Under the pieces are notes generated by a model. The model searched no databases. It had not been told where the DNA came from and was given only the letters and a program-made list of their open reading frames with translations. Shown here in pieces: positions 1-64,000 of a stretch of 64,000 nucleotides of DNA (the first letter of the stretch is position 1; each line of letters starts with the position of its first letter). Position numbers and translations under genes: made by a program. The stretch is from Ostrea edulis (Eukaryota), in the NCBI RefSeq assembly GCF_947568905.1, contig NC_079171.1, forward strand, positions 8,804,001 through 8,868,000. Reading direction: 5' to 3'.

Positions 1-2795
1 TTGAGTTCTTTTTGAAGTGACTCATGAAAAGTAAACGAATGACGTCGTTGAATGACGTCGCGATTATTTAATTGTAACGTTGTTTGTTAAAATGTTCTGC
101 TTTGATGAATTCCTTCTCTTTTTAAAATCAAACATTGATATTTCTGTCTTTATAAAACGAACTCGATACCCCCCCCCCCCTCCCCGAAAAAAAGCAGGAA
201 AAAAATCAAATTGTTTTTGTTTCGCTTTGATACTAATATTAACAAAATTAACAGTACCCAAATTCTGTCTATTTAAAATTTGAATCACACAATGTCAATA
301 ATTGTTATGTTCTATATAATTCAATGGAAAACAGTGTCACTGCCGTTAAAACAATGGTATGTTGAAAACCTAATTACTAAAAAAAAAAACTGTGCTTTTT
401 AATGAAAAACAATTTTCACAGAATTGCATATACATTGTCAAGATACATCGGTCCAATTTTCAGGTGGGGTTTTCGAGTGGGTAAAAAAGGTCTAAACCCG
501 CGACCTACGTTAAATCGCCAGGTTTTGATTGATACAAAAACAAGCATGTAAATCAGCATTCAAGGAGAATGGAAATACAAAAACTGGTTATCATCTCACT
601 GTATTGCGTTGCTTGCACGTTGACGATGCGGTGTTAAAATAGTATTTTTCTGTTCACAAACTTTTCAATATCACAAAGCTGTAAAAAGGCGCCAGGAACA
701 TTTTTCTTCTCTCCAAATATTATGGGCAGCACTAAACGCCGCCATAGTGCCGTATTGCAGTAGTAAAATGTTAAAGAGTCAATATCTGCAGTGATATACA
801 ATATTCGTTTTCAAAATTTTAACATCTTTGAATCAAGAGCTATCAGAATATACGTAGGTGTACAAGTTGATAAGACGAAAACTATTTATAAAGCGTCCAG
901 GAACGAGGCGGCGGATTGAACTAATAAGATATAACTTTTAAAGGAGTCCGTGTATGTCTTTATTTGGAAATGAAATAATGCATTTTTGGACCAAGGACTA
1001 TCAGTTTGGGTGATGTAATGAAGAACAAATGAGGGGATGTTGTGTCGAAATACAGTGCAGTCCTATAATAATTCACATGTTTGTTCTGAAATATTCATTC
1101 TTGTGTCCATGTTGATTGACTCATCTTGTGGCTGCACAGTATTCACGACATTGGTACATTTTACATGCCTTGATGTATGAATTCATAGAAAACAATCTAC
1201 GCGCTTTTTACAAAAGAACTTACGACTTACGACAAAACTTTACATACTGGAATTTTCAGGTTTATTGTCAGGTCACTCCAACTGCAATTTTTTTTAAAAT
1301 GTTAAATTAAGCCTCAGAAAAGTTTTACTTCATTCACTTAAAGTAATAAATGTGTAATACAATTTAAGACTTGCGACTTTGCCGTAAGTTGATTTGGAAA
1401 ACGTAGCACAGAGTAGTGAATCTATCGTATGGATATATAAATTTATATGTGTAACGTGCAACGCCTGCCGTGACACGGACCTCCGTTTTAAGGTCATGTC
1501 GGAGAGATCCGTGGTCCTTCTTAATGCAGAATGTTTTGGGAAAGAGCAGGCATCATCTATGTTTACGTCTTGGGATTGACTTCCCGGTTACGAAGTGAAA
1601 GCTCTACCACTGAGCTACTGCGACCAGTATCAAATCGATTTTCTCATAAGATACACAATATTGCTTTAAAAACTATATTACATAGAATGTCTTAGATATA
1701 TATTGATCAATCAAATTCGTCGGGAAATTCAGAAAACCCGTGCTTCCGTCTCATACTTCGTTCGCGTTTCACAAGTGGGTCTAGAGTGTTGAAATTGATA
1801 AAATTGTGTACGAATTACATGTGAAAGGTGATATAAAGGACTAGGTGTATTTATCAAAAAGCATGCTTTCGGGAAATAGTTACTATCTACCAAACAAATG
1901 AAGTAGGCAAAGCCATGAAATGACAGAGAAAGACGAGTTTGAATCAGCGACTTGAACACTGTAGACCCACCCGTGACACGTGAAGTGCACAGGTACCGGT
2001 TTCTGAAATTCGGTGACAAATTTGATTGATAACGATGAATGTACGATAACGTTTGCAATAGGATTTTTTCAGAATTATTGTATGTCTTATTGCCAATGTG
2101 TATTTAGAGGGTTCTACGAAATGAGAATTCAGAATCGGATATGAAGCCATATGAAGTCTAGGTGTTGTACAAGTAATCATATCTAATCCCAACAAAGGGA
2201 ACGTATTACAAATATAAGTATATTACACACACTTGAACACCAAATCAAGATGAGTTGATGGGGGCTAACAATAATAGGGGAGACAATGCCTAATGTGTGT
2301 CCGTTACAGGTGTCCGAATCGATTTTGAGAAGGGATTGAACTAATTTACTGCATCAACATCAATGTAAATATTGAAGTATATCACGGACCTTTCCACCTG
2401 TGTTTAAGAACGAATTATAACACTACTTTTTGTTCATCCTAAAGTTATTGCCAGTGTTTAAGACATAATGACCTCCTCAAGGGTGTCACAGTAGACATTA
2501 GTAAGATGAAGGCGACTCGCCCCTACTGTCATGGATATCTTGTATATTACCGAAGTCATCTTCACAAGTCAACGGTTATTGATTCGTTACATCGCACCAC
2601 AGGGGCTTAGCCCGATTTGGGCCCGAATGCAATAAATGATATCACAAGAGTTTGGGCCCAAAACGGGCTTAGCCTCTATGCTTCGCACTAACACTTGACA
2701 TCAGTCGCTATATAAAAGTTCGGCTCATTTAGATCATTACACAACCTACTATAGATAGAACATCCAATGAAATCATTGCATCTTGTTATGGTGTA
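1..2795. repeat. Segmental duplication block A (paralogous to 50838-53550)
   Basis: Collinear match to 50838-53550, from 'ttctttttgaagt...gaatgacgtcgcgattatttaattgtaac' to 'catccaatga(a)tcattgcatcttgttatgg'. A hand-aligned 180-nt sample gave about 93% identity. The left end may extend beyond the window. Confidence 0.93.
1487..1627 (-). mobile_element. Degenerate tRNA-derived SINE fragment (also at ~52327-52483 in the duplicated block)
   Basis: Minus strand has A-box TAGCTCAGTGG followed by body 'gaccttaaaacggaggtccgtgtcacggc', matching the SINE body at 41867-42199; the B-box is deleted. Confidence 0.6.
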
Positions 2796-3307
2796 CATGG
2801 ATACAAATGACGCAATCTCATACTGCTGTATTGATTGTAATATTTACACCACTAATTATGTTTATTGATTGTACATCAAGTTTTAAAATATTTGCGCATA
2901 AGATAATATTGCTTAAAACGATTCGAATAGCCGTATCAATAGCCATATCAATACGCAAGTTTTTATTTGAATCTCTCCTTCGCGTTGTTATAAATAGAAC
3001 CGCTTTCTCATTGGTTCCCACTCTTGTGTGGAAACAATCAGAACAACCCCAACTTTTTGATAAGCACTGATGTTAAAGGGTTAGTGTGAGGTAAAGAATC
3101 AATATCCCTTTAATTTCGAAGATGTCCCGAAGTTAGCAGTGTCTTTATATGCGTGAAAGCCGGTGGGTGCCAGGGCATATAGTTAATGTACATTAATCTT
3201 GCGGTCAATACTTAATTCATATGGCGACCGCTACTTAATCTACCAGACGAGTGTCGGTGATTAAATTAATATTCTTTAGTTATTATGATACTGATAATCA
3301 TAATATG

Positions 3308-3309
<2 letters not shown>

Positions 3310-3376
<67 letters not shown>
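3310..3376. repeat. (CT)n microsatellite
   Basis: About 33 CT units with one interruption. Confidence 0.98.
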
Positions 3377-3952
3377 CAAAAATAAAAGGGGATCAACTAC
3401 TGTAACCGATTGTGTTGTTAGTTCACAAAGTTATATGAATGCTCTTGATATCAAATGTCGACAAATATTTTCGCGCACGAAAAAATCTTACTGTGTACTT
3501 TATGGACTAACGTATTGTGTACGTGGAACAAAAGGGCCGTCCTCAACCATTGGCAACGTTTATTTTTTCGTTATTTTACATGCAAATTATGTTATTTTTA
3601 CAGGTAAAATAAGAAAAATGGTGGAGTTAGCCATCACTCCATTCATTTGATGGTACTAATGAAAGTTAAATATTTAACCTTGACTGAACTGATGAATTGA
3701 AAGACCAAGGGAGCTGACAATTTAGGAGTATAAAGCTTGGACAAAAGAGAGATTTTGATATTTTAGTTCTGCTTTGTTAGCAATTCTAGAAGACAAATTC
3801 TCCTCCGGCTGTTCCAACACTTTAATAACTCATGCTACGAGGCTGTGGACTATTTTCTACTCTTACAAAACTAACAACTTAGTAGTACGAAGGTGTTTTT
3901 AAATAGACAGTCGGCATGTGTAAATTAAGGGACGGCTGCCATATAATTTACG

Positions 3953-4030
3953 TGGTGTGTCCAGGGGTCCGTGTTTGTATTCCTTATAAGAGTGATGAGA
4001 TTAATCAATGTTCGTTATCTACACCTTTTC
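3953..4030 (+). mobile_element. 3' tail fragment of Penelope-like (Naiad-type) retroelement
   Basis: 'ggtgtgtccaggggtccgtgtttg...atgagatt...gttcgttatct(a)cacctt' matches the tail of the RT-bearing copy at 25255-25900. Confidence 0.65.
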
Positions 4031-6105
4031 ATTTAAAAACTTTAACAATAATAATTTCTTCTTAAATCGCATGGCATCAGCCATTTTCCGAGGTGCGTTA
4101 TTGTTAATCAGATTTGCCATTAGATAACTGTTTCACGCCTGAGTTTATTGGATAATTGTATTGTCATTCATGTATTGTGATAAAAAAAAATTTTTAACTC
4201 TGATAACTGTGAATTAATAATGTAACACAGAAATTAACTTTATTCATTGTATTTATGCTTCACCTTCGGAAAATCCACAGCTCTATTTAATTTTCACTAT
4301 TTAAATTTCGCGTCCCTATCTAAACTCCACAACTCTATTTAATTTTCTCTATTCAAATTCTGGATTTCTATTTGAATCCCACAGTTCTATTTAATTTTCA
4401 CAATCTAAATCCCGCATCTCTATCTAAATGTCACTGTTATATTCAAATTCCACAGCTCCATTATTTAGAATGACACGGCCCTATTTAATTTAATTGATTA
4501 TGCTTTATGCTTATTATACGTTAAATATTTTCAGCAGGACTTGACACAAACAAATAAATGAACGTGTGGATGTCTGATGATGCCTGGACAGGTAATAAAG
4601 CTATTAGTGGGTTGTATTTATTTATTAATTTCTTTTTTGTAATATACACAAACAGTACATTTCATAAGAAAGACTGTTTATAACATGGCTACAGTGTTCT
4701 CAGTTTTGCATTTTAACTCGGACACTGGTTAACAGGACCGGTCACCAGGTAGAGTTACCGGTCCTGCACCAAAGTTGTTCGTCCTACTCGCGACTCAAAA
4801 TATGAAATATGTGCTGTATAACTTGTCAATCTTTTGCATTATCATTTTTCATATGGCTGAATCAAATAAAATTATCTCCATTTTCCAAAATTCTTCTTTC
4901 AAAAATGATAAGAGTGGTCAGCTCAAGGCCATTAATAATTACATCAATCTCTTTGAAAAACTCTGGAAGTTTACAACTACATGTAGAATATAATTATATT
5001 CATTATAAGAGTCATAATACCTTCTGTTTTAAACTGGAGACACATAAAATCGTGCTTCAAAGGAGAGTGGGGAATGGGGAAGTCGGAAACTTGGCCTGCT
5101 TAAAATTCCTTATAAACAATTAAAAATGGCCGAGTTTCGAAATCTTAAATTGTGGGCGCATGGGATGGGGAAATAAAGGGGATTTGAAGACTTCATGAAC
5201 TAAAACAGCTAAAATTTTACCTGAATATCATACTATTTCAGTGTAAATGAAATTATACATTTTCTAAAAGAAAATGATATAGCTTAATTATCTTTGCATT
5301 TTGCTGATAAACAAAAATAATGGAGCGATAAGCATTATTGAGTAAACACGACAAGCCGACAGTAATTACGGACACTTGCAGGTTGCTCGATAGATAATGC
5401 ACAGATGTTAGAAATAACTTGTGTACGTGGTCAGTGGGTAAGGATGCACTAACTGACCACCGGGGTCAGTTCAGAAATAAGTAGCTTCTCACATAGAGTC
5501 AGGGAGATGAGGATGCTGAATTCCCATATTAGGATAAGCGTTATTTAAGAATAATAATAGGTGGAATAAAAACGCGCGCAAGGCGAACAGTCGTCAGAAT
5601 TCCTTGGCTAAATTCTGACGAAGTCTTGCTGTTTTTAGGTGCTGAGGACGCTATACATCAAAGTTAACGGGTTAGACTTTTCGCATTCGAATTGAGATTG
5701 GTTCAGTGGTTATCGCTAAAGGAATTTATTTAGTTTATAATCCATAAAGGGAGACTGAACTTGTATTAATTCCACTGACCTAAGACCCTCTAATTATAAA
5801 GAATACCCAGAATACAGAAAATTCATAAATATCATAACAAGAGAATAAACGTTATTATATAAACTTCAAATCCTCAAATCAGTGGCGAAGGGGTTGGGGG
5901 TACTCAGACTTCGCTACATGGGTTAAATTCATAACTTTCCAGCACATATTATCATTCACTACTGCCATCAAAATATGGAATTTGGAGACTAGAGGTAGCA
6001 GTCCCAATACATCTTTATTTCCTATGTAGGGGAATAAGATTTGAAATTTCAATTTATACTTTAAAAATAAACAATTTTGATTGTGCTCTTTCTAACTGTA
6101 GAATA

Positions 6106-6348
6106 GATCCCCATTATCCCTTGCTTGTCGTAAGAGGCGACTAAATGGGGCGGTCCTTCGGATGAGACCGCAAAAACCGAGGCGCCGTGTCACAGCAGGT
6201 ATGGCACAATAAAGATCCCTCCCTGCGCAAAAACTGTAATCGCCGAGCATAAACCTAAATTTTGCAACACTTCACCGGCAGTGGTGACGTCTCCATATGA
6301 GTGAAATATTCTCGAGAGGACGTTAAACAATATTTAATCAATCAATCA
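6106..6348 (+). mobile_element. 5'-truncated bivalve SINE (Deu/Nin-like core, (CAAT)n tail)
   Basis: 'cccttgcttgtcgtaagaggcgactaaa' core, then 'gtgtcacagcaggt...ggtgacgtctccatatgagtgaaa' shared with the SINEs at 41867 and 21480, then an aatcaatcaatc tail. Confidence 0.75.
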
Positions 6349-6817
6349 GTCTAATTGATCTTGCTATTTAAATCAATATGAATATTTGCTCCTGGGTTAA
6401 TGTTAGAAGTGGAAGTATTTGTTTTTGTGCAATAGGGAAGCTCCACCTCAATGCAATTTTGTACACCCACATTCTGTCTTTAAAATGAAGGAATTTGTCA
6501 TTTCGTTCTCCGGTTCGAGATGAGTTCTTATTCAGCCGAACACTTATCTAATCTATGTGTGCCTGTTATGTACATGTATGTTTCTCCTTAACCACAGGGT
6601 CACAGTCAGATAATTTTATAAACTTAAAGCATTTAGGCACGGATCTAGTAAAAATCAATTTCAGGAAGCGAACTCCTCCATCTAAAAAAAAAATCATAAT
6701 TGAAATTGAATAGTTTGCGAATAAATCTAGTGTTTCTAATTTTGGAGTATCAATACATTAATCAACTGGCACCCACGTATCACCGTGTTAAATCATTCTT
6801 TATATAAATAGAAACCA

Positions 6818-6875
6818 AACCTTAACCAGCACCCCGCCCCAAAAAAGGATTAGGCATATTTATGTCCCACATAGC
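6818..6875 (+). promoter_or_regulatory. Predicted branch point (CCTTAAC) and 3' splice site of the TRIM-1 5'UTR intron
   Basis: aaaccttaac followed by tttatgtcccacatAG at 6873-6874. The same pair recurs at equivalent positions before all TRIM paralogues. Confidence 0.6.
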
Positions 6876-7027
6876 TTTCCATGTCTCTGAATATTCTGCC
6901 TACGTCACAGTTTTGTCCCGTTTCTGAAGACATTTTCAGTGTGTGTTTTCTGCACGTCGATGTTGCGGACATTGTATTCTCTATATCTACACGGACAGTG
7001 AAATTTATGATTTATGTGCTTTTTGGC

Positions 7028-7162
7028 ATGACAACGTCGACCATCGACTCTTCATTTACAGATGCAAACATAATGTGTTCCATTTGTTTCGAAAAAGAAG
7101 TTGAACTGCGAGGTTACGACAAATTCGTCGAATTTGAAATGAAACCGAAAGTTGATTTGTAA
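7028..7162 (+). other. uORF (44 aa) homologous to the TRIM N-terminus
   Basis: MTTSTIDSSFTDANIMCSICFEKEVELRGYDKFVEFEMKPKVDL*. The first 23 aa align to MATSLDSSSMEDVTLCSICFEK. It stops 7 nt before the main ATG. Confidence 0.7.
7141..7152 (+). promoter_or_regulatory. IRF-E/ISRE-like element GAAACCGAAAGT
   Basis: Exact match to the IRF-E consensus GAAA(G/C)(T/C)GAAA(G/C)(T/C), 17 nt before the ATG; conserved in all five paralogues. Confidence 0.6.
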
Positions 7163-7169
7163 TATAAAG

Positions 7170-9031
7170 ATGGCAACATCACTAGACAGCTCTTCGATGG
7201 AGGATGTTACATTGTGTTCTATATGTTTCGAAAAGTTCAAGTCGCCGAGGTTTTTACCGTGTACACATTCTTTCTGTCACGGGTGTTTATCGTCCTACAT
7301 CGTGAGCTTGTGTAAATCTACGGAGACTCGTTTAGGATTTAATTGTCCATTATGCCGTGAGTATACGCCCAGTCCTGGCGCCTTCGATGAGCCAGACGAG
7401 TGGGCGGGGCTTTTTCCTGTGAATGCAATGTTGAGGAAAATTTTAGACAAATCAGACCAATTGCTTTGTGAGCCATGCTTGAGAGAAAAAGAAGAAGAGG
7501 AGGCCTCGGACTACTGCTTTTCATGTTTAGAACATTTATGCAAAATGTGTACGAAGTACCACAGGAAGAATTTGTCGTCACGAGACCACAAAGTATCTCC
7601 ATTGAATGAACTGAAATCGGCGAACAGAAGATCCATTGTTGATATCTCAAACAGCTGTGCCACGCATAAGGATGAAAAAGTTAGGTTATATTGCTTTGAT
7701 AACGAACAGTCCTGTTGCGCAATGTGTGGTGGCATGGAACATAGGAAATGTGAGCAGTTTGATACTATTGAAAATGTTGTACGTGTTTTTAAGGAAAGCG
7801 GCAAGGTTGACTCCATTATGGATGATGTAAACAAGTGTAAAAGTAAATTAGAAAATGCCAAAAACGAAGAAGAGAAGAACATAACGAAAATTCGGTTGAT
7901 GAAATGATAGCAAGATCGGAAGAGGATTTTAAAACTCTCCTTGACCACTTGCAGAAATTGCAACAGGAACATATAGAAGAAATATCCAGTTCTCTGAAGA
8001 AAAGCAAGGAAAAATTGTAAACATGCATAGGCACCTTAACGGACGGAATACAATGTGCAGAGTATTGCAGCAAAATGTTTGAGCAAGCCAGAATCAGTGA
8101 AAATGAAACGGACTTCATGATGAAGTTTCATACGTCAAAAATAACGTACGAACATTTAAAACACGTGAATTTTTCACGAAAGCGCATCATGATTTCCCCA
8201 AAAAAAGATCCTATTTTGACGGAAATCGTGGATATGACAGCTCTTTCTGACGTTCACCATACTGAATCCTCTCGTCAACTTTATTTTGATGTTCGAACTG
8301 TAGAAATGTCTTTGATAAAGGAATTTAGCATTGATGGGGATGTCGTGTGCGATGGTATATTTCTGTCTAATGGCACTTTTGTGATAGCGGATTACAGAGA
8401 TGATGGGAAATGCATGTTTTTTGACAAACATTGGGTCCCCAGTATATTTGGTGAAAGTCTTAAGAAACCATTTGGTTTGATAGAAAACGATGAAGAAGTT
8501 CTTGTGACTTGTAGCGGCTCAAAAAGTATTGAAGTATTTTCTTCATCAGATTTACAGAAACTTCGAAGTATTCCCATGACTGAATCAGTTTCTGGAATAA
8601 CACACCGGAGGGGTGACATATATGTTGCGTGTGGAAAGAAAATCATTAAAATCGATAGCGTGGGTAGGATATTGAAAATATACGATGTAGAAGGGGCAAA
8701 TAATGTAAATATACTTGCAACAAACACTGGACTTATTGTGTACAGTGATTGGAAAATAGAAAAAGTGACAGCGATAACCGATCAGGGAGACATTGTCTGG
8801 AAGTATAAAAATCGTAACCTGAAATGTCCATCTGGAATCGATCAAGACTCTGTCGGTAACATATACGTTACAGGAAGAGATAGCAACAACGTCCACGTGT
8901 TGTCTGGAACCGGGGAACTTATTAGGGTGTTCGAAGACATCCCGAGCCCGACCTTCTTTAAATTAATTGAAGAGAGGGGCATTATATGTGCTTTTGATAT
9001 ATCAAAACGCATAAGAGTGTTTGAAGTTTAA
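7170..9031 (+). pseudogene. TRIM-1: RING-Bbox-Bbox-coiled coil-NHL-like TRIM E3 ligase pseudogene
   Basis: C3HC4 RING (CSIC..CTHSFCHGC..CPLC), two B-boxes and a propeller (LSNGTFVIAD, PSGIDQDSVGNIYVTG). Frameshift near 7889 (apparent 7-nt deletion versus the paralogue IENSVDE) and an in-frame TAA at 8018-8020. ATG 7170 is taken from paralogue alignment. Confidence 0.92.
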
Positions 9032-9077
9032 GTTTCCCAGGAACATGACATTACATTGATTCTGAACAACAACAGTC

Positions 9078-9142
9078 CTATTGTATATTGTATTCCTTAT
9101 AGGAGTTACGAGATTGATCGCTGTTTGTTATCTTCACCTTTC
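9078..9142 (+). mobile_element. Naiad-like retroelement 3' tail fragment
   Basis: 'ttgtattccttataggagttacgagattgatcgctgtttgttatcttcacctt' matches the family tail. Confidence 0.65.
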
Positions 9143-10523
9143 CTATAAAATGTTAGCTGCGCTAATGCAGCCCTCTCCGATTCTTTCTTTCTTTCTTTTT
9201 GAGGGGGCTACAACTCCTTAGGATTTCCGTAATGGTGCAAATGCGAGAGTGATTCACTCCCGCAACATTTTTGATCATTTTAAACATTTGCTGACTTCCT
9301 TTACGTAATTGAAATTATATTCTCTATTTCTTAGTCGATATATGAATTTACAACCTGCAACTTTTCGATGTATTCCAATTTCTTGATTCATATTTGTGTG
9401 CCATCTTTGATGTACTGAAGTTTCAACTTCCAGTTGTCAAATTATTTGCATATGCCATATAAGGTAGTGTTTACATCAATGGACGAGCACGGAGGTGAAA
9501 GCGATTTCGTCGGTATTAAAATATCAAGTTAAAAATCAACAGCAGAGTGTACGTTTTTCGGCCACCACATGATTTGTCCTTTTTTGTCGGAATGACTCAA
9601 GTAACTACATTTTCGCGCTGATTGTCAATGTTGAGGTTTTTCAGTAGATTTACTGACGAGATCTCGCGATAATAAGAATGGCATAGCAAACCAAGAATCT
9701 TGAATGTTGTAAATATATTTCATTAAAAACACCTTTCTCAAACAATAATCAATCAATCATTCAAACATGCCCAAGCACAAAGTCGGTAGTATTTAGTGTG
9801 TAAACAACAGCATTGGATACAAATACAAGGATTTTATTAAAGGTTATTCATTAAAAAAATATTGGCATCATTACGAAGATCTCGTGGACTTCTACCCCTA
9901 TCCTGAAAACGTCTGAATAAAAAAGGAGAGGATTAGATTATTGCAGCATATAAAATGTCAAACAATCTATTTAAAACATTCGTTGCTCATCAAAAACACT
10001 CAGGACATAGCGAATCAAAGTTGATATTGATAGAAATAAAAACATGTGAATTTGATATTAATCTTTTTTCCCGATTTAACCTTTTCAGAATGATTATCAG
10101 GCCCTTCCCTAACCTGTAAAATATGTAATTAAAGTGAATAAAGTATATCTTGACTGTATGTCATTTAACATTCAAAGGTAATTTTATGAAATTAGTCGTC
10201 ACTATTTCTTGGTATCTATTTTTCGCCGAAATATTAACAATTCGTAGTTAGCCATTTACGAAATTTGTCCCTGCATTATGTTTAAGCCCGGACTAAGAAT
10301 GCAAGTTTTATCACTCGTGTATATACTTAGTTTTGCTCAGTCGGAAATATACGATAGAACAATCATATAGACGAAAAGTGACACTGCTTGCTATGAAAAA
10401 TACCATCAAGCCCATGACTCTTGTCCGTTCATACCGTGTTAGAGTTGAAATATCACATCAGAACAAAACGCACGCCATACAAGTGTAAATCAGATGTTCG
10501 TTATCTCCATTTGTTCATTCTTT

Positions 10524-10592
10524 TTAATTAACAACTACAATTAATTAACAACTACAATTAATTAACAACTACAATTAATTAACAACTACAAT
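10524..10592. repeat. 17-bp tandem repeat (ttaattaacaactacaa) x4
   Basis: Four near-perfect copies about 130 nt past the TRIM-2 stop codon. Confidence 0.95.
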
Positions 10593-10720
10593 ACTACAGA
10601 GAATCAAAGTTTCATATTTGTTCTTTATATCCAACATTTGAAGATATAGAAAAAAAATACTATTCTAATGTTCTGCATAAACTTCACTGTCATCACAACA
10701 CTGAGAGAGGAGCGATGGGA

Positions 10721-12625
10721 TTATTTGAATTGGTACACTTTGATGTGTTTTCGATTGCTACACACGCAACATGTATTTCTCGCTTTGTTTATTTTCATAA
10801 AGTCTGGTCTCGGAATGTCCTCAAAAAGTCGAATTAATTTGCCTTCACCGGACAACACATGGACATTGTCACTGGATTTACCAGCGACATAGATATTACC
10901 ATCAGAGTCCGTATCAAGGCCACACGGAGATTTAAGATGTGGACTGTCGTATGTCCACGCGGTTTGACCTCCATCTGTAATCGCTGTTACGACGTGTTTT
11001 TTTCTGTTACTGTATATAATGTGGTTTTTCGTGGCGACGATGTGCTTCACGCCAGTCTCTACACTGTACTCTTTCATTAATCTTTCATACTCGTTTATCT
11101 TCACGATTTTGTCATTGCATGCACAGTATAAGTAAGCATCCTTCTTTGCTATTCCAAAGTTTTTGTGAAGACTGGTGAATATCATATTTGATGATTTGGA
11201 ATAAGAGTAAAGTGATACCCTTTCAATGGATCTTGAACCGTGGCATGCCACTAATAATTCTCGTGCCTTTTCACACAGACCGAAAGGTTCTGAAGACAAG
11301 TCAATGGATCTTGTGCACGCAAACACTTTGTTATAAAAGAAGCATTTACCATTGTTGCTCCTTTTACAACCCCGCCTTTTTGTCGACAGCCATGATAGAA
11401 CGAACTCTCCATTTGATAAAAACGTACCATCACGTACGCAGCCTGCATCAATGCTAAAATGATTTAATAAAGATAACTCAACTCTTCTCAGATCAGACTT
11501 GACATCAAATAGGGACTCTGAAAATACTGCATCAGGAAAACTTTCAAGATCCATGATATCTTCCAAAATAGGATCCTTTCCTTCCTTAAGCCCTATGCGT
11601 ATTTGTGTAAATTCGTAATTTTTGAGTTGTTCAAATATTTTTCTGCTTTTATAGTACTTCACAACCATATCGATGTCATCCTGACTTTTTCTACAATCCT
11701 CAATATTTCTGTAACAGTAATCTGTGCATTGAATTCCATCTGATAGCGTGTCTATGCATTTTTCGTATTTTTCTTTATTTCTCTTTACAGCGGTAGCCAT
11801 TTTTGTTAGATACTCATTTTGCAGATGCTGCAAGTGATCGATAGCAACCCGAAATTCTCTCGTGGTATTCTCTGTAATCTGGTCTGCTTTATCATCCATT
11901 TCTGTAACGAACCTTTCTTGTTCCTTCTTTGCATCTACTAATTTGTTTTCAAGAATATGTATGTCTTCAGACAGGCTGTCGAAATTATGACTAAGAATCT
12001 CTCTGAGAGTCTCAGCAGTTTTCTTTATAGCATCAACACTTTCACATTTTCTGTGTTCCGTACTGACACACATTGCGCAGCATGGCTCTTCGTGATCGTT
12101 GCAAAATAGCTCTAGTTTTCTATCCTGATGTGTTGAACACATATTTTCTCTACCAATTCTCGGTGTAATATTCATTCCTTTCATTTTATTCACTGGTACT
12201 GTCTTATGGTCAAGTGTTGTTAGACTTCTTTTATGATATTTTGTACACAATTTGCACAAATATTCCATGCAAAAGAAACAAAAATCGGTTGCATACTCTA
12301 CTTCGCTCTGTCGTAAGCAAGCCTCGCATTGTGTTTGTTCTGATTCCTGTAAAAGTTTTCCTAATACTTCGTTTTCAGGGAAAAGTTCTGCCCACTTCTC
12401 TGGCTCACCCAAGGCATTATCAATGGGAATGTACTCACGGCATAATGGACAATTAAATCCCAAACGAGGCTCCGTAGATTTACACACATTATCAATGTAG
12501 GAAGATAAACACTTGTGACAGAAGGAATGTGTACACGGTAAAAACCTCGGCGACTTGAACTTTTCGATACATATCGAACAAAATGTAACATCCTCCGTTG
12601 TAGAGCTGTCTAGTGAAGTTGCCAT
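10721..12625 (-). CDS. TRIM-2: intact RING-Bbox-Bbox-coiled coil-NHL-like TRIM E3 ligase (634 aa), inverted relative to paralogues
   Basis: Uninterrupted ORF from ATG 12625 (MATSLDSS...). RING, B-box1 (CEAC..CFFCMEYLCKLC..H..H), B-box2 (CSTH..CNDH..CAMC..HRKC), coiled coil, and NHL-like repeats (SPCGLDTDSDGNIYVAG). Confidence 0.95.
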   Translation of the reverse strand: MATSLDSSTTEDVTFCSICIEKFKSPRFLPCTHSFCHKCLSSYIDNVCKSTEPRLGFNCPLCREYIPIDNALGEPEKWAELFPENEVLGKLLQESEQTQCEACLRQSEVEYATDFCFFCMEYLCKLCTKYHKRSLTTLDHKTVPVNKMKGMNITPRIGRENMCSTHQDRKLELFCNDHEEPCCAMCVSTEHRKCESVDAIKKTAETLREILSHNFDSLSEDIHILENKLVDAKKEQERFVTEMDDKADQITENTTREFRVAIDHLQHLQNEYLTKMATAVKRNKEKYEKCIDTLSDGIQCTDYCYRNIEDCRKSQDDIDMVVKYYKSRKIFEQLKNYEFTQIRIGLKEGKDPILEDIMDLESFPDAVFSESLFDVKSDLRRVELSLLNHFSIDAGCVRDGTFLSNGEFVLSWLSTKRRGCKRSNNGKCFFYNKVFACTRSIDLSSEPFGLCEKARELLVACHGSRSIERVSLYSYSKSSNMIFTSLHKNFGIAKKDAYLYCACNDKIVKINEYERLMKEYSVETGVKHIVATKNHIIYSNRKKHVVTAITDGGQTAWTYDSPHLKSPCGLDTDSDGNIYVAGKSSDNVHVLSGEGKLIRLFEDIPRPDFMKINKARNTCCVCSNRKHIKVYQFK

Positions 12626-12642
12626 TTTTCTATCACAATTCA

Positions 12643-12654
12643 ACTTTCGCTTTC
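12643..12654 (-). promoter_or_regulatory. IRF-E/ISRE-like element GAAAGCGAAAGT
   Basis: Exact IRF-E match on the minus strand, 17 nt before the TRIM-2 ATG. Confidence 0.6.
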
Positions 12655-12663
12655 AGTTCGAAT

Positions 12664-12762
12664 TCAGCGTACCCGTTTTAGCCTCGGCGTTATAAATTTT
12701 CCGAAACAAATGGAACACCCCGTGATGTCTGTAAATGAAGTATCGATTGTAGACGTTGTCAT
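12664..12762 (-). other. uORF (32 aa): truncated duplicate of the TRIM N-terminus
   Basis: MTTSTIDTSFTDITGCSICFGKFITPRLKRVR* aligns without gaps to MATSLDSSTTEDVTFCSICIEKFKSPRF (13/28 identical, hand count). Confidence 0.8.
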
Positions 12763-12945
12763 TGCTGACAAGAAAATAAACCATAAATTCACTGCCCTTG
12801 TATATTAAGAGTCTAATGCACCGTCCTTCCCATGAGAATCATTGGACAAAACGTGCATTCACACTGATAAAAGTGCAACGAGTTATAAAACAAGTATGTT
12901 ACGTAGATCTCTGCCCGGAAGTATAGTATTCGGGAACATGGAAGC

Positions 12946-12990
12946 CTATGTCGGACATAAGTAATTTAGATAGGAGATTAAAGGTTTAAA
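12946..12990 (-). promoter_or_regulatory. Predicted 3' splice site of the TRIM-2 5'UTR intron
   Basis: Minus strand ttatgtccgacatAG|gcttccatg is homologous to the acceptor motif of the other paralogues. Confidence 0.55.
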
Positions 12991-14666
12991 TTCAATGTGA
13001 CAATTAATCTCTTGATATTCCAGGATTTAAAAAAAGTCTAAATTTAGACGCACATGCAGTCTTAAAAATTCCGGAGCTATCTATTATCATATACTTTATA
13101 TTCCACACAATATAATGATACGCAAGACGCAATCTAATACACAATTACCGAGCTGCCCAAGAGTTATTTCCCTTTTTGACCTCTTACGGACGGTGAGGCG
13201 CAAAATGTTTTTGTACTCACGCGGTGGGTACAAATGCTGATCGTTGTGTTCATATATTGTCTAAAGGGTGATTATCAGGCGTCATGCAGCAACCCGAACT
13301 GCTGGAACACACACATTTAGTAAGTTTATGAGTATTTGATAATAAAATAGCTCAAACAAAAATTGATAATCACCATCTTTCTTTTATAAAAGTATCACTT
13401 GCATAGCAGAGGAAATAAACAATAAGTTCATATTTAATGCAATGGCGTAATTCAAACAAAATATTCTTGATATTGTCAGTATAATGTATACCAACGGTTG
13501 ATAAAAAGAAAAGAAGTAGGTACAGTTTCTACTGTCATCTGGCCCAGGAAATAGATGAATTCAGCAGGGGTCCCAAAATCTGACATTCAAATAAGGAATA
13601 TATAAGCAAATCAAAACTACGTTTAATTTGATCCGAAATTACTTTGTGTTGTGTGACAGGAGCGTGAAGTTGGCATAAAATTGCCAAAAATGCCAAAATG
13701 AATGAAAAATTTCATAAATTCAGGGTGTTTTCCCTTCAGAAAACATACAGCCCATGTGTCGAGCAAATTCATATTCAAATACATTTTTCGCCTTCTCTTA
13801 ATACACAATATATATTAATTGCATTTTGCTCGACGGATGGGGACACCTTTTCCTAAGCAATAATCTGGATCAAATTTAACAGTTATCAAACTCTTTTTGA
13901 AAAATGGCGGGAAAAACTCTTATTCATGACGTAATAATGCTATAAAATTAGAAATAACTTCGATTTAAGTTGAGATTGTTTACTTGGCATGTATTTAACT
14001 TATTCAAAACACAGATCAAGCTTGATTCAAGACACATTTAAATCAAGAGAAATTTTTTGGGCCTTTTTATGTACACAATTGTACCTTGTTCTTTACGCTT
14101 TCAGAACTTTCATCCTTATTTAGATAGCCAGTCTATACTGTATTTATACATCTTGTACCCACCAAAGCGTTCAACAGAATACAGAACGTACCTCCATCAC
14201 AAAAGAGCTGATATCTCGGAAGTTGCGTATCAAGATCAGGTCTTCTCTAACCGTTACACTGGAGACAGATCTGACAGCATTGCATTTGAGGTCGTGTTAT
14301 TGACCACCGTCTCATGAATAATTCAATAAAGATTCGACCAATAACAATAACTTGACAAATAATGAAGGACTAATCAGGAATCGTTTTACTGAAGTGTACA
14401 CAAAAATTGGCATCGATCCATGAAGTGTTCAAACGAACTCCAAATATCAGCGTTAAAGGAAGAACAAATGACGATCGTATATATTATACATCCATTATCG
14501 TTAAATATATTTTCTGTGGTATTCTAACATCGATCATGGCCGCCACCACCTTCTTCGATTATTATCCCGTGTTTCTCGGTAATTATCGACATGCGCATGA
14601 TAAATACCAAGTATGTTCCGATATAACAGGAAACTTTCACGTTGACGAGAGCCTTCATTTGATAGA

Positions 14667-14737
14667 AAGGTGAATATAACGAACAGTGATCAATCTCATA
14701 ACTCCTATAAGCAATACAATGTAGATAGTTGGCATGA
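14667..14737 (-). mobile_element. Naiad-like retroelement 3' tail fragment
   Basis: 'aaaggtgaatataacgaacagtgatcaatctcataactcctataagcaatac' is the same terminus as at 25255 and 47503. Confidence 0.7.
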
Positions 14738-14879
14738 GCTCACACTTAGTGTTGTTAGATCCCTCTCCAGTGTATCGGTGAGAGAGGATCTGATTTCAAT
14801 CAGATTGTATCGTCACAACACTATAATAATCATCCTAGGGCACCGAGGTTAGATGAGAACAAAACGCTGGACAAATATT

Positions 14880-15195
14880 GGGCCAATGTTTTTTGAGAAT
14901 GTCGAGATTATATGTCCGAGTTAGTTGGGTTAGTATGTAACTTGACTCAACATTTAGTCGATATTGTGAGAATGTCGAGATTATATGTCCGAGTTAGTGG
15001 GATAAGTGTGCAACTTGACTCGACATTTAGCCGATATTGTGAGAATGTCGAGATAATATGTCCGAGTTAGTCGGGTAAGTGTGCACCTTGGTTCAACATT
15101 TGGCCGATATTGTGAGAATGTCGAGATTATATGTCCGAGTTAGTGGGGTAAGTGTGTAACTTGGTTCAACATTTGGCCGATATTATGAGAGTGTC
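14880..15195. repeat. 73-bp minisatellite, ~4.3 copies
   Basis: 'gagaatgtcgagattatatgtccgagttag' recurs at 14895, 14968, 15041 and 15114 (period 73). Confidence 0.95.
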
Positions 15196-15251
15196 GCCAC
15201 AGCAATCCGGAGTTACTTGGGTACACAGCTTTGACCCATCCTAAAAATGTG

Positions 15252-15450
15252 AAGATAAGAAACAATGATCAACCTAAGAATACGAAATTAAGTGCAGGGC
15301 AAACACAGGCCGTTAGACATGCCAGAGGTGGAATTAGGTGCCTATGAGGAGAGAGTATCCCCTGTCGACCGCTTACATCCACCTTAAGCCCTATATCTTG
15401 ATCAGGTTAATGGATTTATCAGTAGTCAAAATCAGTGTGTCAAGAACTAT
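15252..15450 (-). mobile_element. Diverged Naiad-like 3' tail
   Basis: 'ccagaggtggaattaggtgccta...cccctgtcgacc...agccctatatcttgatcagg...gtagtcaaaatcagtgtg' matches the family. Confidence 0.65.
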
Positions 15451-15592
15451 ATTTTTAATCACAAGTAATGAGCCAACACATTCATACATTATTTAGAATT
15501 ACAATGAAACATAAAAAGGTTGGGTTTTTTTTTTTTTTACATTAATCAATGCTTTTTTTTTTAAATACGTTGCATTTACTAAAGAATTTGTT

Positions 15593-15834
15593 CCGTGGCC
15601 GAGTGGTTACAGTATTGCGCTGAAAATCACACGGCCTCTCACCTCTTTCGGCGCGGGTTCGAATCCCGCTCGTGCCGGTAAGCGAGAAAGTTTCCCATTT
15701 TACTTTCGAAAGGTCGGTGGTCTCTCCCCAGGTACATTGTATCTGGGTTCTCTCTTCCACCAATAAAAACTGGGCGCCACCATATAACTGAAAAATTGTT
15801 GAGTGTGGCGGAAAACATCAAAACAATCAATCAA
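15593..15834 (+). mobile_element. Full-length tRNA-derived SINE (V-domain-like core, (CAAT)n tail)
   Basis: A-box TGGCCGAGTGG (15596), B-box GGTTCGAATCC (15656), core 'ggtggtctctccccaggtac...ttccaccaataaaaactgg', and caatcaatcaa tail. Confidence 0.8.
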
Positions 15835-16609
15835 AACAAAAAGAAGTTTATATTTTACATAAGAAATAATAACATTATCTAAAATTCTAAAGAGTGTATA
15901 GAATTAATTTATCTATATTTAACATGTGTATTCTTTCAATTAACAAAACTGTTCAAAGGAAATCTTTGTAAGTTAATGCAAGCGAAAGTGTTGAAGATCT
16001 GCAGCGTCCAAAATAAAAAATGCAAATAAATACAAAAACGTTTTATTTCTTTTCATTTACAATAATGCGTACATGTGTAGACATGGAATTCTATACATCT
16101 TATAGACAAATAAAATACATTAAAAAAGTATATACCTGTTATAGACAAACAAAAGACATAAAAATATATGCCTGTTATAGACAAACGGTATATACTAAAT
16201 ACAGTTCATCGGAATAGCAGCAATACTTCCTGTATTACATTTTGATTATACAAGTAAATATATAAAAAGCTGTCATTCATTTCTTTGCTCACACAATACT
16301 AATCCTACATACACGCTGGCGGTCTTCCGTGTGGTAGTTTTAATAGATGGATAACATTTTAACAAACATTGTTGATAGAATATGGATTGATATTGGGTTT
16401 GTTTTTTATCTCCTGATGAATGAGACAGATCTGTGATTGTGTAAAGAAAGACACACGTATTTTATTTTGAACAGAGATTCTATGGTACATTTGTTAACTA
16501 CACATTAGTTTACTTTGAATTATTGCTACTCTATGAAAGTTAAGCTATGGCTGAATTAACTCGATACCATAATTTTTGGACACTTATTTGGAATGATTTA
16601 GCAGCAACA

Positions 16610-17047
16610 TAGTAAAGCAATATTATTACGAATTCACGGTTATAACGAATTCGCAGTTATAACGAATTCACTCTCATGGAGAACTCACGCTTCTTGCGAA
16701 TTCACGTTTATAACAAATTCAAGCTTATCAAGCTTATTGCGAAGTCATATTTATTCTCCTTAACAATATTGGATATAACGAAGTTTGGTTAAAAGAAACT
16801 GTTTCTGATGGACCTGGAGGTTCGCTATAACTGTCTTCTACTGTAAAACTAGACTTTGTAGTACTGTTTTAATGGCGCAGGAGGTTCGTTATAACTGTCT
16901 TCTATTGTATAACTAGACTTTGTCTGTAGTGCTGTTTTAATGACGCAGGAGGTTCGCTATAACTGTCTTTTACTGTATAACTAGACTTTGTCTGTAGTGC
17001 TGTTTTAATGGCGCTGGAGGTTCGCTATAACTGTCTTTTACTGTATA
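16610..17047. mobile_element. pogo/mariner-type MITE with its right end tandemly amplified x4
   Basis: Internal 'ataacgaattc' repeats; right end 'ttcgctataactgtcttctactg|ta' at 16843, then 63-68-bp repeats of that end at 16817, 16880, 16948 and 17016. Confidence 0.65.
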
Positions 17048-18236
17048 ACAAGAGATTGTCTGTACTACTTACAGTGATATAATGTCCAACGTTAAGATCT
17101 GAATTTAAAATCAGTAGGATGGACATCCGAAAAAATCCAACGTTTAACATGCTTTTATCTTCAATATCGCTTGTACATGTTTAAGATAATCATATTATAT
17201 AGCTGACATATATTCTATTCATAATGTAAGCCATGTATCCCGATATTCCTACAGCACTAGAAATACAGACTAGCTCCTATCTAAAGTACAGCAAGTTCCC
17301 GGAATGTATGTAAAGTTAATATGTACATTATAAGTTAAATTTGTCTATACCATAACTTAGCTCTACTTGCCGTGATCAAAAATGTGACCAACAATAAAAA
17401 TTATTCGTAAAGATAAAAATATTATCCAACTCATTTGTTTTATTAAAAAAACAATCAGTTCTACTTTTTAAAAATAAACCTTATCATTATCTGCTAAAAA
17501 TAACCTTATCATTATCTGCTAAAAATAACCTTATCATTATCTGCTAAAAGAAAATCTGAATCACCTGCTTTGATAAAAAGAAACAGAGCTACAAGTTTAG
17601 ATGAAAACACAGAATTACTTATTTTCATAAATAAAATCATAACGACTTATTTTCATAAAACATGCAGTCCTCTTCTGTATAAAAACAACTTATACTTGTC
17701 AATGATAGCGTGATGTAGATGCAATGTGTTAAAATATGTGAATATCAGTGTTTTTAGTTTTGTATAGAACACGTACAGGAAGGGATTCTAGGAAGCTGGT
17801 GCTACAATTGTAAAAATTAAAGATGTCGACCATGGTCAAATATTTGATTTAATTTTCTTTTGACAAGAACATTTGGACATGTTGCATATTTTTTGTGGTT
17901 GGGGTAATTCTGAAATCAGAATACACAAGTTGTTACATCATAAAACATAAAACTTAACTAAAATCAAATTACGACAAACTGAACATTGTCTACATTACCA
18001 AACACTTTAAGTGTATCTGTATTCCAGTTCTATTTGAGCAAAATGAGTTTAATGCCCAATATATAATCACCAATATGAACAATTATCAATTTGTGTCTGG
18101 TAGTTTCTGTCTAATTAGAGGTATACTTTAATATTCTACAAGTAGGTAGCTTCCTTAAAAAATCAAACAAAATTTCCTTCCAGTTTAGAAAATGTAAATA
18201 TACAATAAAAACACCTTTATAATAATTTCAAACTTA

Positions 18237-18501
18237 CAGTAAAGCACAATTACATCAAACACTCTTATAATGAATTCACGTTTACAGCGAAGTGACTTTT
18301 ATTTCCCGTAATTTTTAAATTGTGCTATAAATTTCTGAGGTATAACAAATCACGTTTATAATGAATTGAAATTGTTCATCCCCAGTAATTAATTACAAGT
18401 ATGTTTTACTATAAAAGTGTTCGCCCTAGCACTTCACTATTATAAGCATGTTTTACTGTAATTGTTCACCTTAGCACTTCACTATAAGTATGTTTAACTG
18501 T
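18237..18501. mobile_element. pogo/mariner-type MITE with tandem copies of its right end
   Basis: ta|cagtaaagcac...ataatgaattcacg...gttttacta|ta, then two ~42-bp repeats of the terminus ending 'tgttttactgta'/'tgtttaactgta'. Confidence 0.6.
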
Positions 18502-19574
18502 ATTAGAAATAATTTGTTTTATCTACGATCAATTTAATCCTGTCACATTAGTATCAGAAGTCATATGTCTACAGTGTTTTCAATGTTACAAAAATGAGAA
18601 CATTGTGAAACGCCCACCAAAGCTCCAAAAATCTAAGGATGGAATTTTCCGAAAATTATTAAACTCTGTCCATGCAAATATCAAACAAAGAACTTCCTCC
18701 CTCTTTAATAACATTATGGATTCACCATTCACAAGCATGTCTCTGAAGATGTACTAATTATCTGGCACACAAACATACAAAAATAAAAAACCCTCAATTT
18801 CTGAGATGAAACACAACTACGAAACAAGTGTAGTCTAGAACAATCTAAATAATGAATCAGTGTTAAATAAGCATTACCAGTAAGCATAGGCGGATCTATC
18901 TGGGAGGAAGTATACTACAGGAAGTCAGGCACTTGGGAACTCTATGTTTCTATGATAAAATTGTAAAGGGATATTAAAACTTCCATGTTAAAACCAAATT
19001 TTATTCACATACCAGGGATGTCCACAAGTGTTGTACCCATTTCAGTCATGTTGATGCTTAGCTCTTTAGTAATGAAAATTCATTCCCCAGCAGTAGATTT
19101 CCCAATAATGACAGTGGATTTCCTATCTAACAGTGGTTCCTCCCTAATATTGGTTCGCATCTGACAGTGAATCCCATCAAATCCCATCTGACAATGAATC
19201 CAATCTGACAGTGAATCCTATCTGACAGTAGGAGTTTGTGACTACTAAATAAAATTGCAAGTACAAAATTGGTTTCTAACATCGTGAATTATAACCCCAC
19301 CTTGAAATATCCTGGATCCACCCCTGAACACGTCAACAAACAAAGAATAGAGATTACTGTACACATTGAATATCACATAAAAATCACAAAAAAACAACAC
19401 TGCTGTACCTGTATAAATAAAACACAGTTTGTAAAATCACTCATTGGTTACGACAATCTTTGTTAACAGTTATCAAATCTTGTAGTAAATGTAAATCATG
19501 ACCGTGATTTTTTTACAGTAACTCATAGAATTGATCTTTGGAAGTCTCCTGCAACTGTGACAAAGCTGTATGTA

Positions 19575-19706
19575 CAGTGCAACAAGCTTATAATGAACAC
19601 AGTTATAATGAATTTACACTTACTGTGGAATGATAATTTGCCTATGAGTGGAGAATGACCCAACTCTTCACAAGCCCTGGAGGTTTGCTATAACCGTGTT
19701 ACACTA
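19575..19706. mobile_element. Short pogo/mariner-type MITE
   Basis: ta|cagtgcaacaagcttataatgaac...gtttgctataaccgtgttacacta|ta; related to the copies at 16610 and 18237. Confidence 0.55.
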
Positions 19707-20249
19707 TACTGATGAATAAATCACTATACATAAGATTTAATATGGAAGCATGCATCATAGGTATCTATATTCTTCTGTAGGTCTGAGCTAAAAATAAAAA
19801 TGGTCATGAACATGGTACAATTGTCCATAATCTAGGTCCTACAATAAGTACATACACAGCTAATGCATTTCTAAATTACACAAAACATTCGATTAAAAAC
19901 GAGGTTGATCAAAGTCAGATGATTAGTGAACGTGGAATGTATCTCATTCTTTAAAAACCCATATACATACATTCACAATGTCACTCATCTCAGATAATAA
20001 TACCACAATGCATACAGGTAAAAGACACCTTCCATATCCCAATAAAGTCACATCAACCTCTCGTCACTCATCTCCCGTTTAAAAGTCGCACCAAATTCAC
20101 GTCCCTCATTTTGACAGCACAAGCACAAAACTAGCAAAGGTCTTGTGATGTTGTGTGTTGATATTATTGTACTGTAATAGACTCTAGAGTGTCTAAAATC
20201 ATAAACTTACAGAGGGACTCACTGTCTGGCACATCGCATGGCTGATCAA

Positions 20250-20460
20250 ATCCAGATCATTGTCACGTGATATCATGCTATAAATAGATTACATCCAGAT
20301 CAATGTCACGTGATATCTTGCTATAAATAGATTACATCCAGATCATTATCACGTGATATCATGCTATAAATAGATTACATCCTGATCAATGTCACGTGAT
20401 ATATTGCTATAAATAGATTACATCCAGATCAATGTCACATGATATCTTGCTATAGATCTA
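20250..20460. repeat. 43-bp minisatellite x~5
   Basis: Unit atccagatca(t/a)tgtcacgtgatatc(a/t)tgctataaatagattac, containing CACGTG and GATATC palindromes. Confidence 0.95.
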
Positions 20461-20750
20461 TTACCTCCAAAACAGGAACACATTACAACTCAGAAGCAAA
20501 GTTCAAATGTTCAATTTTGCATCCAGATCATTGTCTCTTGAAATCATGCTATAGCTCTATTACCTCCAAAACAGGACGCAATGCAATGTGGAAACAAAGT
20601 TTAAAAGTTCAAAGGTGTATTGAACGCAAGACCGGTCTCTGTCGACTTGTACTTCTACTGGTCAAGAAAATGCACACCTACATTTGGACTGGCTGGAATG
20701 GTTAATGCGAGAACAAGGACTAGCACATTGGGGACTTGAGAGTTGGCACT

Positions 20751-20909
20751 TCAGCAGTCACTGTGATCCGGTCCGACGTCGTCCCGAGTGACCGGGATTT
20801 TTAACATTGAGATTTCTTCCTCTAGCTGCCGTATCCGTTTGTCTTTTAACGATATCTGCTCTTTTAGGCTAGTGATTTCTTCTAACTGTTTAAAGTAAGC
20901 TTTTCGCAA
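20751..20909 (-). CDS. Terminal coding exon of a type II coronin (CORO2A/2B-like) gene, C-terminal coiled coil
   Basis: Acceptor ttttcatttcAG| then LRKAYFKQLEEITSLKEQISLKDKRIRQLEEEISMLKIPVTRDDVGPDHSDC*. From memory this aligns to the CORO2B end LLRMFFRQQDEIRRLKEELAQKDIRIRQLQLELKNLR. No other coronin exons were recognised. Confidence 0.7.
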   Translation of the reverse strand: MRKAYFKQLEEITSLKEQISLKDKRIRQLEEEISMLKIPVTRDDVGPDHSDC

Positions 20910-21479
20910 CTGAAATGAAAATGGAAAACATCTAGTAAACAATATGTGATCATTTGAAAACAAATCTAAATCATTAACATGGAAGAGCATGGGAATTAAA
21001 GCTGCCAGTGAATAGAGATCATTAACATGGAAGAGCATGGAAATTAAGTCTGCCAGTGAATAGAGATTACCAATAATGTTAAGTTTGTAGTAAAGAAATC
21101 AAAATGGCATTGGATAATTTCATAATTCCAGACATAGAATTTTTGACATGATGATGTCATGGAAATGATGGATACTGCATGACTACATGTTTCTAGATCT
21201 GAAAGCTTACTCACAATTCTAGCTAAATCAATCCTATCATATCATCACATAACGACTAAAATACCAGCATCCTGAAACTGTGGTCACTAAAACAGCAAGT
21301 TTCGATTTGTCACAAAGTAGTGTTGGTTATTTAAACAGCTGTTTAAGGATAGACAAAAACATATCATTAGCTGGCAATCTAACTTGAATTTAAATGCATG
21401 CTACAAATTCAGTTTAGGCCAACTGTCAATGACACAATGTTAATGGCTACTATGGTGTATATTGTTTGATGTTCCGCTT

Positions 21480-21680
21480 GAAAACATTTCACTCATATGG
21501 AGTCGTCACCATTGTCAGTGAAAGGCTGCAAAATTTACACTTATGCTCTGAACTTACAGCTTTTGAGCAAGGAGGGATCTTTATATTGCCACATCTGTTG
21601 TGACACGGGGTCTAGGCTTTTGCTATCTCATTGGAAAGACCACCCTATTTAGTTACCTCTTATGACAAGCAAGGGAAACT
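21480..21680 (-). mobile_element. Decayed SINE (same family as 6106-6348)
   Basis: Reverse complement of 'cccttgcttgtc(a)taagagg(t)aactaaa...gtgtcacaacag...ggtgacgactccatatgagtgaaa'. Confidence 0.7.
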
Positions 21681-21811
21681 AAGGACCTTTTCTAAACTGG
21701 GTTTCTACAGGTATATCAGCTGTTAAGAAGTTTTATATTAAATCCAAACTGTTGATAACCAACACACATAGCATACACTGTTAGTAAACATCGCCCTGTA
21801 TGAAAGCAAAT

Positions 21812-22107
21812 CACTCCACAGAACACATAGCATGCACAGCAGACGGGGTATATGTACCCACCACGGAGGGAACTCCTGCTAAATACAGTACATGCTGTGT
21901 AGACAGGGGAATATATATATATACTCCACAGAGGGGACCCCCACTAAATACAGTACATGCTGTGTAGACAGGGGAATATATATATATATACTCCACAGAG
22001 GGGACCCCCACTAAATACAGTACATGCTGTGTAGACAGGGGGATATATATATATATACACTCCACGGAGGAGACTCCCACTAAATACAGTACATGCTGTG
22101 TAGACAT

Positions 22108-22161
<54 letters not shown>

Positions 22162-22270
22162 TCCACGGAGGGGACTCCCTTTAAATACTGTACATGCTGT
22201 GTAGACAAAGAGATATATACACTCCACGGAGGGGACTCCCACTAAATGCAGTACATGCTTTGTGGACAGA
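21812..22270. repeat. ~68-bp minisatellite with variable (TA)n, ~7 copies
   Basis: Unit 'actccacggaggggactcccactaaatacagtacatgctgtgtagacagggga(ta)n'; one copy carries about 25 TA units. Confidence 0.95.
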
Positions 22271-22359
22271 TATGTGTGTGTACACTGAATGTTTGGAAGT
22301 AATATTCGCAAAACAAATGTGGATTTTCATCATATATAAAATAGCTTGTTCATGATCCT

Positions 22360-22575
22360 CCATCTTGAGTTTTATTTAAGGTCTTACATCTTGATCTCTT
22401 ATCTAAAGTCTCTTATTCGAGGTCCTCTGCCTTGAATGTCCTGAGATGTTATATAAGTTCTCCGTCTTGAGATTTTATATAAGGTTCTCTGTCTTAAGAT
22501 TTTATTTAAGGTCCTCCGTCTTGAGATTTTATTACGGCCCTCTGTCTTGAGATTTTATTTAAGGTCCTCTGTATT
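22360..22575. repeat. ~27-bp degenerate minisatellite
   Basis: Repeats of 'ggtcctccgtcttgagattttatttaa'. Confidence 0.85.
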
Positions 22576-22695
22576 GAAACCGTATCCATGCTCTGAAGAA
22601 TGGTGATGAGAGATACGATGAATTTATGAAACCTAATACATACAAAAAATTATCCTCTCTCTGTTTCTGTCATTTATCACCAGTAGATTTACACG

Positions 22696-24800
22696 AAACA
22701 AGAGGCCCGTGGGCCACATCGCTCACCTGAGTCACCTTGGCTCATATGTAAAGATTTCCCCTGTATGTTTGCATGTAGAACTGAGATCCCTATTGTGGCC
22801 CGACCTACTCCAGGGGGTCATGATTTTTTTCAAAATTCGAATGTGAACTACAGTGAAACTTCTCCAAACCGGCCCCTCAGAAAACCGGTTCTCCCTGAAT
22901 ATCGGCCGATTTTCAAAGTCCCGGCAGAAATCTTAACATTTCCTTACAAAGAAAGTCTTACAAAACCGGCCACCCCTGAAAACCGGACATCGGCCACTTT
23001 TTTAAAGTACATTTGTTAACAAACATGTGTAATTTACCCTTAACATACCGGCCACGTTTTGAAGACAAGAAAATTTTGGTCAGAGGTTGATCGTCCAGGT
23101 GTGCAAATTGACTGACTGACCGGCCAGGTGGGAAATTATCGACCGGAGGTGTGAAACACACTAGTGGCCTCTTTAATTTCTATTGTTTACCTGTGCTGTC
23201 AAGGGTGTTAATTGACACTTAGCTAATCCAAGAGACCCTTCCAAATTCTGTACAAAATGTAAAAAACAGTTAGGAACATATTAAATGAATACGGAATCGA
23301 ACGTCATATTGTATCACCATACTGTCGTATGGATATAAGCGGTAGTTAATAAAGAACAAACCCATGACTGTTAATGATAATTATTAAAAGATATATTAAA
23401 TTTTCTTGGTTTCCATAGACTTAAAATTCCAAATAAATATTCAAATTACAATTTCATATTTACTACTGTACTTTTTAAAAACGTCAAAACAAAATTGTTA
23501 ATGACATAAGCGATGAATGTAAACAGAGTTTTTATAGGTAAGAGGGATTCCAATAATAGGTCTCTGTGTTTTCTTTATGTATCCTGTTATAAATTTTCAG
23601 TTTGAAAGATGATTTCAGCGAGAATATTTTTTGTAATTCATAATTACCTTTAAGTACAAGCGGACTAATTTAATCTCCACCGATAATTGATCATAGATCA
23701 CCAGATCAAAGTGAACAGTACCTAGTTTGTGAATATTGAGATAAAACGTCTATCATTGCTAAATTCTCGGTATACCGGCCATCCCTCTAAACCGGCCGTT
23801 TTTTCCGGTCCGAGAGCCGGCCGGTTTGGAGAAGTTTCACAGTATATCAGGAAGCTTTCATGTGAAAGTAAACATTTCTGGTCGAGTGATTTTTCAGAAC
23901 AAGATTTGTAATGATTTTCCCTATACATTTGTATGTAAAAGTTTCATCCCCTATTGTCGCCTCATCTTACCCTCCGGGGGCCATGATTTCCATAAAATTG
24001 AATCTACACTATGTCAGAAAGCTTTCATGTAAATTTCAATTTTCCTGGTAGTTTTTGAGAAGATTTTCCATATATATTTGTATGTAAAACTTTGATCTAT
24101 TATGAAACTGTATAAAACTATTATGGCCCATCCTATCCCCGGGGGCCATGATTTGAACAAATTTCAATCTGCACTATGTTAGAAAACTTTCATGTAAATT
24201 TCCACTTTCTTGGCCTAATAGTTTTTGAGAAGATTTTTAAAGATTGTCCCTATATTTGTATGCAAAATTTTGATCCCGCTTCAGGCCCAATCCTACCCCT
24301 GGGGGCCATGATTTTTATAAACTTGAATCTGCACTATGTCAGAAAGCTTTCACATAAATATCAGCTTTTCTGGTTCAGTGGTTCTTGAGAAGAAGATTTT
24401 TAAAGATTTTTCCTATATATTTGTATGTAATACTTTGATCCCCTATTGTGACCCCATCCAACCTCCGGGACTATGATTTGAATAAACTTGAATCTGCACA
24501 ATGTCAGAAAGCTTTCTTGTATTTTTCAGCTTTTCTGGCCCAGTGGTTCTTAAACAGATTCTTATATTAAATAACCCTACCCTATTTTTGCATTTTGGTG
24601 ATTATCTCCCTCTTTGAAAGGAACATGGCCCTTCATTTGAACAAACTTGAACGCCCTTCACCCAAGGATGCTCTTGACCAAGTTTGGTTGAAATTGGCCC
24701 TGTTGTTCTGGGGAAGAAGTCGAAAATGTAAAAAGTTTACAGACGGACGGACAGACAGAGACGGACAAATGACAGGTAACAGGCGATCAGGTGAGCTAAG
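22696..24800 (+). mobile_element. Non-autonomous Helentron (HINE/DINE-1-like) with ~165-bp core satellite repeats
   Basis: Left end aaacaagaggccc..gggccacatcgctcacctgag; core repeats with period ~160-167 (ggggccatgattt at 23976, 24141, 24301, ~24468); (GACG/GACA)n microsatellite at ~24742; right end tcaggtgagctaa inverted to the left sub-TIR. Confidence 0.85.
22851..23842. mobile_element. Tc1/mariner-pogo MITE nested in the HINE
   Basis: 24-bp TIR cagtgaaacttctccaaaccggcc (1 mismatch) with a TA duplication on both sides; it interrupts a HINE core repeat at its TA. Confidence 0.9.
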
Positions 24801-25254
24801 AACAATCCATTAATAGCATACAGAGTAGTCTGTTTCAGAAGGTGTATACGGTCCTGTAAATAAGTCTAGACATCACTGAATAGTCATTGTCATGCAGTGT
24901 CATTATAAAATACTTGATCAACAATACAGTGCAAAGTCATACATAGAGAATATCTACGTTGTTGATGAATACGGTATACGGTATACTGACAAATATTGAT
25001 TGCAATTCATTCTGTGTCCACGGCATTTTAGTTTGCATGACTTCGATGCATTGACTTGCAATTTGTCACTTACTCTAATAGGTATTGATATTTCACATAA
25101 TCAGTCCATTTTCTAACCTTCACTTGTTTATTCAGCAAAATTTGATCAGATTGTATGTAGTCGGTTGTCTTTATTTTCACGAGACGATGTGACGTAATTA
25201 ACCTCGTTTAGTAGGCATCCAATTTAGGACGACTGTTCTCCAATGCACTACAGA

Positions 25255-25900
25255 ATGCAAGGTGAAGATAACGAACTCTGATCAATCTCATAACTCCTAT
25301 AAGCAATATAAAATAGATAGTTGAGCAAACACGGACCCCTGGACACACCAAAGGTGGGATCGGGTGCCTAGGAGGAATAAGCATCCCCTGTTGGACGGTC
25401 ACACACGCCGTGAGCCCTATATCCTGATCATGCTAACGGATTTATCCGCAGTCAAAATCAGTGTGCCAAGAACGGCTTAACAATCGATATGAAACACGTC
25501 AGACAGCATTTGACCCAATGCGAGGTTGTATTGACGAACTAGATCGTTATAACGACCATAGAATTTGCGAAATGCTGACTTCAATCGCGACTGTTGAAAT
25601 CCCTGTACCATCAACTTGTTTGTCAGTAGCTTACCTCGATTTAAAAACTGACTATACCCAGAACAGACTCTTGCATATCGAATCAGTTGAGATATATAAA
25701 CACCATATGCAGGTAATAATGGAATATTGCTACACAAATATGGGAAGTTGACGATGGAGAAGCTGAAATCATCCCGTTTGTCATACAGTTGAGTTGTCAG
25801 TTTGCCGTTAATGAAGAATAATTCACTACAATTTTCTTGAGTATTATGAATCTCACAACTTACCCTCCGCCATATAATGAAAGGAAACTTTATCACAGTG
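25255..25900 (-). mobile_element. 5'-truncated Penelope-like (Naiad-type) retroelement: RT C-terminus and 3' tail
   Basis: ORF 25477-25896 reads TTQLYDKRDDFSFSIVNFPYLCSNIP..AYGVYISQLIRYARVCS..., typical of PLE RT C-termini; the tail is dispersed about ten times in this window. Confidence 0.75.
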
Positions 25901-27339
25901 AAATGATGTGAAAAGTGCCTATTCAGATTTTGTAAATGGGTATGAAATTAACAATTTGCCATTAGTTTACTTTTATCCATCCACACTCATTAGTGATTGT
26001 GTAATAACGATTCCGAAAATATATGTACTAGATACGAGAGAAATAATGTGATCGGTATTGTTTTATCAGTTATCCTATTCAAAAATGAAAGTCGGTCACA
26101 TTATTTAACCAATCATCCGATAACTAATAACTACACGTGTACTTTTTATTGATCTCTAGAAGGATTCCGTGAAGACACATTTTTCCTGCTCTTCTCTTAG
26201 GAAGCATGTTATTGTTTACAAATGTATACACGCCATATCTATTCTTTGAAGTTACAGTCATCAAATACATATCTAACTTTCATTTTGATTATTCCACTAG
26301 CAAACAGATAAACAAAAATTTGACAGGATATATATCGAGTTCATTTGAATGACTTGTAAATTTTCCAACAAAAGCTACGTCCGTATAGTTTTCCTATCGG
26401 TTATTTCAGTTGCATGAGAACGTTTGTAAAGGATTGCATTGATTGTGCAAATCGATGTTATGTTGAACTTGTTTGCTATTTAAAAGTTTTACCAACATGA
26501 CTTTCAGGAAATATGTCTAATTTTTACCTTGCGACAACTGTCACAAACCCAAATACCAGATACACCGCACACTGCCTCAGATATACTGCAATACCGTAAC
26601 CCTTGACTCCTATTGTTTCGAACTCCGGTATAAAATGTTGATGAGTGGGCATCGAGACGAGGCGTCCGTAAGACGTTACGAGATCTTTGACGCCTTAGGA
26701 ATTCACTGATAAAACTCGAGAGAGAGAAAACTCTGTAACACTCACTTGTTCACCGTGACAACCCTCAAGAGAATCATGATCATGCACGTTAGTACAGACA
26801 TTGAACCTTAATTTTAGTCCCACTCAACACAATTTCAACAATTTTCTCTCAACAGGACTTATCTCTAACTCATCCTTTTAAAACTGCTCTCCACAAGAAA
26901 CCCGTTTGCTCAACAGTAAGCAATAGTTCGTGGAAGCCGCCATTAAAAATTAACGGTTTTAGTTAAAGGTTTTCAATTTGTATATTCACAAATTACTACG
27001 TCCATTTGAATATACTGATTATTTTGTCGTTGGATGGATGTATATCACGAAAGAAAGACGGAAAACTTTTTCCGTCCTTTTTCTCGTATACCTCCATCAA
27101 ACGAAAAAATGATAAATTCATTCTTGAAATCAATGTTGCACTCCACCAATTGCAATATGAATTTAGCAAATACAATCTCCACAAATACACATTTAGATCT
27201 CAATAGAAGACATTGCATTCTGCTTCAATATTCTTTTGAATTATGAAACTCAACAATTCGAAAGGAAGTAACATTTGCTATTAATCATATTGACTGTGCA
27301 GTACGGTATGTCGTCATAAACGTTTTCAGTTCACAATGT

Positions 27340-27760
27340 AAACAGTGTAAGAATTATATTTTATGTAATGGGTGATATCCATTGGATAAAGGAGGAAACG
27401 TGATAAAAGTAGGTATTTAGTCCTGTGCAGCAAGGAGACTTTGCCTTTGTTGTATTTCCCATTCCCGAATGTTTTCTTTAAAATGAAGCATTTCGTGTTT
27501 TCTTTCTCGGGTTGGATACTTAACGTGTCTGTCTATGTTGTGTTTAGATATCGTTGTTCTTAATCAGCGAGTCAGAATTAATTAATCCGATCAACCTAAA
27601 GTATTCGGACACGAATCCAGTAGGATTACGAACTCCTTTGAACTTTTATCTAAAACAACTTATTATGGTGGCAATACGCACCATGTCTTGTTGAGAATGT
27701 GTAGAGATAGCAATCTCCGAAAACCTATATTACCAGGAAAGTGAAATATATGCTCAGTGA
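27340..27760 (+). promoter_or_regulatory. Conserved non-coding module: predicted exon 1, donor (GTAGGT at 27409) and intron start for TRIM-3
   Basis: 'aaacagtgtaag...atatccattggataaaggag...|gtaggtatttagtcctgtgca' is homologous to 35925-36010 and 62235-62340. The downstream 'ctttaaaatgaag...ttctttctcgggttggat' block is homologous to 6478 and 62387. Confidence 0.5.
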
Positions 27761-27904
27761 AATCGAAAGGAAAATATTTAAATTATATCAATAAATGCGA
27801 TTCTACAAAAAATCAAATATAAACAATGATATTGAATATATAAAAATACTTGTTGAAGTTTATTATTTAAACTATAGAGGTATGGACAAATTAATCTTCA
27901 CTGC

Positions 27905-28095
27905 GGATAACTCCGTTTACCTGATCAGGATATGGGGTTCACGGCGGGTGTGATCGGTCAACAGGGGATGCTTACTCCTCCTAGGCACCTGATCCCACCT
28001 CTGGTGTGTCCAGGGGTCCGTGTTTGCCCAATTGTCTATTTTGTATTGCTTGTAGGAATTATGAGATTGGTCGCTGTTCGTTATCTTCACCTTAC
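27905..28095 (+). mobile_element. Naiad-like 3' tail
   Basis: 'ctccgtttacctgatcaggatat...cctaggcacctgatcccacctctggtgtgtccaggggtcc...ttcgttatcttcacctt'. Confidence 0.8.
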
Positions 28096-28248
28096 ATATG
28101 CATTCATCAGATATTAAGTACATTTAGAAACAATTTTGTTATCTCGTTTTTCAAACACGAAACTATAAAATATGTACAAAGTAGCATTTAATCACTATTA
28201 GGAGTCAATAATAGTATGTGTAGTTACACCCTCAGCACACAGACAGAT

Positions 28249-29390
28249 TTAAATGCCAACAAATACAAATGCACCTTTGATCAGATCATTTTCTTTTGAT
28301 AGAATTTCGACAGCCTGCATAGACCACTTAGCTTGAAGAGGTTTAATCAAAGATAATTGCATGTCAATTTCTACAACTTCAATATAAGATTTCGTTCGAC
28401 TTGACTTGCGTAATGATTTTGAAATTGTTTTGAGCAAATAATTAAAATAATTATTCATTTGTACATAAAGAGGTTGGAGGCGGTCAGTGCATGTTTCGGT
28501 ACAAAACAACTATAATGACCTTTTCATCAAGAAGTTTAAAAAGTCTTTCTCCCATCGCCCTTTAAAAAGATCAAAATTGCAAAGTGCTATTTTATTCAAG
28601 GAGCTGTCACACTCGGCAAAATATTTTTTTCTACATATCGACTCAATTTAGGACGTTCTCAAATCAATTTCATTCAGTCAGGAAATTATTTTTAGTAGTT
28701 CCTTGGTAAAAAAGAACTGATAGTAAAGTTGATATCTGGTGTTTGTCGTCATATCCTTTAATCTGGATTTGTTTTGAACCTGTAAAATGCTTTAATTTTT
28801 AATATATTTGTCATTTACTAATTCAAGACTTTAAGAAAAGTACACAACTATTTCTCATTTAACATTTCTTACATTATTTGATTAGTAGATGTTATAATGA
28901 TAAAATCAAAACAAAAAAAAGATACCGCATAGCGGGGGTTTTCCGCGGGGTGATAAATTTAGCTTGTTTTAGCGGTTAAATAGCTTTCCGCCAAAATTTC
29001 ACTCGTCAAATATGGACTCAATTGCGACTTCAGTATTTGCAACAGCGATAGAACTTCCTTATCCGCCAAAATTTATTATGGTAAAAGTATTAGTATTAGC
29101 ATACCTTTGAACCAGTAATCGGTAAATTTCAAACCCGCGAAAAAAACCGCTAAACGGTAACTCCGCAGTTATTGTTGAAACAAGATTTTACCTGCTCGCT
29201 CTATTGTCCATTACCCAAATGGAATGATGCTGACACCAGTCTGGTTCCAATTAATTACAAGTGAGCCAGAAATGTTATGTTTTTGGCTTTAGAGTAAATT
29301 CGTTCAACGTCAGTTCGCAACGTATTCATGCCTTTGGTGGCCTTCCGCTTTCTAAAACTCATTCTGGAGAGTGATGATTTTATTATATCA
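28249..29390 (-). pseudogene. Decayed pogo-like DDE_1 transposase split by a 412-bp GT-AG intron
   Basis: Upstream exon: RMSFRKRKATK..LVINWNQTG..WTIERA. Intron 29191-28780 (G|gtaaaa...ttttacag|GT). Downstream exon: GSKQIQIKGYDDKHQI..CTDRLQPL..LIKPLQAKW..FVFVGI. Many stops and frameshifts. Confidence 0.75.
28925..29157. mobile_element. Mariner-type MITE inside the transposase intron
   Basis: ta|ccgcatagcggg...ttccgcgggg ... cccgcgaaaaaaaccgctaaacgg|ta; imperfect TIRs with TA flanks. Confidence 0.7.
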
Positions 29391-32217
29391 CTATTAATGG
29401 TAATTCAGACAAAATGTTCTTATTTTTTATACATAAAACCCCCTACACCTGTCATTAAAATTTTGTATTGACAACACTTTCAGACGCACATGTCTGAAAT
29501 CATCGTATTTCCCCAAATGCAAGGGACGTCGATGGGGAGAATACTCCTAACTGTAATCTTGTTTATATTTATTTGCAAAATGATGTGTAACTTTTGATGG
29601 TTCATTATCAATGCATATTTAGTTATTCTTTAACGTGTCTCAGGTGAATGTGTATCATATAATCCCTAGTTACGTTTTCTCAACAGAATATTGAAAACTT
29701 TTTTTCCACAGAGTCATTGTGCACGTCTGTGATTCCTGCATCTTCAGGGTCGTCTATCTTGCGGGGAACAAGGTAGAATTGACAATGGGGGAGCACTAAC
29801 CCTTGGGGATTGTTCTTTCTTAACAAATGTAGAAGCGACATCAATGAACAGATGTAAACGACCTCTTGGATTCGAAAATACTAGTGAACAAACTCCAAAT
29901 TACAAGTGACAATTTTTATCTTAATAGCTGAAGCGAAAACTCATTACCAGCAATAGTGAAAACTTATCCGAAAGTAAAAACGTATGTAGTATGTTTTATA
30001 CAAAACACGGGAGGTAATCCTAGTAAACATTGATTAGGGAGTAAAGACGAACTATTCGAAGGTGTTAATCCGCGACATTCAAACCATCGTGAAACATTGA
30101 AGGACAAAACTCGCGAAAATTAGTCCTGTAAAGTTAATGCCCCTTTAGCACATGCTCAGATATAAAGTGTAGCTAGGTAACTGATGCATCATGAACAAAT
30201 GAAATATCAATTTTAAATGCTGGAGAATGTAGGAGTGTATACATTCAAGCTTTAACTACGCTGATTTCGTGCATCTATACGTTTAATCTAGGGTTGTATC
30301 CATGTGATCGATGCATATACCTACACATTCATTTGTATTTACATATCCTACTGCTTTTTCTGTGATAGCCTTTGAATCGTCAGGCTAATTATCTTTTTGT
30401 GAACAACATTTTGTAAATCAGCGCGTTCCATAATGTATTTTGAAATGTACACGGAATGTGATGGGTATTTCAAATGCACTAAATGTGTGTAATGAGTGTC
30501 AAGTGTTTTAGATATGTGGGGATTATTACACTAGGAAAGTCATTTTATGTATAACGACGGATATCTAAGTAGTAAATGATGGGTGGATTTCAGGATTTCA
30601 GGTCGGTCTCTGCTATTGCTCGAGCTACTCTGTCTCATAACCCCGAACTCTCAAGGCCTGACGATGTTTTTTCCTCAGCATTTTAGTGACATTCGTCTAG
30701 TCTCTGTAAGTTGTCTGGTTTACAGTTGATATTTGTTTGCGAGTGTCTTTCTGGTGTTGTTCAATGTATAGAAAATAACTTTGATATTGTAGTTTTTAGG
30801 AAAAGGGAAATTGAGTCATTTCATAAAACTTTATTTTTCCTTTTTCAAATTTAGGTTAACATTTTGAATTTTGTAAATGATTTTTCCAATTGGTAGACGG
30901 GTAGTTCTCAGTGTATGCACATGGATTCACTGTGTTACGCCTTTGACATATCCAGTTTTGTTAAGTCTGGTAACACGAATATTATAATTATTTTTTTTCC
31001 AAAATATATATGTGTAGCTTCTTATCTTTAGCTCTTCAACATAACACGGAGGCGGACGAGAGCTACCTTTCAGAAAAACCGTTCATGCACTTCACAGAAA
31101 ATTACACTAACAGTTGAATCGGGAAAATCGCTATATTCTTGCATCGCCGTCTCAAAGAACTAACTTCTTACGTGTTTCCTCGATGAATTTGTGTCCAAAC
31201 TCACCTCCAAACATTCATTAAAGTATGTTGTCAACCGAACACACGCCATACCTTCAAAGCATTTCGTTTGTAGACGTTACCATGTTAGTCAGCAGTCAAT
31301 TAGAACTCTACTGATCTTTGTATTTATCCATTGTATCCAATATGTATATATTCGGTGTTCATTTATAATAAACTCAAACACTGGACATAAAATTCGTGAA
31401 TGTTTGGACACAAGTGTAGTGGGAAAAATGTTAGAAATATTTTTTTTATATTATGATATGGCGATGACAAAATACAGCGATATAAGGCCTCGATCGCGAG
31501 CTGTGAATTGAAGGATTTTATAAGGGGTTATTTCCCAGAGAGCTACATATCTGAAGCTAAATAGATATATACATGTATGTGATTCCGAACTTCTTGTACG
31601 TTTAGAATGTTTTGTGTTGTATATGTGTGGATGACCGAATAAAGCTGTATGACAAATTTATACATTTTGTAATAAGCAAACCACAAAGAATTTCTTCACA
31701 CAACATTTATTCATATAATGACAGTCAGGGTTTATCATCATGCCTTTACAAACCCACCTAACTCGACAGTACGGGTATTTTATCTACCATTTACTCACAC
31801 ATCTACTCTAATGTGCATTCATTCAAAGATAAAAAAGAGGAAAAGGGATAGAAAAGAATGAAGTTTCTCTGGCTTATGATATGTACAGATTAATGTTAAT
31901 CTGATAGGTTGTCAAGTGTACATGTATATCAAATGTACTGTTATCACATTGATAATACCTTAAATACACCAATGCTAATGTATACAATTACATATATCTC
32001 CTACATCATATAAAACTATAAATCCATGTCACGCATTCCATTTCTTCTCAAAAACATCAACATAATCATTTTTAAATGCTAACTGCCTTTCTACGTTGTA
32101 CACAGTTGTGCAAGTGTTAACAAAGTTTTTCAACAAATGCGGATTGAATCTACATTAAAATAGCTAAAATAGCTCTAGCAATTTATCGTTATTTCGGATT
32201 TCAAACATTTCGGTTAA

Positions 32218-32261
32218 GTATCACTGAAGAGACATTATTTGTCGAAATGCGTATCTGGTGC
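32218..32261 (+). ncRNA. Minimal type I hammerhead ribozyme (Penelope-like element pLTR remnant)
   Basis: Stem I gtatca/tggtgc; core CTGAAGA; stem II gac-attattt-gtc; GAAA; near-palindromic stem III atgcgtat; AUC cleavage triplet (cut after 32255). All core nucleotides are present. Confidence 0.8.
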
Positions 32262-32879
32262 ATTAAAATTGGTAACATATACGTTTTACATTTGCAACAA
32301 TATACAAAATACTTTGAATAATAAGTAATCAAACCAAAAAATGAAATGGTCAACATTTCATTTTTTGAGATAAACAGCAACTGTTGTTTTTGTTTTTTTT
32401 ATCAACAACATTTACTGTCAAAAAATCCCTAAACTATAAACTTATATTCGATTCATAATAATGCATTGACGTTGGAAAACTAAAACATTAATCGTGATAT
32501 ATTTTCCATATATGTATGCATGCAAAAAAACAACAACAAACAACTGAATTAATGGCCTTGTGGGTTTATTTTAACTCAGGCAAATCAAATAGTTTCAAAT
32601 GGTTTAAAACGTAACGGGCCTACCACAATACTATACCAACCATTCGACATTGAATATGTTTAACGATTTTCTGCTTCAATACAATACGCAGATTTAAATG
32701 TCCAAGTCAGCCGTTGAATGTACGAGTCAGTCCTCCTCGCAAAACTTCAATAATTACTGTTGAGGCCTGGATATTTAAATTATATCTACATTCGCCACCG
32801 TTTACTATTAGAAAGCGCCGATATTTCGAAACCTGCATGTTGATCAAACGTTAATATTTCTGATCTCAGAAGAAGAACA

Positions 32880-32954
32880 CCTTAACTTTCACTCACGTAT
32901 CGATAGATTGAAGCAGAGACTGTTTTTATTTCATTTACTCTTGCCTCACATAGG
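32880..32954 (+). promoter_or_regulatory. Predicted branch point and 3' splice site for TRIM-3
   Basis: accttaac ... tttttatttcatttactcttgcctcacatAG|g (AG at 32952-32953), with a strong polypyrimidine tract. Confidence 0.65.
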
Positions 32955-33180
32955 CTTCCATGTTCATGACACTATGCTTTCTATTAAGGGTCTACGCCAC
33001 AGTCTTGTCCCGTGACCCGTGGTACAGTGTGAATGAAAGTTTTCTCCCATAATCTCTTTCCACAGGAAGGACAGTGAAATTATTAGTTTGGTATGTGCTT
33101 GACAATAGTTCATTTATAGACATTACGGTGTGTTCCATTTGTTTTCGAAAATTTAGACGCCGATTCGCCGGATTTGAAAT

Positions 33181-33192
33181 GAAAACGAAAGT
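33181..33192 (+). promoter_or_regulatory. ISRE-like element GAAAACGAAAGT
   Basis: GAAANNGAAAGT, 19 nt before the ATG. Confidence 0.55.
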
Positions 33193-33211
33193 TGATTTGT
33201 CATTTATAAAC

Positions 33212-35086
33212 ATGGCAACATCCTTAGACAGGTCTTCGATGAAGGATGTTACATTGTGTTCTATATGTTTCGAAAAGTTCAAGTCCCCGAGGTTTTTACC
33301 GTGTACACATTCCTTCTGTCACGGTTGTTTATCTTCCTACATTGTTAATGTGTGTAAATCTACAGAGTTTCGTTTGGGATTTAATTGTCCATTATGCCGC
33401 GAGTACATACCCTGTCCTGGTGCATTCGATACGCCAGATGCGTGGGCGGGGCTATTTCCGTTGAATGAAGTTTTAGAGACAATCGTTAAGAAACCTGATG
33501 GGAAATTGTGTGATGCCTGTTTACGAGAAAACGAAAGTGAAAATGCTATCGGGTTTTGCTTGTCTTGTACTGAATATTTATGCAAGGTGTGTACCAAATA
33601 TCACAAAAGGCAATTGCTCTCAAGAGATCATACCATATGTCAACTAAACGAGATGAAATCTGGCAACATATTTCCCGAATCAGGGAATATCCATAGCTGC
33701 CCAAAACATAAAAGGGAAACTGTCAAATTCTTCTGTAATGATCACCAGCAGTCCTGTTGTTCAGTGTGTATAGGAATAAGTCACAGAAAATGCGAAAGTA
33801 TTGATACTGTTGAAGATGCAGCAAAAAATATAAAACAAAATCGCCAACTGGATGTTCTTTTAGGTGATATGAAGAACGTGGAAAAGAAACTGACAAAAGC
33901 AAAGAGCGAACAAGAGATATATGTAGCAGAAATAGAGAATTCAGTGGACGAAATCATAGAGAAAACAGAAAGGGAATTCAAGGAACTTGTTGATCACCTA
34001 GACATACTGAAGAACAAACATTTAGATGAGGTAGCAGATGCGCTGAAGAAAGGAAGGGGGAAGTTAAGTGAATGTACAAATGTACTTACTAATGGTATAC
34101 AGTGTACAAATTACTGCTGCCGGAATATTGAAAGAGTTAAAGAGACGGAGAATGACGCTGAAATGGTGATGACGTATTACAGAGTGAAAGAGAGGCTCTT
34201 ACAGCTGAAACGGTTTAAATGCACGAAGAAACAGATAACGATATCTGAAAAAAAGTCACAAGTTTTGAAAGAAATGAGAAATATGGAATCTTTTGGAGAT
34301 GTTGAATATGCTGAGTCTGATCGTCGCATCACGTACGATGTAAATGACATTGCGTTATCTTTAGTTAATGAATTCAGCATTGATGGAGAAAATCCGATTG
34401 TGTGGACTGGGGATTTTCTGTCCAATGGTAACTTTGTATTTGCAGATTACATACCTGATGGACGTTGTTTTATTTATAACAAAGACTGGAAACCCACGGA
34501 AGTCATTGATGGACTGAGTTACCCTTTTGAAGCAATACAAGCTGGAGAAGAACTACTGGTGACGTGTGATGGAACGAAGTCTATAGAAGTTTTTTCTTTG
34601 TCTGATTTACAGAAACTGCGAAGTATCAAAATCAACGAAACAATGTATGGAATAACACAACACAATGGAATTTGTTATGTAGCATGTGGAAATAAGATTA
34701 TAAAATTCAATCTGTCTGGTAAAAAACTTAGAGAATATAAAGTCGAAGGCAATTACAATATTCACATAAGTACAACAAAAGATGGACATATTGTGTACAG
34801 TAACTGTTCCCTGAATAGAGTAACCGCCATCACGGACCAGGGAGACACCGTGTGGCAGTATAAACATATCAAAATGAGAGTACCCCGTGGACTTGATGTA
34901 GACTTTGTCGGTAATATCTTTGTTGCCGCTAGAGGAAGTGACAATATCCACGTGTTGTCTGGCGCTGGCTGTCTCGTTAGGATTATCGAGGATATTCCAC
35001 AGCCAATGTTTATTAAACTAATGGAAGAGAGGAGTATATGTTGTGTGTGTAGCAATCGTAGAATCATGAAAGTGTATAAATTGTAG
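33212..35086 (+). CDS. TRIM-3: intact RING-Bbox-Bbox-coiled coil-NHL-like TRIM E3 ligase (624 aa)
   Basis: Uninterrupted ORF from ATG 33212 with all zinc ligands present. An in-frame ATG at 33179 could add MKTKVDLSFIN. AATAAA lies about 20 nt after the stop. Confidence 0.95.
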   Translation: MATSLDRSSMKDVTLCSICFEKFKSPRFLPCTHSFCHGCLSSYIVNVCKSTEFRLGFNCPLCREYIPCPGAFDTPDAWAGLFPLNEVLETIVKKPDGKLCDACLRENESENAIGFCLSCTEYLCKVCTKYHKRQLLSRDHTICQLNEMKSGNIFPESGNIHSCPKHKRETVKFFCNDHQQSCCSVCIGISHRKCESIDTVEDAAKNIKQNRQLDVLLGDMKNVEKKLTKAKSEQEIYVAEIENSVDEIIEKTEREFKELVDHLDILKNKHLDEVADALKKGRGKLSECTNVLTNGIQCTNYCCRNIERVKETENDAEMVMTYYRVKERLLQLKRFKCTKKQITISEKKSQVLKEMRNMESFGDVEYAESDRRITYDVNDIALSLVNEFSIDGENPIVWTGDFLSNGNFVFADYIPDGRCFIYNKDWKPTEVIDGLSYPFEAIQAGEELLVTCDGTKSIEVFSLSDLQKLRSIKINETMYGITQHNGICYVACGNKIIKFNLSGKKLREYKVEGNYNIHISTTKDGHIVYSNCSLNRVTAITDQGDTVWQYKHIKMRVPRGLDVDFVGNIFVAARGSDNIHVLSGAGCLVRIIEDIPQPMFIKLMEERSICCVCSNRRIMKVYKL

Positions 35087-35912
35087 AATTTGTTAATTTT
35101 GTCGTAATAAAATATTCAGAAAAAAATCAACATTAATGTTTATATGAAAATTGTCTTATCCATATACATTGCTAGTATTACCTTCATTCTAGTAAACTTT
35201 GTTATCTCACAAGAATACTAATGAGTATCAGCTGTAATTTTTTCTGGCTTAAATTACAGGCACATTACACCGTTTTTCAGATAAAAGCAAAGGCTAGCCT
35301 AAAATTCTTGATGAGGAATGGAAAATTCCTTCTTAACTTTCAACATAATAAATACCGTGAGTGGTACGGAGAAGTGAAGGTGGAATTTTGAGACTTAAAA
35401 TTCATAAACTAAAAATTGTCTAAATAAATTTGCCTAAACTCCGATTTCTTAAAGGGGTGGAACTCATCGGTTTAATTCATAACTTTTACACTTTTATTTT
35501 TCTCTTTCACCACTGCTATCCAAAATAATGGTACAGACGACAGTAGGCACCCAATTATAATCCATCTTTATTTTCATATGTAGGGGATCACAGATTTTGG
35601 ATTTTTTTTTTAGCATAAACAATTTTTGGTCTGGTCTATCTAATTGTCCAATTAGTTCTGTTATTGAAGTTAATGTGAAGATTTGCTCCTGTGTCAATGC
35701 TTTAAACTATGGATACAATGCAAGATATATGGGATCTCACATGGTTCGTGATTTGATACGATTTATATTCAACGAGTTGTGTGTTTTCTATCCCTGAGAC
35801 ACAAATCATAAGATGTTTTTTTTTTATCACATGTTAACCCCTAAGGCTATTCATTTACGTTACTGTAGCGTTGATAATTTTACTTCTTGACATGTAAAAT
35901 TGACGTTTATTT

Positions 35913-35998
35913 GTGACGTCACAAACAGTGTAGGAAATAATAGTCTATGTAGTGGCATATCCATTAGATACAGGAGTAAACATCTGATAAATGTAAGT
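35913..35998 (+). promoter_or_regulatory. CRE palindrome (GTGACGTCAC) and 5' splice donor (GTAAGT at 35993): predicted promoter/exon 1 of TRIM-4
   Basis: Both motifs are conserved in the paralogous block at 62225-62324. Confidence 0.5.
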
Positions 35999-37513
35999 AT
36001 TTAATCGTGGACAACATACTGACCGGAATGGATGTGTGATGATAATTTGAATATTTCTTCATGTGGGACAGAACCTGTTGACATTTTCATTCTACATAAT
36101 ATTCTAAATCAATACAATTGGTCATTCTTTCTGCTTTAATGTCTTAGGAATAATTTAATGTTGCATGTATTACGTTTTCACGGATAACTAGAATGGGATA
36201 AATGATAAAATCACATAAACAAATTACATATTTATTTGGCATACAACTAAAATTTAAGTTTCTGATCCCGTTTTATGGCGTTGAGCATACGCTTCCTCAA
36301 AGGCGTCTGGCTTAAACTCAGATCCACTATGCTTATGACTGCTGTCATACGTAGACACAACACATATATCGATGCTCCCCATTGTTTGGTTTTCATACTG
36401 TTGTACTTGGTACACGTGTACTTAGTACACACTACAAGGTAGCATCTACGACAATAAAGTCATATAAACGTACACATACACACAGGTATTCAGGTTGAAA
36501 CCTTACTTTACATTATCCATGGATAAATCCCAGCATACACCGTTATACATATTAGTTACTTCATATTATAACAAGATACACCAAACTCTAGCAATTCTAT
36601 GCATGAGTTACACGATACGTTTCTTACAACGAAACAATTATGGCCAGTACTACACGCCGTAACTTTACAAACAGGACTATGTAGCGAACACTTTTATGAA
36701 AAATAAAACTGGTATCGAAACAACCACAAAACACATAACTAAATAAAGATCGTTGGAAGCTTTAGGACCTTTTTAACAAAGGAAATACTATATAAAGATC
36801 ATTACATAAAAATCTCCTCCGAACAAGCTGAAAATGGGCAACATTTACAACAAAGTCAAAGTGTCTGCAATAGTTATTTTGTAATTGCTGTCATAACATT
36901 CTGGTGAAAATGTGCTCAGATGAATGCATCAATCTTGCATGACAGTTCGATTCCTACTGAGAGCACGGACAGGTGGTTTTATGCTCCGATAGATTGGGGT
37001 TTAATAAAGGGGTATTTACAATTTAAAAGAGGCCCCAAGCAGGATAAAGCTACGTTTGGTTTGACAAAACAAAAGTGAACTAAAAATGAACATAAGAATA
37101 AAATTTAACGTGACATACATCATGTCAATGTTTGTATGTATACTATTGACAGTTATATGTACAAAGTGAGAAAACCCAAGAGATAATGTCATAGTACTGC
37201 CTCGTAGTCCCAGACAGGATAAAACATTAAATTCATATATAAACTGTTAGTCTGTATGTTCGGATTTTGCAATGGTAATAGTTTACTGTTTGAAACAAGG
37301 TTTATATCTCAATCACTGTCTGATATGAATGAAACGAAGAAGTCGTCAGTGCTATTTCACCCATATATTCTTTATTTGTATTGTGTATTGTTGATGTAGT
37401 ACTGTTTTTGTTGTGTGAAAGCTACGTAGGAATATTAACATGGAACGGAAGTGAATAGATGCGAAAGAGCAAATATACCAATTGATTATAAATGTAAAAA
37501 TTACTGGTCGATT

Positions 37514-38330
37514 ATTCGTTCATTTAAATAGCGTTTATTTATCAATGATGAAGCATGTAAAACTCTAGTAAACTCGCTAGTTACATCCAGATTAGATTAC
37601 GGAAATGCATTGAATTATGATGTTCATTCTCAACACACCAGCACATTTCAGAGGGCACAAAAACAGCTGTAATATTAATAACACGCTCAAAAATAATTCG
37701 ACCATATTACTCCTGTTCTAATAGATCTTTAGTGGTTCCCAGTTGAATACAGAATTGAATATAAGATACCTCTTCATACTTTCAAATTTCTCCAGTTTAC
37801 ATAAAGGATATCCTTGCAGTTTACAATCCCACAAAATCACTAAGATCCGAATCTCTGCATCTTTTCGAGGTACCTCGGACACGTACGAAAACATTTGGGA
37901 ATTGACGGTTAGACAAGGCTGCATCGAGTATCTGGAACTCGCTGTCTTTTAAACTCAGACAATGTCCTTCGCTGTCTAGTTTTAAAGTGGACCTCAAAAC
38001 GCATCTATTTTAGATTAGCTTTTAATTTGTGATTATTTTGATATACTTAGTGCCCTTACATACAAAAATCCTTTGTCGTTTGTTATTACACTTATGTACT
38101 TTCTATGTATTTAATTATTACTATGGCTTGTTTTAAATTGTTTCATATGTTATTAGAGTAATCATATCATTACATTAGGCGCTATATATTAATATAATAA
38201 TTATGCATTTTAATTCTGACACTATGAATATTTTATTCACATGTATGTGCAAATTTTCTTTCACATTTGTAAAGAGAACTAATGTTGATAGGGCGCTATA
38301 TAAATCGTTTCATTACAATTACAATTACAA
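37514..38330 (+). mobile_element. 5'-truncated L2/CR1-group LINE
   Basis: Decayed RT end ..DEACKTLVNSLVTSRLDYGNAL..FDHITPVLIDL*WFPVEYRIEYK, a (TTACAA)n tail, and 79-bp direct repeats at 37435-37513 and 38331-38409. Confidence 0.85.
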
Positions 38331-38461
38331 TTAACATGGAACGGAAGTGAATAGATGCGAAAAAGCGAATCTACCAATTTATTATAAATGCAAACATTAC
38401 CGGTCGATTCTAAATCTTAAAAAAATAAATATGTTGTCTTAATGGTTATTATAGTGTACAT

Positions 38462-38819
38462 ATATCAACACATGTGATGCTGGATCGTATTGGTTATTTT
38501 AGTTTATCTATATCAACACATGTGATGCTGGATCGTATTGGTTATTTTAGTGTATCTATGTCAACACGTGTGATGCTGGATCTTATTGGTTATTTTAGTG
38601 TGTATATATCAACACATGTGATGCTGGATCTTATTGGTTATTTTAGTGTATCTATGTCAATACGTGTGATGCTGGTTTTTATTGGTTATTTTAGTGTATC
38701 TATGTCAATACGTGTGATGCTGGTTTTTATTGGTTATTTTAGTGTATCTATATCAACACATGTGATCCTGGATCTTATTGGTTATTTTAGTGTATCTATA
38801 TCAACACCTGTGATGCTGT
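38462..38819. repeat. 48-bp minisatellite x~7
   Basis: Unit atcaacacatgtgatgctggatc(g/t)tattggttattttagtgtatctat. Confidence 0.95.
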
Positions 38820-39756
38820 TTTCATTTTATTTTTATTTTTGATTTGGACTAGTTTGTGATCTGTTTATCGGTAATAGATTAGAAGATTTATTTATCTAGA
38901 CAAATTTGCCTGTACATATTAAGACATTCACATTTACGAAGGTTGATTTGTATGTTTGACAAGTGTTCAAAAGCCAAAAAGGTTGCCACAAGGCTATGGC
39001 AGGCCAGAAGGGGCACCAGTAAAGTTACATAGGTTGCCATGAGGCTAGGACTGATTAGCACTGGCGGAATTATTGACCCCCCTACAATTTTCAAAGTATG
39101 TTACAAATCACTGCATACTATAAAAAGAAGTAAAATCAAATCATATCTATAATAATTGATTCTAAAAGGTGAACGTCAAAATACACAAAGTCTATAAATC
39201 CATATTTTACATAAGTAGAAGAAATGTACACACATAAATGAATAACTGTATAAAGATTCCGAGTTGATTATATATATATTTTCAATAGAAATACTAATAT
39301 GCGTTTCTCGAGAGTTGTTTATATATACCATAGTTTAATATTTTGCAGCCCCCCCCCTCCCCGAAATAATGCATTATTTTTTTATTGGCTATTATTAATT
39401 TTTTTTCCAAATTTACTTTTTATTTTAAAAACGAGAAACATATTTTGAGGCAAGAGACGTAACATGTTAGGAAAAGATGTAAGGGTGGATCCAGAAGATA
39501 GGGCTCCAGTCGATGGGTCCCCTCCCCCTTTGCGGAAAAAAAGTAAAGTTATTCAATTTTAAGGAGACTTCGCGTCAAAATGATATGAATGGTGGATATT
39601 TGCATGTGATAGCAGCATTCAAATTTATCAACACCAGTATATCATTTAATTCCCCGATGAATAATACGAAATACTCCTATATATTTAGATTTATATTCCC
39701 CCCTAAAATAACTCTAAAAGTTCATTTTTATTTCGGATTTCAAACATTTGGGTTGA

Positions 39757-39799
39757 GCATCACTGAAGAGACATTATTTGTCGAGTGCACATCTGTTGC
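39757..39799 (+). ncRNA. Degenerate copy of the PLE hammerhead ribozyme (probably inactive)
   Basis: Same flanks as 32218 and CTGAAGA/stem II intact, but the GAAA core is altered to GAG with a deletion. Confidence 0.6.
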
Positions 39800-39910
39800 A
39801 TCAAAATTCGTAACGTATAAGTTTTACATTTATGATATTTTCGTTAGATACAAGTACATCTACCCCATAAAATTCTTAAACAGTATATGCGACATAAAAG
39901 TTTCCTTCAA

Positions 39911-40226
39911 GGAGGTATGCTTCACCAGGGAAATTTGATATGGATAAAAGTGTTGGATATGTACAACAATATTTTGAAATTGAAAACTTTCAAATTTACT
40001 TTATTTAGTCAAACAATACAATTTTAGTTGAAAGTACTCTGAGAAAAATTCAAAACCCTGTTGGACTCGAACACGCAATCTACCATTCAACAGTCGATGT
40101 GCGAACCTACTGAGCTACTCAGTTAGGCAAGAATATTTTAAATGAATAGACAAATATTGCTGATATTTATATTTTTATCCATGTTTTAAAAGGACGTCAG
40201 CCATTGTGATGATGTAGAGAACCTCC
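39911..40226. mobile_element. TTAA-type (Kolobok-like) MITE containing a tRNA-like segment
   Basis: Ends ggaggt...acctcc with tcaa/ttaa flanks; the minus strand at ~40055-40128 has TAGCTCAGTAGG and GTTCGAGTC boxes. Confidence 0.5.
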
Positions 40227-41319
40227 TTAAGAAGCAGAAAATTGAAAAGTGAAAAAGAAGTCCAGGAAATCCTCAGAATGCAGGATTTTACACCACTTAC
40301 CGCAGAGCCTATTGAGAGTAACCTTTGAATCACTTTTTTTTTTAAAGATTTTATATAAAATCTGAATATATGGATAAAAATGACTCGAATGCGAGAAACA
40401 AATAGTAAAACGAAAGCAAATAGATGTATAAACTGTCCGAAGATCTCCCTAAAATGTTATGTACATAAGCAAAAAAGGTGTAATTGAGTGGGTTGGACAT
40501 TGTGAAAAATAGCTAAAAGATCGATCAAGTACTAGATCCCCCGCCACCTTCACAAATTCCTGGATCTACCTATGAGGTGTGAGTAGGGGGGATTCAATTC
40601 CAAGAAATACAAACAGATGGACTAAAATCACAGCTCAATGTCGAGCAAATAAGTTTGATTAGACAAAAAAATCAACGGATGATAAATTTTGCCTCATTTG
40701 AGTAGTGATAAAGGTGTGTTTGTAAGAGGGGGTGTAACTTTACCTGTGACGGCTAATTACATGGTTGAATTTTACTCTTGAAATTACTAACATTCAGGAG
40801 CTCCAGAGGGATTCGATCCCGGGGCCCCACCAGAGCTTTGCCTTGGACCAACTAGGGGCTTTAGGGCGACCCTCGATCCCCTGCCTCCGGAAACAAATTC
40901 CACGCCCCCCCCCCAACCAGAACTCCAAGATCCACCCCTGATTAGGAGGGACATCGACAAGGTTACACATTTTCCAAACCACTGAAAAATCAAATGGATT
41001 CAAAATCGATATAATGGACTTACTTTGATTTGGTAAGAAGTTGTGGCCAAGGTTAAGGTTTGTGTCAAGTTGCATCGTCAATTATTTATTTCAAATAGCC
41101 AAAATTTAAAAATAATCCGATTTTCAAATTTAAACCAATCCCCATAGGAATTATTTTAAAAGTTGTCATAAAGAATATGGTAATCAGAAAACTACATGCC
41201 CTTGATATAAAAAGACTGACAATTGAAATGAATTTATCAAAATATCTTCATGAAAAGGGCATAACATTAACAACAATTTGATTTAGTATATTCTATCAAT
41301 TTTGATCGGAATTGGTATT

Positions 41320-42363
41320 TTAGCTTATCTGAGACAAAGGGATATGTGAGCTTTTCTGATCAAAACTTTTCATTGTCTGCTGTTGTAAACTTTTCACATT
41401 TTCATCTTTTTCCAAACCGCCAGGCCAATTTCAACTAAATTTCATACAAAACACCCTCGGGTGAAGGGGATTCCAGTTGGTTGAAATGAGGAAAAATACT
41501 CTTTTCCAAGGAGATATGATAATGAAGATGCACTTTCAAATTTTAATGTTCTCCAGAACTAGTGAACCAATTTCAATCAAACTTGGTAAAAGGCACCACT
41601 GTCCCTTTCAAAGGGGAGATAATCACAAAACATTGGATGTAGTCATTTAAAAGTTTACTCACGAGCCATTGGTTCATGCAAGTTCAAATTTACATAACGG
41701 ATTCCTGACATAATGCATATTTGAGTGTGTTAAAACCATAATCCCCGGACGTAGAGTAAAGCCCTAATAGGGGATCAATTTTTTACATCCTGATATGTAG
41801 GTAAAATCTTGTATAAGTCTTCTCTAGAACCACTGCGCCAGAACATGGAAGCTCTCTCACAAATATCGCCGCGGTGGTCAAGAAGTTAGAGCGTTCGCCC
41901 CGCAAGCGGTAGTCCGGGGTTCGAATCCCGGGCGCGACAGACCTAACTCGTTAAAATAATTCCATCGCCAAACGCTCGGCATCAGATGTGAATGTCACGG
42001 GTCCTCGGAGATGACCTTTAAAACGGATGTCCCGTCTCAAAGTAGGTGTGGCACGCTAAAGAACCCTCACTGCTCAATGGCAATAATTTAAGCGCTGAGC
42101 ATTGGCTAAAATTTGAAGTCCCTCACCGGTCTTGGTGACGTCTCCATATGAGTGAAAAAATCTCCAGCTAGACGTTAAGCAAGATTCAATCAATCAATCT
42201 CCGACATAGTGTAGATTCAAGTTTGTTGCAATCATGGCACCGGAGGTTAAGTGGGATCACAATAGGTGATATGATTTAAGTTTTATCTACAAATACATAG
42301 GGGGATCTTTAAATATAGGGAATTTGTTTCGGGCGAGGGATGTGGCCCATAAGGCCTTTCTTT
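41320..42363 (-). mobile_element. Second HINE/Helentron derivative, interrupted by a SINE
   Basis: tttagcttatctgag (reverse complement of the HINE right end) at 41320 and gatgtggcccataaggcctttc (reverse complement of the left end) at ~42340. Confidence 0.65.
41867..42199 (+). mobile_element. Full-length tRNA-derived bivalve SINE
   Basis: tRNA-like head with GGTTCGAATCC, body 'gacagacctaa...gtcacgggtcctcggagatgacc...ggcacgctaaagaaccctcactgctc', and (CAAT)n tail. Confidence 0.85.
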
Positions 42364-43109
42364 TATCTAGTTTGACTGAAATCTAAAAACAAAATAGCAA
42401 TATTTCTTAACTTTGGTCATTTTATTTCAATTTCTTTTTATATGTATTTGTCCGATATATCTTTTTTTACAACTTGACAAGTTAAAGGAGGGGGATGTAG
42501 TAATTATGACTATACGGACCATGGATATCGTGTTTTCAGCGTGTAAACCCAACTTCAACAACTCAAAAAAGTTTCTTTATTTTATGAATATCGTAATATT
42601 AATGAACGCATATCTATTTCATTAAACTATAACAATTTAACAGCACATATTTGGTTCTTGTTGTGACTTTTTTTTTTATAACATGTACCTCTTTATAGCA
42701 ATAATAACAAATTGCATTGATTTTTATCTTCAGTTGGATGGGTTTGCTTCATTCTATATTTATTCAAAAGCTTCTACATGAGAAGAAAACTATTCCCGTG
42801 TATGGAATCCGGAAACAGGAGGGGGAAATTCTATACAGGACGGTTTTTCCGCCCGGAGGGAAATTATATACTGACTTTGTACATAGGTGATATTATATGT
42901 TTGGGCGCTTTTTCTTTCTATGGGGAAGATCTATCGTTTTTCCGGGTGGGGGGTGTCTATGCTACAATACCGGCCCAGCCACAAATATTCTCTCTCCTAT
43001 ACACTACAGTTGGTGCCGTGACCACCCCTGCAAAGCATGCTGTCCCGAGAGGGGAGAAAATAATCTGGGTTATGTGTCTTTCAGGATGAAGGCAATTTAG
43101 GGAGGGAAA

Positions 43110-43380
43110 AATGTAGCGGTCAGCCGAGTTCGAACACCGGTGGTCCGATAGCTTAGTTGATACAACACCCGATTAGAGATTCAGAGGGCCAGGTTCGAAT
43201 TTCGGTGTGGTCCGTTGCATATTATTCGATTCCGTTTCATAGATCAGTCCCCTGAAACTGTCAGGTGAAAATGTCTGCTAGGAGATAAAGATCCTGGGCT
43301 GGTGTCTTTAAGATAATTCAGAGAATCCGGGTTCGAATCCCTGTCTGCTCCGTTTTCATTTTCTCCATTCCTGTAATATA
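43110..43380 (+). repeat. Tandem degenerate tRNA-derived heads
   Basis: Three GTTCGAA B-boxes (~43128, 43193, 43331), one with A-box TAGCTTAGTTG; no complete cloverleaf. Confidence 0.5.
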
Positions 43381-44068
43381 ATCAAGAGCTTGTTTTACTT
43401 TTCCGATGGAGAAATCATGCTTTATTTTAGGTGTCTATACGAAGCATTTAAGATTAAATATTAGTTAATGAGCCACTTTAAATCTTTTTTAATCTGAAAT
43501 GTATGTATACAGTGGTGGATTTAAGGGGGTGCAGCCGCCGGCCTCTTATTTTTGTTTTTCAAATTTGGGGTCAATTGTGGTTTCTTCTTTGTAAAAATGT
43601 AAACAACAAAAGTAAGGACAAATTAATGACAAAATCTTTTGACTTATTGAATTACTATGATTGGGAGAACTAACACCTTTTACCCCAAACCCTTAAAATC
43701 TATGCCACTTTATCAATTCAACCTCCTCTTTCATAAAGTTGCGCTCCAATAAGTGCAATTCTCGGATCCGCCCAGATATACATTTTCAAAAGGAAGTTCC
43801 GACATTTTGAAAACTATATATATGCGTCCAAATTTAGTATTTCGAATCTTGAAATATCAATACAGTAACTGCCACCCACGTATCACTGTGTTCAATTAGT
43901 CTATATATAAATTGAATCTAAACCTTAACCACCACCCCGCCACCAAATTGGATTAGGTCTATTTATGTCCCACATAGGATTCCATGTTTCTGAATACTCT
44001 GCCTACGTCACAGTTTTGATCCGTTTCTGGACACATTTTCAGTGTGAATATATTCTGCACATTGATGT

Positions 44069-44523
44069 CAATGGCGGATTTAAGGGCGGCGCAGCCCCCC
44101 CCCCCCCTAAAGTTTTCAAATTTAAGGTAAATCGTGGTCTCCTGTTTAGAAAAATGTAACCCATAAAAGCAGTAATTTCTTCCACTCCCGGAGAGATAGG
44201 CCTTAATGACAAAATATTTTGATTTAGTGAATTACTTTTAATGGGAGAACTTACATTTTTTCTTCCAAAAACCCTTAATGTTAGCGCCATTTAATAATTT
44301 TACCTTATTACATGTAAAAATGACAGAAAATAGTAAAAATTACTACATAGGAGACATATTTCAAACCTTATAAAATTTGTAAAATTCAGCCGGGACCTCA
44401 CGCGGGCTTCGCCCCCTGGACTCCCATCAGGGCTTTGTCCATGACCCACTGGTGGCCTCATCGCGGCCCCAAGCCTCACAGAAACGTTGCGCCCCCTCAC
44501 CGGAATTACTGGATCCGCCCTCG
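44069..44523. mobile_element. GC-rich MITE (CAGTGGCGGAT...GGATCCGCCCCTG family) upstream of TRIM-4
   Basis: Imperfect TIRs. The empty site is seen before TRIM-1 (gatgttgcgg at ~6959), and an orthologous insertion lies before TRIM-5. A related copy is at ~43510-43773. Confidence 0.75.
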
Positions 44524-44888
44524 AGTGTTGCGAACATTATAGACCCCAACGTACAGGGAGGACAGTATCACTATTTAATTATCTAGAATTCAAACATTTA
44601 GATAGATCTATACTCGGCCTTAAATTGTCTCAATCTTAAAAAAAAATCCCTTTATAAGATAGACATATTATATTCCAGTAATAGATAAACATTGAAAAAT
44701 ATAGATGTTTACATATTTGATAGAATTCAAACCTTAACAAATTCAAATTACACTTATTTATGTCCCGCATAGGTTTCCATGTCCCTAGAAATTGTCCCGT
44801 TTCTACACGCCGAGGTTGGCTTCGGATATTTTACACTCTGGATCTACAAGGAGGACAGTGAAATATATGCTTTATGTGCTTGTTGGCA

Positions 44889-44936
44889 ATGACAATGTGT
44901 ACAATCGACACTTCATCTACAAACACCACAGTGTAA
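44889..44936 (+). other. uORF (15 aa) MTMCTIDTSSTNTTV*
   Basis: Homologous start and position to the uORFs of TRIM-1, TRIM-2 and TRIM-5. Confidence 0.6.
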
Positions 44937-44996
44937 TATTCCATGGTTTAAAAAAATAGAACGCCGAGGTTAAAGCGGGTTCGCCGAATTTGAAAT

Positions 44997-45008
44997 GAAA
45001 CCGAAAGT
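44997..45008 (+). promoter_or_regulatory. IRF-E/ISRE-like element GAAACCGAAAGT
   Basis: Exact IRF-E match, 17 nt before the ATG. Confidence 0.6.
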
Positions 45009-45025
45009 TGATTTGTAATATAAAG

Positions 45026-46898
45026 ATGGCAACATCACTAGATAGTTCTTCGATGGAGGATGTTACATTGTGTTCTATATGTTTCGAAAAGTTCAAGTCG
45101 CCGAGGTTTTTACCGTGTACACATTCCTTCTGTCAAGGTTGTTTATCTTCCTACATTGTTAATGTGTGTAAATCTACGGAGCCTCGTTTGGGATTTAATT
45201 GTCCATTATGCCGCGAGTACATACCCTGTCCTGGAGCCTTCGATAAGTCAGACGAGTGGGCGGGGCTATTTCCGTTGAATGAAGTTTTAGAGGCAATCGT
45301 TCATAAGCCTGATGAGAAACTGTGTGATCCCTGTTTGCGAGATAACGAAAATGAAAATGCTACGGGGATATGTTTGTCATGTACTGAATATCTATGTAAA
45401 ATATGCACGAAACATCACAAAAGACAACTGCTCTTAAAAGACCATATCGTATGTCAATTGAACGAGATGAAATCCGGTAACGTAATTCCCTCATCAGGAA
45501 ATACCCACGGTTGCCCTGAACTTAAAAAAGAAACAATCAAATTCTTCTGTAACGATCACCAGCAGTCCTGCTGTTCGTTGTGTATTGGAACAAGTCACAG
45601 AAAATGGGAAAGTATTGATACTGTCGAAGTTGCGGCAAAACATTTAAAAGAAAATGGCCAACCGGATGTACTTTTTGGTGATGTGAAGAACCTGGAAAAG
45701 AAACTGACAAAAGCAAAGAGCGAGCAAGAGAAGAATGTAGCAGAAATAGAGAACTCAGTGGACGAAATCATAGAGGAAACAGAAAAGGAATTCAAAGAAC
45801 TTGTTGATCACTTAGAAATGCTGAAGAACAGACATTTAGATGAAGTAGCAGGTGCGCTGAAGAAAGGAAGGGGGGGAGTTGGGTGATTGTACAAATGTAC
45901 TTACTGATGGTATACAGTGTACAAAATACTGCTGCCGGAATATTGAAAGAGCTAAAGAGCCAGAGAATGACGCTGAAATGTTAACTACTTATTACAGAGT
46001 GAAAGAGAGGCTCTTACAGCTTCAACAGTTTAAATTCACGAAGAAACAGATAACGATATCTGAAAGAAAGTCACAAGTTCTGAAAGAAGTGAGAAATATG
46101 GAATCTTTTGGAGATATTGAATATGCTGAGTCTGATTTTCGCATCACATACGATGTACATGACATTGCGTTATCTTTAGTTTCTGAATTCAGCATTGATG
46201 GAGGAAATCCGAATGTGTGGACTGGGAATTTTCTGTCGAATGGTAACTTTGTAGTTGCAAATTGCAAATCTAATGACACTTGTTTTATTTATAACAAAGA
46301 CTGGAAATCCACGGAAGTCATTGATGGACTGAGTACCCCTTTTAAAGCAATAAAAGCCGGAGAGGAACTACTGGTGACGTGTTCTGGAACGAAATCTATT
46401 GAAGTTTATTCTGCGTCTGATTTACATAAACTGCGAAGTATCAATATAAACGAATATGTGTATGGAATAACAAAACACAATGGAGCGTGTTATGTAGCAT
46501 GTGGAAATAAAATCATAAAAATTGATATGTCCGGTAAAAAACTGAAAGAATATAAAGTTGAATGGGGTACTATTAACATAAGTACAACACAACATGGACA
46601 CCTTGTGTACAGTAACCATCCCCGTAATAGAGTAACCGCAATCACTGATCAGGGAGACACCGTCTGGCAGTATACACATCTGAAAATGATAGAACCCCAT
46701 GGACTTGATGTAGGCTATATCGGTAATATCTTTGTTGCCGCTAGAGGAAGTGACAATATCCACGTGTTGTCTGGCGCTGGCAGTCTCATTAGGATTATCG
46801 AGGATATTCCACAGCCAGTGTTTATTAAACTAATGGAGGAGAGGAGTATGTGTTGTGTGTGCAGTGGTTGTAAAATCATGAAAGTGTATAAACTGTAG
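45026..46898 (+). pseudogene. TRIM-4: frameshifted TRIM-NHL paralogue (probable pseudogene)
   Basis: A 7-G run at 45870-45876 where 6 G would keep the frame. B-box2 zinc ligands are also changed (CPEH>CPEL, HRKC>HRKW). Otherwise very similar to TRIM-5. Confidence 0.8.
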
Positions 46899-47502
46899 CT
46901 TTTCGTAGATTTGTTTTGAAATATTCCATGAGATAAAATATACCGAAACACAAGCTGTTGGACGATTTGATAAATTCAATTCTAATTGAAAATCAAATAT
47001 AAAATATGATTTCGTTCGATGACTCACCGTATTTTAACTTAATAAAAGTCTTCAGTGTCAACCCACTGGTCTTGGAGCAGGTTGCTGTAGTTGAATGGTT
47101 TCACTCAAGGGAGGTCCTTGACTCTATTTTTGATTCCAGTACCTCGTCAAACCTAAGACTGAATACATCGATAGTGAATCAATATGTATAACCTTAAAGC
47201 TAAAATGAGGTTATAAATAATTTACAATGTTTTCGTCACATACAATATTTCATTTACATGTATTTGTATTTCTGTACATCATGTATGTAGGAAACTCTAC
47301 TATTTTTGTTTTTTGTTTTTTGTTTTGGTTGATTCGGTGGTTTGTCAGAAGAAGCGAATAAATTGTCACTGTACATAATCTGCAGTTGTCTGTCTCAGTA
47401 AGTAAAAATGATATAAAATACGGATTATGTATTTGTTATTCTAAAACAATCAACAATATGTAAAATATATACTAAGGGTAATAATTTCTATTTACTGTAT
47501 GA

Positions 47503-47705
47503 AAGGTGAATATGACAAACAGTGATCATTCTCATAACTCCCACAAGCAATACAAAAAAGATAGATTGGCAAGCATGGCCCCTGGACACACCAGAAGTGG
47601 GATCTGGTGCCTAGGAGGAGTAATCATCCCCTATCGACCGGTCACACCCGCCGGGAGCCCTATATCCTGATCAGGTAAACGGAGTTATCCGCAGTCAAAA
47701 TCATT
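47503..47705 (-). mobile_element. Naiad-like 3' tail
   Basis: 'aaaggtgaatatgacaaacagtgatc...ggtgcctaggaggag...gatcaggtaaacggagttatccgcagtcaaaatca'. Confidence 0.8.
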
Positions 47706-47721
47706 GTACAATTGTATTTGG

Positions 47722-48310
47722 CTATAATGACCAAACAATTCTCAATCGACAAGCATTGACCGGTCTTAACCAGTATTGTACATTGTACATTTATTTCCAT
47801 TGAAATAGGTGTAAGTTTATAACTTGCCTACATTTCATATTCTTGTTTTACGTCCCGTATATTGTGACGTCATCAGTTGTAGGGGAAGTAACACACATCT
47901 CGATCAATGTTTATCGGTTACGACCGTAGCAGTGAGGGTTCTTTAACGCCGGGCAATGCCTATCGCGTCGTCTCCATATCCAAAAGATTCGGGACTCTCA
48001 CTTGTAACCATGGAGCAATTTGCAAAAGAGCAATCCCTACATGTATTTGAGTGCTAGCCATGACACCAGAGGAGCTCTAACTAACGAATTCACGGTTGCT
48101 AACTTTACCTTCGATAAGATTTCTTATATCAAGTATGAATGCCTATTTATTACATGTACACATTATTTATATTGTAATACATACGGGCTGAATTTTATTA
48201 TAATCAGTGTTGGCAGAAATGTGGTCAATATGCGTATTGACCGGGCCGGTGGTCAATACTGGTTAAGACCGGGCAATGCTTGTCGATTGAAAATTGTTTG
48301 GTCATTATAG
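47722..48310. mobile_element. MITE with ~57-bp TIRs
   Basis: ctataatgaccaaacaatt(c/t)tcaatcgacaagcattg(a/c)ccggtcttaaccagtattg is inverted at both ends; no TSD recognised. Confidence 0.75.
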
Positions 48311-48558
48311 TCTCGTTCTTATTGGTTATTCTAATTGTTTATGTGGCCATAACGGTAGCTATTGTAATTCATCACATGTACTATGAGTTTATGATATACT
48401 TATAAGTCATAATATTAAAAAAACATAATGTAAATGACTCGATTGAGTTGGGGAAGATGCAAAGTTCCCTGTTCAAATACTTGACCTTTAACAAGATCTA
48501 CCTATTGTTTTAAATATTCATTTAATAAATAAACATTATTTGAGTGGTGGGTTGGTGA

Positions 48559-48561
<3 letters not shown>

Positions 48562-48599
<38 letters not shown>
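48562..48599. repeat. (GA)n microsatellite
   Basis: About 19 GA units. Confidence 0.97.
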
Positions 48600-48602
<3 letters not shown>

Positions 48603-49251
48603 TCGATCATATTTACACAATGAATGCCGATATCATTGGGGAACAGCGAGTATACAATACAGGTATTCTCGCAAAGCTGAACTAACAACTGCCCACATCA
48701 AGGAGTATTTGACATTCGCTGTAAAATTAGCTAGACATGCCGGGCTGATTGCTTGTAAAGTTATTCGCCCAGCCAAAGACCTATTAACCCTGAGAAAATA
48801 ACTGCATATTTAAAACTTACTTTTACATGTATTACTATACGTATATATCTTCTAATGAAGTACGACGGACCTAATTCGTTTCTAGTTCATTATTTTTTTT
48901 TTTTAAATTTGATATACAGTTGAATATGCAGTAAATTATACTAAATTGATGAGATCTGTCCATTTTGTTACAGGTACAATAATTTCATTTAGCGGAAATT
49001 TTATCACGTCCGATCGGGTGTCTATACCAATAAATTTAATCGCCCGTGGTAAAATTCATACATCTCGGGCGGTGTGTATATTTCAAACACTACAACGGGC
49101 TGAAAACTCTAAATTCTATAATAACAAGAGAGTGAAGTTGGTTCGAAAATTAGAAAAAGTAACAGACGTTTAAAGTGAATCTGTAATACAAGTTAAAGAT
49201 AAGCATAGCTTTAAAATGCAGTAATGTTTTCGAGGAGTTGTTTGGTGGTTA

Positions 49252-50429
49252 CCTGTAAAGTGCGAAACGAAATCGAAACGAAACGAAACGGAATAGAGAG
49301 TATAACCGAACTCTTTTAATTATAATAATTAAAAATGGTATCTTGGACTCCTGTGAAATTTGCTACGTATAAATGAAATTCGCCTCCCCTTTGGTGTAGG
49401 CTTTCCGCTTGACTGATTCAAAGTATTAAAAGTTGGAAGTGGGGAGTAAATACTAAGTACATATCCGAAGTTGATTAAATATCATGTGCAATTAGTTTCG
49501 GATCCATAAATTTCAGAATGGAGGGTTACAGTCTGGGGAAACACACTAGACGAGGGGTGGGGTAGCCGACATTGGATCCGCCTTTTGGTATAGATTCATT
49601 GTTTGGAGAAGCTGGTGTATGATAAAATTGAAAACAGGAAGAGCTCTTAACCTCTTATTTTTTTTCTAATTGCTGAGGTGCGAATACTTACAATAATGGA
49701 AAAAAATTAAATAGTATACCATATTATATTAATGCAATTCGGTAAGATATATACACATGTATTATTAAAAAATTATTATTGATATGTAAAGAGTCTAAAA
49801 ACTCTATTCATTTGGGTTGTTGCTAAGACGTGGAATTGAAAACGGGACGGAAAAAGGAATTTTTTTTATGCAATAATATCATAAGGAGGTCAGCACTTTG
49901 TAAAATCAAAAGGCTTATGAACAAGAGAAGCAGAAATTACAAAAAGAACGGGAGGACATACTCAGAATCCACCGTTTGATATACTATATACAAATACACA
50001 ATGTCCACATGTATACATACATTTGTCTGTAGAGCAAAAAATACTGAAACATGTATTTATGCCCAAAAGCGGATCCAACGACGCGGTAAGTGTGTTTCCC
50101 CGGACCTCTGAGATTATAACCCTCCGTTCTGAAATTTATGGATTTGAAACTAATTGCACATGGAATTTAATCAACTTCGGATATGTACTTTGTGCTTACT
50201 CAACCCCTTTCCAACTTTTAAAACTTTGTATCAGTCAAGCCGAAAGCCTAAATCAAAGGGGAGGCTAATTTTATTTATATGTGGTAACTTTCACAGGGGC
50301 CTAATATACCATTTTTATTATTACAATTAAAAGAGCTCGGTCATGCAACCTGTTTCGTTTCGTTTCGGTGGATTTCGTTTAGTTTCGGTAGATTTTCTTT
50401 CGTTTCGATTTCATTTCGCACTTTACAGG
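49252..50429. mobile_element. 1.18-kb TIR element with terminal (GAAAC)n arrays
   Basis: ta|cctgtaaagtgcgaaa(c/t)gaaatcgaaacgaaa at both ends in inverted orientation, with TA flanks. Confidence 0.75.
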
Positions 50430-50837
50430 TACCTGTTGTTTGGTTGGGAAAGTGAGCATTTCCATGTGTTTGTAGGGGGGGGGGGGGGCAAATAAACATG
50501 AATATAGTGTAAGATAGGTACAACTTTGGTTGCATTTCTGCTTAGAATATCAAAACCTGATTAAACTATATGAAACTAAACATTCAACCTTAATGGGATT
50601 CATAAATTAAATTATATTATAACATTAGTTAATTCATTGCTACTGCGATCATGCGATGGCAAAAGAAGATAAGAATTTCAATCATTAGCCGTGCAAAACG
50701 AATAAGATATATAGGTCAATAAATGTACACATTCATAAAAGTTAAAAAATTTCGCGATATGTATTTTGTAAATAATTAATTATTCTGTCCATAAATATTT
50801 GATTTCCCCTCAAAAACCAGGAGTCAATAACGTTGTT

Positions 50838-53550
50838 TTGGGGTTCTTTTTGAAGTATGCATGGAAAGTAAATGAATGACATCGTTGAATGACGTCGCGA
50901 TTATTTAATTGTAACATTGTTTGTTAAAAACTGCTGCTTTGATGGATTTCTTCTCTTTTTAAAATCAAACTTTGGTATCATTTTTTTTATAAAACGAACT
51001 CGACACCCCCCCCCCCCCCCCAAGGCAAAAAAAAAATCGCTTTGATACTAATATTAACAAAATTAACAGCACCCAAATTCTGCCTATTTTAAGTTGAATC
51101 ATGCAATGAATTATCAATGAATTATCAATCACTTATGTTCTATATAATTCAATGGAAAACAGTGCCATTGCCGTTAAAACAATGGTATGTTGAAACCGGA
51201 ATTACTAAAAAAAAAAAAGCTGTGCTGTTGAATGAAAAACAATTTTCACAGAATTGCATATACATTGTCAAGATACATCGGTCCAATTTTCAGGTGGGGT
51301 TTTCGAGTGAGTAAAAAAGGTCTAAACCCACGACCTACGTTAAATCGCCAGGTTTTGATTGATACAAAAACAAGTAAGTAAATCAGCATTCAAGGAGAAT
51401 GGAAATACAAAAACTGGTTATCATCTCACTGTATTGCGTTGCTTGCACGTTGACGATGCGGTGTTAAAATAGGATTTTTCTGTTCACAAACTTCTCAATA
51501 TCACAAAGCTGTAAAAAGGCGTCAGGAACATTTTTCTTGTCTCCAAATATTATGGGCGGCACTAAACGCCGCTATGGTGCCGTATTGGAGTAGTAACATG
51601 TTAAAGAGTCAATATCTGCAGTGATATACAATATTCGTTTTCAAAATTTTAACATCTTTGAAACAAGAGCTATCATAATATACGTAGGTGTACAAGTTGA
51701 TACGACGAAAACTATTGATAAAGCGTCCAGGAACGAGGCGGCGGATTGAACTAATAACATATAACTTTTAAAGGAGTCCTTGTATGTCTTTATTTGGTAA
51801 TCAAATAATCCATTTTTGGACCAAGGACTATCAGTTTGGGTGATGTAATGAAGAACAAATGAGGGGATGTTGTGCTGAAATACAGTGCAGTCCTATAATA
51901 ATTCACATGTATGGTCTGAAATATTCATTCTTGTGTCCATGTTGATTGGCTCATCTTGTGGCTACACAGTATTTACGACATTGGTACATTTTACATGCCT
52001 TGATGTATGAATTCATAGAAAACAATCTACGCGCTTTAAAGACCAGGGGCGCGTTTTACAATAGAAATTACGACTTACGACAAAACTTTACATACTGGAA
52101 TTTTCAGGTTTATTGTCAGGTCATTCACTCCAACTGAAAAATTTTTTTTTCTAAATGTTGAAAATTAAGCCTCAGAAAAGTTTTACTTCATTCACTTAAA
52201 GTAATAAATGTGTAATACAATTTAAGACTTGCGACTTTGCCGTAAGTTGATTTGTAAAACGTAGCACAGAATAGTGGATCTATCGTACGGATATACAAAT
52301 CTATATTTGTAACGTGCAAGGTCTCCCGTGACACGGACCTCCGTTTTAAGGTCATGTCGGAGAGATCCGTGGTCCTTCTAAATGCAGAACGTTTTGGGAA
52401 AGAGCAGGCATCATCTATGTTTACGTCTTGGGCTTGACTTCCCGGTTACGAAGTGAAAGCTCTACCACTGAGCTACTGCGACCGGTATCAAATCGATTTT
52501 CTCATAAGATACACAATATTACTTTAAAAACTATATTACATAGAATGTCTTAGATATATATTGATCAATCAAATTCATCAGGAAATTCAGAAAACCCGTG
52601 CTTGCGTCTCATACTTCCTTCGCGTTTCACAAATGGGTCTAGAGTGTTGAAATTGATAAAATTGTGTACGAATTACATGTGAAAGGTGATATAAAGGGCT
52701 ATGTATTTATCAAAAATCATGCTATCGGGATATAGGTACTATCTTTCAAACAAATGAAGTAGGCAAAGACATGAAATGACAGAGAAGACGAGTTTGAATC
52801 AGCGACTTCAACACTGTAGACCCACCCGTGACACGTGAAGTGTACGGGTACCGGTTTCTGAAATTCGGTGACAAATTTGATTGATCAAGATGTATGTACG
52901 ATAATGTTTGCAATATGATTTTTGCAGAATTATTTTATATCTCATTGCCAATGTGTATTTAGAGGGATCTACGGAATGAGAATTCAGAATCGGATATGAA
53001 GCATGTGAAGTCTAAGTGTTGTACAAGTAATCATATCTAATCCCAACAAGGGGAATGTATTACAAATCTCAGTACATTACTCACACTTGAACACCAAATC
53101 AAGGTGAGGGGAGGGGGGCTAACAATAATAGGGGAGACAATGCCTAATGTGTTTTCCGTTACAGGTGTCCGAATCGATTGCCAGTGTTTCAGACATAATG
53201 ACCTCCTCAAGGGTGTCACAGTAGACATTAGTAAGATGAAGGCGACTCGCCCCTACTGTCATGGATATCTTGTTTGGCATTGTAAAGACGTCAAACTATA
53301 TTACCGAAGTCATCTTCACAAGTCAACGGTTATTGATTCGTTACCTCGCATAACAGGGGCTTAGCGCGTTTCTGGGCCCGAATACAATAAACGGTATCAC
53401 AAGAGTTTAGGCCCAAATCGGGCTTAGCCTCTATGCTTCGCACTAACCCTTGACATCAGTCGCTATATAAAAGTTGGGCTCATTTAGATCATTACACAAC
53501 CCACTATAGATAAAACATCCAATGAATTCATTGCATCTTGTTATGGTATA
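50838..53550. repeat. Segmental duplication block B (paralogous to 1-2795)
   Basis: Collinear with block A; the match ends exactly where the Gypsy LTR begins (53551). Confidence 0.93.
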
Positions 53551-53616
53551 TGTAATGTACTTTGTCAAAGCCGTGCCATGTTTGTCTCAGTACTTTATTC
53601 CTTGGTTTTGAGGAGC

Positions 53617-55189
53617 ATCCTAGATCTTTTCCTTTGACATAAACAAGACGAAACTCATACGGTTGTAGTTTCAACATCATCTTCTGAATACGCATTGGTG
53701 CAGATGTCATTGGTTTGGGCATGATAGTTTCTAGCGGTTTATGATCAGATTCAATTGTAATATTGGTTTTACCGTACCAAAGTTTATGGAATTTCTCACA
53801 TCCACAAACGACTGCAAGTAATTCCTTTTCGATCTGGACGTAACGCTGCTCTGCAGGGGTCAGGGCTCTAGAGGCATACGCAACAACTCCCTTCTGCTGA
53901 AGAACAGCGGCACCTAGTCCCTTCATAGATGCATCCACACTGAGAATTACTGGTTGGCTGATGTCAAAGTATCTAAGAACTTTAGTTGAAGTAAGTGCTG
54001 TTTTCACATTCTCGAATGATTGTTCTGCTTCCGAAGTCCAATTCCAATCATCACTGGTCTTCAGAACTCTGAGAGGTGCGTTCAACTCACTCAGATTAGG
54101 AATGAACTTAGCAACATACGCTAGCATTCCAAGTACTGTTTCCAATTCTGCATGATTTTCTGGCGCTCTCATCTCGGTGATTGCTCTAATACGTTCCGGA
54201 GTAGGTTTTAGTCCTTCACCTGTCAATAAATGGCCTACATAGTTCACTTCACTTTTAGCTAGAACACACTTGCTTTTGTTAAGTTTCAAGTTAATGGCCT
54301 TAACCCGTTCAAGTACAGTTCGCAACCGACTGTTGTGTTCCCCTTCATCACGACCATGTACCAGAATACCGTCCATAACAACTTCAACACCATCTATGTT
54401 TCCAAAGTGATTGATCATTTCACGCTGAAATACTTCTGCTGCACATTTCAGTCCCATCGGCATGCGAAAATAACGGTAACGTCTGAAAAGATAGCTTAAT
54501 CTGGAAGTAGCCCATGTTTGCGTCCAAAGTTGAAAATATCTGGCTTCCATGAACTCGGGTGACTATATCGTCTATAGTGTTCATAGGGAAATGCTCACGC
54601 AGCAGAGCTCTGTTCAAGTCAGTAGGGTTTAAACAGATCCTTACGCGTCCATTCTTCTTGCGCACACATACCATGCTGCCAACCCAACTGGTTGGTTCTG
54701 TCACTGTTGCAATGATGTTACATTTAACTAAGTGGTCAAGTTCTTTTTTCACATCGTCTCGCATTGCAACTGGTAATGATCTTGGTGCATGAACAACAGG
54801 TTCCACAGAGTTGTCTACCTTGATATCATATTCTCCTGGTAAACAACCAACACCGTCTCCCACTACGTCTGAGAATTCTTGAAGGAGTTCGCTGACAGAC
54901 AAACTAACACTGTTCACTATTTTCACTCGTGTAATGAGACCAAAATGCAAACAATCTGGTCTCCCTAGTAGACTGATGTGTTTGGGTGTGTCCATAATCT
55001 TGAATGTTAAGTTGCGAAACAGAGTTTTGTACCTACAGGGCAATGTTATTTCACCGTGCACTTTTGTAGGGTTGCCACACACATCATGGATAACAGTACT
55101 GCTCACACGAATTACAAAAAAACTGAAGTGAGTCATTGAGCTATCGATTTTGAAATAATGTTGCATCTGGGTCCACTGTCAATTTCTAA
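53617..55189 (-). pseudogene. Gypsy pol remnant (protease, RT, RNase H), disrupted
   Basis: Protease LEIDSGPRCNII read in frame after the TAA at 55190. RT motifs RICLNPTDLN, FSTLDANMGYFQI, RMPMGL, with YxDD mutated to VMDG. RNase H motifs VDASMKGLG, EKELLA, SDHKPL. Frameshifts at ~55140 and ~54500. Confidence 0.88.
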
Positions 55190-56269
55190 TTACAGTGGTA
55201 ATCCTTGTACATCAACAGTAACAGTCCATTCACTGTCATCACTCGAGGCAACATGTACTGTTTCATATGAGTTCTCCATGAATGCTGTATAACACTGCTG
55301 AACCATGCTCTGATCAAAAATGTCACATACATCCTCCCCTTGTTCTTGACAGTCTGAATAATGAACATGGCGCTTTGAATGTTTGTTAGTTCCGCGTCCA
55401 CGACGTGATTGTCCTCTGTGTTGTTGAGAATATTGCGAGTGACCTTTACACAGTGGTGAGGCTTTGTAATGTCCTTGTATGCCACACTCGTTGCATGTTT
55501 TGTTGAAGGCTGGGCATTGACGAAAAGCATGATGCTTAGTGCATTTCTTACAGTACGGGTGTTTCCCTTGATATCCAGGTCCGGGTTTCTGCTTCGACTT
55601 GGATGAACCAGCATTATTCACTGTCGGACTTTCAGTAAGAGTGTCAACATGTGCTTTGGTTAGCTCTACTTGCCTACATGTTTGTATGACCTTGGCTAGT
55701 GTCAAATCAATAGCAGGAATTTCCATAAGTTTTTCTGTACACTTACGGTCATTAACCCCATTAATGATCATGTCACAAATAAAGCCTTCGCGTTGATCGC
55801 CATACTCACAGAATTCAGCCTTCTTCTTCAGTTCAGAAATGAAGTCCATTATGGTTTTATTTCCACGCTTTCTGTTCAAGAATTCTTGCCGTTTAATGTT
55901 TCTCTAATTGTGCACACCATAATGTCTATCAAACTTGCGAAATACAGTTGTCAAATCGTGTCTGTCCTCGACCGGAACTGCTTCGATGCCTTCTCCCGGA
56001 TCAGCTTCAACTTCCGGTGCCCATGTAAACGAATCATAAATCTTTATAGCCTCACGTCCCATGTTAGCAAGTAATACTCCTACCCTGCGTTTTCCAGGTT
56101 TGTCATCAAGACCAAGCGCGTCGAGATGAATCAAGAATGACCGTTGGTAGGCATCCCATTCCTGAGCTGTCGTGTTTGGGTCACTGGGGTTAAATTCAGG
56201 CAAAATTCTGAGCAAATGTGTTGACATGGCGTCCTTGTCTTTCGATAGAAAATGTCCCAAGAGTTTCAA
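55190..56269 (-). pseudogene. Gypsy gag (frameshifted) with CCHC-type knuckles
   Basis: ..EWDAYQRSFLIHLDALG..LLANMGREAIKIYDSFTW; ELKKKAEFCEYG..DMIING; CKKC..H..C and CNEC..GH..C. Confidence 0.85.
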
Positions 56270-56437
56270 AAGTTATTCGCCACTTCCTCGTGAGCGGATG
56301 GCGACAGATACACACGATATCCGCACTTCTAGCACCATGTAATGTACTCTGTCAAAGCCGTGCCATGCTTGTCTCAGTATTTTATTATCTCCTGTACTCG
56401 AGAGTTACACAAAACAATAAACAGATCGTACACATAA

Positions 56438-56549
56438 CTAACAACTCAACTGTATGACAAACGGGATGATTTCAACTTCTCCATCGTCAACTTCCCACAT
56501 TTATGTAGCAATATTCCATTATCACCTGCATATGGTGTTTATACATCTC
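56438..56549 (+). mobile_element. Internal Naiad-like RT fragment truncating the Gypsy 5' LTR
   Basis: Translates LTTQLYDKRDDFNFSIVNFPHLCSNIPLSPAYGVYTS, matching the ORF at 25477-25896. Confidence 0.85.
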
Positions 56550-57151
56550 TAGTTTAGGTCCCCTACACGTTTGTCAATCCAGTGTTCTACGAGACAAACG
56601 CCTAGGAGCATTCTACGATAAACATTTACACTCCATAACAAGGCTTATCCAAATTCTGATAAAGCAGCTGATTGGTTGATGCATAACGATGACGGACGCA
56701 GTCGAACAGAAGATAAACAAAGTTTTATCGAATTCTCGCTGAAACCTTTACAGAAAGTGTGTTTACTTAAATTAGCAAATAGGTCAGACGTGTTGGCAGT
56801 ATTACCAACAGGCTATGGGAAATCGCTATTGTATACGATTCTACCGCAATTAATGCTTGAAGAAGACCTGCATAGTAATACAAGTTCTCGTGAAGTCAAC
56901 ATAATTCCGGTCATATCGCCACTGGTTTCTCTAATGAAGAACCAAGTTTCGAACTTGCAAAAACACAACGTTTGCTTTCTTGAGAACAAGCGACTCATAA
57001 ACTGACATTTGGAACAACAGCTGTGGTGTTTGTTTTCTTCGGTGTCACCATTTCCGTTTTTCGATAGCGCCCCCTCGCGTTGTAATATTTTCAAATAGAA
57101 CGCTCCAAGGCGTTTGATTAGGAAGTCAAACGCCTTGCGTTACCTAGGCTA
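56550..57151 (+). mobile_element. Deletion derivative carrying a RecQ-type helicase N-terminus (AcademH-like)
   Basis: ORF 56676-57005 has motif I LPTGYGKS and motif Ia VISPLVSLMKNQV. Ends TAG...CTA with degenerate inverted similarity (tag..taggt..cgtttg). No TSD found. Confidence 0.55.
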
Positions 57152-57230
57152 ATGTCATAGTTTTGTCCCGTTTCTGGAGACATTTTCAGTGTGACTATAT
57201 TCTGCACATTGATGTCAGTGGCGGATTTAA

Positions 57231-57750
57231 AGGGACTGATTCACGATTTTCTCCAAAATTTCATTTTTCACTTTTAATGATCAAAATCTACTGTATAATA
57301 TGTTTAAAAGATTTTACATAAAAAGTAAAGTTATACATCATCACAGAAGCCCATTTTAGAGAGTTCATTATTTGTTTTGTAAACAAAGATATCGGTATGT
57401 TACTGTTTACGAAATTTTCAAAAGAAATAGATATCGATCTAAGTTTATTATAACTTTCACATTTCAAGCATTCTTCGGATGAAATGTTTCATCTAAAAGT
57501 TAAAATGTGCGACTATGCAATATCAAGATGCTTTATATTACAACATTGATATTTCACATGTTTGTTTGTATACATAAAAAGACTCGAGTCTTTGTTTATA
57601 TAACGCATATTTAAGGCTAAAATATAGCTTTTATTCTTGCAATCCGAAGGTTAAAATTTTGGTTGTCAACATTAAATGAGTTATACTTTTAATATTAAAC
57701 ATCAAAAATAAAAAAAAAATAATTTGTTCAAAAGTCGTGAACCAGTCCCT
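57231..57750. mobile_element. TTAA-targeting (Kolobok-like) MITE, 520 bp
   Basis: TIR agggactg(a/g)ttcacga with TTAA duplicated; the empty site ggatttaagggcgg is seen at ~44077. Confidence 0.9.
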
Positions 57751-57940
57751 TTAAGGGCGGACCCCCTCCCCCCTCTTATTTTTTTTTCAAATTTAAGGTA
57801 AATCGTATTTAGAAAAATGTAAACGATAAAAGAAGTAGTAGTTTCTTCCACTCTTGGGGGAATAAATGACAAAATCTTTTGATTCACTGAATTACTTTCA
57901 ATGGGAGAATTTACGTTATTTTTCTGCCACAAACCCTTAA

Positions 57941-58528
57941 AGCTGTATGGTCCAAATTACAATATTTTTTCCATCTCGTAAAAACGCTATTAAATCATCC
58001 CACACATGTAGTTATGAGGCTGTATGACATGTCATAAATTATTTCACCTGTTTTAACCCAAATTATTTGATTTTAAATCGATCTTTACAAATAACCGTGT
58101 CACTCTGCCATTTCAAGTGACAGTCACGTGACCAGTTCAAACTTTCAGATCATCGGTGGTCTTATCTGTGCAAAGCTGTGCAACAGTACCGTACCATAAG
58201 TATAATAAAAATAAAAACATCAAATACCTCTTAGTAATTCGTTGTTTTACGCTCTTTCAGCCTTAAAACTAGACAGTTGCGTATGAGTTAATACATCATG
58301 TTGGGATTCCCCTGACGCACGTGCATCTATTTATAGACGTCTATTATGGGATGATTTATATATGTACCCACTAAATTTACTTTCTAAATAATATTCGCAC
58401 TGGTTTTTTTTACATGCAGATGTTTTCAAGCATGTAATTAAGGGAAAGTTAATAACTTTATAAAAGAATTAATCTGCTTTAAAGCAATTATGTACAAAAA
58501 TAATACATGAACATCGGGTCATACAGCT
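57941..58528. mobile_element. TTAA-targeting (Kolobok-like) MITE, 588 bp
   Basis: TIR agctgtatg..cc with TTAA duplicated; the empty site aaacccttaatgttagcg is seen at ~44270. Confidence 0.9.
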
Positions 58529-59168
58529 TTAAAATTAGCGCAATTTTATTAACTTTACCTTATTAGATGTAAAAATGACAGAAAATAGTAGAAATTACTA
58601 CATAGGAGATATATTTCAAACCTTATAAAATTTGTAAAATCAAGCCGGGACCTCACGCGGGCTTCGCCCCCTGGACTTCCATCAGGGCTTTGTCCTTGAC
58701 CCACTGATGGCCTCATGGCGGCCCGAAGCCTCATAAAAAAGTTGCGCCCTCCTAACCGGAATTCCTGGATCCGCCACTAAATGTTGCGAAGATTCTACAA
58801 GGAGGACAATATCACTATTTAATTGTTATTTCTAGTGTTTATATTTAACAGGATCCAAACCTTTAGATAGACTATACTCCGCCTTAAATGGACTCAATCT
58901 TGAAAAAAATCCTTTATAAGATAGAAATATATCCGAGTAATAGATAAACATTGAAAAATATATATGTTTACATGCTCAATATTTGATAGAATTCAAACCT
59001 TAACAAAATCAAATTGCACTTATTTATGTCCCGCATAGGTTTCCATGTCCTTACAAACTACGTCATAATCTTGTCCCGTTTCTACACCCCGAGGTTAGCT
59101 GCGGATATTTTACACTCTATATCAAGAAGGAGGACAGTGAAATGTTTCCTTTATGTGCTTGTTGGCAA

Positions 59169-59216
59169 TGACAACGTGGACAATCAACACTTCATCTACA
59201 GACATCACAGTTTAAT
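59169..59216 (+). other. uORF (15 aa) MTTWTINTSSTDITV*
   Basis: Homologous to the uORFs of TRIM-1, TRIM-2 and TRIM-4; coordinates approximate. Confidence 0.55.
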
Positions 59217-59276
59217 ACTCCATTGTTTCAAACAAATAGAACGCCGAGGCTACAGCGGGTTCGCCGAATTTGAAAT

Positions 59277-59288
59277 GAAACCGAAAGT
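59277..59288 (+). promoter_or_regulatory. IRF-E/ISRE-like element GAAACCGAAAGT
   Basis: Exact IRF-E match, 19 nt before the ATG. Confidence 0.6.
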
Positions 59289-59307
59289 TGATTTGTAATA
59301 TATAAAG

Positions 59308-61182
59308 ATGGCAACATCACTAGAGAGCTCTTCGATGGAGGATGTTACATTGTGTTCTATATGTTTCGAAAAGTTCAAGTCACCGAGGTTTTTACCGTGT
59401 ACACATTCCTTCTGTCACGGTTGTTTATCTTCCTACATCGTTAATGTGTGTAAATCTACGGAGCCTCGTTTGGGATTTAATTGTCCATTATGCCGCGAGT
59501 ACATACCCTGTCCTGGAGCCTTCGATAAGTCAGACGAGTGGGCGGGGCTATTTCCGTTGAATGAAGTTTTAGAGGCAATCGTTCATAAGCCTGATGAGAA
59601 ACTGTGTGGTCCTTGTTTGCGAGATAACGAAAATGAACATGCTACAGGGATATGTTTGTCATGTACAGAATATCTATGTAAAATATGTACGAAACATCAC
59701 AAAAGACAACTCCTCTTAAAAGACCATATCGTATGTCAATTGAACGAGATGAAATCCGGTAACGTAATTCCTTCATCAAGAAATACCCAAGGCTGCCCTG
59801 AACATAAAAAAGAAACTATCAAATTCTTTTGTAACGATCACCAGCAGTCCTGCTGCTCGTTGTGTATTGGAACAAGTCACAGAAAATGCGAAAGTATTGA
59901 TACTGTTGAAGATGCGGCAAAACATATCAAAGAAAATGGTCAACTGGACCTACTTTTTGGCAATGTGAAGAACCTAGAAAAGAAACTGACAGAAGCAAAG
60001 AGCGAACAAGAGAAAAATGTAGCAGAAATAGAGAACTCAGTGGACAAAATCATAGAGAAAACAGAAAGGGAATTCAAGGAACTTGTTGACCACCTAGAAA
60101 TACTGAAGAACAAACATTTAGATGAAGTAGCAGGTGCGCTGAAGAAAGGAAGGAGGAAGTTAAGTGATTATACAAATGTACTTACTGATGGTATACAGTG
60201 TACAAATTACTGCTGCCGGAATATTGAAAGAGCGAAAGAGACGGAGAATGACACTGAAATGGTGGCGATGTATTGCAGAGTGAAAGAGAGGCTCTTACAG
60301 CTGAAACAGTTTAAATTCACGAAGAAACAGATAACGATATCTGAAACAAAGTCACAAGTTCTGAAAGAAGTGAGAAATATGAAATCTTTTGGAGATATTA
60401 AATATGCTGAGTCTGATCGTCACGTCACGTACGATGTACATGACATTGCGTTATCTTTAGTTTCTGAATTCAGCATTGGAGGAGGAAATCCGAATGTGTA
60501 CACTGGGAATTTTCTGTCAAATGGTAACTTTATAGTTGGAGATTCCATTTCCAATGGCCGTTGTCTTATTTATAACAAAGATTGGCAATCCACGGGAGTC
60601 ATTGATGGACTGAGTAACCCTTTTGAAGGAATACAAGTTGGAGAAGAACTAATTGTGACCTGTGGTGGGACGAGATCTATAGAAGTTTTTTCTGCGTCTG
60701 ATTTACATAAACTGCGAAGTATTAATATAAACGAACACGTGTATGGAATAACAAAACACAATGGAGCGTGTTATGTAGCATGTGGAAGTAAAATCATAAA
60801 ATTTGATATATCTGGTAAAAACCTTAAAGAATATAAAGCTGGAGGTGGTAGGAATATTAATATAAGTGCAACAAAAGATGGACATCTTGTGTACAGTAGC
60901 TGGTTCCTTAATACAGTGACCGCCATCACGGACCAGGGAGACACCGTCTGGCAGTATAAACATCTCAAAATGAAAGAACCCCGTGGACTTGATGTAGACT
61001 CCGTCGGTAATATCTTTGTTGCCGCTAGAGGAAGTGACAATATCCACGTGTTGTCTGGCGCTGGCAGTCTTGTTAGGATTATCGAGGATATTCCGAAGCC
61101 AGTGTTTATTAAACTAATGGAGGAGAGGAGTATGTGCTGTGTGTGCAGTGGTTGTAAAGTTCTGAAAATATATAAACTGTAG
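59308..61182 (+). CDS. TRIM-5: intact RING-Bbox-Bbox-coiled coil-NHL-like TRIM E3 ligase (624 aa)
   Basis: Uninterrupted ORF with all RING and B-box ligands; NHL-like repeats (EPRGLDVDSVGNIFVAA); acceptor ccgcatAG at 59037-59038. Confidence 0.96.
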   Translation: MATSLESSSMEDVTLCSICFEKFKSPRFLPCTHSFCHGCLSSYIVNVCKSTEPRLGFNCPLCREYIPCPGAFDKSDEWAGLFPLNEVLEAIVHKPDEKLCGPCLRDNENEHATGICLSCTEYLCKICTKHHKRQLLLKDHIVCQLNEMKSGNVIPSSRNTQGCPEHKKETIKFFCNDHQQSCCSLCIGTSHRKCESIDTVEDAAKHIKENGQLDLLFGNVKNLEKKLTEAKSEQEKNVAEIENSVDKIIEKTEREFKELVDHLEILKNKHLDEVAGALKKGRRKLSDYTNVLTDGIQCTNYCCRNIERAKETENDTEMVAMYCRVKERLLQLKQFKFTKKQITISETKSQVLKEVRNMKSFGDIKYAESDRHVTYDVHDIALSLVSEFSIGGGNPNVYTGNFLSNGNFIVGDSISNGRCLIYNKDWQSTGVIDGLSNPFEGIQVGEELIVTCGGTRSIEVFSASDLHKLRSININEHVYGITKHNGACYVACGSKIIKFDISGKNLKEYKAGGGRNINISATKDGHLVYSSWFLNTVTAITDQGDTVWQYKHLKMKEPRGLDVDSVGNIFVAARGSDNIHVLSGAGSLVRIIEDIPKPVFIKLMEERSMCCVCSGCKVLKIYKL

Positions 61183-61261
61183 AATTCTATAGTTAATGTC
61201 CTATAAAAAACAATTCCAAGAAAAAAAAAACTTTAATGTGCATGCAAGTTGTCTCGTTGAA

Positions 61262-61366
61262 ATTATTGAAGATATTCCACAGTCAGTGTTTATTAAACTG
61301 ATGGAGGATAGGAGTACCTGTTGTGTGTGTAGCAATTACAAAATCATGAAAGTGTATAAACTGTAA
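61262..61366 (+). pseudogene. 3'-terminal 34 codons plus stop of a sixth TRIM copy
   Basis: IIEDIPQSVFIKLMEDRSTCCVCSNYKIMKVYKL*, followed by ~1 kb homologous to the TRIM-3 downstream flank. Confidence 0.9.
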
Positions 61367-62224
61367 ATTTCTGTAACCTTGTTTTAAATAAAATAAGAAA
61401 AATCAACTGTAGTGTTCACGCAAGTTGTCTTATACATACATTGGAAGTATTGCCTTTATTCAAGGAAACATTATTATTTCACAAGTATACTCAAGTATAT
61501 CTGCTGTAAATGTTTTTTTCTGTCTTAATTACAGGCACATAGTATCGGTTTTCAAATAAAGAGATGTTGCCGTCGGAGGTTAGCCGAATATTCTTGACAA
61601 GCAATAGACATTTTTTCACGTTTAAGGTAATACATCGTGGGCGGTTGGGTGAAGTGACGGTGGAATTTCGAGACTTCAACTAAAATCGCTAAATTGGTTT
61701 GCCCGAACTTCGATTTTTTAAAAGGGGGATGGGATTGGCAGAGCTATCGGTTTAATTCTACACTTCATTTCTCTCCTTAATTACTGCTATCCAACCTAGT
61801 GGGGGGGGGGGGGGGGGGCAGTAGTCACCCAATATATCTTTATATGCATGTTTAGGAGGTCGCACATTTGGAATTTTCAAACTTATTAACAATCATTTAT
61901 TTTTAACATAAACAGTTTTAGGTTTGGTATATTTGATTGTCCAATAGGTTTTGTTATTGAAGTTAATGTGAATAAGTTTTAAGATTTAAATATAAAGATT
62001 TGTTGCCCTATTAATGCTCTAAACTATGGATGAAATGCTAGAAACATAGAATCGCCCATGCTTCGTGGTTTGATATGATTTATATTCAACGAGTTATGTG
62101 TTTTCTATCCGTGAGCCACAAACCATGAGATAGTCTTTTTATCACATGTTAACCCCCTACGGCTATTCATTTACGTCATTGTATTGTTGGGAATTTTAAT
62201 ATCCGACATCAAATGTACGTTTTT

Positions 62225-62670
62225 GTGACGTCACAAACGGCGCATGAAAACACTGTAATAATTAGAATTTATGCAATGGGTTGTATACACTGGATAAAGA
62301 CATAGGCATGTGAAAAATGTAAGTATGTAATCGTGTGCAATAAGAAAAGTCAAACTTAATGAAATTCGCCACCCCCAACATTCTTTCTTTAAAATGAAGG
62401 ATTTAATGGTTTCTTTCTCGGGTTGGATGCTTAACTTGTCCGTGTATGTTCAGATCTGGTTGTTCTTAATCAGTGGGTCACAGTCAAATAATTTGATAAA
62501 CTTAAAGCATTGGGGTACTGGGCCAGTAGGATTTATCTTCAGTTGACGGGCTCCTTCGTACGTTTATCTAAGATAACTGATTATAGTGGTGATTTGTACC
62601 TGATCTCCTTGAGAATGTGCAGAAGTAACACCATCCAAAACCTATATTACCATGAAAGTGAAGAATATGC
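62225..62670 (+). promoter_or_regulatory. CRE palindrome, donor GTAAGT (62319) and conserved intronic module: predicted start of a further TRIM unit
   Basis: Homologous to 35913-36010, 27340-27760 and 6411-6660. Confidence 0.5.
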
Positions 62671-63379
62671 TGTAAACATATTCTGTAAACCCACGACTTA
62701 CAATAAACGTGTTCATCTAAAATTGGCGTACCATAACTGAGTGTTCATTTAAAATCCGCATACCAAAACTGAGTCAGGTCACCGATCAGCTGATTTAGGA
62801 CACAGTAAACCTTTATAGCTAGTGTTATATTGTTCTTGTAATTGCTAAATGGTAACACGTCAAACTATGTGTCGAGATGATATACATTTTTTTAAAGACA
62901 ATCATGGATGGAATTCATATCGGTTGGTTCTTCCATTTTCTGAACCCGCTGTAAATAAATTAACAAGAGGTTGGTCGTGTTGAAAAAGTGTGTACCATGT
63001 TTCCAATTCTTTTAGAATTAAAGTATCATTGCAGATATCCCAGCGTTTATAATTCGATGTGGTATATGGCTATTAAACAAGTTGAATATTGTAATTTATA
63101 TTCAAGTAAAGTCTGAATTTTAAATCTTTATGGTTGTGTTCATTTCATGCATGGATCCATCAATTCATGAAAGGTTTTAACATTGAATAATAGTTTTTTA
63201 CAAAAATGATGAATGTTTAAGAGTCGGCGATGGGATAGTAGATAATGGTTATCAAAGTGAAGATAAATTAAAGTAGAGTTGATTGCTTTCAACTTGAAAG
63301 AACCTAGTTCTTATAATATATGGTCTTGAGTGAAGATCCTGGCGACGAAGAATCAATTAATACAGTGAATTTGACTGGA

Positions 63380-63545
63380 GTTCTTGATAAACATTGACAT
63401 GAAAATGGCGAATCTTAATCCCATACACCCTGTAAAGAATACTCAATTGAGAACAGGGTATAAATGGGTCCCTCAAAGCACCAGGCATGGGATCAGGTGC
63501 CCGGGAATAGGCATCGACTGTTGACCGGTCACACCCGCCGTGAAT
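63380..63545 (-). mobile_element. Diverged Naiad-like 3' tail
   Basis: 'gggatcaggtgccc...ctgttgaccggtcacacccgccgtga' matches the family. Confidence 0.55.
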
Positions 63546-64000
63546 CATGCATCTTATTTTGCCATGTTCTTTCCTTTATGTCGTTGTTGATAATGAATGC
63601 ATGTACAAGTTATTTGGTGTGCATGCAGTGTGGTTTAGTGTGATTAGCATTGAGGGTTTTATGCATTATCCTGTACAAAAGTGTCATACTTTTAATATAT
63701 TTAATCGACTTTTGAAAAGTTATTTACAAGTTACCTGATCCAATGGAATGAATTGAACTCAATATGAAAAAATATTATAAAGGTATTAATGTAAACAGAT
63801 GTTCTATTGATGATTTCTTGTAAAATTTGCATTGTATATTCAACTAGCATTACAATGGAACCAACTTGACAGTTAATTTCACAGTTTTCTGCACAAAACA
63901 CTGTGTTGAATTATTCATGGGAATTAGTTAACCGCTGAAATAGGGCCGAAAATGGCGTTAAAACAATATTCAATCAAGAAAATAATCTCGTAAATCAAAT

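What the first reader, a model, noticed from the sequence alone, without database searches (positions are those of the whole stretch)
7141..59288. Every TRIM-NHL paralogue carries an IRF/ISRE site 17-19 nt before its ATG: a candidate IRF-responsive invertebrate TRIM array
Seen: GAAANNGAAAGT at 7141, 12643 (minus), 33181, 44997 and 59277, at 17, 17, 19, 17 and 19 nt from the start codon. Both GAAA half-sites and the trailing GT are invariant, while the NN spacer varies (CC, GC, AC, CC, CC); flanking bases differ in the divergent inverted TRIM-2. Known: this is the IRF-E/ISRE consensus, many vertebrate antiviral TRIMs are interferon-stimulated, and oysters have IRF factors and a poly(I:C)-inducible antiviral response. 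Inference: the cluster is a co-regulated antiviral E3-ligase array, and the site acts as an intragenic enhancer or alternative promoter. Caveat: gene conversion of the 5' region could preserve the motif without selection.
Basis: partly seen in the sequence, partly recalled or inferred. Interest (0 to 1): 0.82.

Follow-up and report, generated by a model that had tools for sequence, protein, structure and literature searches.

The report
IRF-like site before oyster TRIM genes
Every copy of a flat-oyster TRIM ubiquitin-ligase gene family examined carries the same 15-base interferon-regulatory-factor-type DNA motif just before its start codon, and it is kept more strictly than the surrounding DNA, which makes it a credible but untested switch for an antiviral gene array.

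Summary
The window is Ostrea edulis OX387711.1, about 8.804-8.868 Mb. GAAANNGAAAGT lies 17, 17, 19, 17 and 19 nt before the ATG of five RING/B-box/NHL-type TRIM genes, two of them frameshifted. A sixth match lies inside the T3 coding sequence.

All 11 paralogues sampled over about 400 kb have the motif. The invariant core is TGAAA-N-CGAAAGTTG: 14 fixed positions, plus one spacer base that changed four times.

The 5' module (-330 to +300) diverges far less than the gene body. Even against that local background the core stands out (about 5e-5), and it is the only such noncoding window of 315.

A near-identical core, in inverted orientation, lies 31-44 nt before the ATG in four distant relatives (two Crassostrea gigas, two unassigned contigs), an enrichment of about 1e-3. 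Six Saccostrea relatives lack it.

The sequence fits the IRF core AANNGAAA/ISRE, and published work shows oyster IRFs act on ISRE. I found no RNA, transcription-start, binding or induction evidence.

Best reading: a selected cis-element, probably IRF-bound (about 0.45). The "intragenic enhancer or alternative promoter" idea is unsupported. An unchecked note from this scan (s1-279193) reports the same motif on adjacent DNA.

The parts
7140..7154 (+).
12641..12655 (-).
33180..33194 (+).
44996..45010 (+).
59276..59290 (+).
7170..9031 (+). T1: RING/B-box/NHL-type TRIM gene, frameshifted near 7886-7892. Divergent clade shared with L006:10001
10721..12625 (-). T2: intact 634-aa TRIM, 45% identical to T5. 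Divergent clade shared with L006:15431
33212..35086 (+). T3: intact 624-aa TRIM. The upstream frame is open from 33074 because the mini-uORF stop is lost
45026..46898 (+). T4: TRIM gene, frameshifted near 45871-45876
59308..61182 (+). T5: intact 624-aa TRIM. The public gene call is a 477-aa product starting at an internal Met (59749)
58978..59307 (+). About 330 nt of 5' flank shared by all three paralogue clades (T5 copy; equivalents lie before T1-T4). It contains a decayed duplicate of the first ~30 codons at about -140 to -46, then the core block
59275..59298 (+). Seven-codon mini-uORF (MKPKVDL-stop) overlapping the core. Its start is CTG in T2/L6b and its stop is lost in T3
33527..33538 (+). 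Sixth match to the motif, inside the T3 coding sequence; subclade-specific and a coding by-product

Best explanation
The 15-nt block TGAAA-N-CGAAAGTTG, 17-19 nt before the start codon, is a double-stranded-DNA cis-regulatory element kept by purifying selection in the 5' leader or proximal promoter of an oyster-specific TRIM-NHL subfamily. Its sequence is an IRF-E/ISRE-type site: two GAAA half-sites two bases apart, ending in GAAAGT. The most likely binders are oyster IRF1/2/8-type factors, which would tie the array to the dsRNA- and virus-triggered IFN-like response.

Shown here: sequence identity, selective conservation within O. edulis, and recurrence in distant relatives. Inferred: IRF binding, inducibility, and the position of the element relative to the transcription start.
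For: 1. All 11 O. edulis paralogues sampled across 8.46-8.87 Mb carry the site at -29 to -31. They include clades only 45-60% identical in protein.
2. Fitch counts on the CDS tree show 14 columns with no change, flanking one spacer column with 4 changes. This is the only one of 315 noncoding 15-nt windows with at most 1 variable column.
3. The fraction of invariant sites is 0.13-0.17 at -330 to -46 and 0.49 at third codon positions of codons 1-100. Even at 0.49, the chance of 14 invariant sites is about 5e-5.
4. Inter-clade identity of the core is 0.93-0.97, against 0.71-0.75 for local synonymous sites and 0.59-0.77 for the rest of the flank.
5. The variation pattern is not that of a coding sequence. 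No third-position change occurs in the K, K and V codons of the overlapping mini-uORF, while its start (ATG to CTG) and stop (TAA to TGA or TCA) do vary.
6. I scanned 84 kb of distant relatives' loci with the O. edulis core on both strands. Two of 4 hits at up to 2 mismatches, and 7 of 125 at up to 4 mismatches, fall in the 1.2% of sequence lying within 100 nt before a TRIM ATG (P about 8e-4 each).
7. AANNGAAAGT occurs in 3 of 10 distant genes' -150 windows (P about 1e-3).
8. Four relatives have [TC]AAAC-N-GAAA[GA] on the opposite strand, 31-44 nt before the ATG. Two of them belong to C. gigas clusters, LOC105346970 and MID2-like. A flipped orientation fits a protein binding double-stranded DNA and does not fit an RNA element.
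9. Literature: IRFs recognise AANNGAAA, and C. gigas IRF1 keeps the GAAA-contacting residues (PMC7819612). CgIRF2 and CgIRF8 activate an ISRE reporter (PMC5557890). CgIRF1 is reported to bind ISRE and activate the CgIFNLP promoter (PMC13524488). TRIM families are prominent among OsHV-1- and poly(I:C)-responsive genes (PMC6971885, PMC7064767).
Against: - There is no expression, transcription-start, binding or induction evidence. No run on record as RNA holds T5, and only one tiny RNA run holds 5% of T3's words. The four runs laid were genomic DNA.
- A site 17-19 nt from the ATG is probably inside the transcribed leader, which is unusual for a promoter ISRE.
- The invariance includes the 5' T, the second spacer C and the 3' TG, none of which the IRF consensus requires.
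- The 5' module (-330 to +300) is homogenised or younger than the gene body: third-position identity is 0.71-0.75 against 0.42-0.44. Part of the conservation is therefore passive.
- Six Saccostrea relatives lack the element, and no distant relative has the full GAAANNGAAA, only a single AANNGAAA core.
- The relaxed patterns used were chosen after I had seen the data. The scan used the pre-defined core.
- The frameshifted copies T1 and T4 keep the site.
- Other factors that read GAAAGT-type sites, such as PRDM1/Blimp-1-like proteins, cannot be excluded.
Confidence: 0.45

Rival explanations
1. Passive conservation. The motif is carried along because the 5' module (-330 to +300) has been homogenised by gene conversion, or was exchanged among paralogues recently. 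It has no function of its own.
For: Between the three clades, third-codon-position identity is 0.71-0.75 in codons 1-100 but 0.42-0.44 in the rest of the gene. The 5' flank stays alignable (0.59-0.77) while the 3' flank does not (0.32-0.39). The tree for -45 to +299 is three times shorter than the tree for the gene body. Frameshifted copies keep the site.
Against: Measured against that same local background, the chance of 14 invariant sites is about 5e-5. The spacer base in the middle changed four times, even between sister copies, so the local mutation supply is not low. The tree topologies of the 5' module and the gene body agree. Conversion within O. edulis cannot explain the same core before the ATG of C. 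gigas and other relatives.
Confidence: 0.2
2. A DNA element bound by a different factor, or a core-promoter or start-site element. Candidates include a PRDM1/Blimp-1-like or other GAAAGT-reading protein. The match to the IRF consensus would then be coincidental or only partial.
For: The invariant bases extend beyond the IRF requirement: T before the first GAAA, C at the second spacer position, TG after GT. Distant relatives keep only one AANNGAAA core plus GT(T). The fixed short distance to the ATG (17-19 nt in O. edulis, 31-44 nt in the relatives) suits a position-dependent promoter element. From memory, the Blimp-1 consensus overlaps IRF sites of the GAAAGT type; I did not test this here.
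Against: Position-dependent core-promoter elements are normally orientation-specific, yet the element is inverted between Ostrea and the Crassostrea-type relatives. The free first spacer base flanked by two fixed GAAA units is the classic IRF-E pattern (PMC7819612, PMC7177527).
Confidence: 0.2
3. An RNA-level element of the 5' leader. Either the 7-codon mini-uORF (MK[P/T/A]KVDL-stop), or a protein- or structure-binding site, tunes translation of the TRIM open reading frame.
For: Eight of 11 copies have an intact ATG...TAA mini-uORF ending 8-10 nt before the main ATG. The site probably lies in the transcribed leader.
Against: The uORF start is CTG in T2/L6b and its stop is lost in T3, so start and stop are less conserved than the interior. 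There is no synonymous-type variation, and the one freely varying base is a first codon position. The RNA fold is no better than shuffled sequence, z = 0.53. In distant relatives the element lies on the opposite strand, which would give a different RNA.
Confidence: 0.12

Closest known systems
Vertebrate IRF-E/ISRE elements of interferon-stimulated genes, including ISG-type TRIM genes
   Same: Two GAAA half-sites two bases apart, with a free spacer base and a trailing GT or CT. The element sits next to the start of E3-ligase genes from a multigene family linked to antiviral defence. From memory, the widely used human ISG15 ISRE core differs from the commonest O. edulis version by one base; I did not check this here.
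   Different: This is an invertebrate without canonical interferon or ISGF3. The site is 17-19 nt from the ATG and probably in the leader. No binding or induction has been shown. The invariance extends to bases outside the consensus.
Oyster and shrimp IRF targets described so far: CgIFNLP promoter/ISRE reporters for CgIRF1/2/8, and the shrimp Vago promoter
   Same: Invertebrate IRFs recognise vertebrate-type ISRE sequences (PMC5557890, PMC13524488, PMC4602278 by title and abstract).
   Different: Those are single cytokine-like genes tested by reporter or binding assays. Here a whole TRIM-NHL array shares the site, and the evidence is comparative only.
PRDI-type sites shared by IRF1/2 and PRDM1 (Blimp-1)
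   Same: A GAAAGT-ending half-site preceded by an A-rich stretch.
   Different: No PRDM1 data exist for oysters. The resemblance is recalled from memory, not tested.
Conserved regulatory uORFs in 5' leaders
   Same: A short ORF ends a few bases before the main ATG in most copies.
   Different: Its start and stop are not conserved in all copies, there is no codon-type variation, and the element is inverted in relatives.

Membership tests
IRF-E / ISRE cis-element | Sequence: AANNGAAA core, two GAAA units as GAAANNGAAA | tested here: met
   Exact in 11 of 11 O. edulis copies. Consensus taken from PMC7819612 and PMC7177527. Distant relatives keep one AANNGAAA core only.
IRF-E / ISRE cis-element | Half-sites constrained and spacer free, i.e. 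conservation above background | tested here: met
   14 invariant columns around a spacer column with 4 changes. P is about 5e-5 against local synonymous sites. It is the only such window of 315. The second spacer base is also invariant, which the consensus does not need.
IRF-E / ISRE cis-element | Lies in a promoter or enhancer of the regulated gene (position relative to the transcription start) | tested here: inconclusive
   No RNA reads or transcript contigs could be obtained, so the transcription start is unknown.
IRF-E / ISRE cis-element | Bound by an IRF protein | not testable with these tools
   The literature shows only that C. gigas IRFs act on or bind ISRE (PMC5557890, PMC13524488). 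Whether O. edulis has IRF genes was not checked here.
IRF-E / ISRE cis-element | Confers induction by virus, dsRNA or an IFN-like signal | not testable with these tools
   No usable RNA run was found. TRIM families in general are among the responsive genes in C. gigas (PMC6971885, PMC7064767).
TRIM-NHL proteins | N-terminal RING finger | tested here: met
   zf-C3HC4 and zf-RING_UBOX score above cut-off in all five.
TRIM-NHL proteins | B-box zinc finger(s) | tested here: met
   zf-B_box scores above cut-off in T2, T3 and T5 and just below in T1 and T4. A second, ANCHR-like B-box hit scores below cut-off.
TRIM-NHL proteins | Coiled coil after the B-boxes | not tested
   No coiled-coil prediction was run.
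TRIM-NHL proteins | C-terminal six-bladed NHL beta-propeller | tested here: inconclusive
   Hits are weak: NHL in T1 (21.3 bits against a cut-off of 20), and sub-threshold SBBP, Vgb_lyase and Mala_s_1. Sequence hits to PDB chains include Pizza/PknD NHL designs (1e-8) and TRIM2/TRIM3 NHL (7e-4 to 4e-3). No structure was predicted.
Regulatory uORF | Start and stop codons conserved in all copies, with peptide-type (synonymous) variation | tested here: not met
   CTG start in T2/L6b, stop lost in T3, no synonymous changes.

The most novel reading that the evidence does not exclude
An ISRE-type element has been maintained, with a flip of orientation, in the immediate 5' leader of a lineage-specific TRIM-NHL subfamily across oyster genera (Ostrea and Crassostrea-type). 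It would mark a whole tandem array of E3 ligases as an IRF-driven, interferon-stimulated-gene-like regulon in an animal without interferon. Because it lies in a 5' module that moves between paralogues, new copies would inherit inducibility automatically.
Probability: 0.3. Interest if true: 0.72.

Novelty: new member of a known kind. Interest (0 to 1): 0.55.

Why it matters
Oysters mount a poly(I:C)- and virus-inducible response, and TRIM families dominate the responsive gene sets. Almost no native cis-elements of that response are known: oyster IRFs have mostly been tested on human ISRE reporters.

This finding offers a precisely located 15-nt element that is selectively conserved and matches the IRF consensus. 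It sits in front of at least 11 paralogues, and a counterpart lies before the ATG of C. gigas relatives. That gives a directly testable native IRF target and a marker for finding the molluscan "ISG-like" regulon.

It also shows a mosaic mode of evolution in these arrays: a homogenised 5' module (flank, RING and first B-box) joined to a fast-diverging propeller.

Tried and rejected
- RNA evidence. Two run searches (T5, T3) found no real RNA holder. The single read-laying run showed that runs X3-X6 are genomic DNA contigs, so neither the transcription start nor expression could be read. Those runs showed no variant inside the T5 motif, but the test has little power.
- Metagenome scan for more relatives. 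It returned only one useful bivalve contig (L018); the others are remote RING proteins.
- RNA structure. The fold of -78 to +38 is no better than shuffled sequence, so I rejected it.
- uORF peptide selection. Rejected because start and stop vary and there is no synonymous-type variation.
- A splice acceptor (TTTACAG at about -110) implying an upstream non-coding exon. I considered this, but that stretch is simply the decayed duplicate of codons 6-11, and without RNA it stays open.
- A TATA box at -11 to -4. It is not conserved in T2/L6b, L5 or L1a, so I rejected it.
- The internal motif at 33527 as a second regulatory site. Rejected because it is clade-specific coding sequence.
- Literature look-ups for the two C. 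gigas relatives by accession found nothing. I also found no paper on O. edulis IRFs or on TRIM induction in O. edulis.


Full report
**What is there**

The window has no N. It lies on Ostrea edulis chromosome record OX387711.1, assembly GCA_947568905.1, at about 8,804,001-8,868,000. I derived this from the position of the 477-aa product P0004.

The window holds five intronless paralogues with RING, B-box and a C-terminal NHL-type propeller:
- T1, 7170-9031 (+), frameshifted near 7886-7892.
- T2, 12625-10721 (-), intact, 634 aa.
- T3, 33212-35086 (+), intact, 624 aa.
- T4, 45026-46898 (+), frameshifted near 45871-45876.
- T5, 59308-61182 (+), intact, 624 aa.

The copies are far from uniform. 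Against T5, T2 is 45% identical in protein, T1 is 60% and 46% in its two pieces, and T3 is 80%.

**Checking the observation**

GAAANNGAAAGT occurs six times against 0.33 expected. The sixth, 33527-33538, is inside the T3 coding sequence and is shared only by its closest relatives.

The start codons are genuine. M1-A2-T3 is invariant in an alignment of 12 oyster relatives.

I fetched six more O. edulis paralogues from 8.46-8.80 Mb of the same chromosome. All 11 copies carry the motif at -29 to -31. In the window, the extended core TGAAANCGAAAGTTG has five exact matches and nothing similar elsewhere, apart from two unrelated two-mismatch hits.

**Is it more than shared descent?**

The paralogues share about 330 nt of 5' flank. 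Positions -140 to -46 are a decayed tandem duplicate of the gene's first ~30 codons.

On a tree built from the gene body there are three deep clades. Parsimony change counts per column are as follows:

| Region | Changes per column | Invariant columns |
|---|---|---|
| -330 to -46 | 1.0-1.2 | 13-17% |
| -45 to -1 | 0.53 | 60% |
| Third codon positions, codons 1-100 | 0.87 | 49% |
| Third codon positions, rest of gene | 1.45 | 12% |

Between clades, synonymous-site identity is 0.71-0.75 in the first 300 nt and 0.42-0.44 afterwards. The 3' flank is unalignable at 0.32-0.39. The whole 5' module (-330 to +300) has therefore been homogenised or is younger than the propeller part.

Within this module, however, the core is exceptional:
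- Fourteen columns show no change, around one spacer column that changed four times, even between sister copies.
- It is the only noncoding 15-nt window of 315 with at most one variable column.
- Using the most conservative local background (49% invariant), 14 invariant sites have a probability of about 5e-5. That is about 0.002-0.015 after allowing for 45-330 window placements.

**What kind of constraint**

The core overlaps a seven-codon mini-uORF (ATG AAA NCG AAA GTT GAT TTG TAA) present in 8 of 11 copies. Three points argue against it as the target of selection:
- Its start is CTG in T2/L6b, and its stop is lost in T3.
- The one freely varying base is a first codon position.
- No synonymous change is seen.

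The region does not fold better than shuffled sequence, z = 0.53. The pattern of two fixed GAAA units with a free base between them is what a DNA-binding protein of the IRF type would impose (PMC7819612, PMC7177527).

**Other species**

I collected ten more distant relatives, 42-54% identical in protein: six from Saccostrea cucullata and S. echinata, two from C. gigas clusters, one metagenome bivalve contig and one unassigned Logan contig.

None has the full 12-mer. Scanning their 84 kb on both strands with the O. edulis core gives these results:
- Two of four hits at up to 2 mismatches, and 7 of 125 at up to 4 mismatches, fall within 100 nt before a TRIM ATG. That zone is 1.2% of the sequence, so P is about 8e-4 in each case.
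- AANNGAAAGT occurs in 3 of 10 genes' -150 windows, P about 1e-3.
- Four relatives carry [TC]AAAC-N-GAAA[GA] on the opposite strand, ending 31-44 nt before the ATG.
- The six Saccostrea genes lack it. One has a one-base-insertion look-alike at about -95.

The inversion argues for a double-stranded-DNA element and against an RNA element. The Saccostrea absence shows the element is not universal in the family.

**Mechanism**

Best reading, at about 0.45: a selected IRF-E/ISRE-type site bound by oyster IRFs, coupling the array to the IFN-like antiviral response. The published support is:
- IRFs recognise AANNGAAA, and C. gigas IRF1 keeps the GAAA-contacting residues (PMC7819612).
- CgIRF2 and CgIRF8 activate an ISRE reporter and are induced by poly(I:C) and OsHV-1 (PMC5557890).
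- CgIRF1 is reported to bind ISRE (PMC13524488).
- TRIM families are prominent among responsive genes (PMC6971885, PMC7064767).

Binding, inducibility and the position relative to the transcription start are all inferred, not shown. No RNA run holds these genes, and the runs I laid were genomic DNA.

The public 477-aa gene calls that start at an internal Met may reflect RNA reads that cannot be placed uniquely in the near-identical 5' module. That is an inference.

The rivals are passive conservation through conversion (0.2), a different DNA-binding factor or a core-promoter element (0.2), and an RNA or uORF element (0.12).

**Comparison and novelty**

The element works like a vertebrate IRF-E/ISRE. 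Membership is met for sequence and for selective conservation, and untested for binding, induction and promoter position.

ISRE-driven TRIM genes are well known in vertebrates, and invertebrate IRFs are known to act on ISRE. A native, array-wide, cross-genus element in molluscs appears not to have been described in the papers I could search. I therefore file it as a new member of a known kind, with moderate interest because it is directly testable.

An unchecked first-reader note of this scan reports the same motif before four more TRIM copies about 10 kb past the window's end (s1-279193). That fits the array-wide picture but is not independent evidence.

Noticed in passing
window 7031-7125, 12670-12765 (-), 33085-33165, 44887-44980, 59167-59262 (approximate): A decayed tandem duplicate of the first ~30 codons ('shadow' RING start, with its own ATG and CSICF-like codons) lies at -140 to -46 before every TRIM copy. 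In T1 it reads as a 46-codon uORF. In T3 the frame stays open into the main ORF, from 33074.
   Followed up: partly
all 11 paralogues; window genes T1-T5: Mosaic divergence. The 5' flank plus the first 300 nt of CDS (RING and first B-box) has inter-clade synonymous identity of 0.71-0.75, while the rest of the gene is saturated at 0.42-0.44. The 5' module looks converted or exchanged, joined to a fast-diverging propeller.
   Followed up: partly
window about -170 to -159 before each ATG (for example 59138-59149): The second most conserved upstream block, GGACAGTGAAAT, contains a CAGT initiator-like core and a GTGAAA unit. It could mark the transcription start or a further IRF half-site. Another conserved block (CATAGG-TTCCATGT) lies at about -305.
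   Followed up: no
window 53528-55879 (-): Three broken ORFs; the ORF at 53528-54550 has reverse transcriptase and RNase H domains, the other two match no Pfam family. This looks like a degraded LTR-type retrotransposon fragment between T4 and T5.
   Followed up: no
window 57000-58670: Genomic DNA contigs pile up here at depths hundreds to thousands of times those over the T5 gene, with many alternative joints. This is a high-copy repeat just upstream of T5.
   Followed up: no
window 61235-61363 (+): A 47-residue fragment duplicating the last residues (578-624) of the TRIM protein lies right after the T5 stop codon.
   Followed up: no
window 59749-61182; L004:1-1316; L001:20350-21315: Public gene calls for several copies are N-terminally truncated (477 or 321 aa, starting at internal Met codons), although the full 624-aa frame is open from the conserved MATS start.
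   Followed up: partly
window 56676-57005 (+): An isolated 109-aa ORF with a DEAD/DEAH-box helicase N-terminal match (E 4e-7). It could be an exon or a transposon fragment.
   Followed up: no
window 799-813 and 51629-51643 (-): The same 15-mer (a two-mismatch look-alike of the core) occurs at two places away from TRIM starts. It is probably part of a dispersed repeat.
   Followed up: no
L013:9154 (-) and L013:10001 (+); L012:7152 (-) and L012:10010 (+): In Saccostrea the relatives sit head-to-head, 0.85-2.9 kb apart, next to a coronin-like WD40 gene. The layout is conserved between S. cucullata and S. echinata.
   Followed up: no

What the first reader, a model, noticed from the sequence alone, without database searches (positions are those of the whole stretch)
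7028..59216. Each 5' leader holds a fossil duplicate of the gene's own N-terminus, kept as a uORF (half-RING peptide)
Seen: before TRIM-2 a 32-aa uORF MTTSTIDTSFTDITGCSICFGKFITPRL... aligns without gaps to the real start MATSLDSSTTEDVTFCSICIEKFKSPRF (13/28 identical, including the first CxxC). TRIM-1 has a 44-aa version retaining CSICFEK. TRIM-4 and TRIM-5 have 15-aa versions. In TRIM-3 the uATG segment is deleted but DITVCSICF remains. The uATG is conserved in 4 of 5 genes, all these uORFs stop before the main ATG, and they lie downstream of the predicted splice acceptor, so should be in the mRNA. Inference: an ancestral ~140-bp tandem duplication of the 5' end was co-opted as a translational brake or micropeptide. 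I know of no description of this for TRIM clusters.
Basis: partly seen in the sequence, partly recalled or inferred. Interest (0 to 1): 0.8.

Follow-up and report, generated by a model that had tools for sequence, protein, structure and literature searches.

The report
Decaying duplicate start before oyster TRIM genes
Each gene in this flat-oyster TRIM cluster has, about 140 bases upstream, a worn copy of its own first 28 codons; the copy is a real leftover of an old small duplication, but it mutates like unconstrained DNA, so nothing here shows it is kept as a regulatory reading frame or small peptide.

Summary
The window is Ostrea edulis chromosome OX387711.1 and holds five intronless TRIM45-like genes. 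Each has a degenerate copy of its coding bases 1-84 about 140 bp upstream. The uORFs have the stated lengths: 44, 32, 15 and 15 aa, and none in TRIM-3.

The interpretation, "kept as a uORF / half-RING peptide", is not supported. I aligned 14 paralogues, five from the window and nine from the same chromosome.
- The fossil uATG survives in 7 and was destroyed by four independent events.
- Changes are spread evenly over the three codon positions of the fossil (24/33/29). The real RING start shows 9/8/39.
- The fossil changes at 1.07 per column, faster than RING third positions (0.65), and it carries many indels.
- uATG density in the leaders equals the composition expectation (49 observed, 50 expected).

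The fossil is shared by otherwise deeply diverged genes because a cassette from about -360 to +190 has been homogenised among them. No fossil is detectable before the Saccostrea or Crassostrea homologues sampled.

No RNA data could be obtained, so whether the fossil is transcribed is unknown. The only invariant leader block is ISRE-like, which hints at promoter DNA.

Other first readers of this scan noted the same feature in neighbouring windows of this genome.

The parts
7028..7113 (+). TRIM-1 fossil copy of coding bases 1-84. The uORF runs 7028-7162 (44 aa) and reads on through the linker.
7170..9031 (+). TRIM-1 coding region. It is frameshifted in the reference by a 7-bp deletion at 7884 relative to its intact paralogue L023.
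12682..12762 (-). TRIM-2 fossil copy. The uORF runs 12762 down to 12664 (32 aa) and is the best preserved copy in the window.
10721..12625 (-). TRIM-2 coding region, intact (634 aa): RING and B-box, with a downstream region that Pfam was not run on separately and that the whole-protein scan left unassigned.
33104..33157 (+). TRIM-3 fossil remnant. A 22-nt deletion removed the uATG. The remnant is in frame with the main ORF but has no ATG of its own.
33212..35086 (+). TRIM-3 coding region, intact (624 aa). The upstream ATG at 33179 is in frame because the mini-uORF stop is lost.
44889..44969 (+). TRIM-4 fossil copy. The uORF runs 44889-44936 (15 aa), and the CxxC part is destroyed by indels and substitutions.
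45026..46898 (+). TRIM-4 coding region, frameshifted by one extra G near 45870 relative to TRIM-5.
59168..59249 (+). TRIM-5 fossil copy. The uORF runs 59168-59215 (15 aa).
59308..61182 (+). TRIM-5 coding region, intact (624 aa). The gene call on record for this locus covers only its last 477 aa.
7140..7155 (+). Invariant ISRE-like block TGAAANCGAAAGTTGA in the linker. It also lies at 12640-12655 (minus strand), 33180-33195, 44996-45011 and 59276-59291. It overlaps the ATG at -31/-33 of a 7-codon mini-uORF (MKPKVDL).
58948..59498 (+). Approximate extent in TRIM-5 of the homogenised 5' cassette, about -360 to +190: promoter-like block, fossil, linker and the first ~60 RING codons. The same span relative to each main ATG applies to the other four genes.

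Best explanation
The upstream 'half-RING' is a pseudo-start. A short duplication copied at least coding bases 1-84 of an ancestral Ostrea TRIM45-like gene to a position about 140 bp upstream. The copy had no function as coding sequence and has been decaying since.

It sits before every paralogue for two reasons. First, the family expanded after the duplication. Second, a 5' cassette from about -360 to +190 (promoter-like block, fossil, linker, first ~60 RING codons) has been exchanged among copies, most likely by gene conversion. This exchange carried the fossil into genes whose bodies are deeply diverged.

The ATG-to-stop frames are incidental products of this decay.

Shown: the duplication, its decay pattern and the cassette homogenisation. 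Inferred: gene conversion as the mechanism, and neutrality of the relic.
For: Duplication is real: DNA z = 4.4-8.9 in five copies; peptide score 56-72 against a null of about 20 +/- 4.

Decay:
- Fossil uATG present in 7 of 14 paralogues.
- It was lost four times independently: one 22-nt deletion shared by T3, L002b, L012 and L024a; ATG>ATT in L010; a separate deletion in L011; ATG>AGG in L024b.
- Parsimony changes by fossil codon position are 24/33/29. With TRIM-4 and TRIM-5 left out they are 19/24/21, p = 0.74. The real first 60 codons give 9/8/33, p = 6e-6.
- Changes per column: fossil 1.07, linker 0.63, RING positions 1/2/3 0.15/0.13/0.65. There are nine gap patterns in the fossil and none in the RING.
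- uORF lengths differ: 15, 15, 32, 34, 34, 44 and 44 aa.
- uATG count in the last 175 nt of the 14 leaders is 49, against 50.0 expected from composition.

Cassette:
- TRIM-2 and TRIM-5 are 87-97% identical over bases 0-180, then 53-58% beyond +240.
- Fourfold-site divergence of TRIM-2 from the others is 0.55-0.69 in the gene body and 0.09-0.25 in the RING.

Lineage: no fossil is detectable before the Saccostrea cucullata or Crassostrea gigas homologues sampled.
Against: No RNA evidence either way was obtained, so a sequence-independent role for upstream ATGs cannot be excluded.

Every leader keeps at least two uATGs. Loss of the fossil uATG could therefore be compensated by others, as described for uORF turnover in Drosophila (PMC13019311).

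Paralogues are not orthologues. Loss in some copies could reflect divergence in regulation rather than neutrality.

RING third positions may be somewhat constrained or homogenised, so they are an imperfect neutral yardstick.

The 5' and 3' limits of the duplicated unit are not resolved. Flank homology is not significant.
Confidence: 0.75

Rival explanations
1. The leader is transcribed, and its upstream ATGs act together as a peptide-independent translational brake. This set includes the fossil ATG where present, ATGs at about -155 to -165, and the 7-codon frame at -31/-33. Individual ATGs turn over while the total load is kept.
For: All 14 leaders have 2-6 uATGs in the last 175 nt. The ATG at -31/-33 has an A at -3 and is present in 13 of 14 copies. 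L010 lost the fossil ATG but reads the same frame from an ATG at -154. Compensated gain and loss of uATGs is documented in Drosophila (PMC13019311).
Against: The uATG count equals the composition expectation, 49 against 50, so there is neither enrichment nor depletion. The -31/-33 ATG overlaps an invariant ISRE-like DNA block whose invariant part excludes the A of the ATG; TRIM-2 has CTG there. That conservation is therefore explained without translation. No transcript evidence is available.
Confidence: 0.12
2. The fossil encodes a functional half-RING micropeptide, for example a decoy for the E2 or for RING dimerisation.
For: Several copies keep the first Cys-x-x-Cys: CSIC in T1, T2 and the T3 type; CSLC in L002a; CSNC in L022; CSTC in L010.
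Against: There is no purifying selection on the frame: codon-position changes are flat. The ATG is lost in 7 of 14 copies. The frame stops after 15 codons, before the Cys pair, in TRIM-4 and TRIM-5. The second Cys is lost in L023 (TGT>TCT, read from the alignment). The C-terminal tails differ between copies. One Cys pair cannot bind zinc as a RING does (established knowledge of the C3HC4 fold).
Confidence: 0.02
3. The fossil lies upstream of the transcription start and is part of the promoter. It is never in the mRNA, so the uORF question does not arise. Any residual conservation would reflect promoter spacing or transcription-factor sites.
For: The only invariant stretch of the leader is TGAAANCGAAAGTTGA at -30 to -15, which contains an ISRE-type core GAAANNGAAAGT. 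It occurs 5 times in the window against 0.05 expected by chance. The C. gigas homologue carries AAACCGAAAGT in the opposite orientation at -46 to -36; a site that works in either orientation fits a DNA element. The leaders show no ATG depletion. Gene calls on record for two intact paralogues, TRIM-5 and L024a, cover only the last 477 aa.
Against: The ISRE reading rests on a consensus match only. Such sites can also lie downstream of a start site. RefSeq proteins P0063 (635 aa, 11 residues longer than the 624-aa type) and P0008, whose sequence I read, begin at the -33 ATG, although that may be a purely predicted start.
Confidence: 0.1

Closest known systems
Relics of partial tandem gene duplication (pseudo-exons or pseudo-starts)
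   Same: A same-strand, adjacent, truncated copy of a coding segment. It shows significant residual similarity to its parent, indels, a lost start codon and no codon-position bias.
   Different: It covers only about 84 coding bases. It has also been multiplied across at least 14 paralogues by family expansion and by exchange of the 5' cassette.
Conserved-peptide uORFs and regulatory uORFs (for example the GCN4/ATF4 type)
   Same: ATG-to-stop frames lie upstream of, and end before, the main ATG, in the same orientation.
   Different: The uATG is not conserved (7 of 14). The peptide is not under purifying selection. Length and frame vary. Neither transcription nor ribosome occupancy is shown.
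uORF birth-death turnover (Drosophila, PMC13019311)
   Same: Gain and loss of upstream ATGs between related leaders, with possible compensation.
   Different: Here one uATG arose in a single step by duplication of the true start. There is no expression or translation data to show any effect.
Concerted evolution of 5' segments in tandem immune-gene families (gene conversion)
   Same: There is a sharp switch from about 90-97% to about 55% identity at a fixed point (+190 to +240). Synonymous divergence in the cassette is three to five times lower than in the gene body.
   Different: Conversion tracts were not mapped individually. Strong selection on the DNA sequence of the RING cannot be fully excluded.

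Membership tests
Functional regulatory uORF | Lies in the mature mRNA 5' leader | not testable with these tools
   No run on record as RNA holds the locus. The four runs laid also cover the intergenic DNA and so are DNA runs.
Functional regulatory uORF | uATG conserved beyond the neutral expectation | tested here: not met
   Present in 7 of 14 paralogues, with four independent losses. At the fossil rate of 1.07 changes per column, about 3 substitutions are expected in the three ATG columns; 2 substitutions plus 2 deletions were observed.
Functional regulatory uORF | Ribosome occupancy or an effect on main-ORF translation | not testable with these tools
   No Ribo-seq or reporter data.
Conserved-peptide uORF / micropeptide | Purifying selection on the encoded peptide (excess of third-position changes, conserved length) | tested here: not met
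   Codon-position changes are 24/33/29 and 19/24/21 (p = 0.74), against 9/8/33 in the real start. Lengths range from 15 to 44 aa.
Partial tandem duplication relic | Significant similarity to the adjacent parent segment, on the same strand | tested here: met
Partial tandem duplication relic | Neutral-type decay (indels, start loss, rate at or above the synonymous proxy) | tested here: met
Partial tandem duplication relic | Both flanks of the repeat unit recognisable (true head-to-tail unit) | tested here: inconclusive
   The 60 nt before the uATG do not match the 60 nt before the main ATG above chance. The linker does not match coding bases 78-220. The unit's borders have been erased.
TRIM (RING / B-box / coiled-coil) E3 ligase genes | N-terminal C3HC4 RING followed by a B-box | tested here: met
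   PF00097 and PF00643 score above their cut-offs in TRIM-2, -3 and -5. RefSeq names close paralogues TRIM45-like.
TRIM-NHL subgroup | C-terminal NHL repeats (PF01436) | tested here: not met
   No NHL hit. The only hit above its cut-off is PF22701 Mala_s_1-like (29 bits, cut-off 27.5); other beta-propeller hits are weak. A propeller is likely, but NHL membership is not shown.

The most novel reading that the evidence does not exclude
The leader is transcribed, and the duplication of the true start delivered in one step a ready-made upstream ATG. Together with the other uATGs, it damps translation of an interferon-type-inducible TRIM array. The uATG load, rather than any single uATG, would be what is maintained across paralogues.
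Probability: 0.1. Interest if true: 0.45.

Novelty: new member of a known kind. Interest (0 to 1): 0.2.

Why it matters
The result is mainly a caution. In young, homogenised tandem gene families, a motif present "in 4 of 5 genes" says little about selection, because the copies share recent ancestry and exchange their 5' ends.

The relic is useful as a marker. It dates a small duplication to the Ostrea lineage, before the expansion of this TRIM45-like family. It also traces the spread of a promoter-plus-RING cassette into genes with old, diverged bodies.

If transcript mapping ever shows the fossil inside the mRNA, the array would offer natural variants for testing uORF effects: with the uATG, without it, and with truncated frames.

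Tried and rejected
1. RNA evidence. Two run searches found no run on record as RNA. The single read-laying run showed that X3, X4, X5 and X7 are DNA, because their contigs also cover the intergenic stretch 9607-10553.

2. T1 polymorphism. I first read a +7-bp insertion at 7884 in those runs as a polymorphism that restores TRIM-1. It is not. All the differing letters coincide with the paralogue L023, so the contigs are L023-like.

3. Leaders in other data. A metagenome scan with a linker-plus-start pattern gave nine chance hits, none from an oyster.

4. Transcript-derived contigs. An exact-protein look-up of TRIM-5 found nothing. Cluster members of ten paralogues are all NCBI genome models.

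5. A third, older copy further upstream (-360 to -181). It is not significant. The best case is TRIM-1, z = 2.1, reached by 25 of 400 shuffles.

6. Homology of the flanks of the duplicated unit. Not significant.

7. Literature. Four searches found no description of a uORF made by duplication of the main start, and none of such a feature in bivalve TRIM clusters. One general paper on uORF turnover was used.

8. Splice acceptor. The conserved CAG is absent from three intact or near-intact paralogues, so it cannot be confirmed.
Full report
**What the window is.** Protein searches place the window in Ostrea edulis, assembly GCA_947568905.1, chromosome OX387711.1. By my arithmetic from the locus range, it covers about 8,804,001-8,868,000. 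It holds five single-exon genes encoding a RING, a B-box and a C-terminal region with only weak beta-propeller matches. RefSeq names close paralogues "TRIM45-like". The main ATGs lie at 7170 (+), 12625 (-), 33212 (+), 45026 (+) and 59308 (+). TRIM-1 and TRIM-4 are frameshifted in the reference. There are no N runs in the window.

- Upstream ATGs at 7028, 12762, 44889 and 59168 open frames of 44, 32, 15 and 15 codons. All end before the main ATG.
- TRIM-3 lacks the ATG but keeps DITVCSICF.
- The TRIM-2 peptide matches the true N-terminus at 13 of 28 positions without gaps. Its BLOSUM62 score is 65, against 20.7 +/- 4.4 for shuffles.
- At DNA level the upstream copy matches coding bases about 38-84 with z = 8.5, 4.4 and 6.4 in TRIM-1, -2 and -3, and z = 6.7 and 8.9 in two further paralogues.
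- The TRIM-4 and TRIM-5 copies are too decayed to be significant alone. They are recognised through alignment with the other leaders.
- The similarity covers the segment from the ATG to +84. Neither the 60 nt before the two ATGs nor the linker against coding bases 78-220 match above chance. The borders of the duplicated unit are therefore lost. A third, older copy further upstream is not supported.

**Is it kept?** I fetched nine more 5' ends of the same family from the same chromosome and aligned all 14.
- The fossil uATG is present in 7: T1, T2, T4, T5, L002a, L022 and L023.
- It has been destroyed by four independent events: a 22-nt deletion shared by T3, L002b, L012 and L024a; ATG>ATT in L010; a separate deletion in L011; and ATG>AGG in L024b.
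- Where the ATG survives, the frames are 15, 15, 32, 34, 34, 44 and 44 codons, with different tails.
- On a tree of the 5' cassette, parsimony changes in the fossil fall evenly on its three codon positions: 24/33/29. Without TRIM-4 and TRIM-5, whose alignment is uncertain, they are 19/24/21, p = 0.74. The first 60 real codons show 9/8/33, p = 6e-6.
- Per column, the fossil changes 1.07 times, the linker 0.63 times, and RING positions 1/2/3 change 0.15/0.13/0.65 times. The fossil carries nine distinct gap patterns and the RING none.
- About three substitutions would be expected in the three ATG columns at the fossil's own rate. Two substitutions and two deletions are seen.
- The number of ATG triplets in the last 175 nt of the 14 leaders is 49, against 50.0 expected from base composition.

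Nothing in these figures distinguishes the fossil from unconstrained DNA.

**Why divergent genes share it.** TRIM-1 and TRIM-2 differ from the TRIM-3/4/5 group at 51-69% of fourfold sites in the gene body, but at only 9-32% in the first 60 codons. TRIM-2 against TRIM-5 is 87-97% identical from 0 to +180, then 53-58% beyond +240. The leaders remain alignable back to about -360. The 3' flanks are only about 52% alike.

A 5' cassette made of the promoter-like block, fossil, linker and first RING half is therefore much younger than the gene bodies. The simplest cause is gene conversion or another ectopic exchange. This explains "conserved in 4 of 5" without selection on the uORF.

**Age.** No fossil is detectable before two Saccostrea cucullata homologues or a Crassostrea gigas homologue. 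Their upstream regions do not align with the Ostrea leaders. The duplication is thus specific to the Ostrea lineage, or at least to this subfamily. Complete decay elsewhere cannot be excluded.

**Transcription.** This premise could not be tested. No run on record as RNA holds the locus. The runs laid proved to be DNA. Over TRIM-1 they carry the letters of the paralogue L023 rather than those of TRIM-1. The predicted acceptor (the CAG in GGACAGTGAAAT) is missing in L002a, L022 and L024b.

The only invariant stretch of the leader is TGAAANCGAAAGTTGA at -30 to -15. It contains an ISRE-type core and occurs five times in the window, against 0.05 expected by chance. The 7-codon frame starting at -31/-33 (MKPKVDL) overlaps this block, but the A of its ATG is not part of the invariant core. 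The C. gigas homologue has AAACCGAAAGT inverted at -46 to -36. It raises the possibility that the fossil lies upstream of the transcription start.

Against that, RefSeq proteins P0063 and P0008 begin at the -33 ATG. That may be only a predicted start.

**Verdict.** The fossil is a real relic of a small 5' duplication, spread by family expansion and cassette exchange, and decaying like neutral sequence. The micropeptide reading is contradicted by the substitution pattern. A peptide-independent brake by the sum of uATGs remains possible but unsupported. uORF turnover with compensation is known from Drosophila (PMC13019311).

I found no description of such a relic in TRIM clusters, but the kind of feature is ordinary. 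Two neighbouring windows of this genome were flagged for the same thing (s1-279381, s1-302031).

Noticed in passing
window 6810-7360, 12435-12985, 32852-33402, 44666-45216, 58948-59498: A 5' cassette (about -360 to +190 relative to each main ATG) is far more alike between paralogues than the gene bodies. Identity switches sharply at about +190 to +240, and fourfold sites in the first 60 codons are three to five times less diverged than in the body. Gene conversion of promoter plus RING is the likely cause.
   Followed up: yes
window 7140-7155, 12640-12655 (-), 33180-33195, 44996-45011, 59276-59291; L004 961-971: An invariant block TGAAANCGAAAGTTGA with an ISRE-type core lies 15-30 nt before every main ATG. 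The C. gigas homologue has AAACCGAAAGT inverted at -46 to -36. This is a candidate IRF-responsive promoter element.
   Followed up: partly
window 7884 and 45870: TRIM-1 carries a 7-bp deletion relative to its intact paralogue L023 (94% identical, about 180 kb away). TRIM-4 has one extra G relative to TRIM-5. Two of the five genes are therefore disrupted in the reference.
   Followed up: partly
window 7335-8406: In four DNA runs, the contigs laid on TRIM-1 carry only the letters of paralogue L023 and none of TRIM-1's own. The TRIM-1 copy may be absent from, or unassembled in, those individuals (copy-number variation).
   Followed up: partly
window 59749-61182; L024 9560-11434: The gene calls on record give only the last 477 aa (start at Met148, no RING) for paralogues whose 624-aa frame is intact in the genome. 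This is probably an annotation artefact of the near-identical 5' cassette, but an internal start site is not excluded.
   Followed up: partly
window 33179-33211; L012 10001-10033; L024 about 9527-9559: In the T3-type copies the stop of the 7-codon mini-uORF is lost (TAA>TCA). The -33 ATG is therefore in frame and would add 11 residues (MKTKVDLSFIN/K) to the protein. P0008 starts there, and P0063's length fits the same start.
   Followed up: partly
window 53528-55879 (-): A broken retrotransposon fragment. One frame carries reverse transcriptase and RNase H domains (Pfam E = 2e-27). Two adjacent frames have no Pfam match, one of them with zinc-knuckle-like Cys/His spacing. The frames are interrupted.
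   Followed up: partly
window 9080-9680: The stretch between TRIM-1 and TRIM-2 has summed contig depths of 10^4 to 10^6 in the DNA runs, with many joints and loose ends. It is a very high-copy dispersed or satellite repeat.
   Followed up: no
window 21811-22311 (-): A long open frame made of TA-rich microsatellite and a short tandem unit (repeated 'YIYIYI' translation). This is simple-repeat DNA, not a gene.
   Followed up: no
window 6959-6985: In TRIM-1, the stretch from about -211 to -185 resembles coding bases 33-55 (22 of 26 aligned columns identical, including a 4-nt gap). It is reached by 25 of 400 shuffles, so it is either chance or the last trace of a still older copy.
   Followed up: partly
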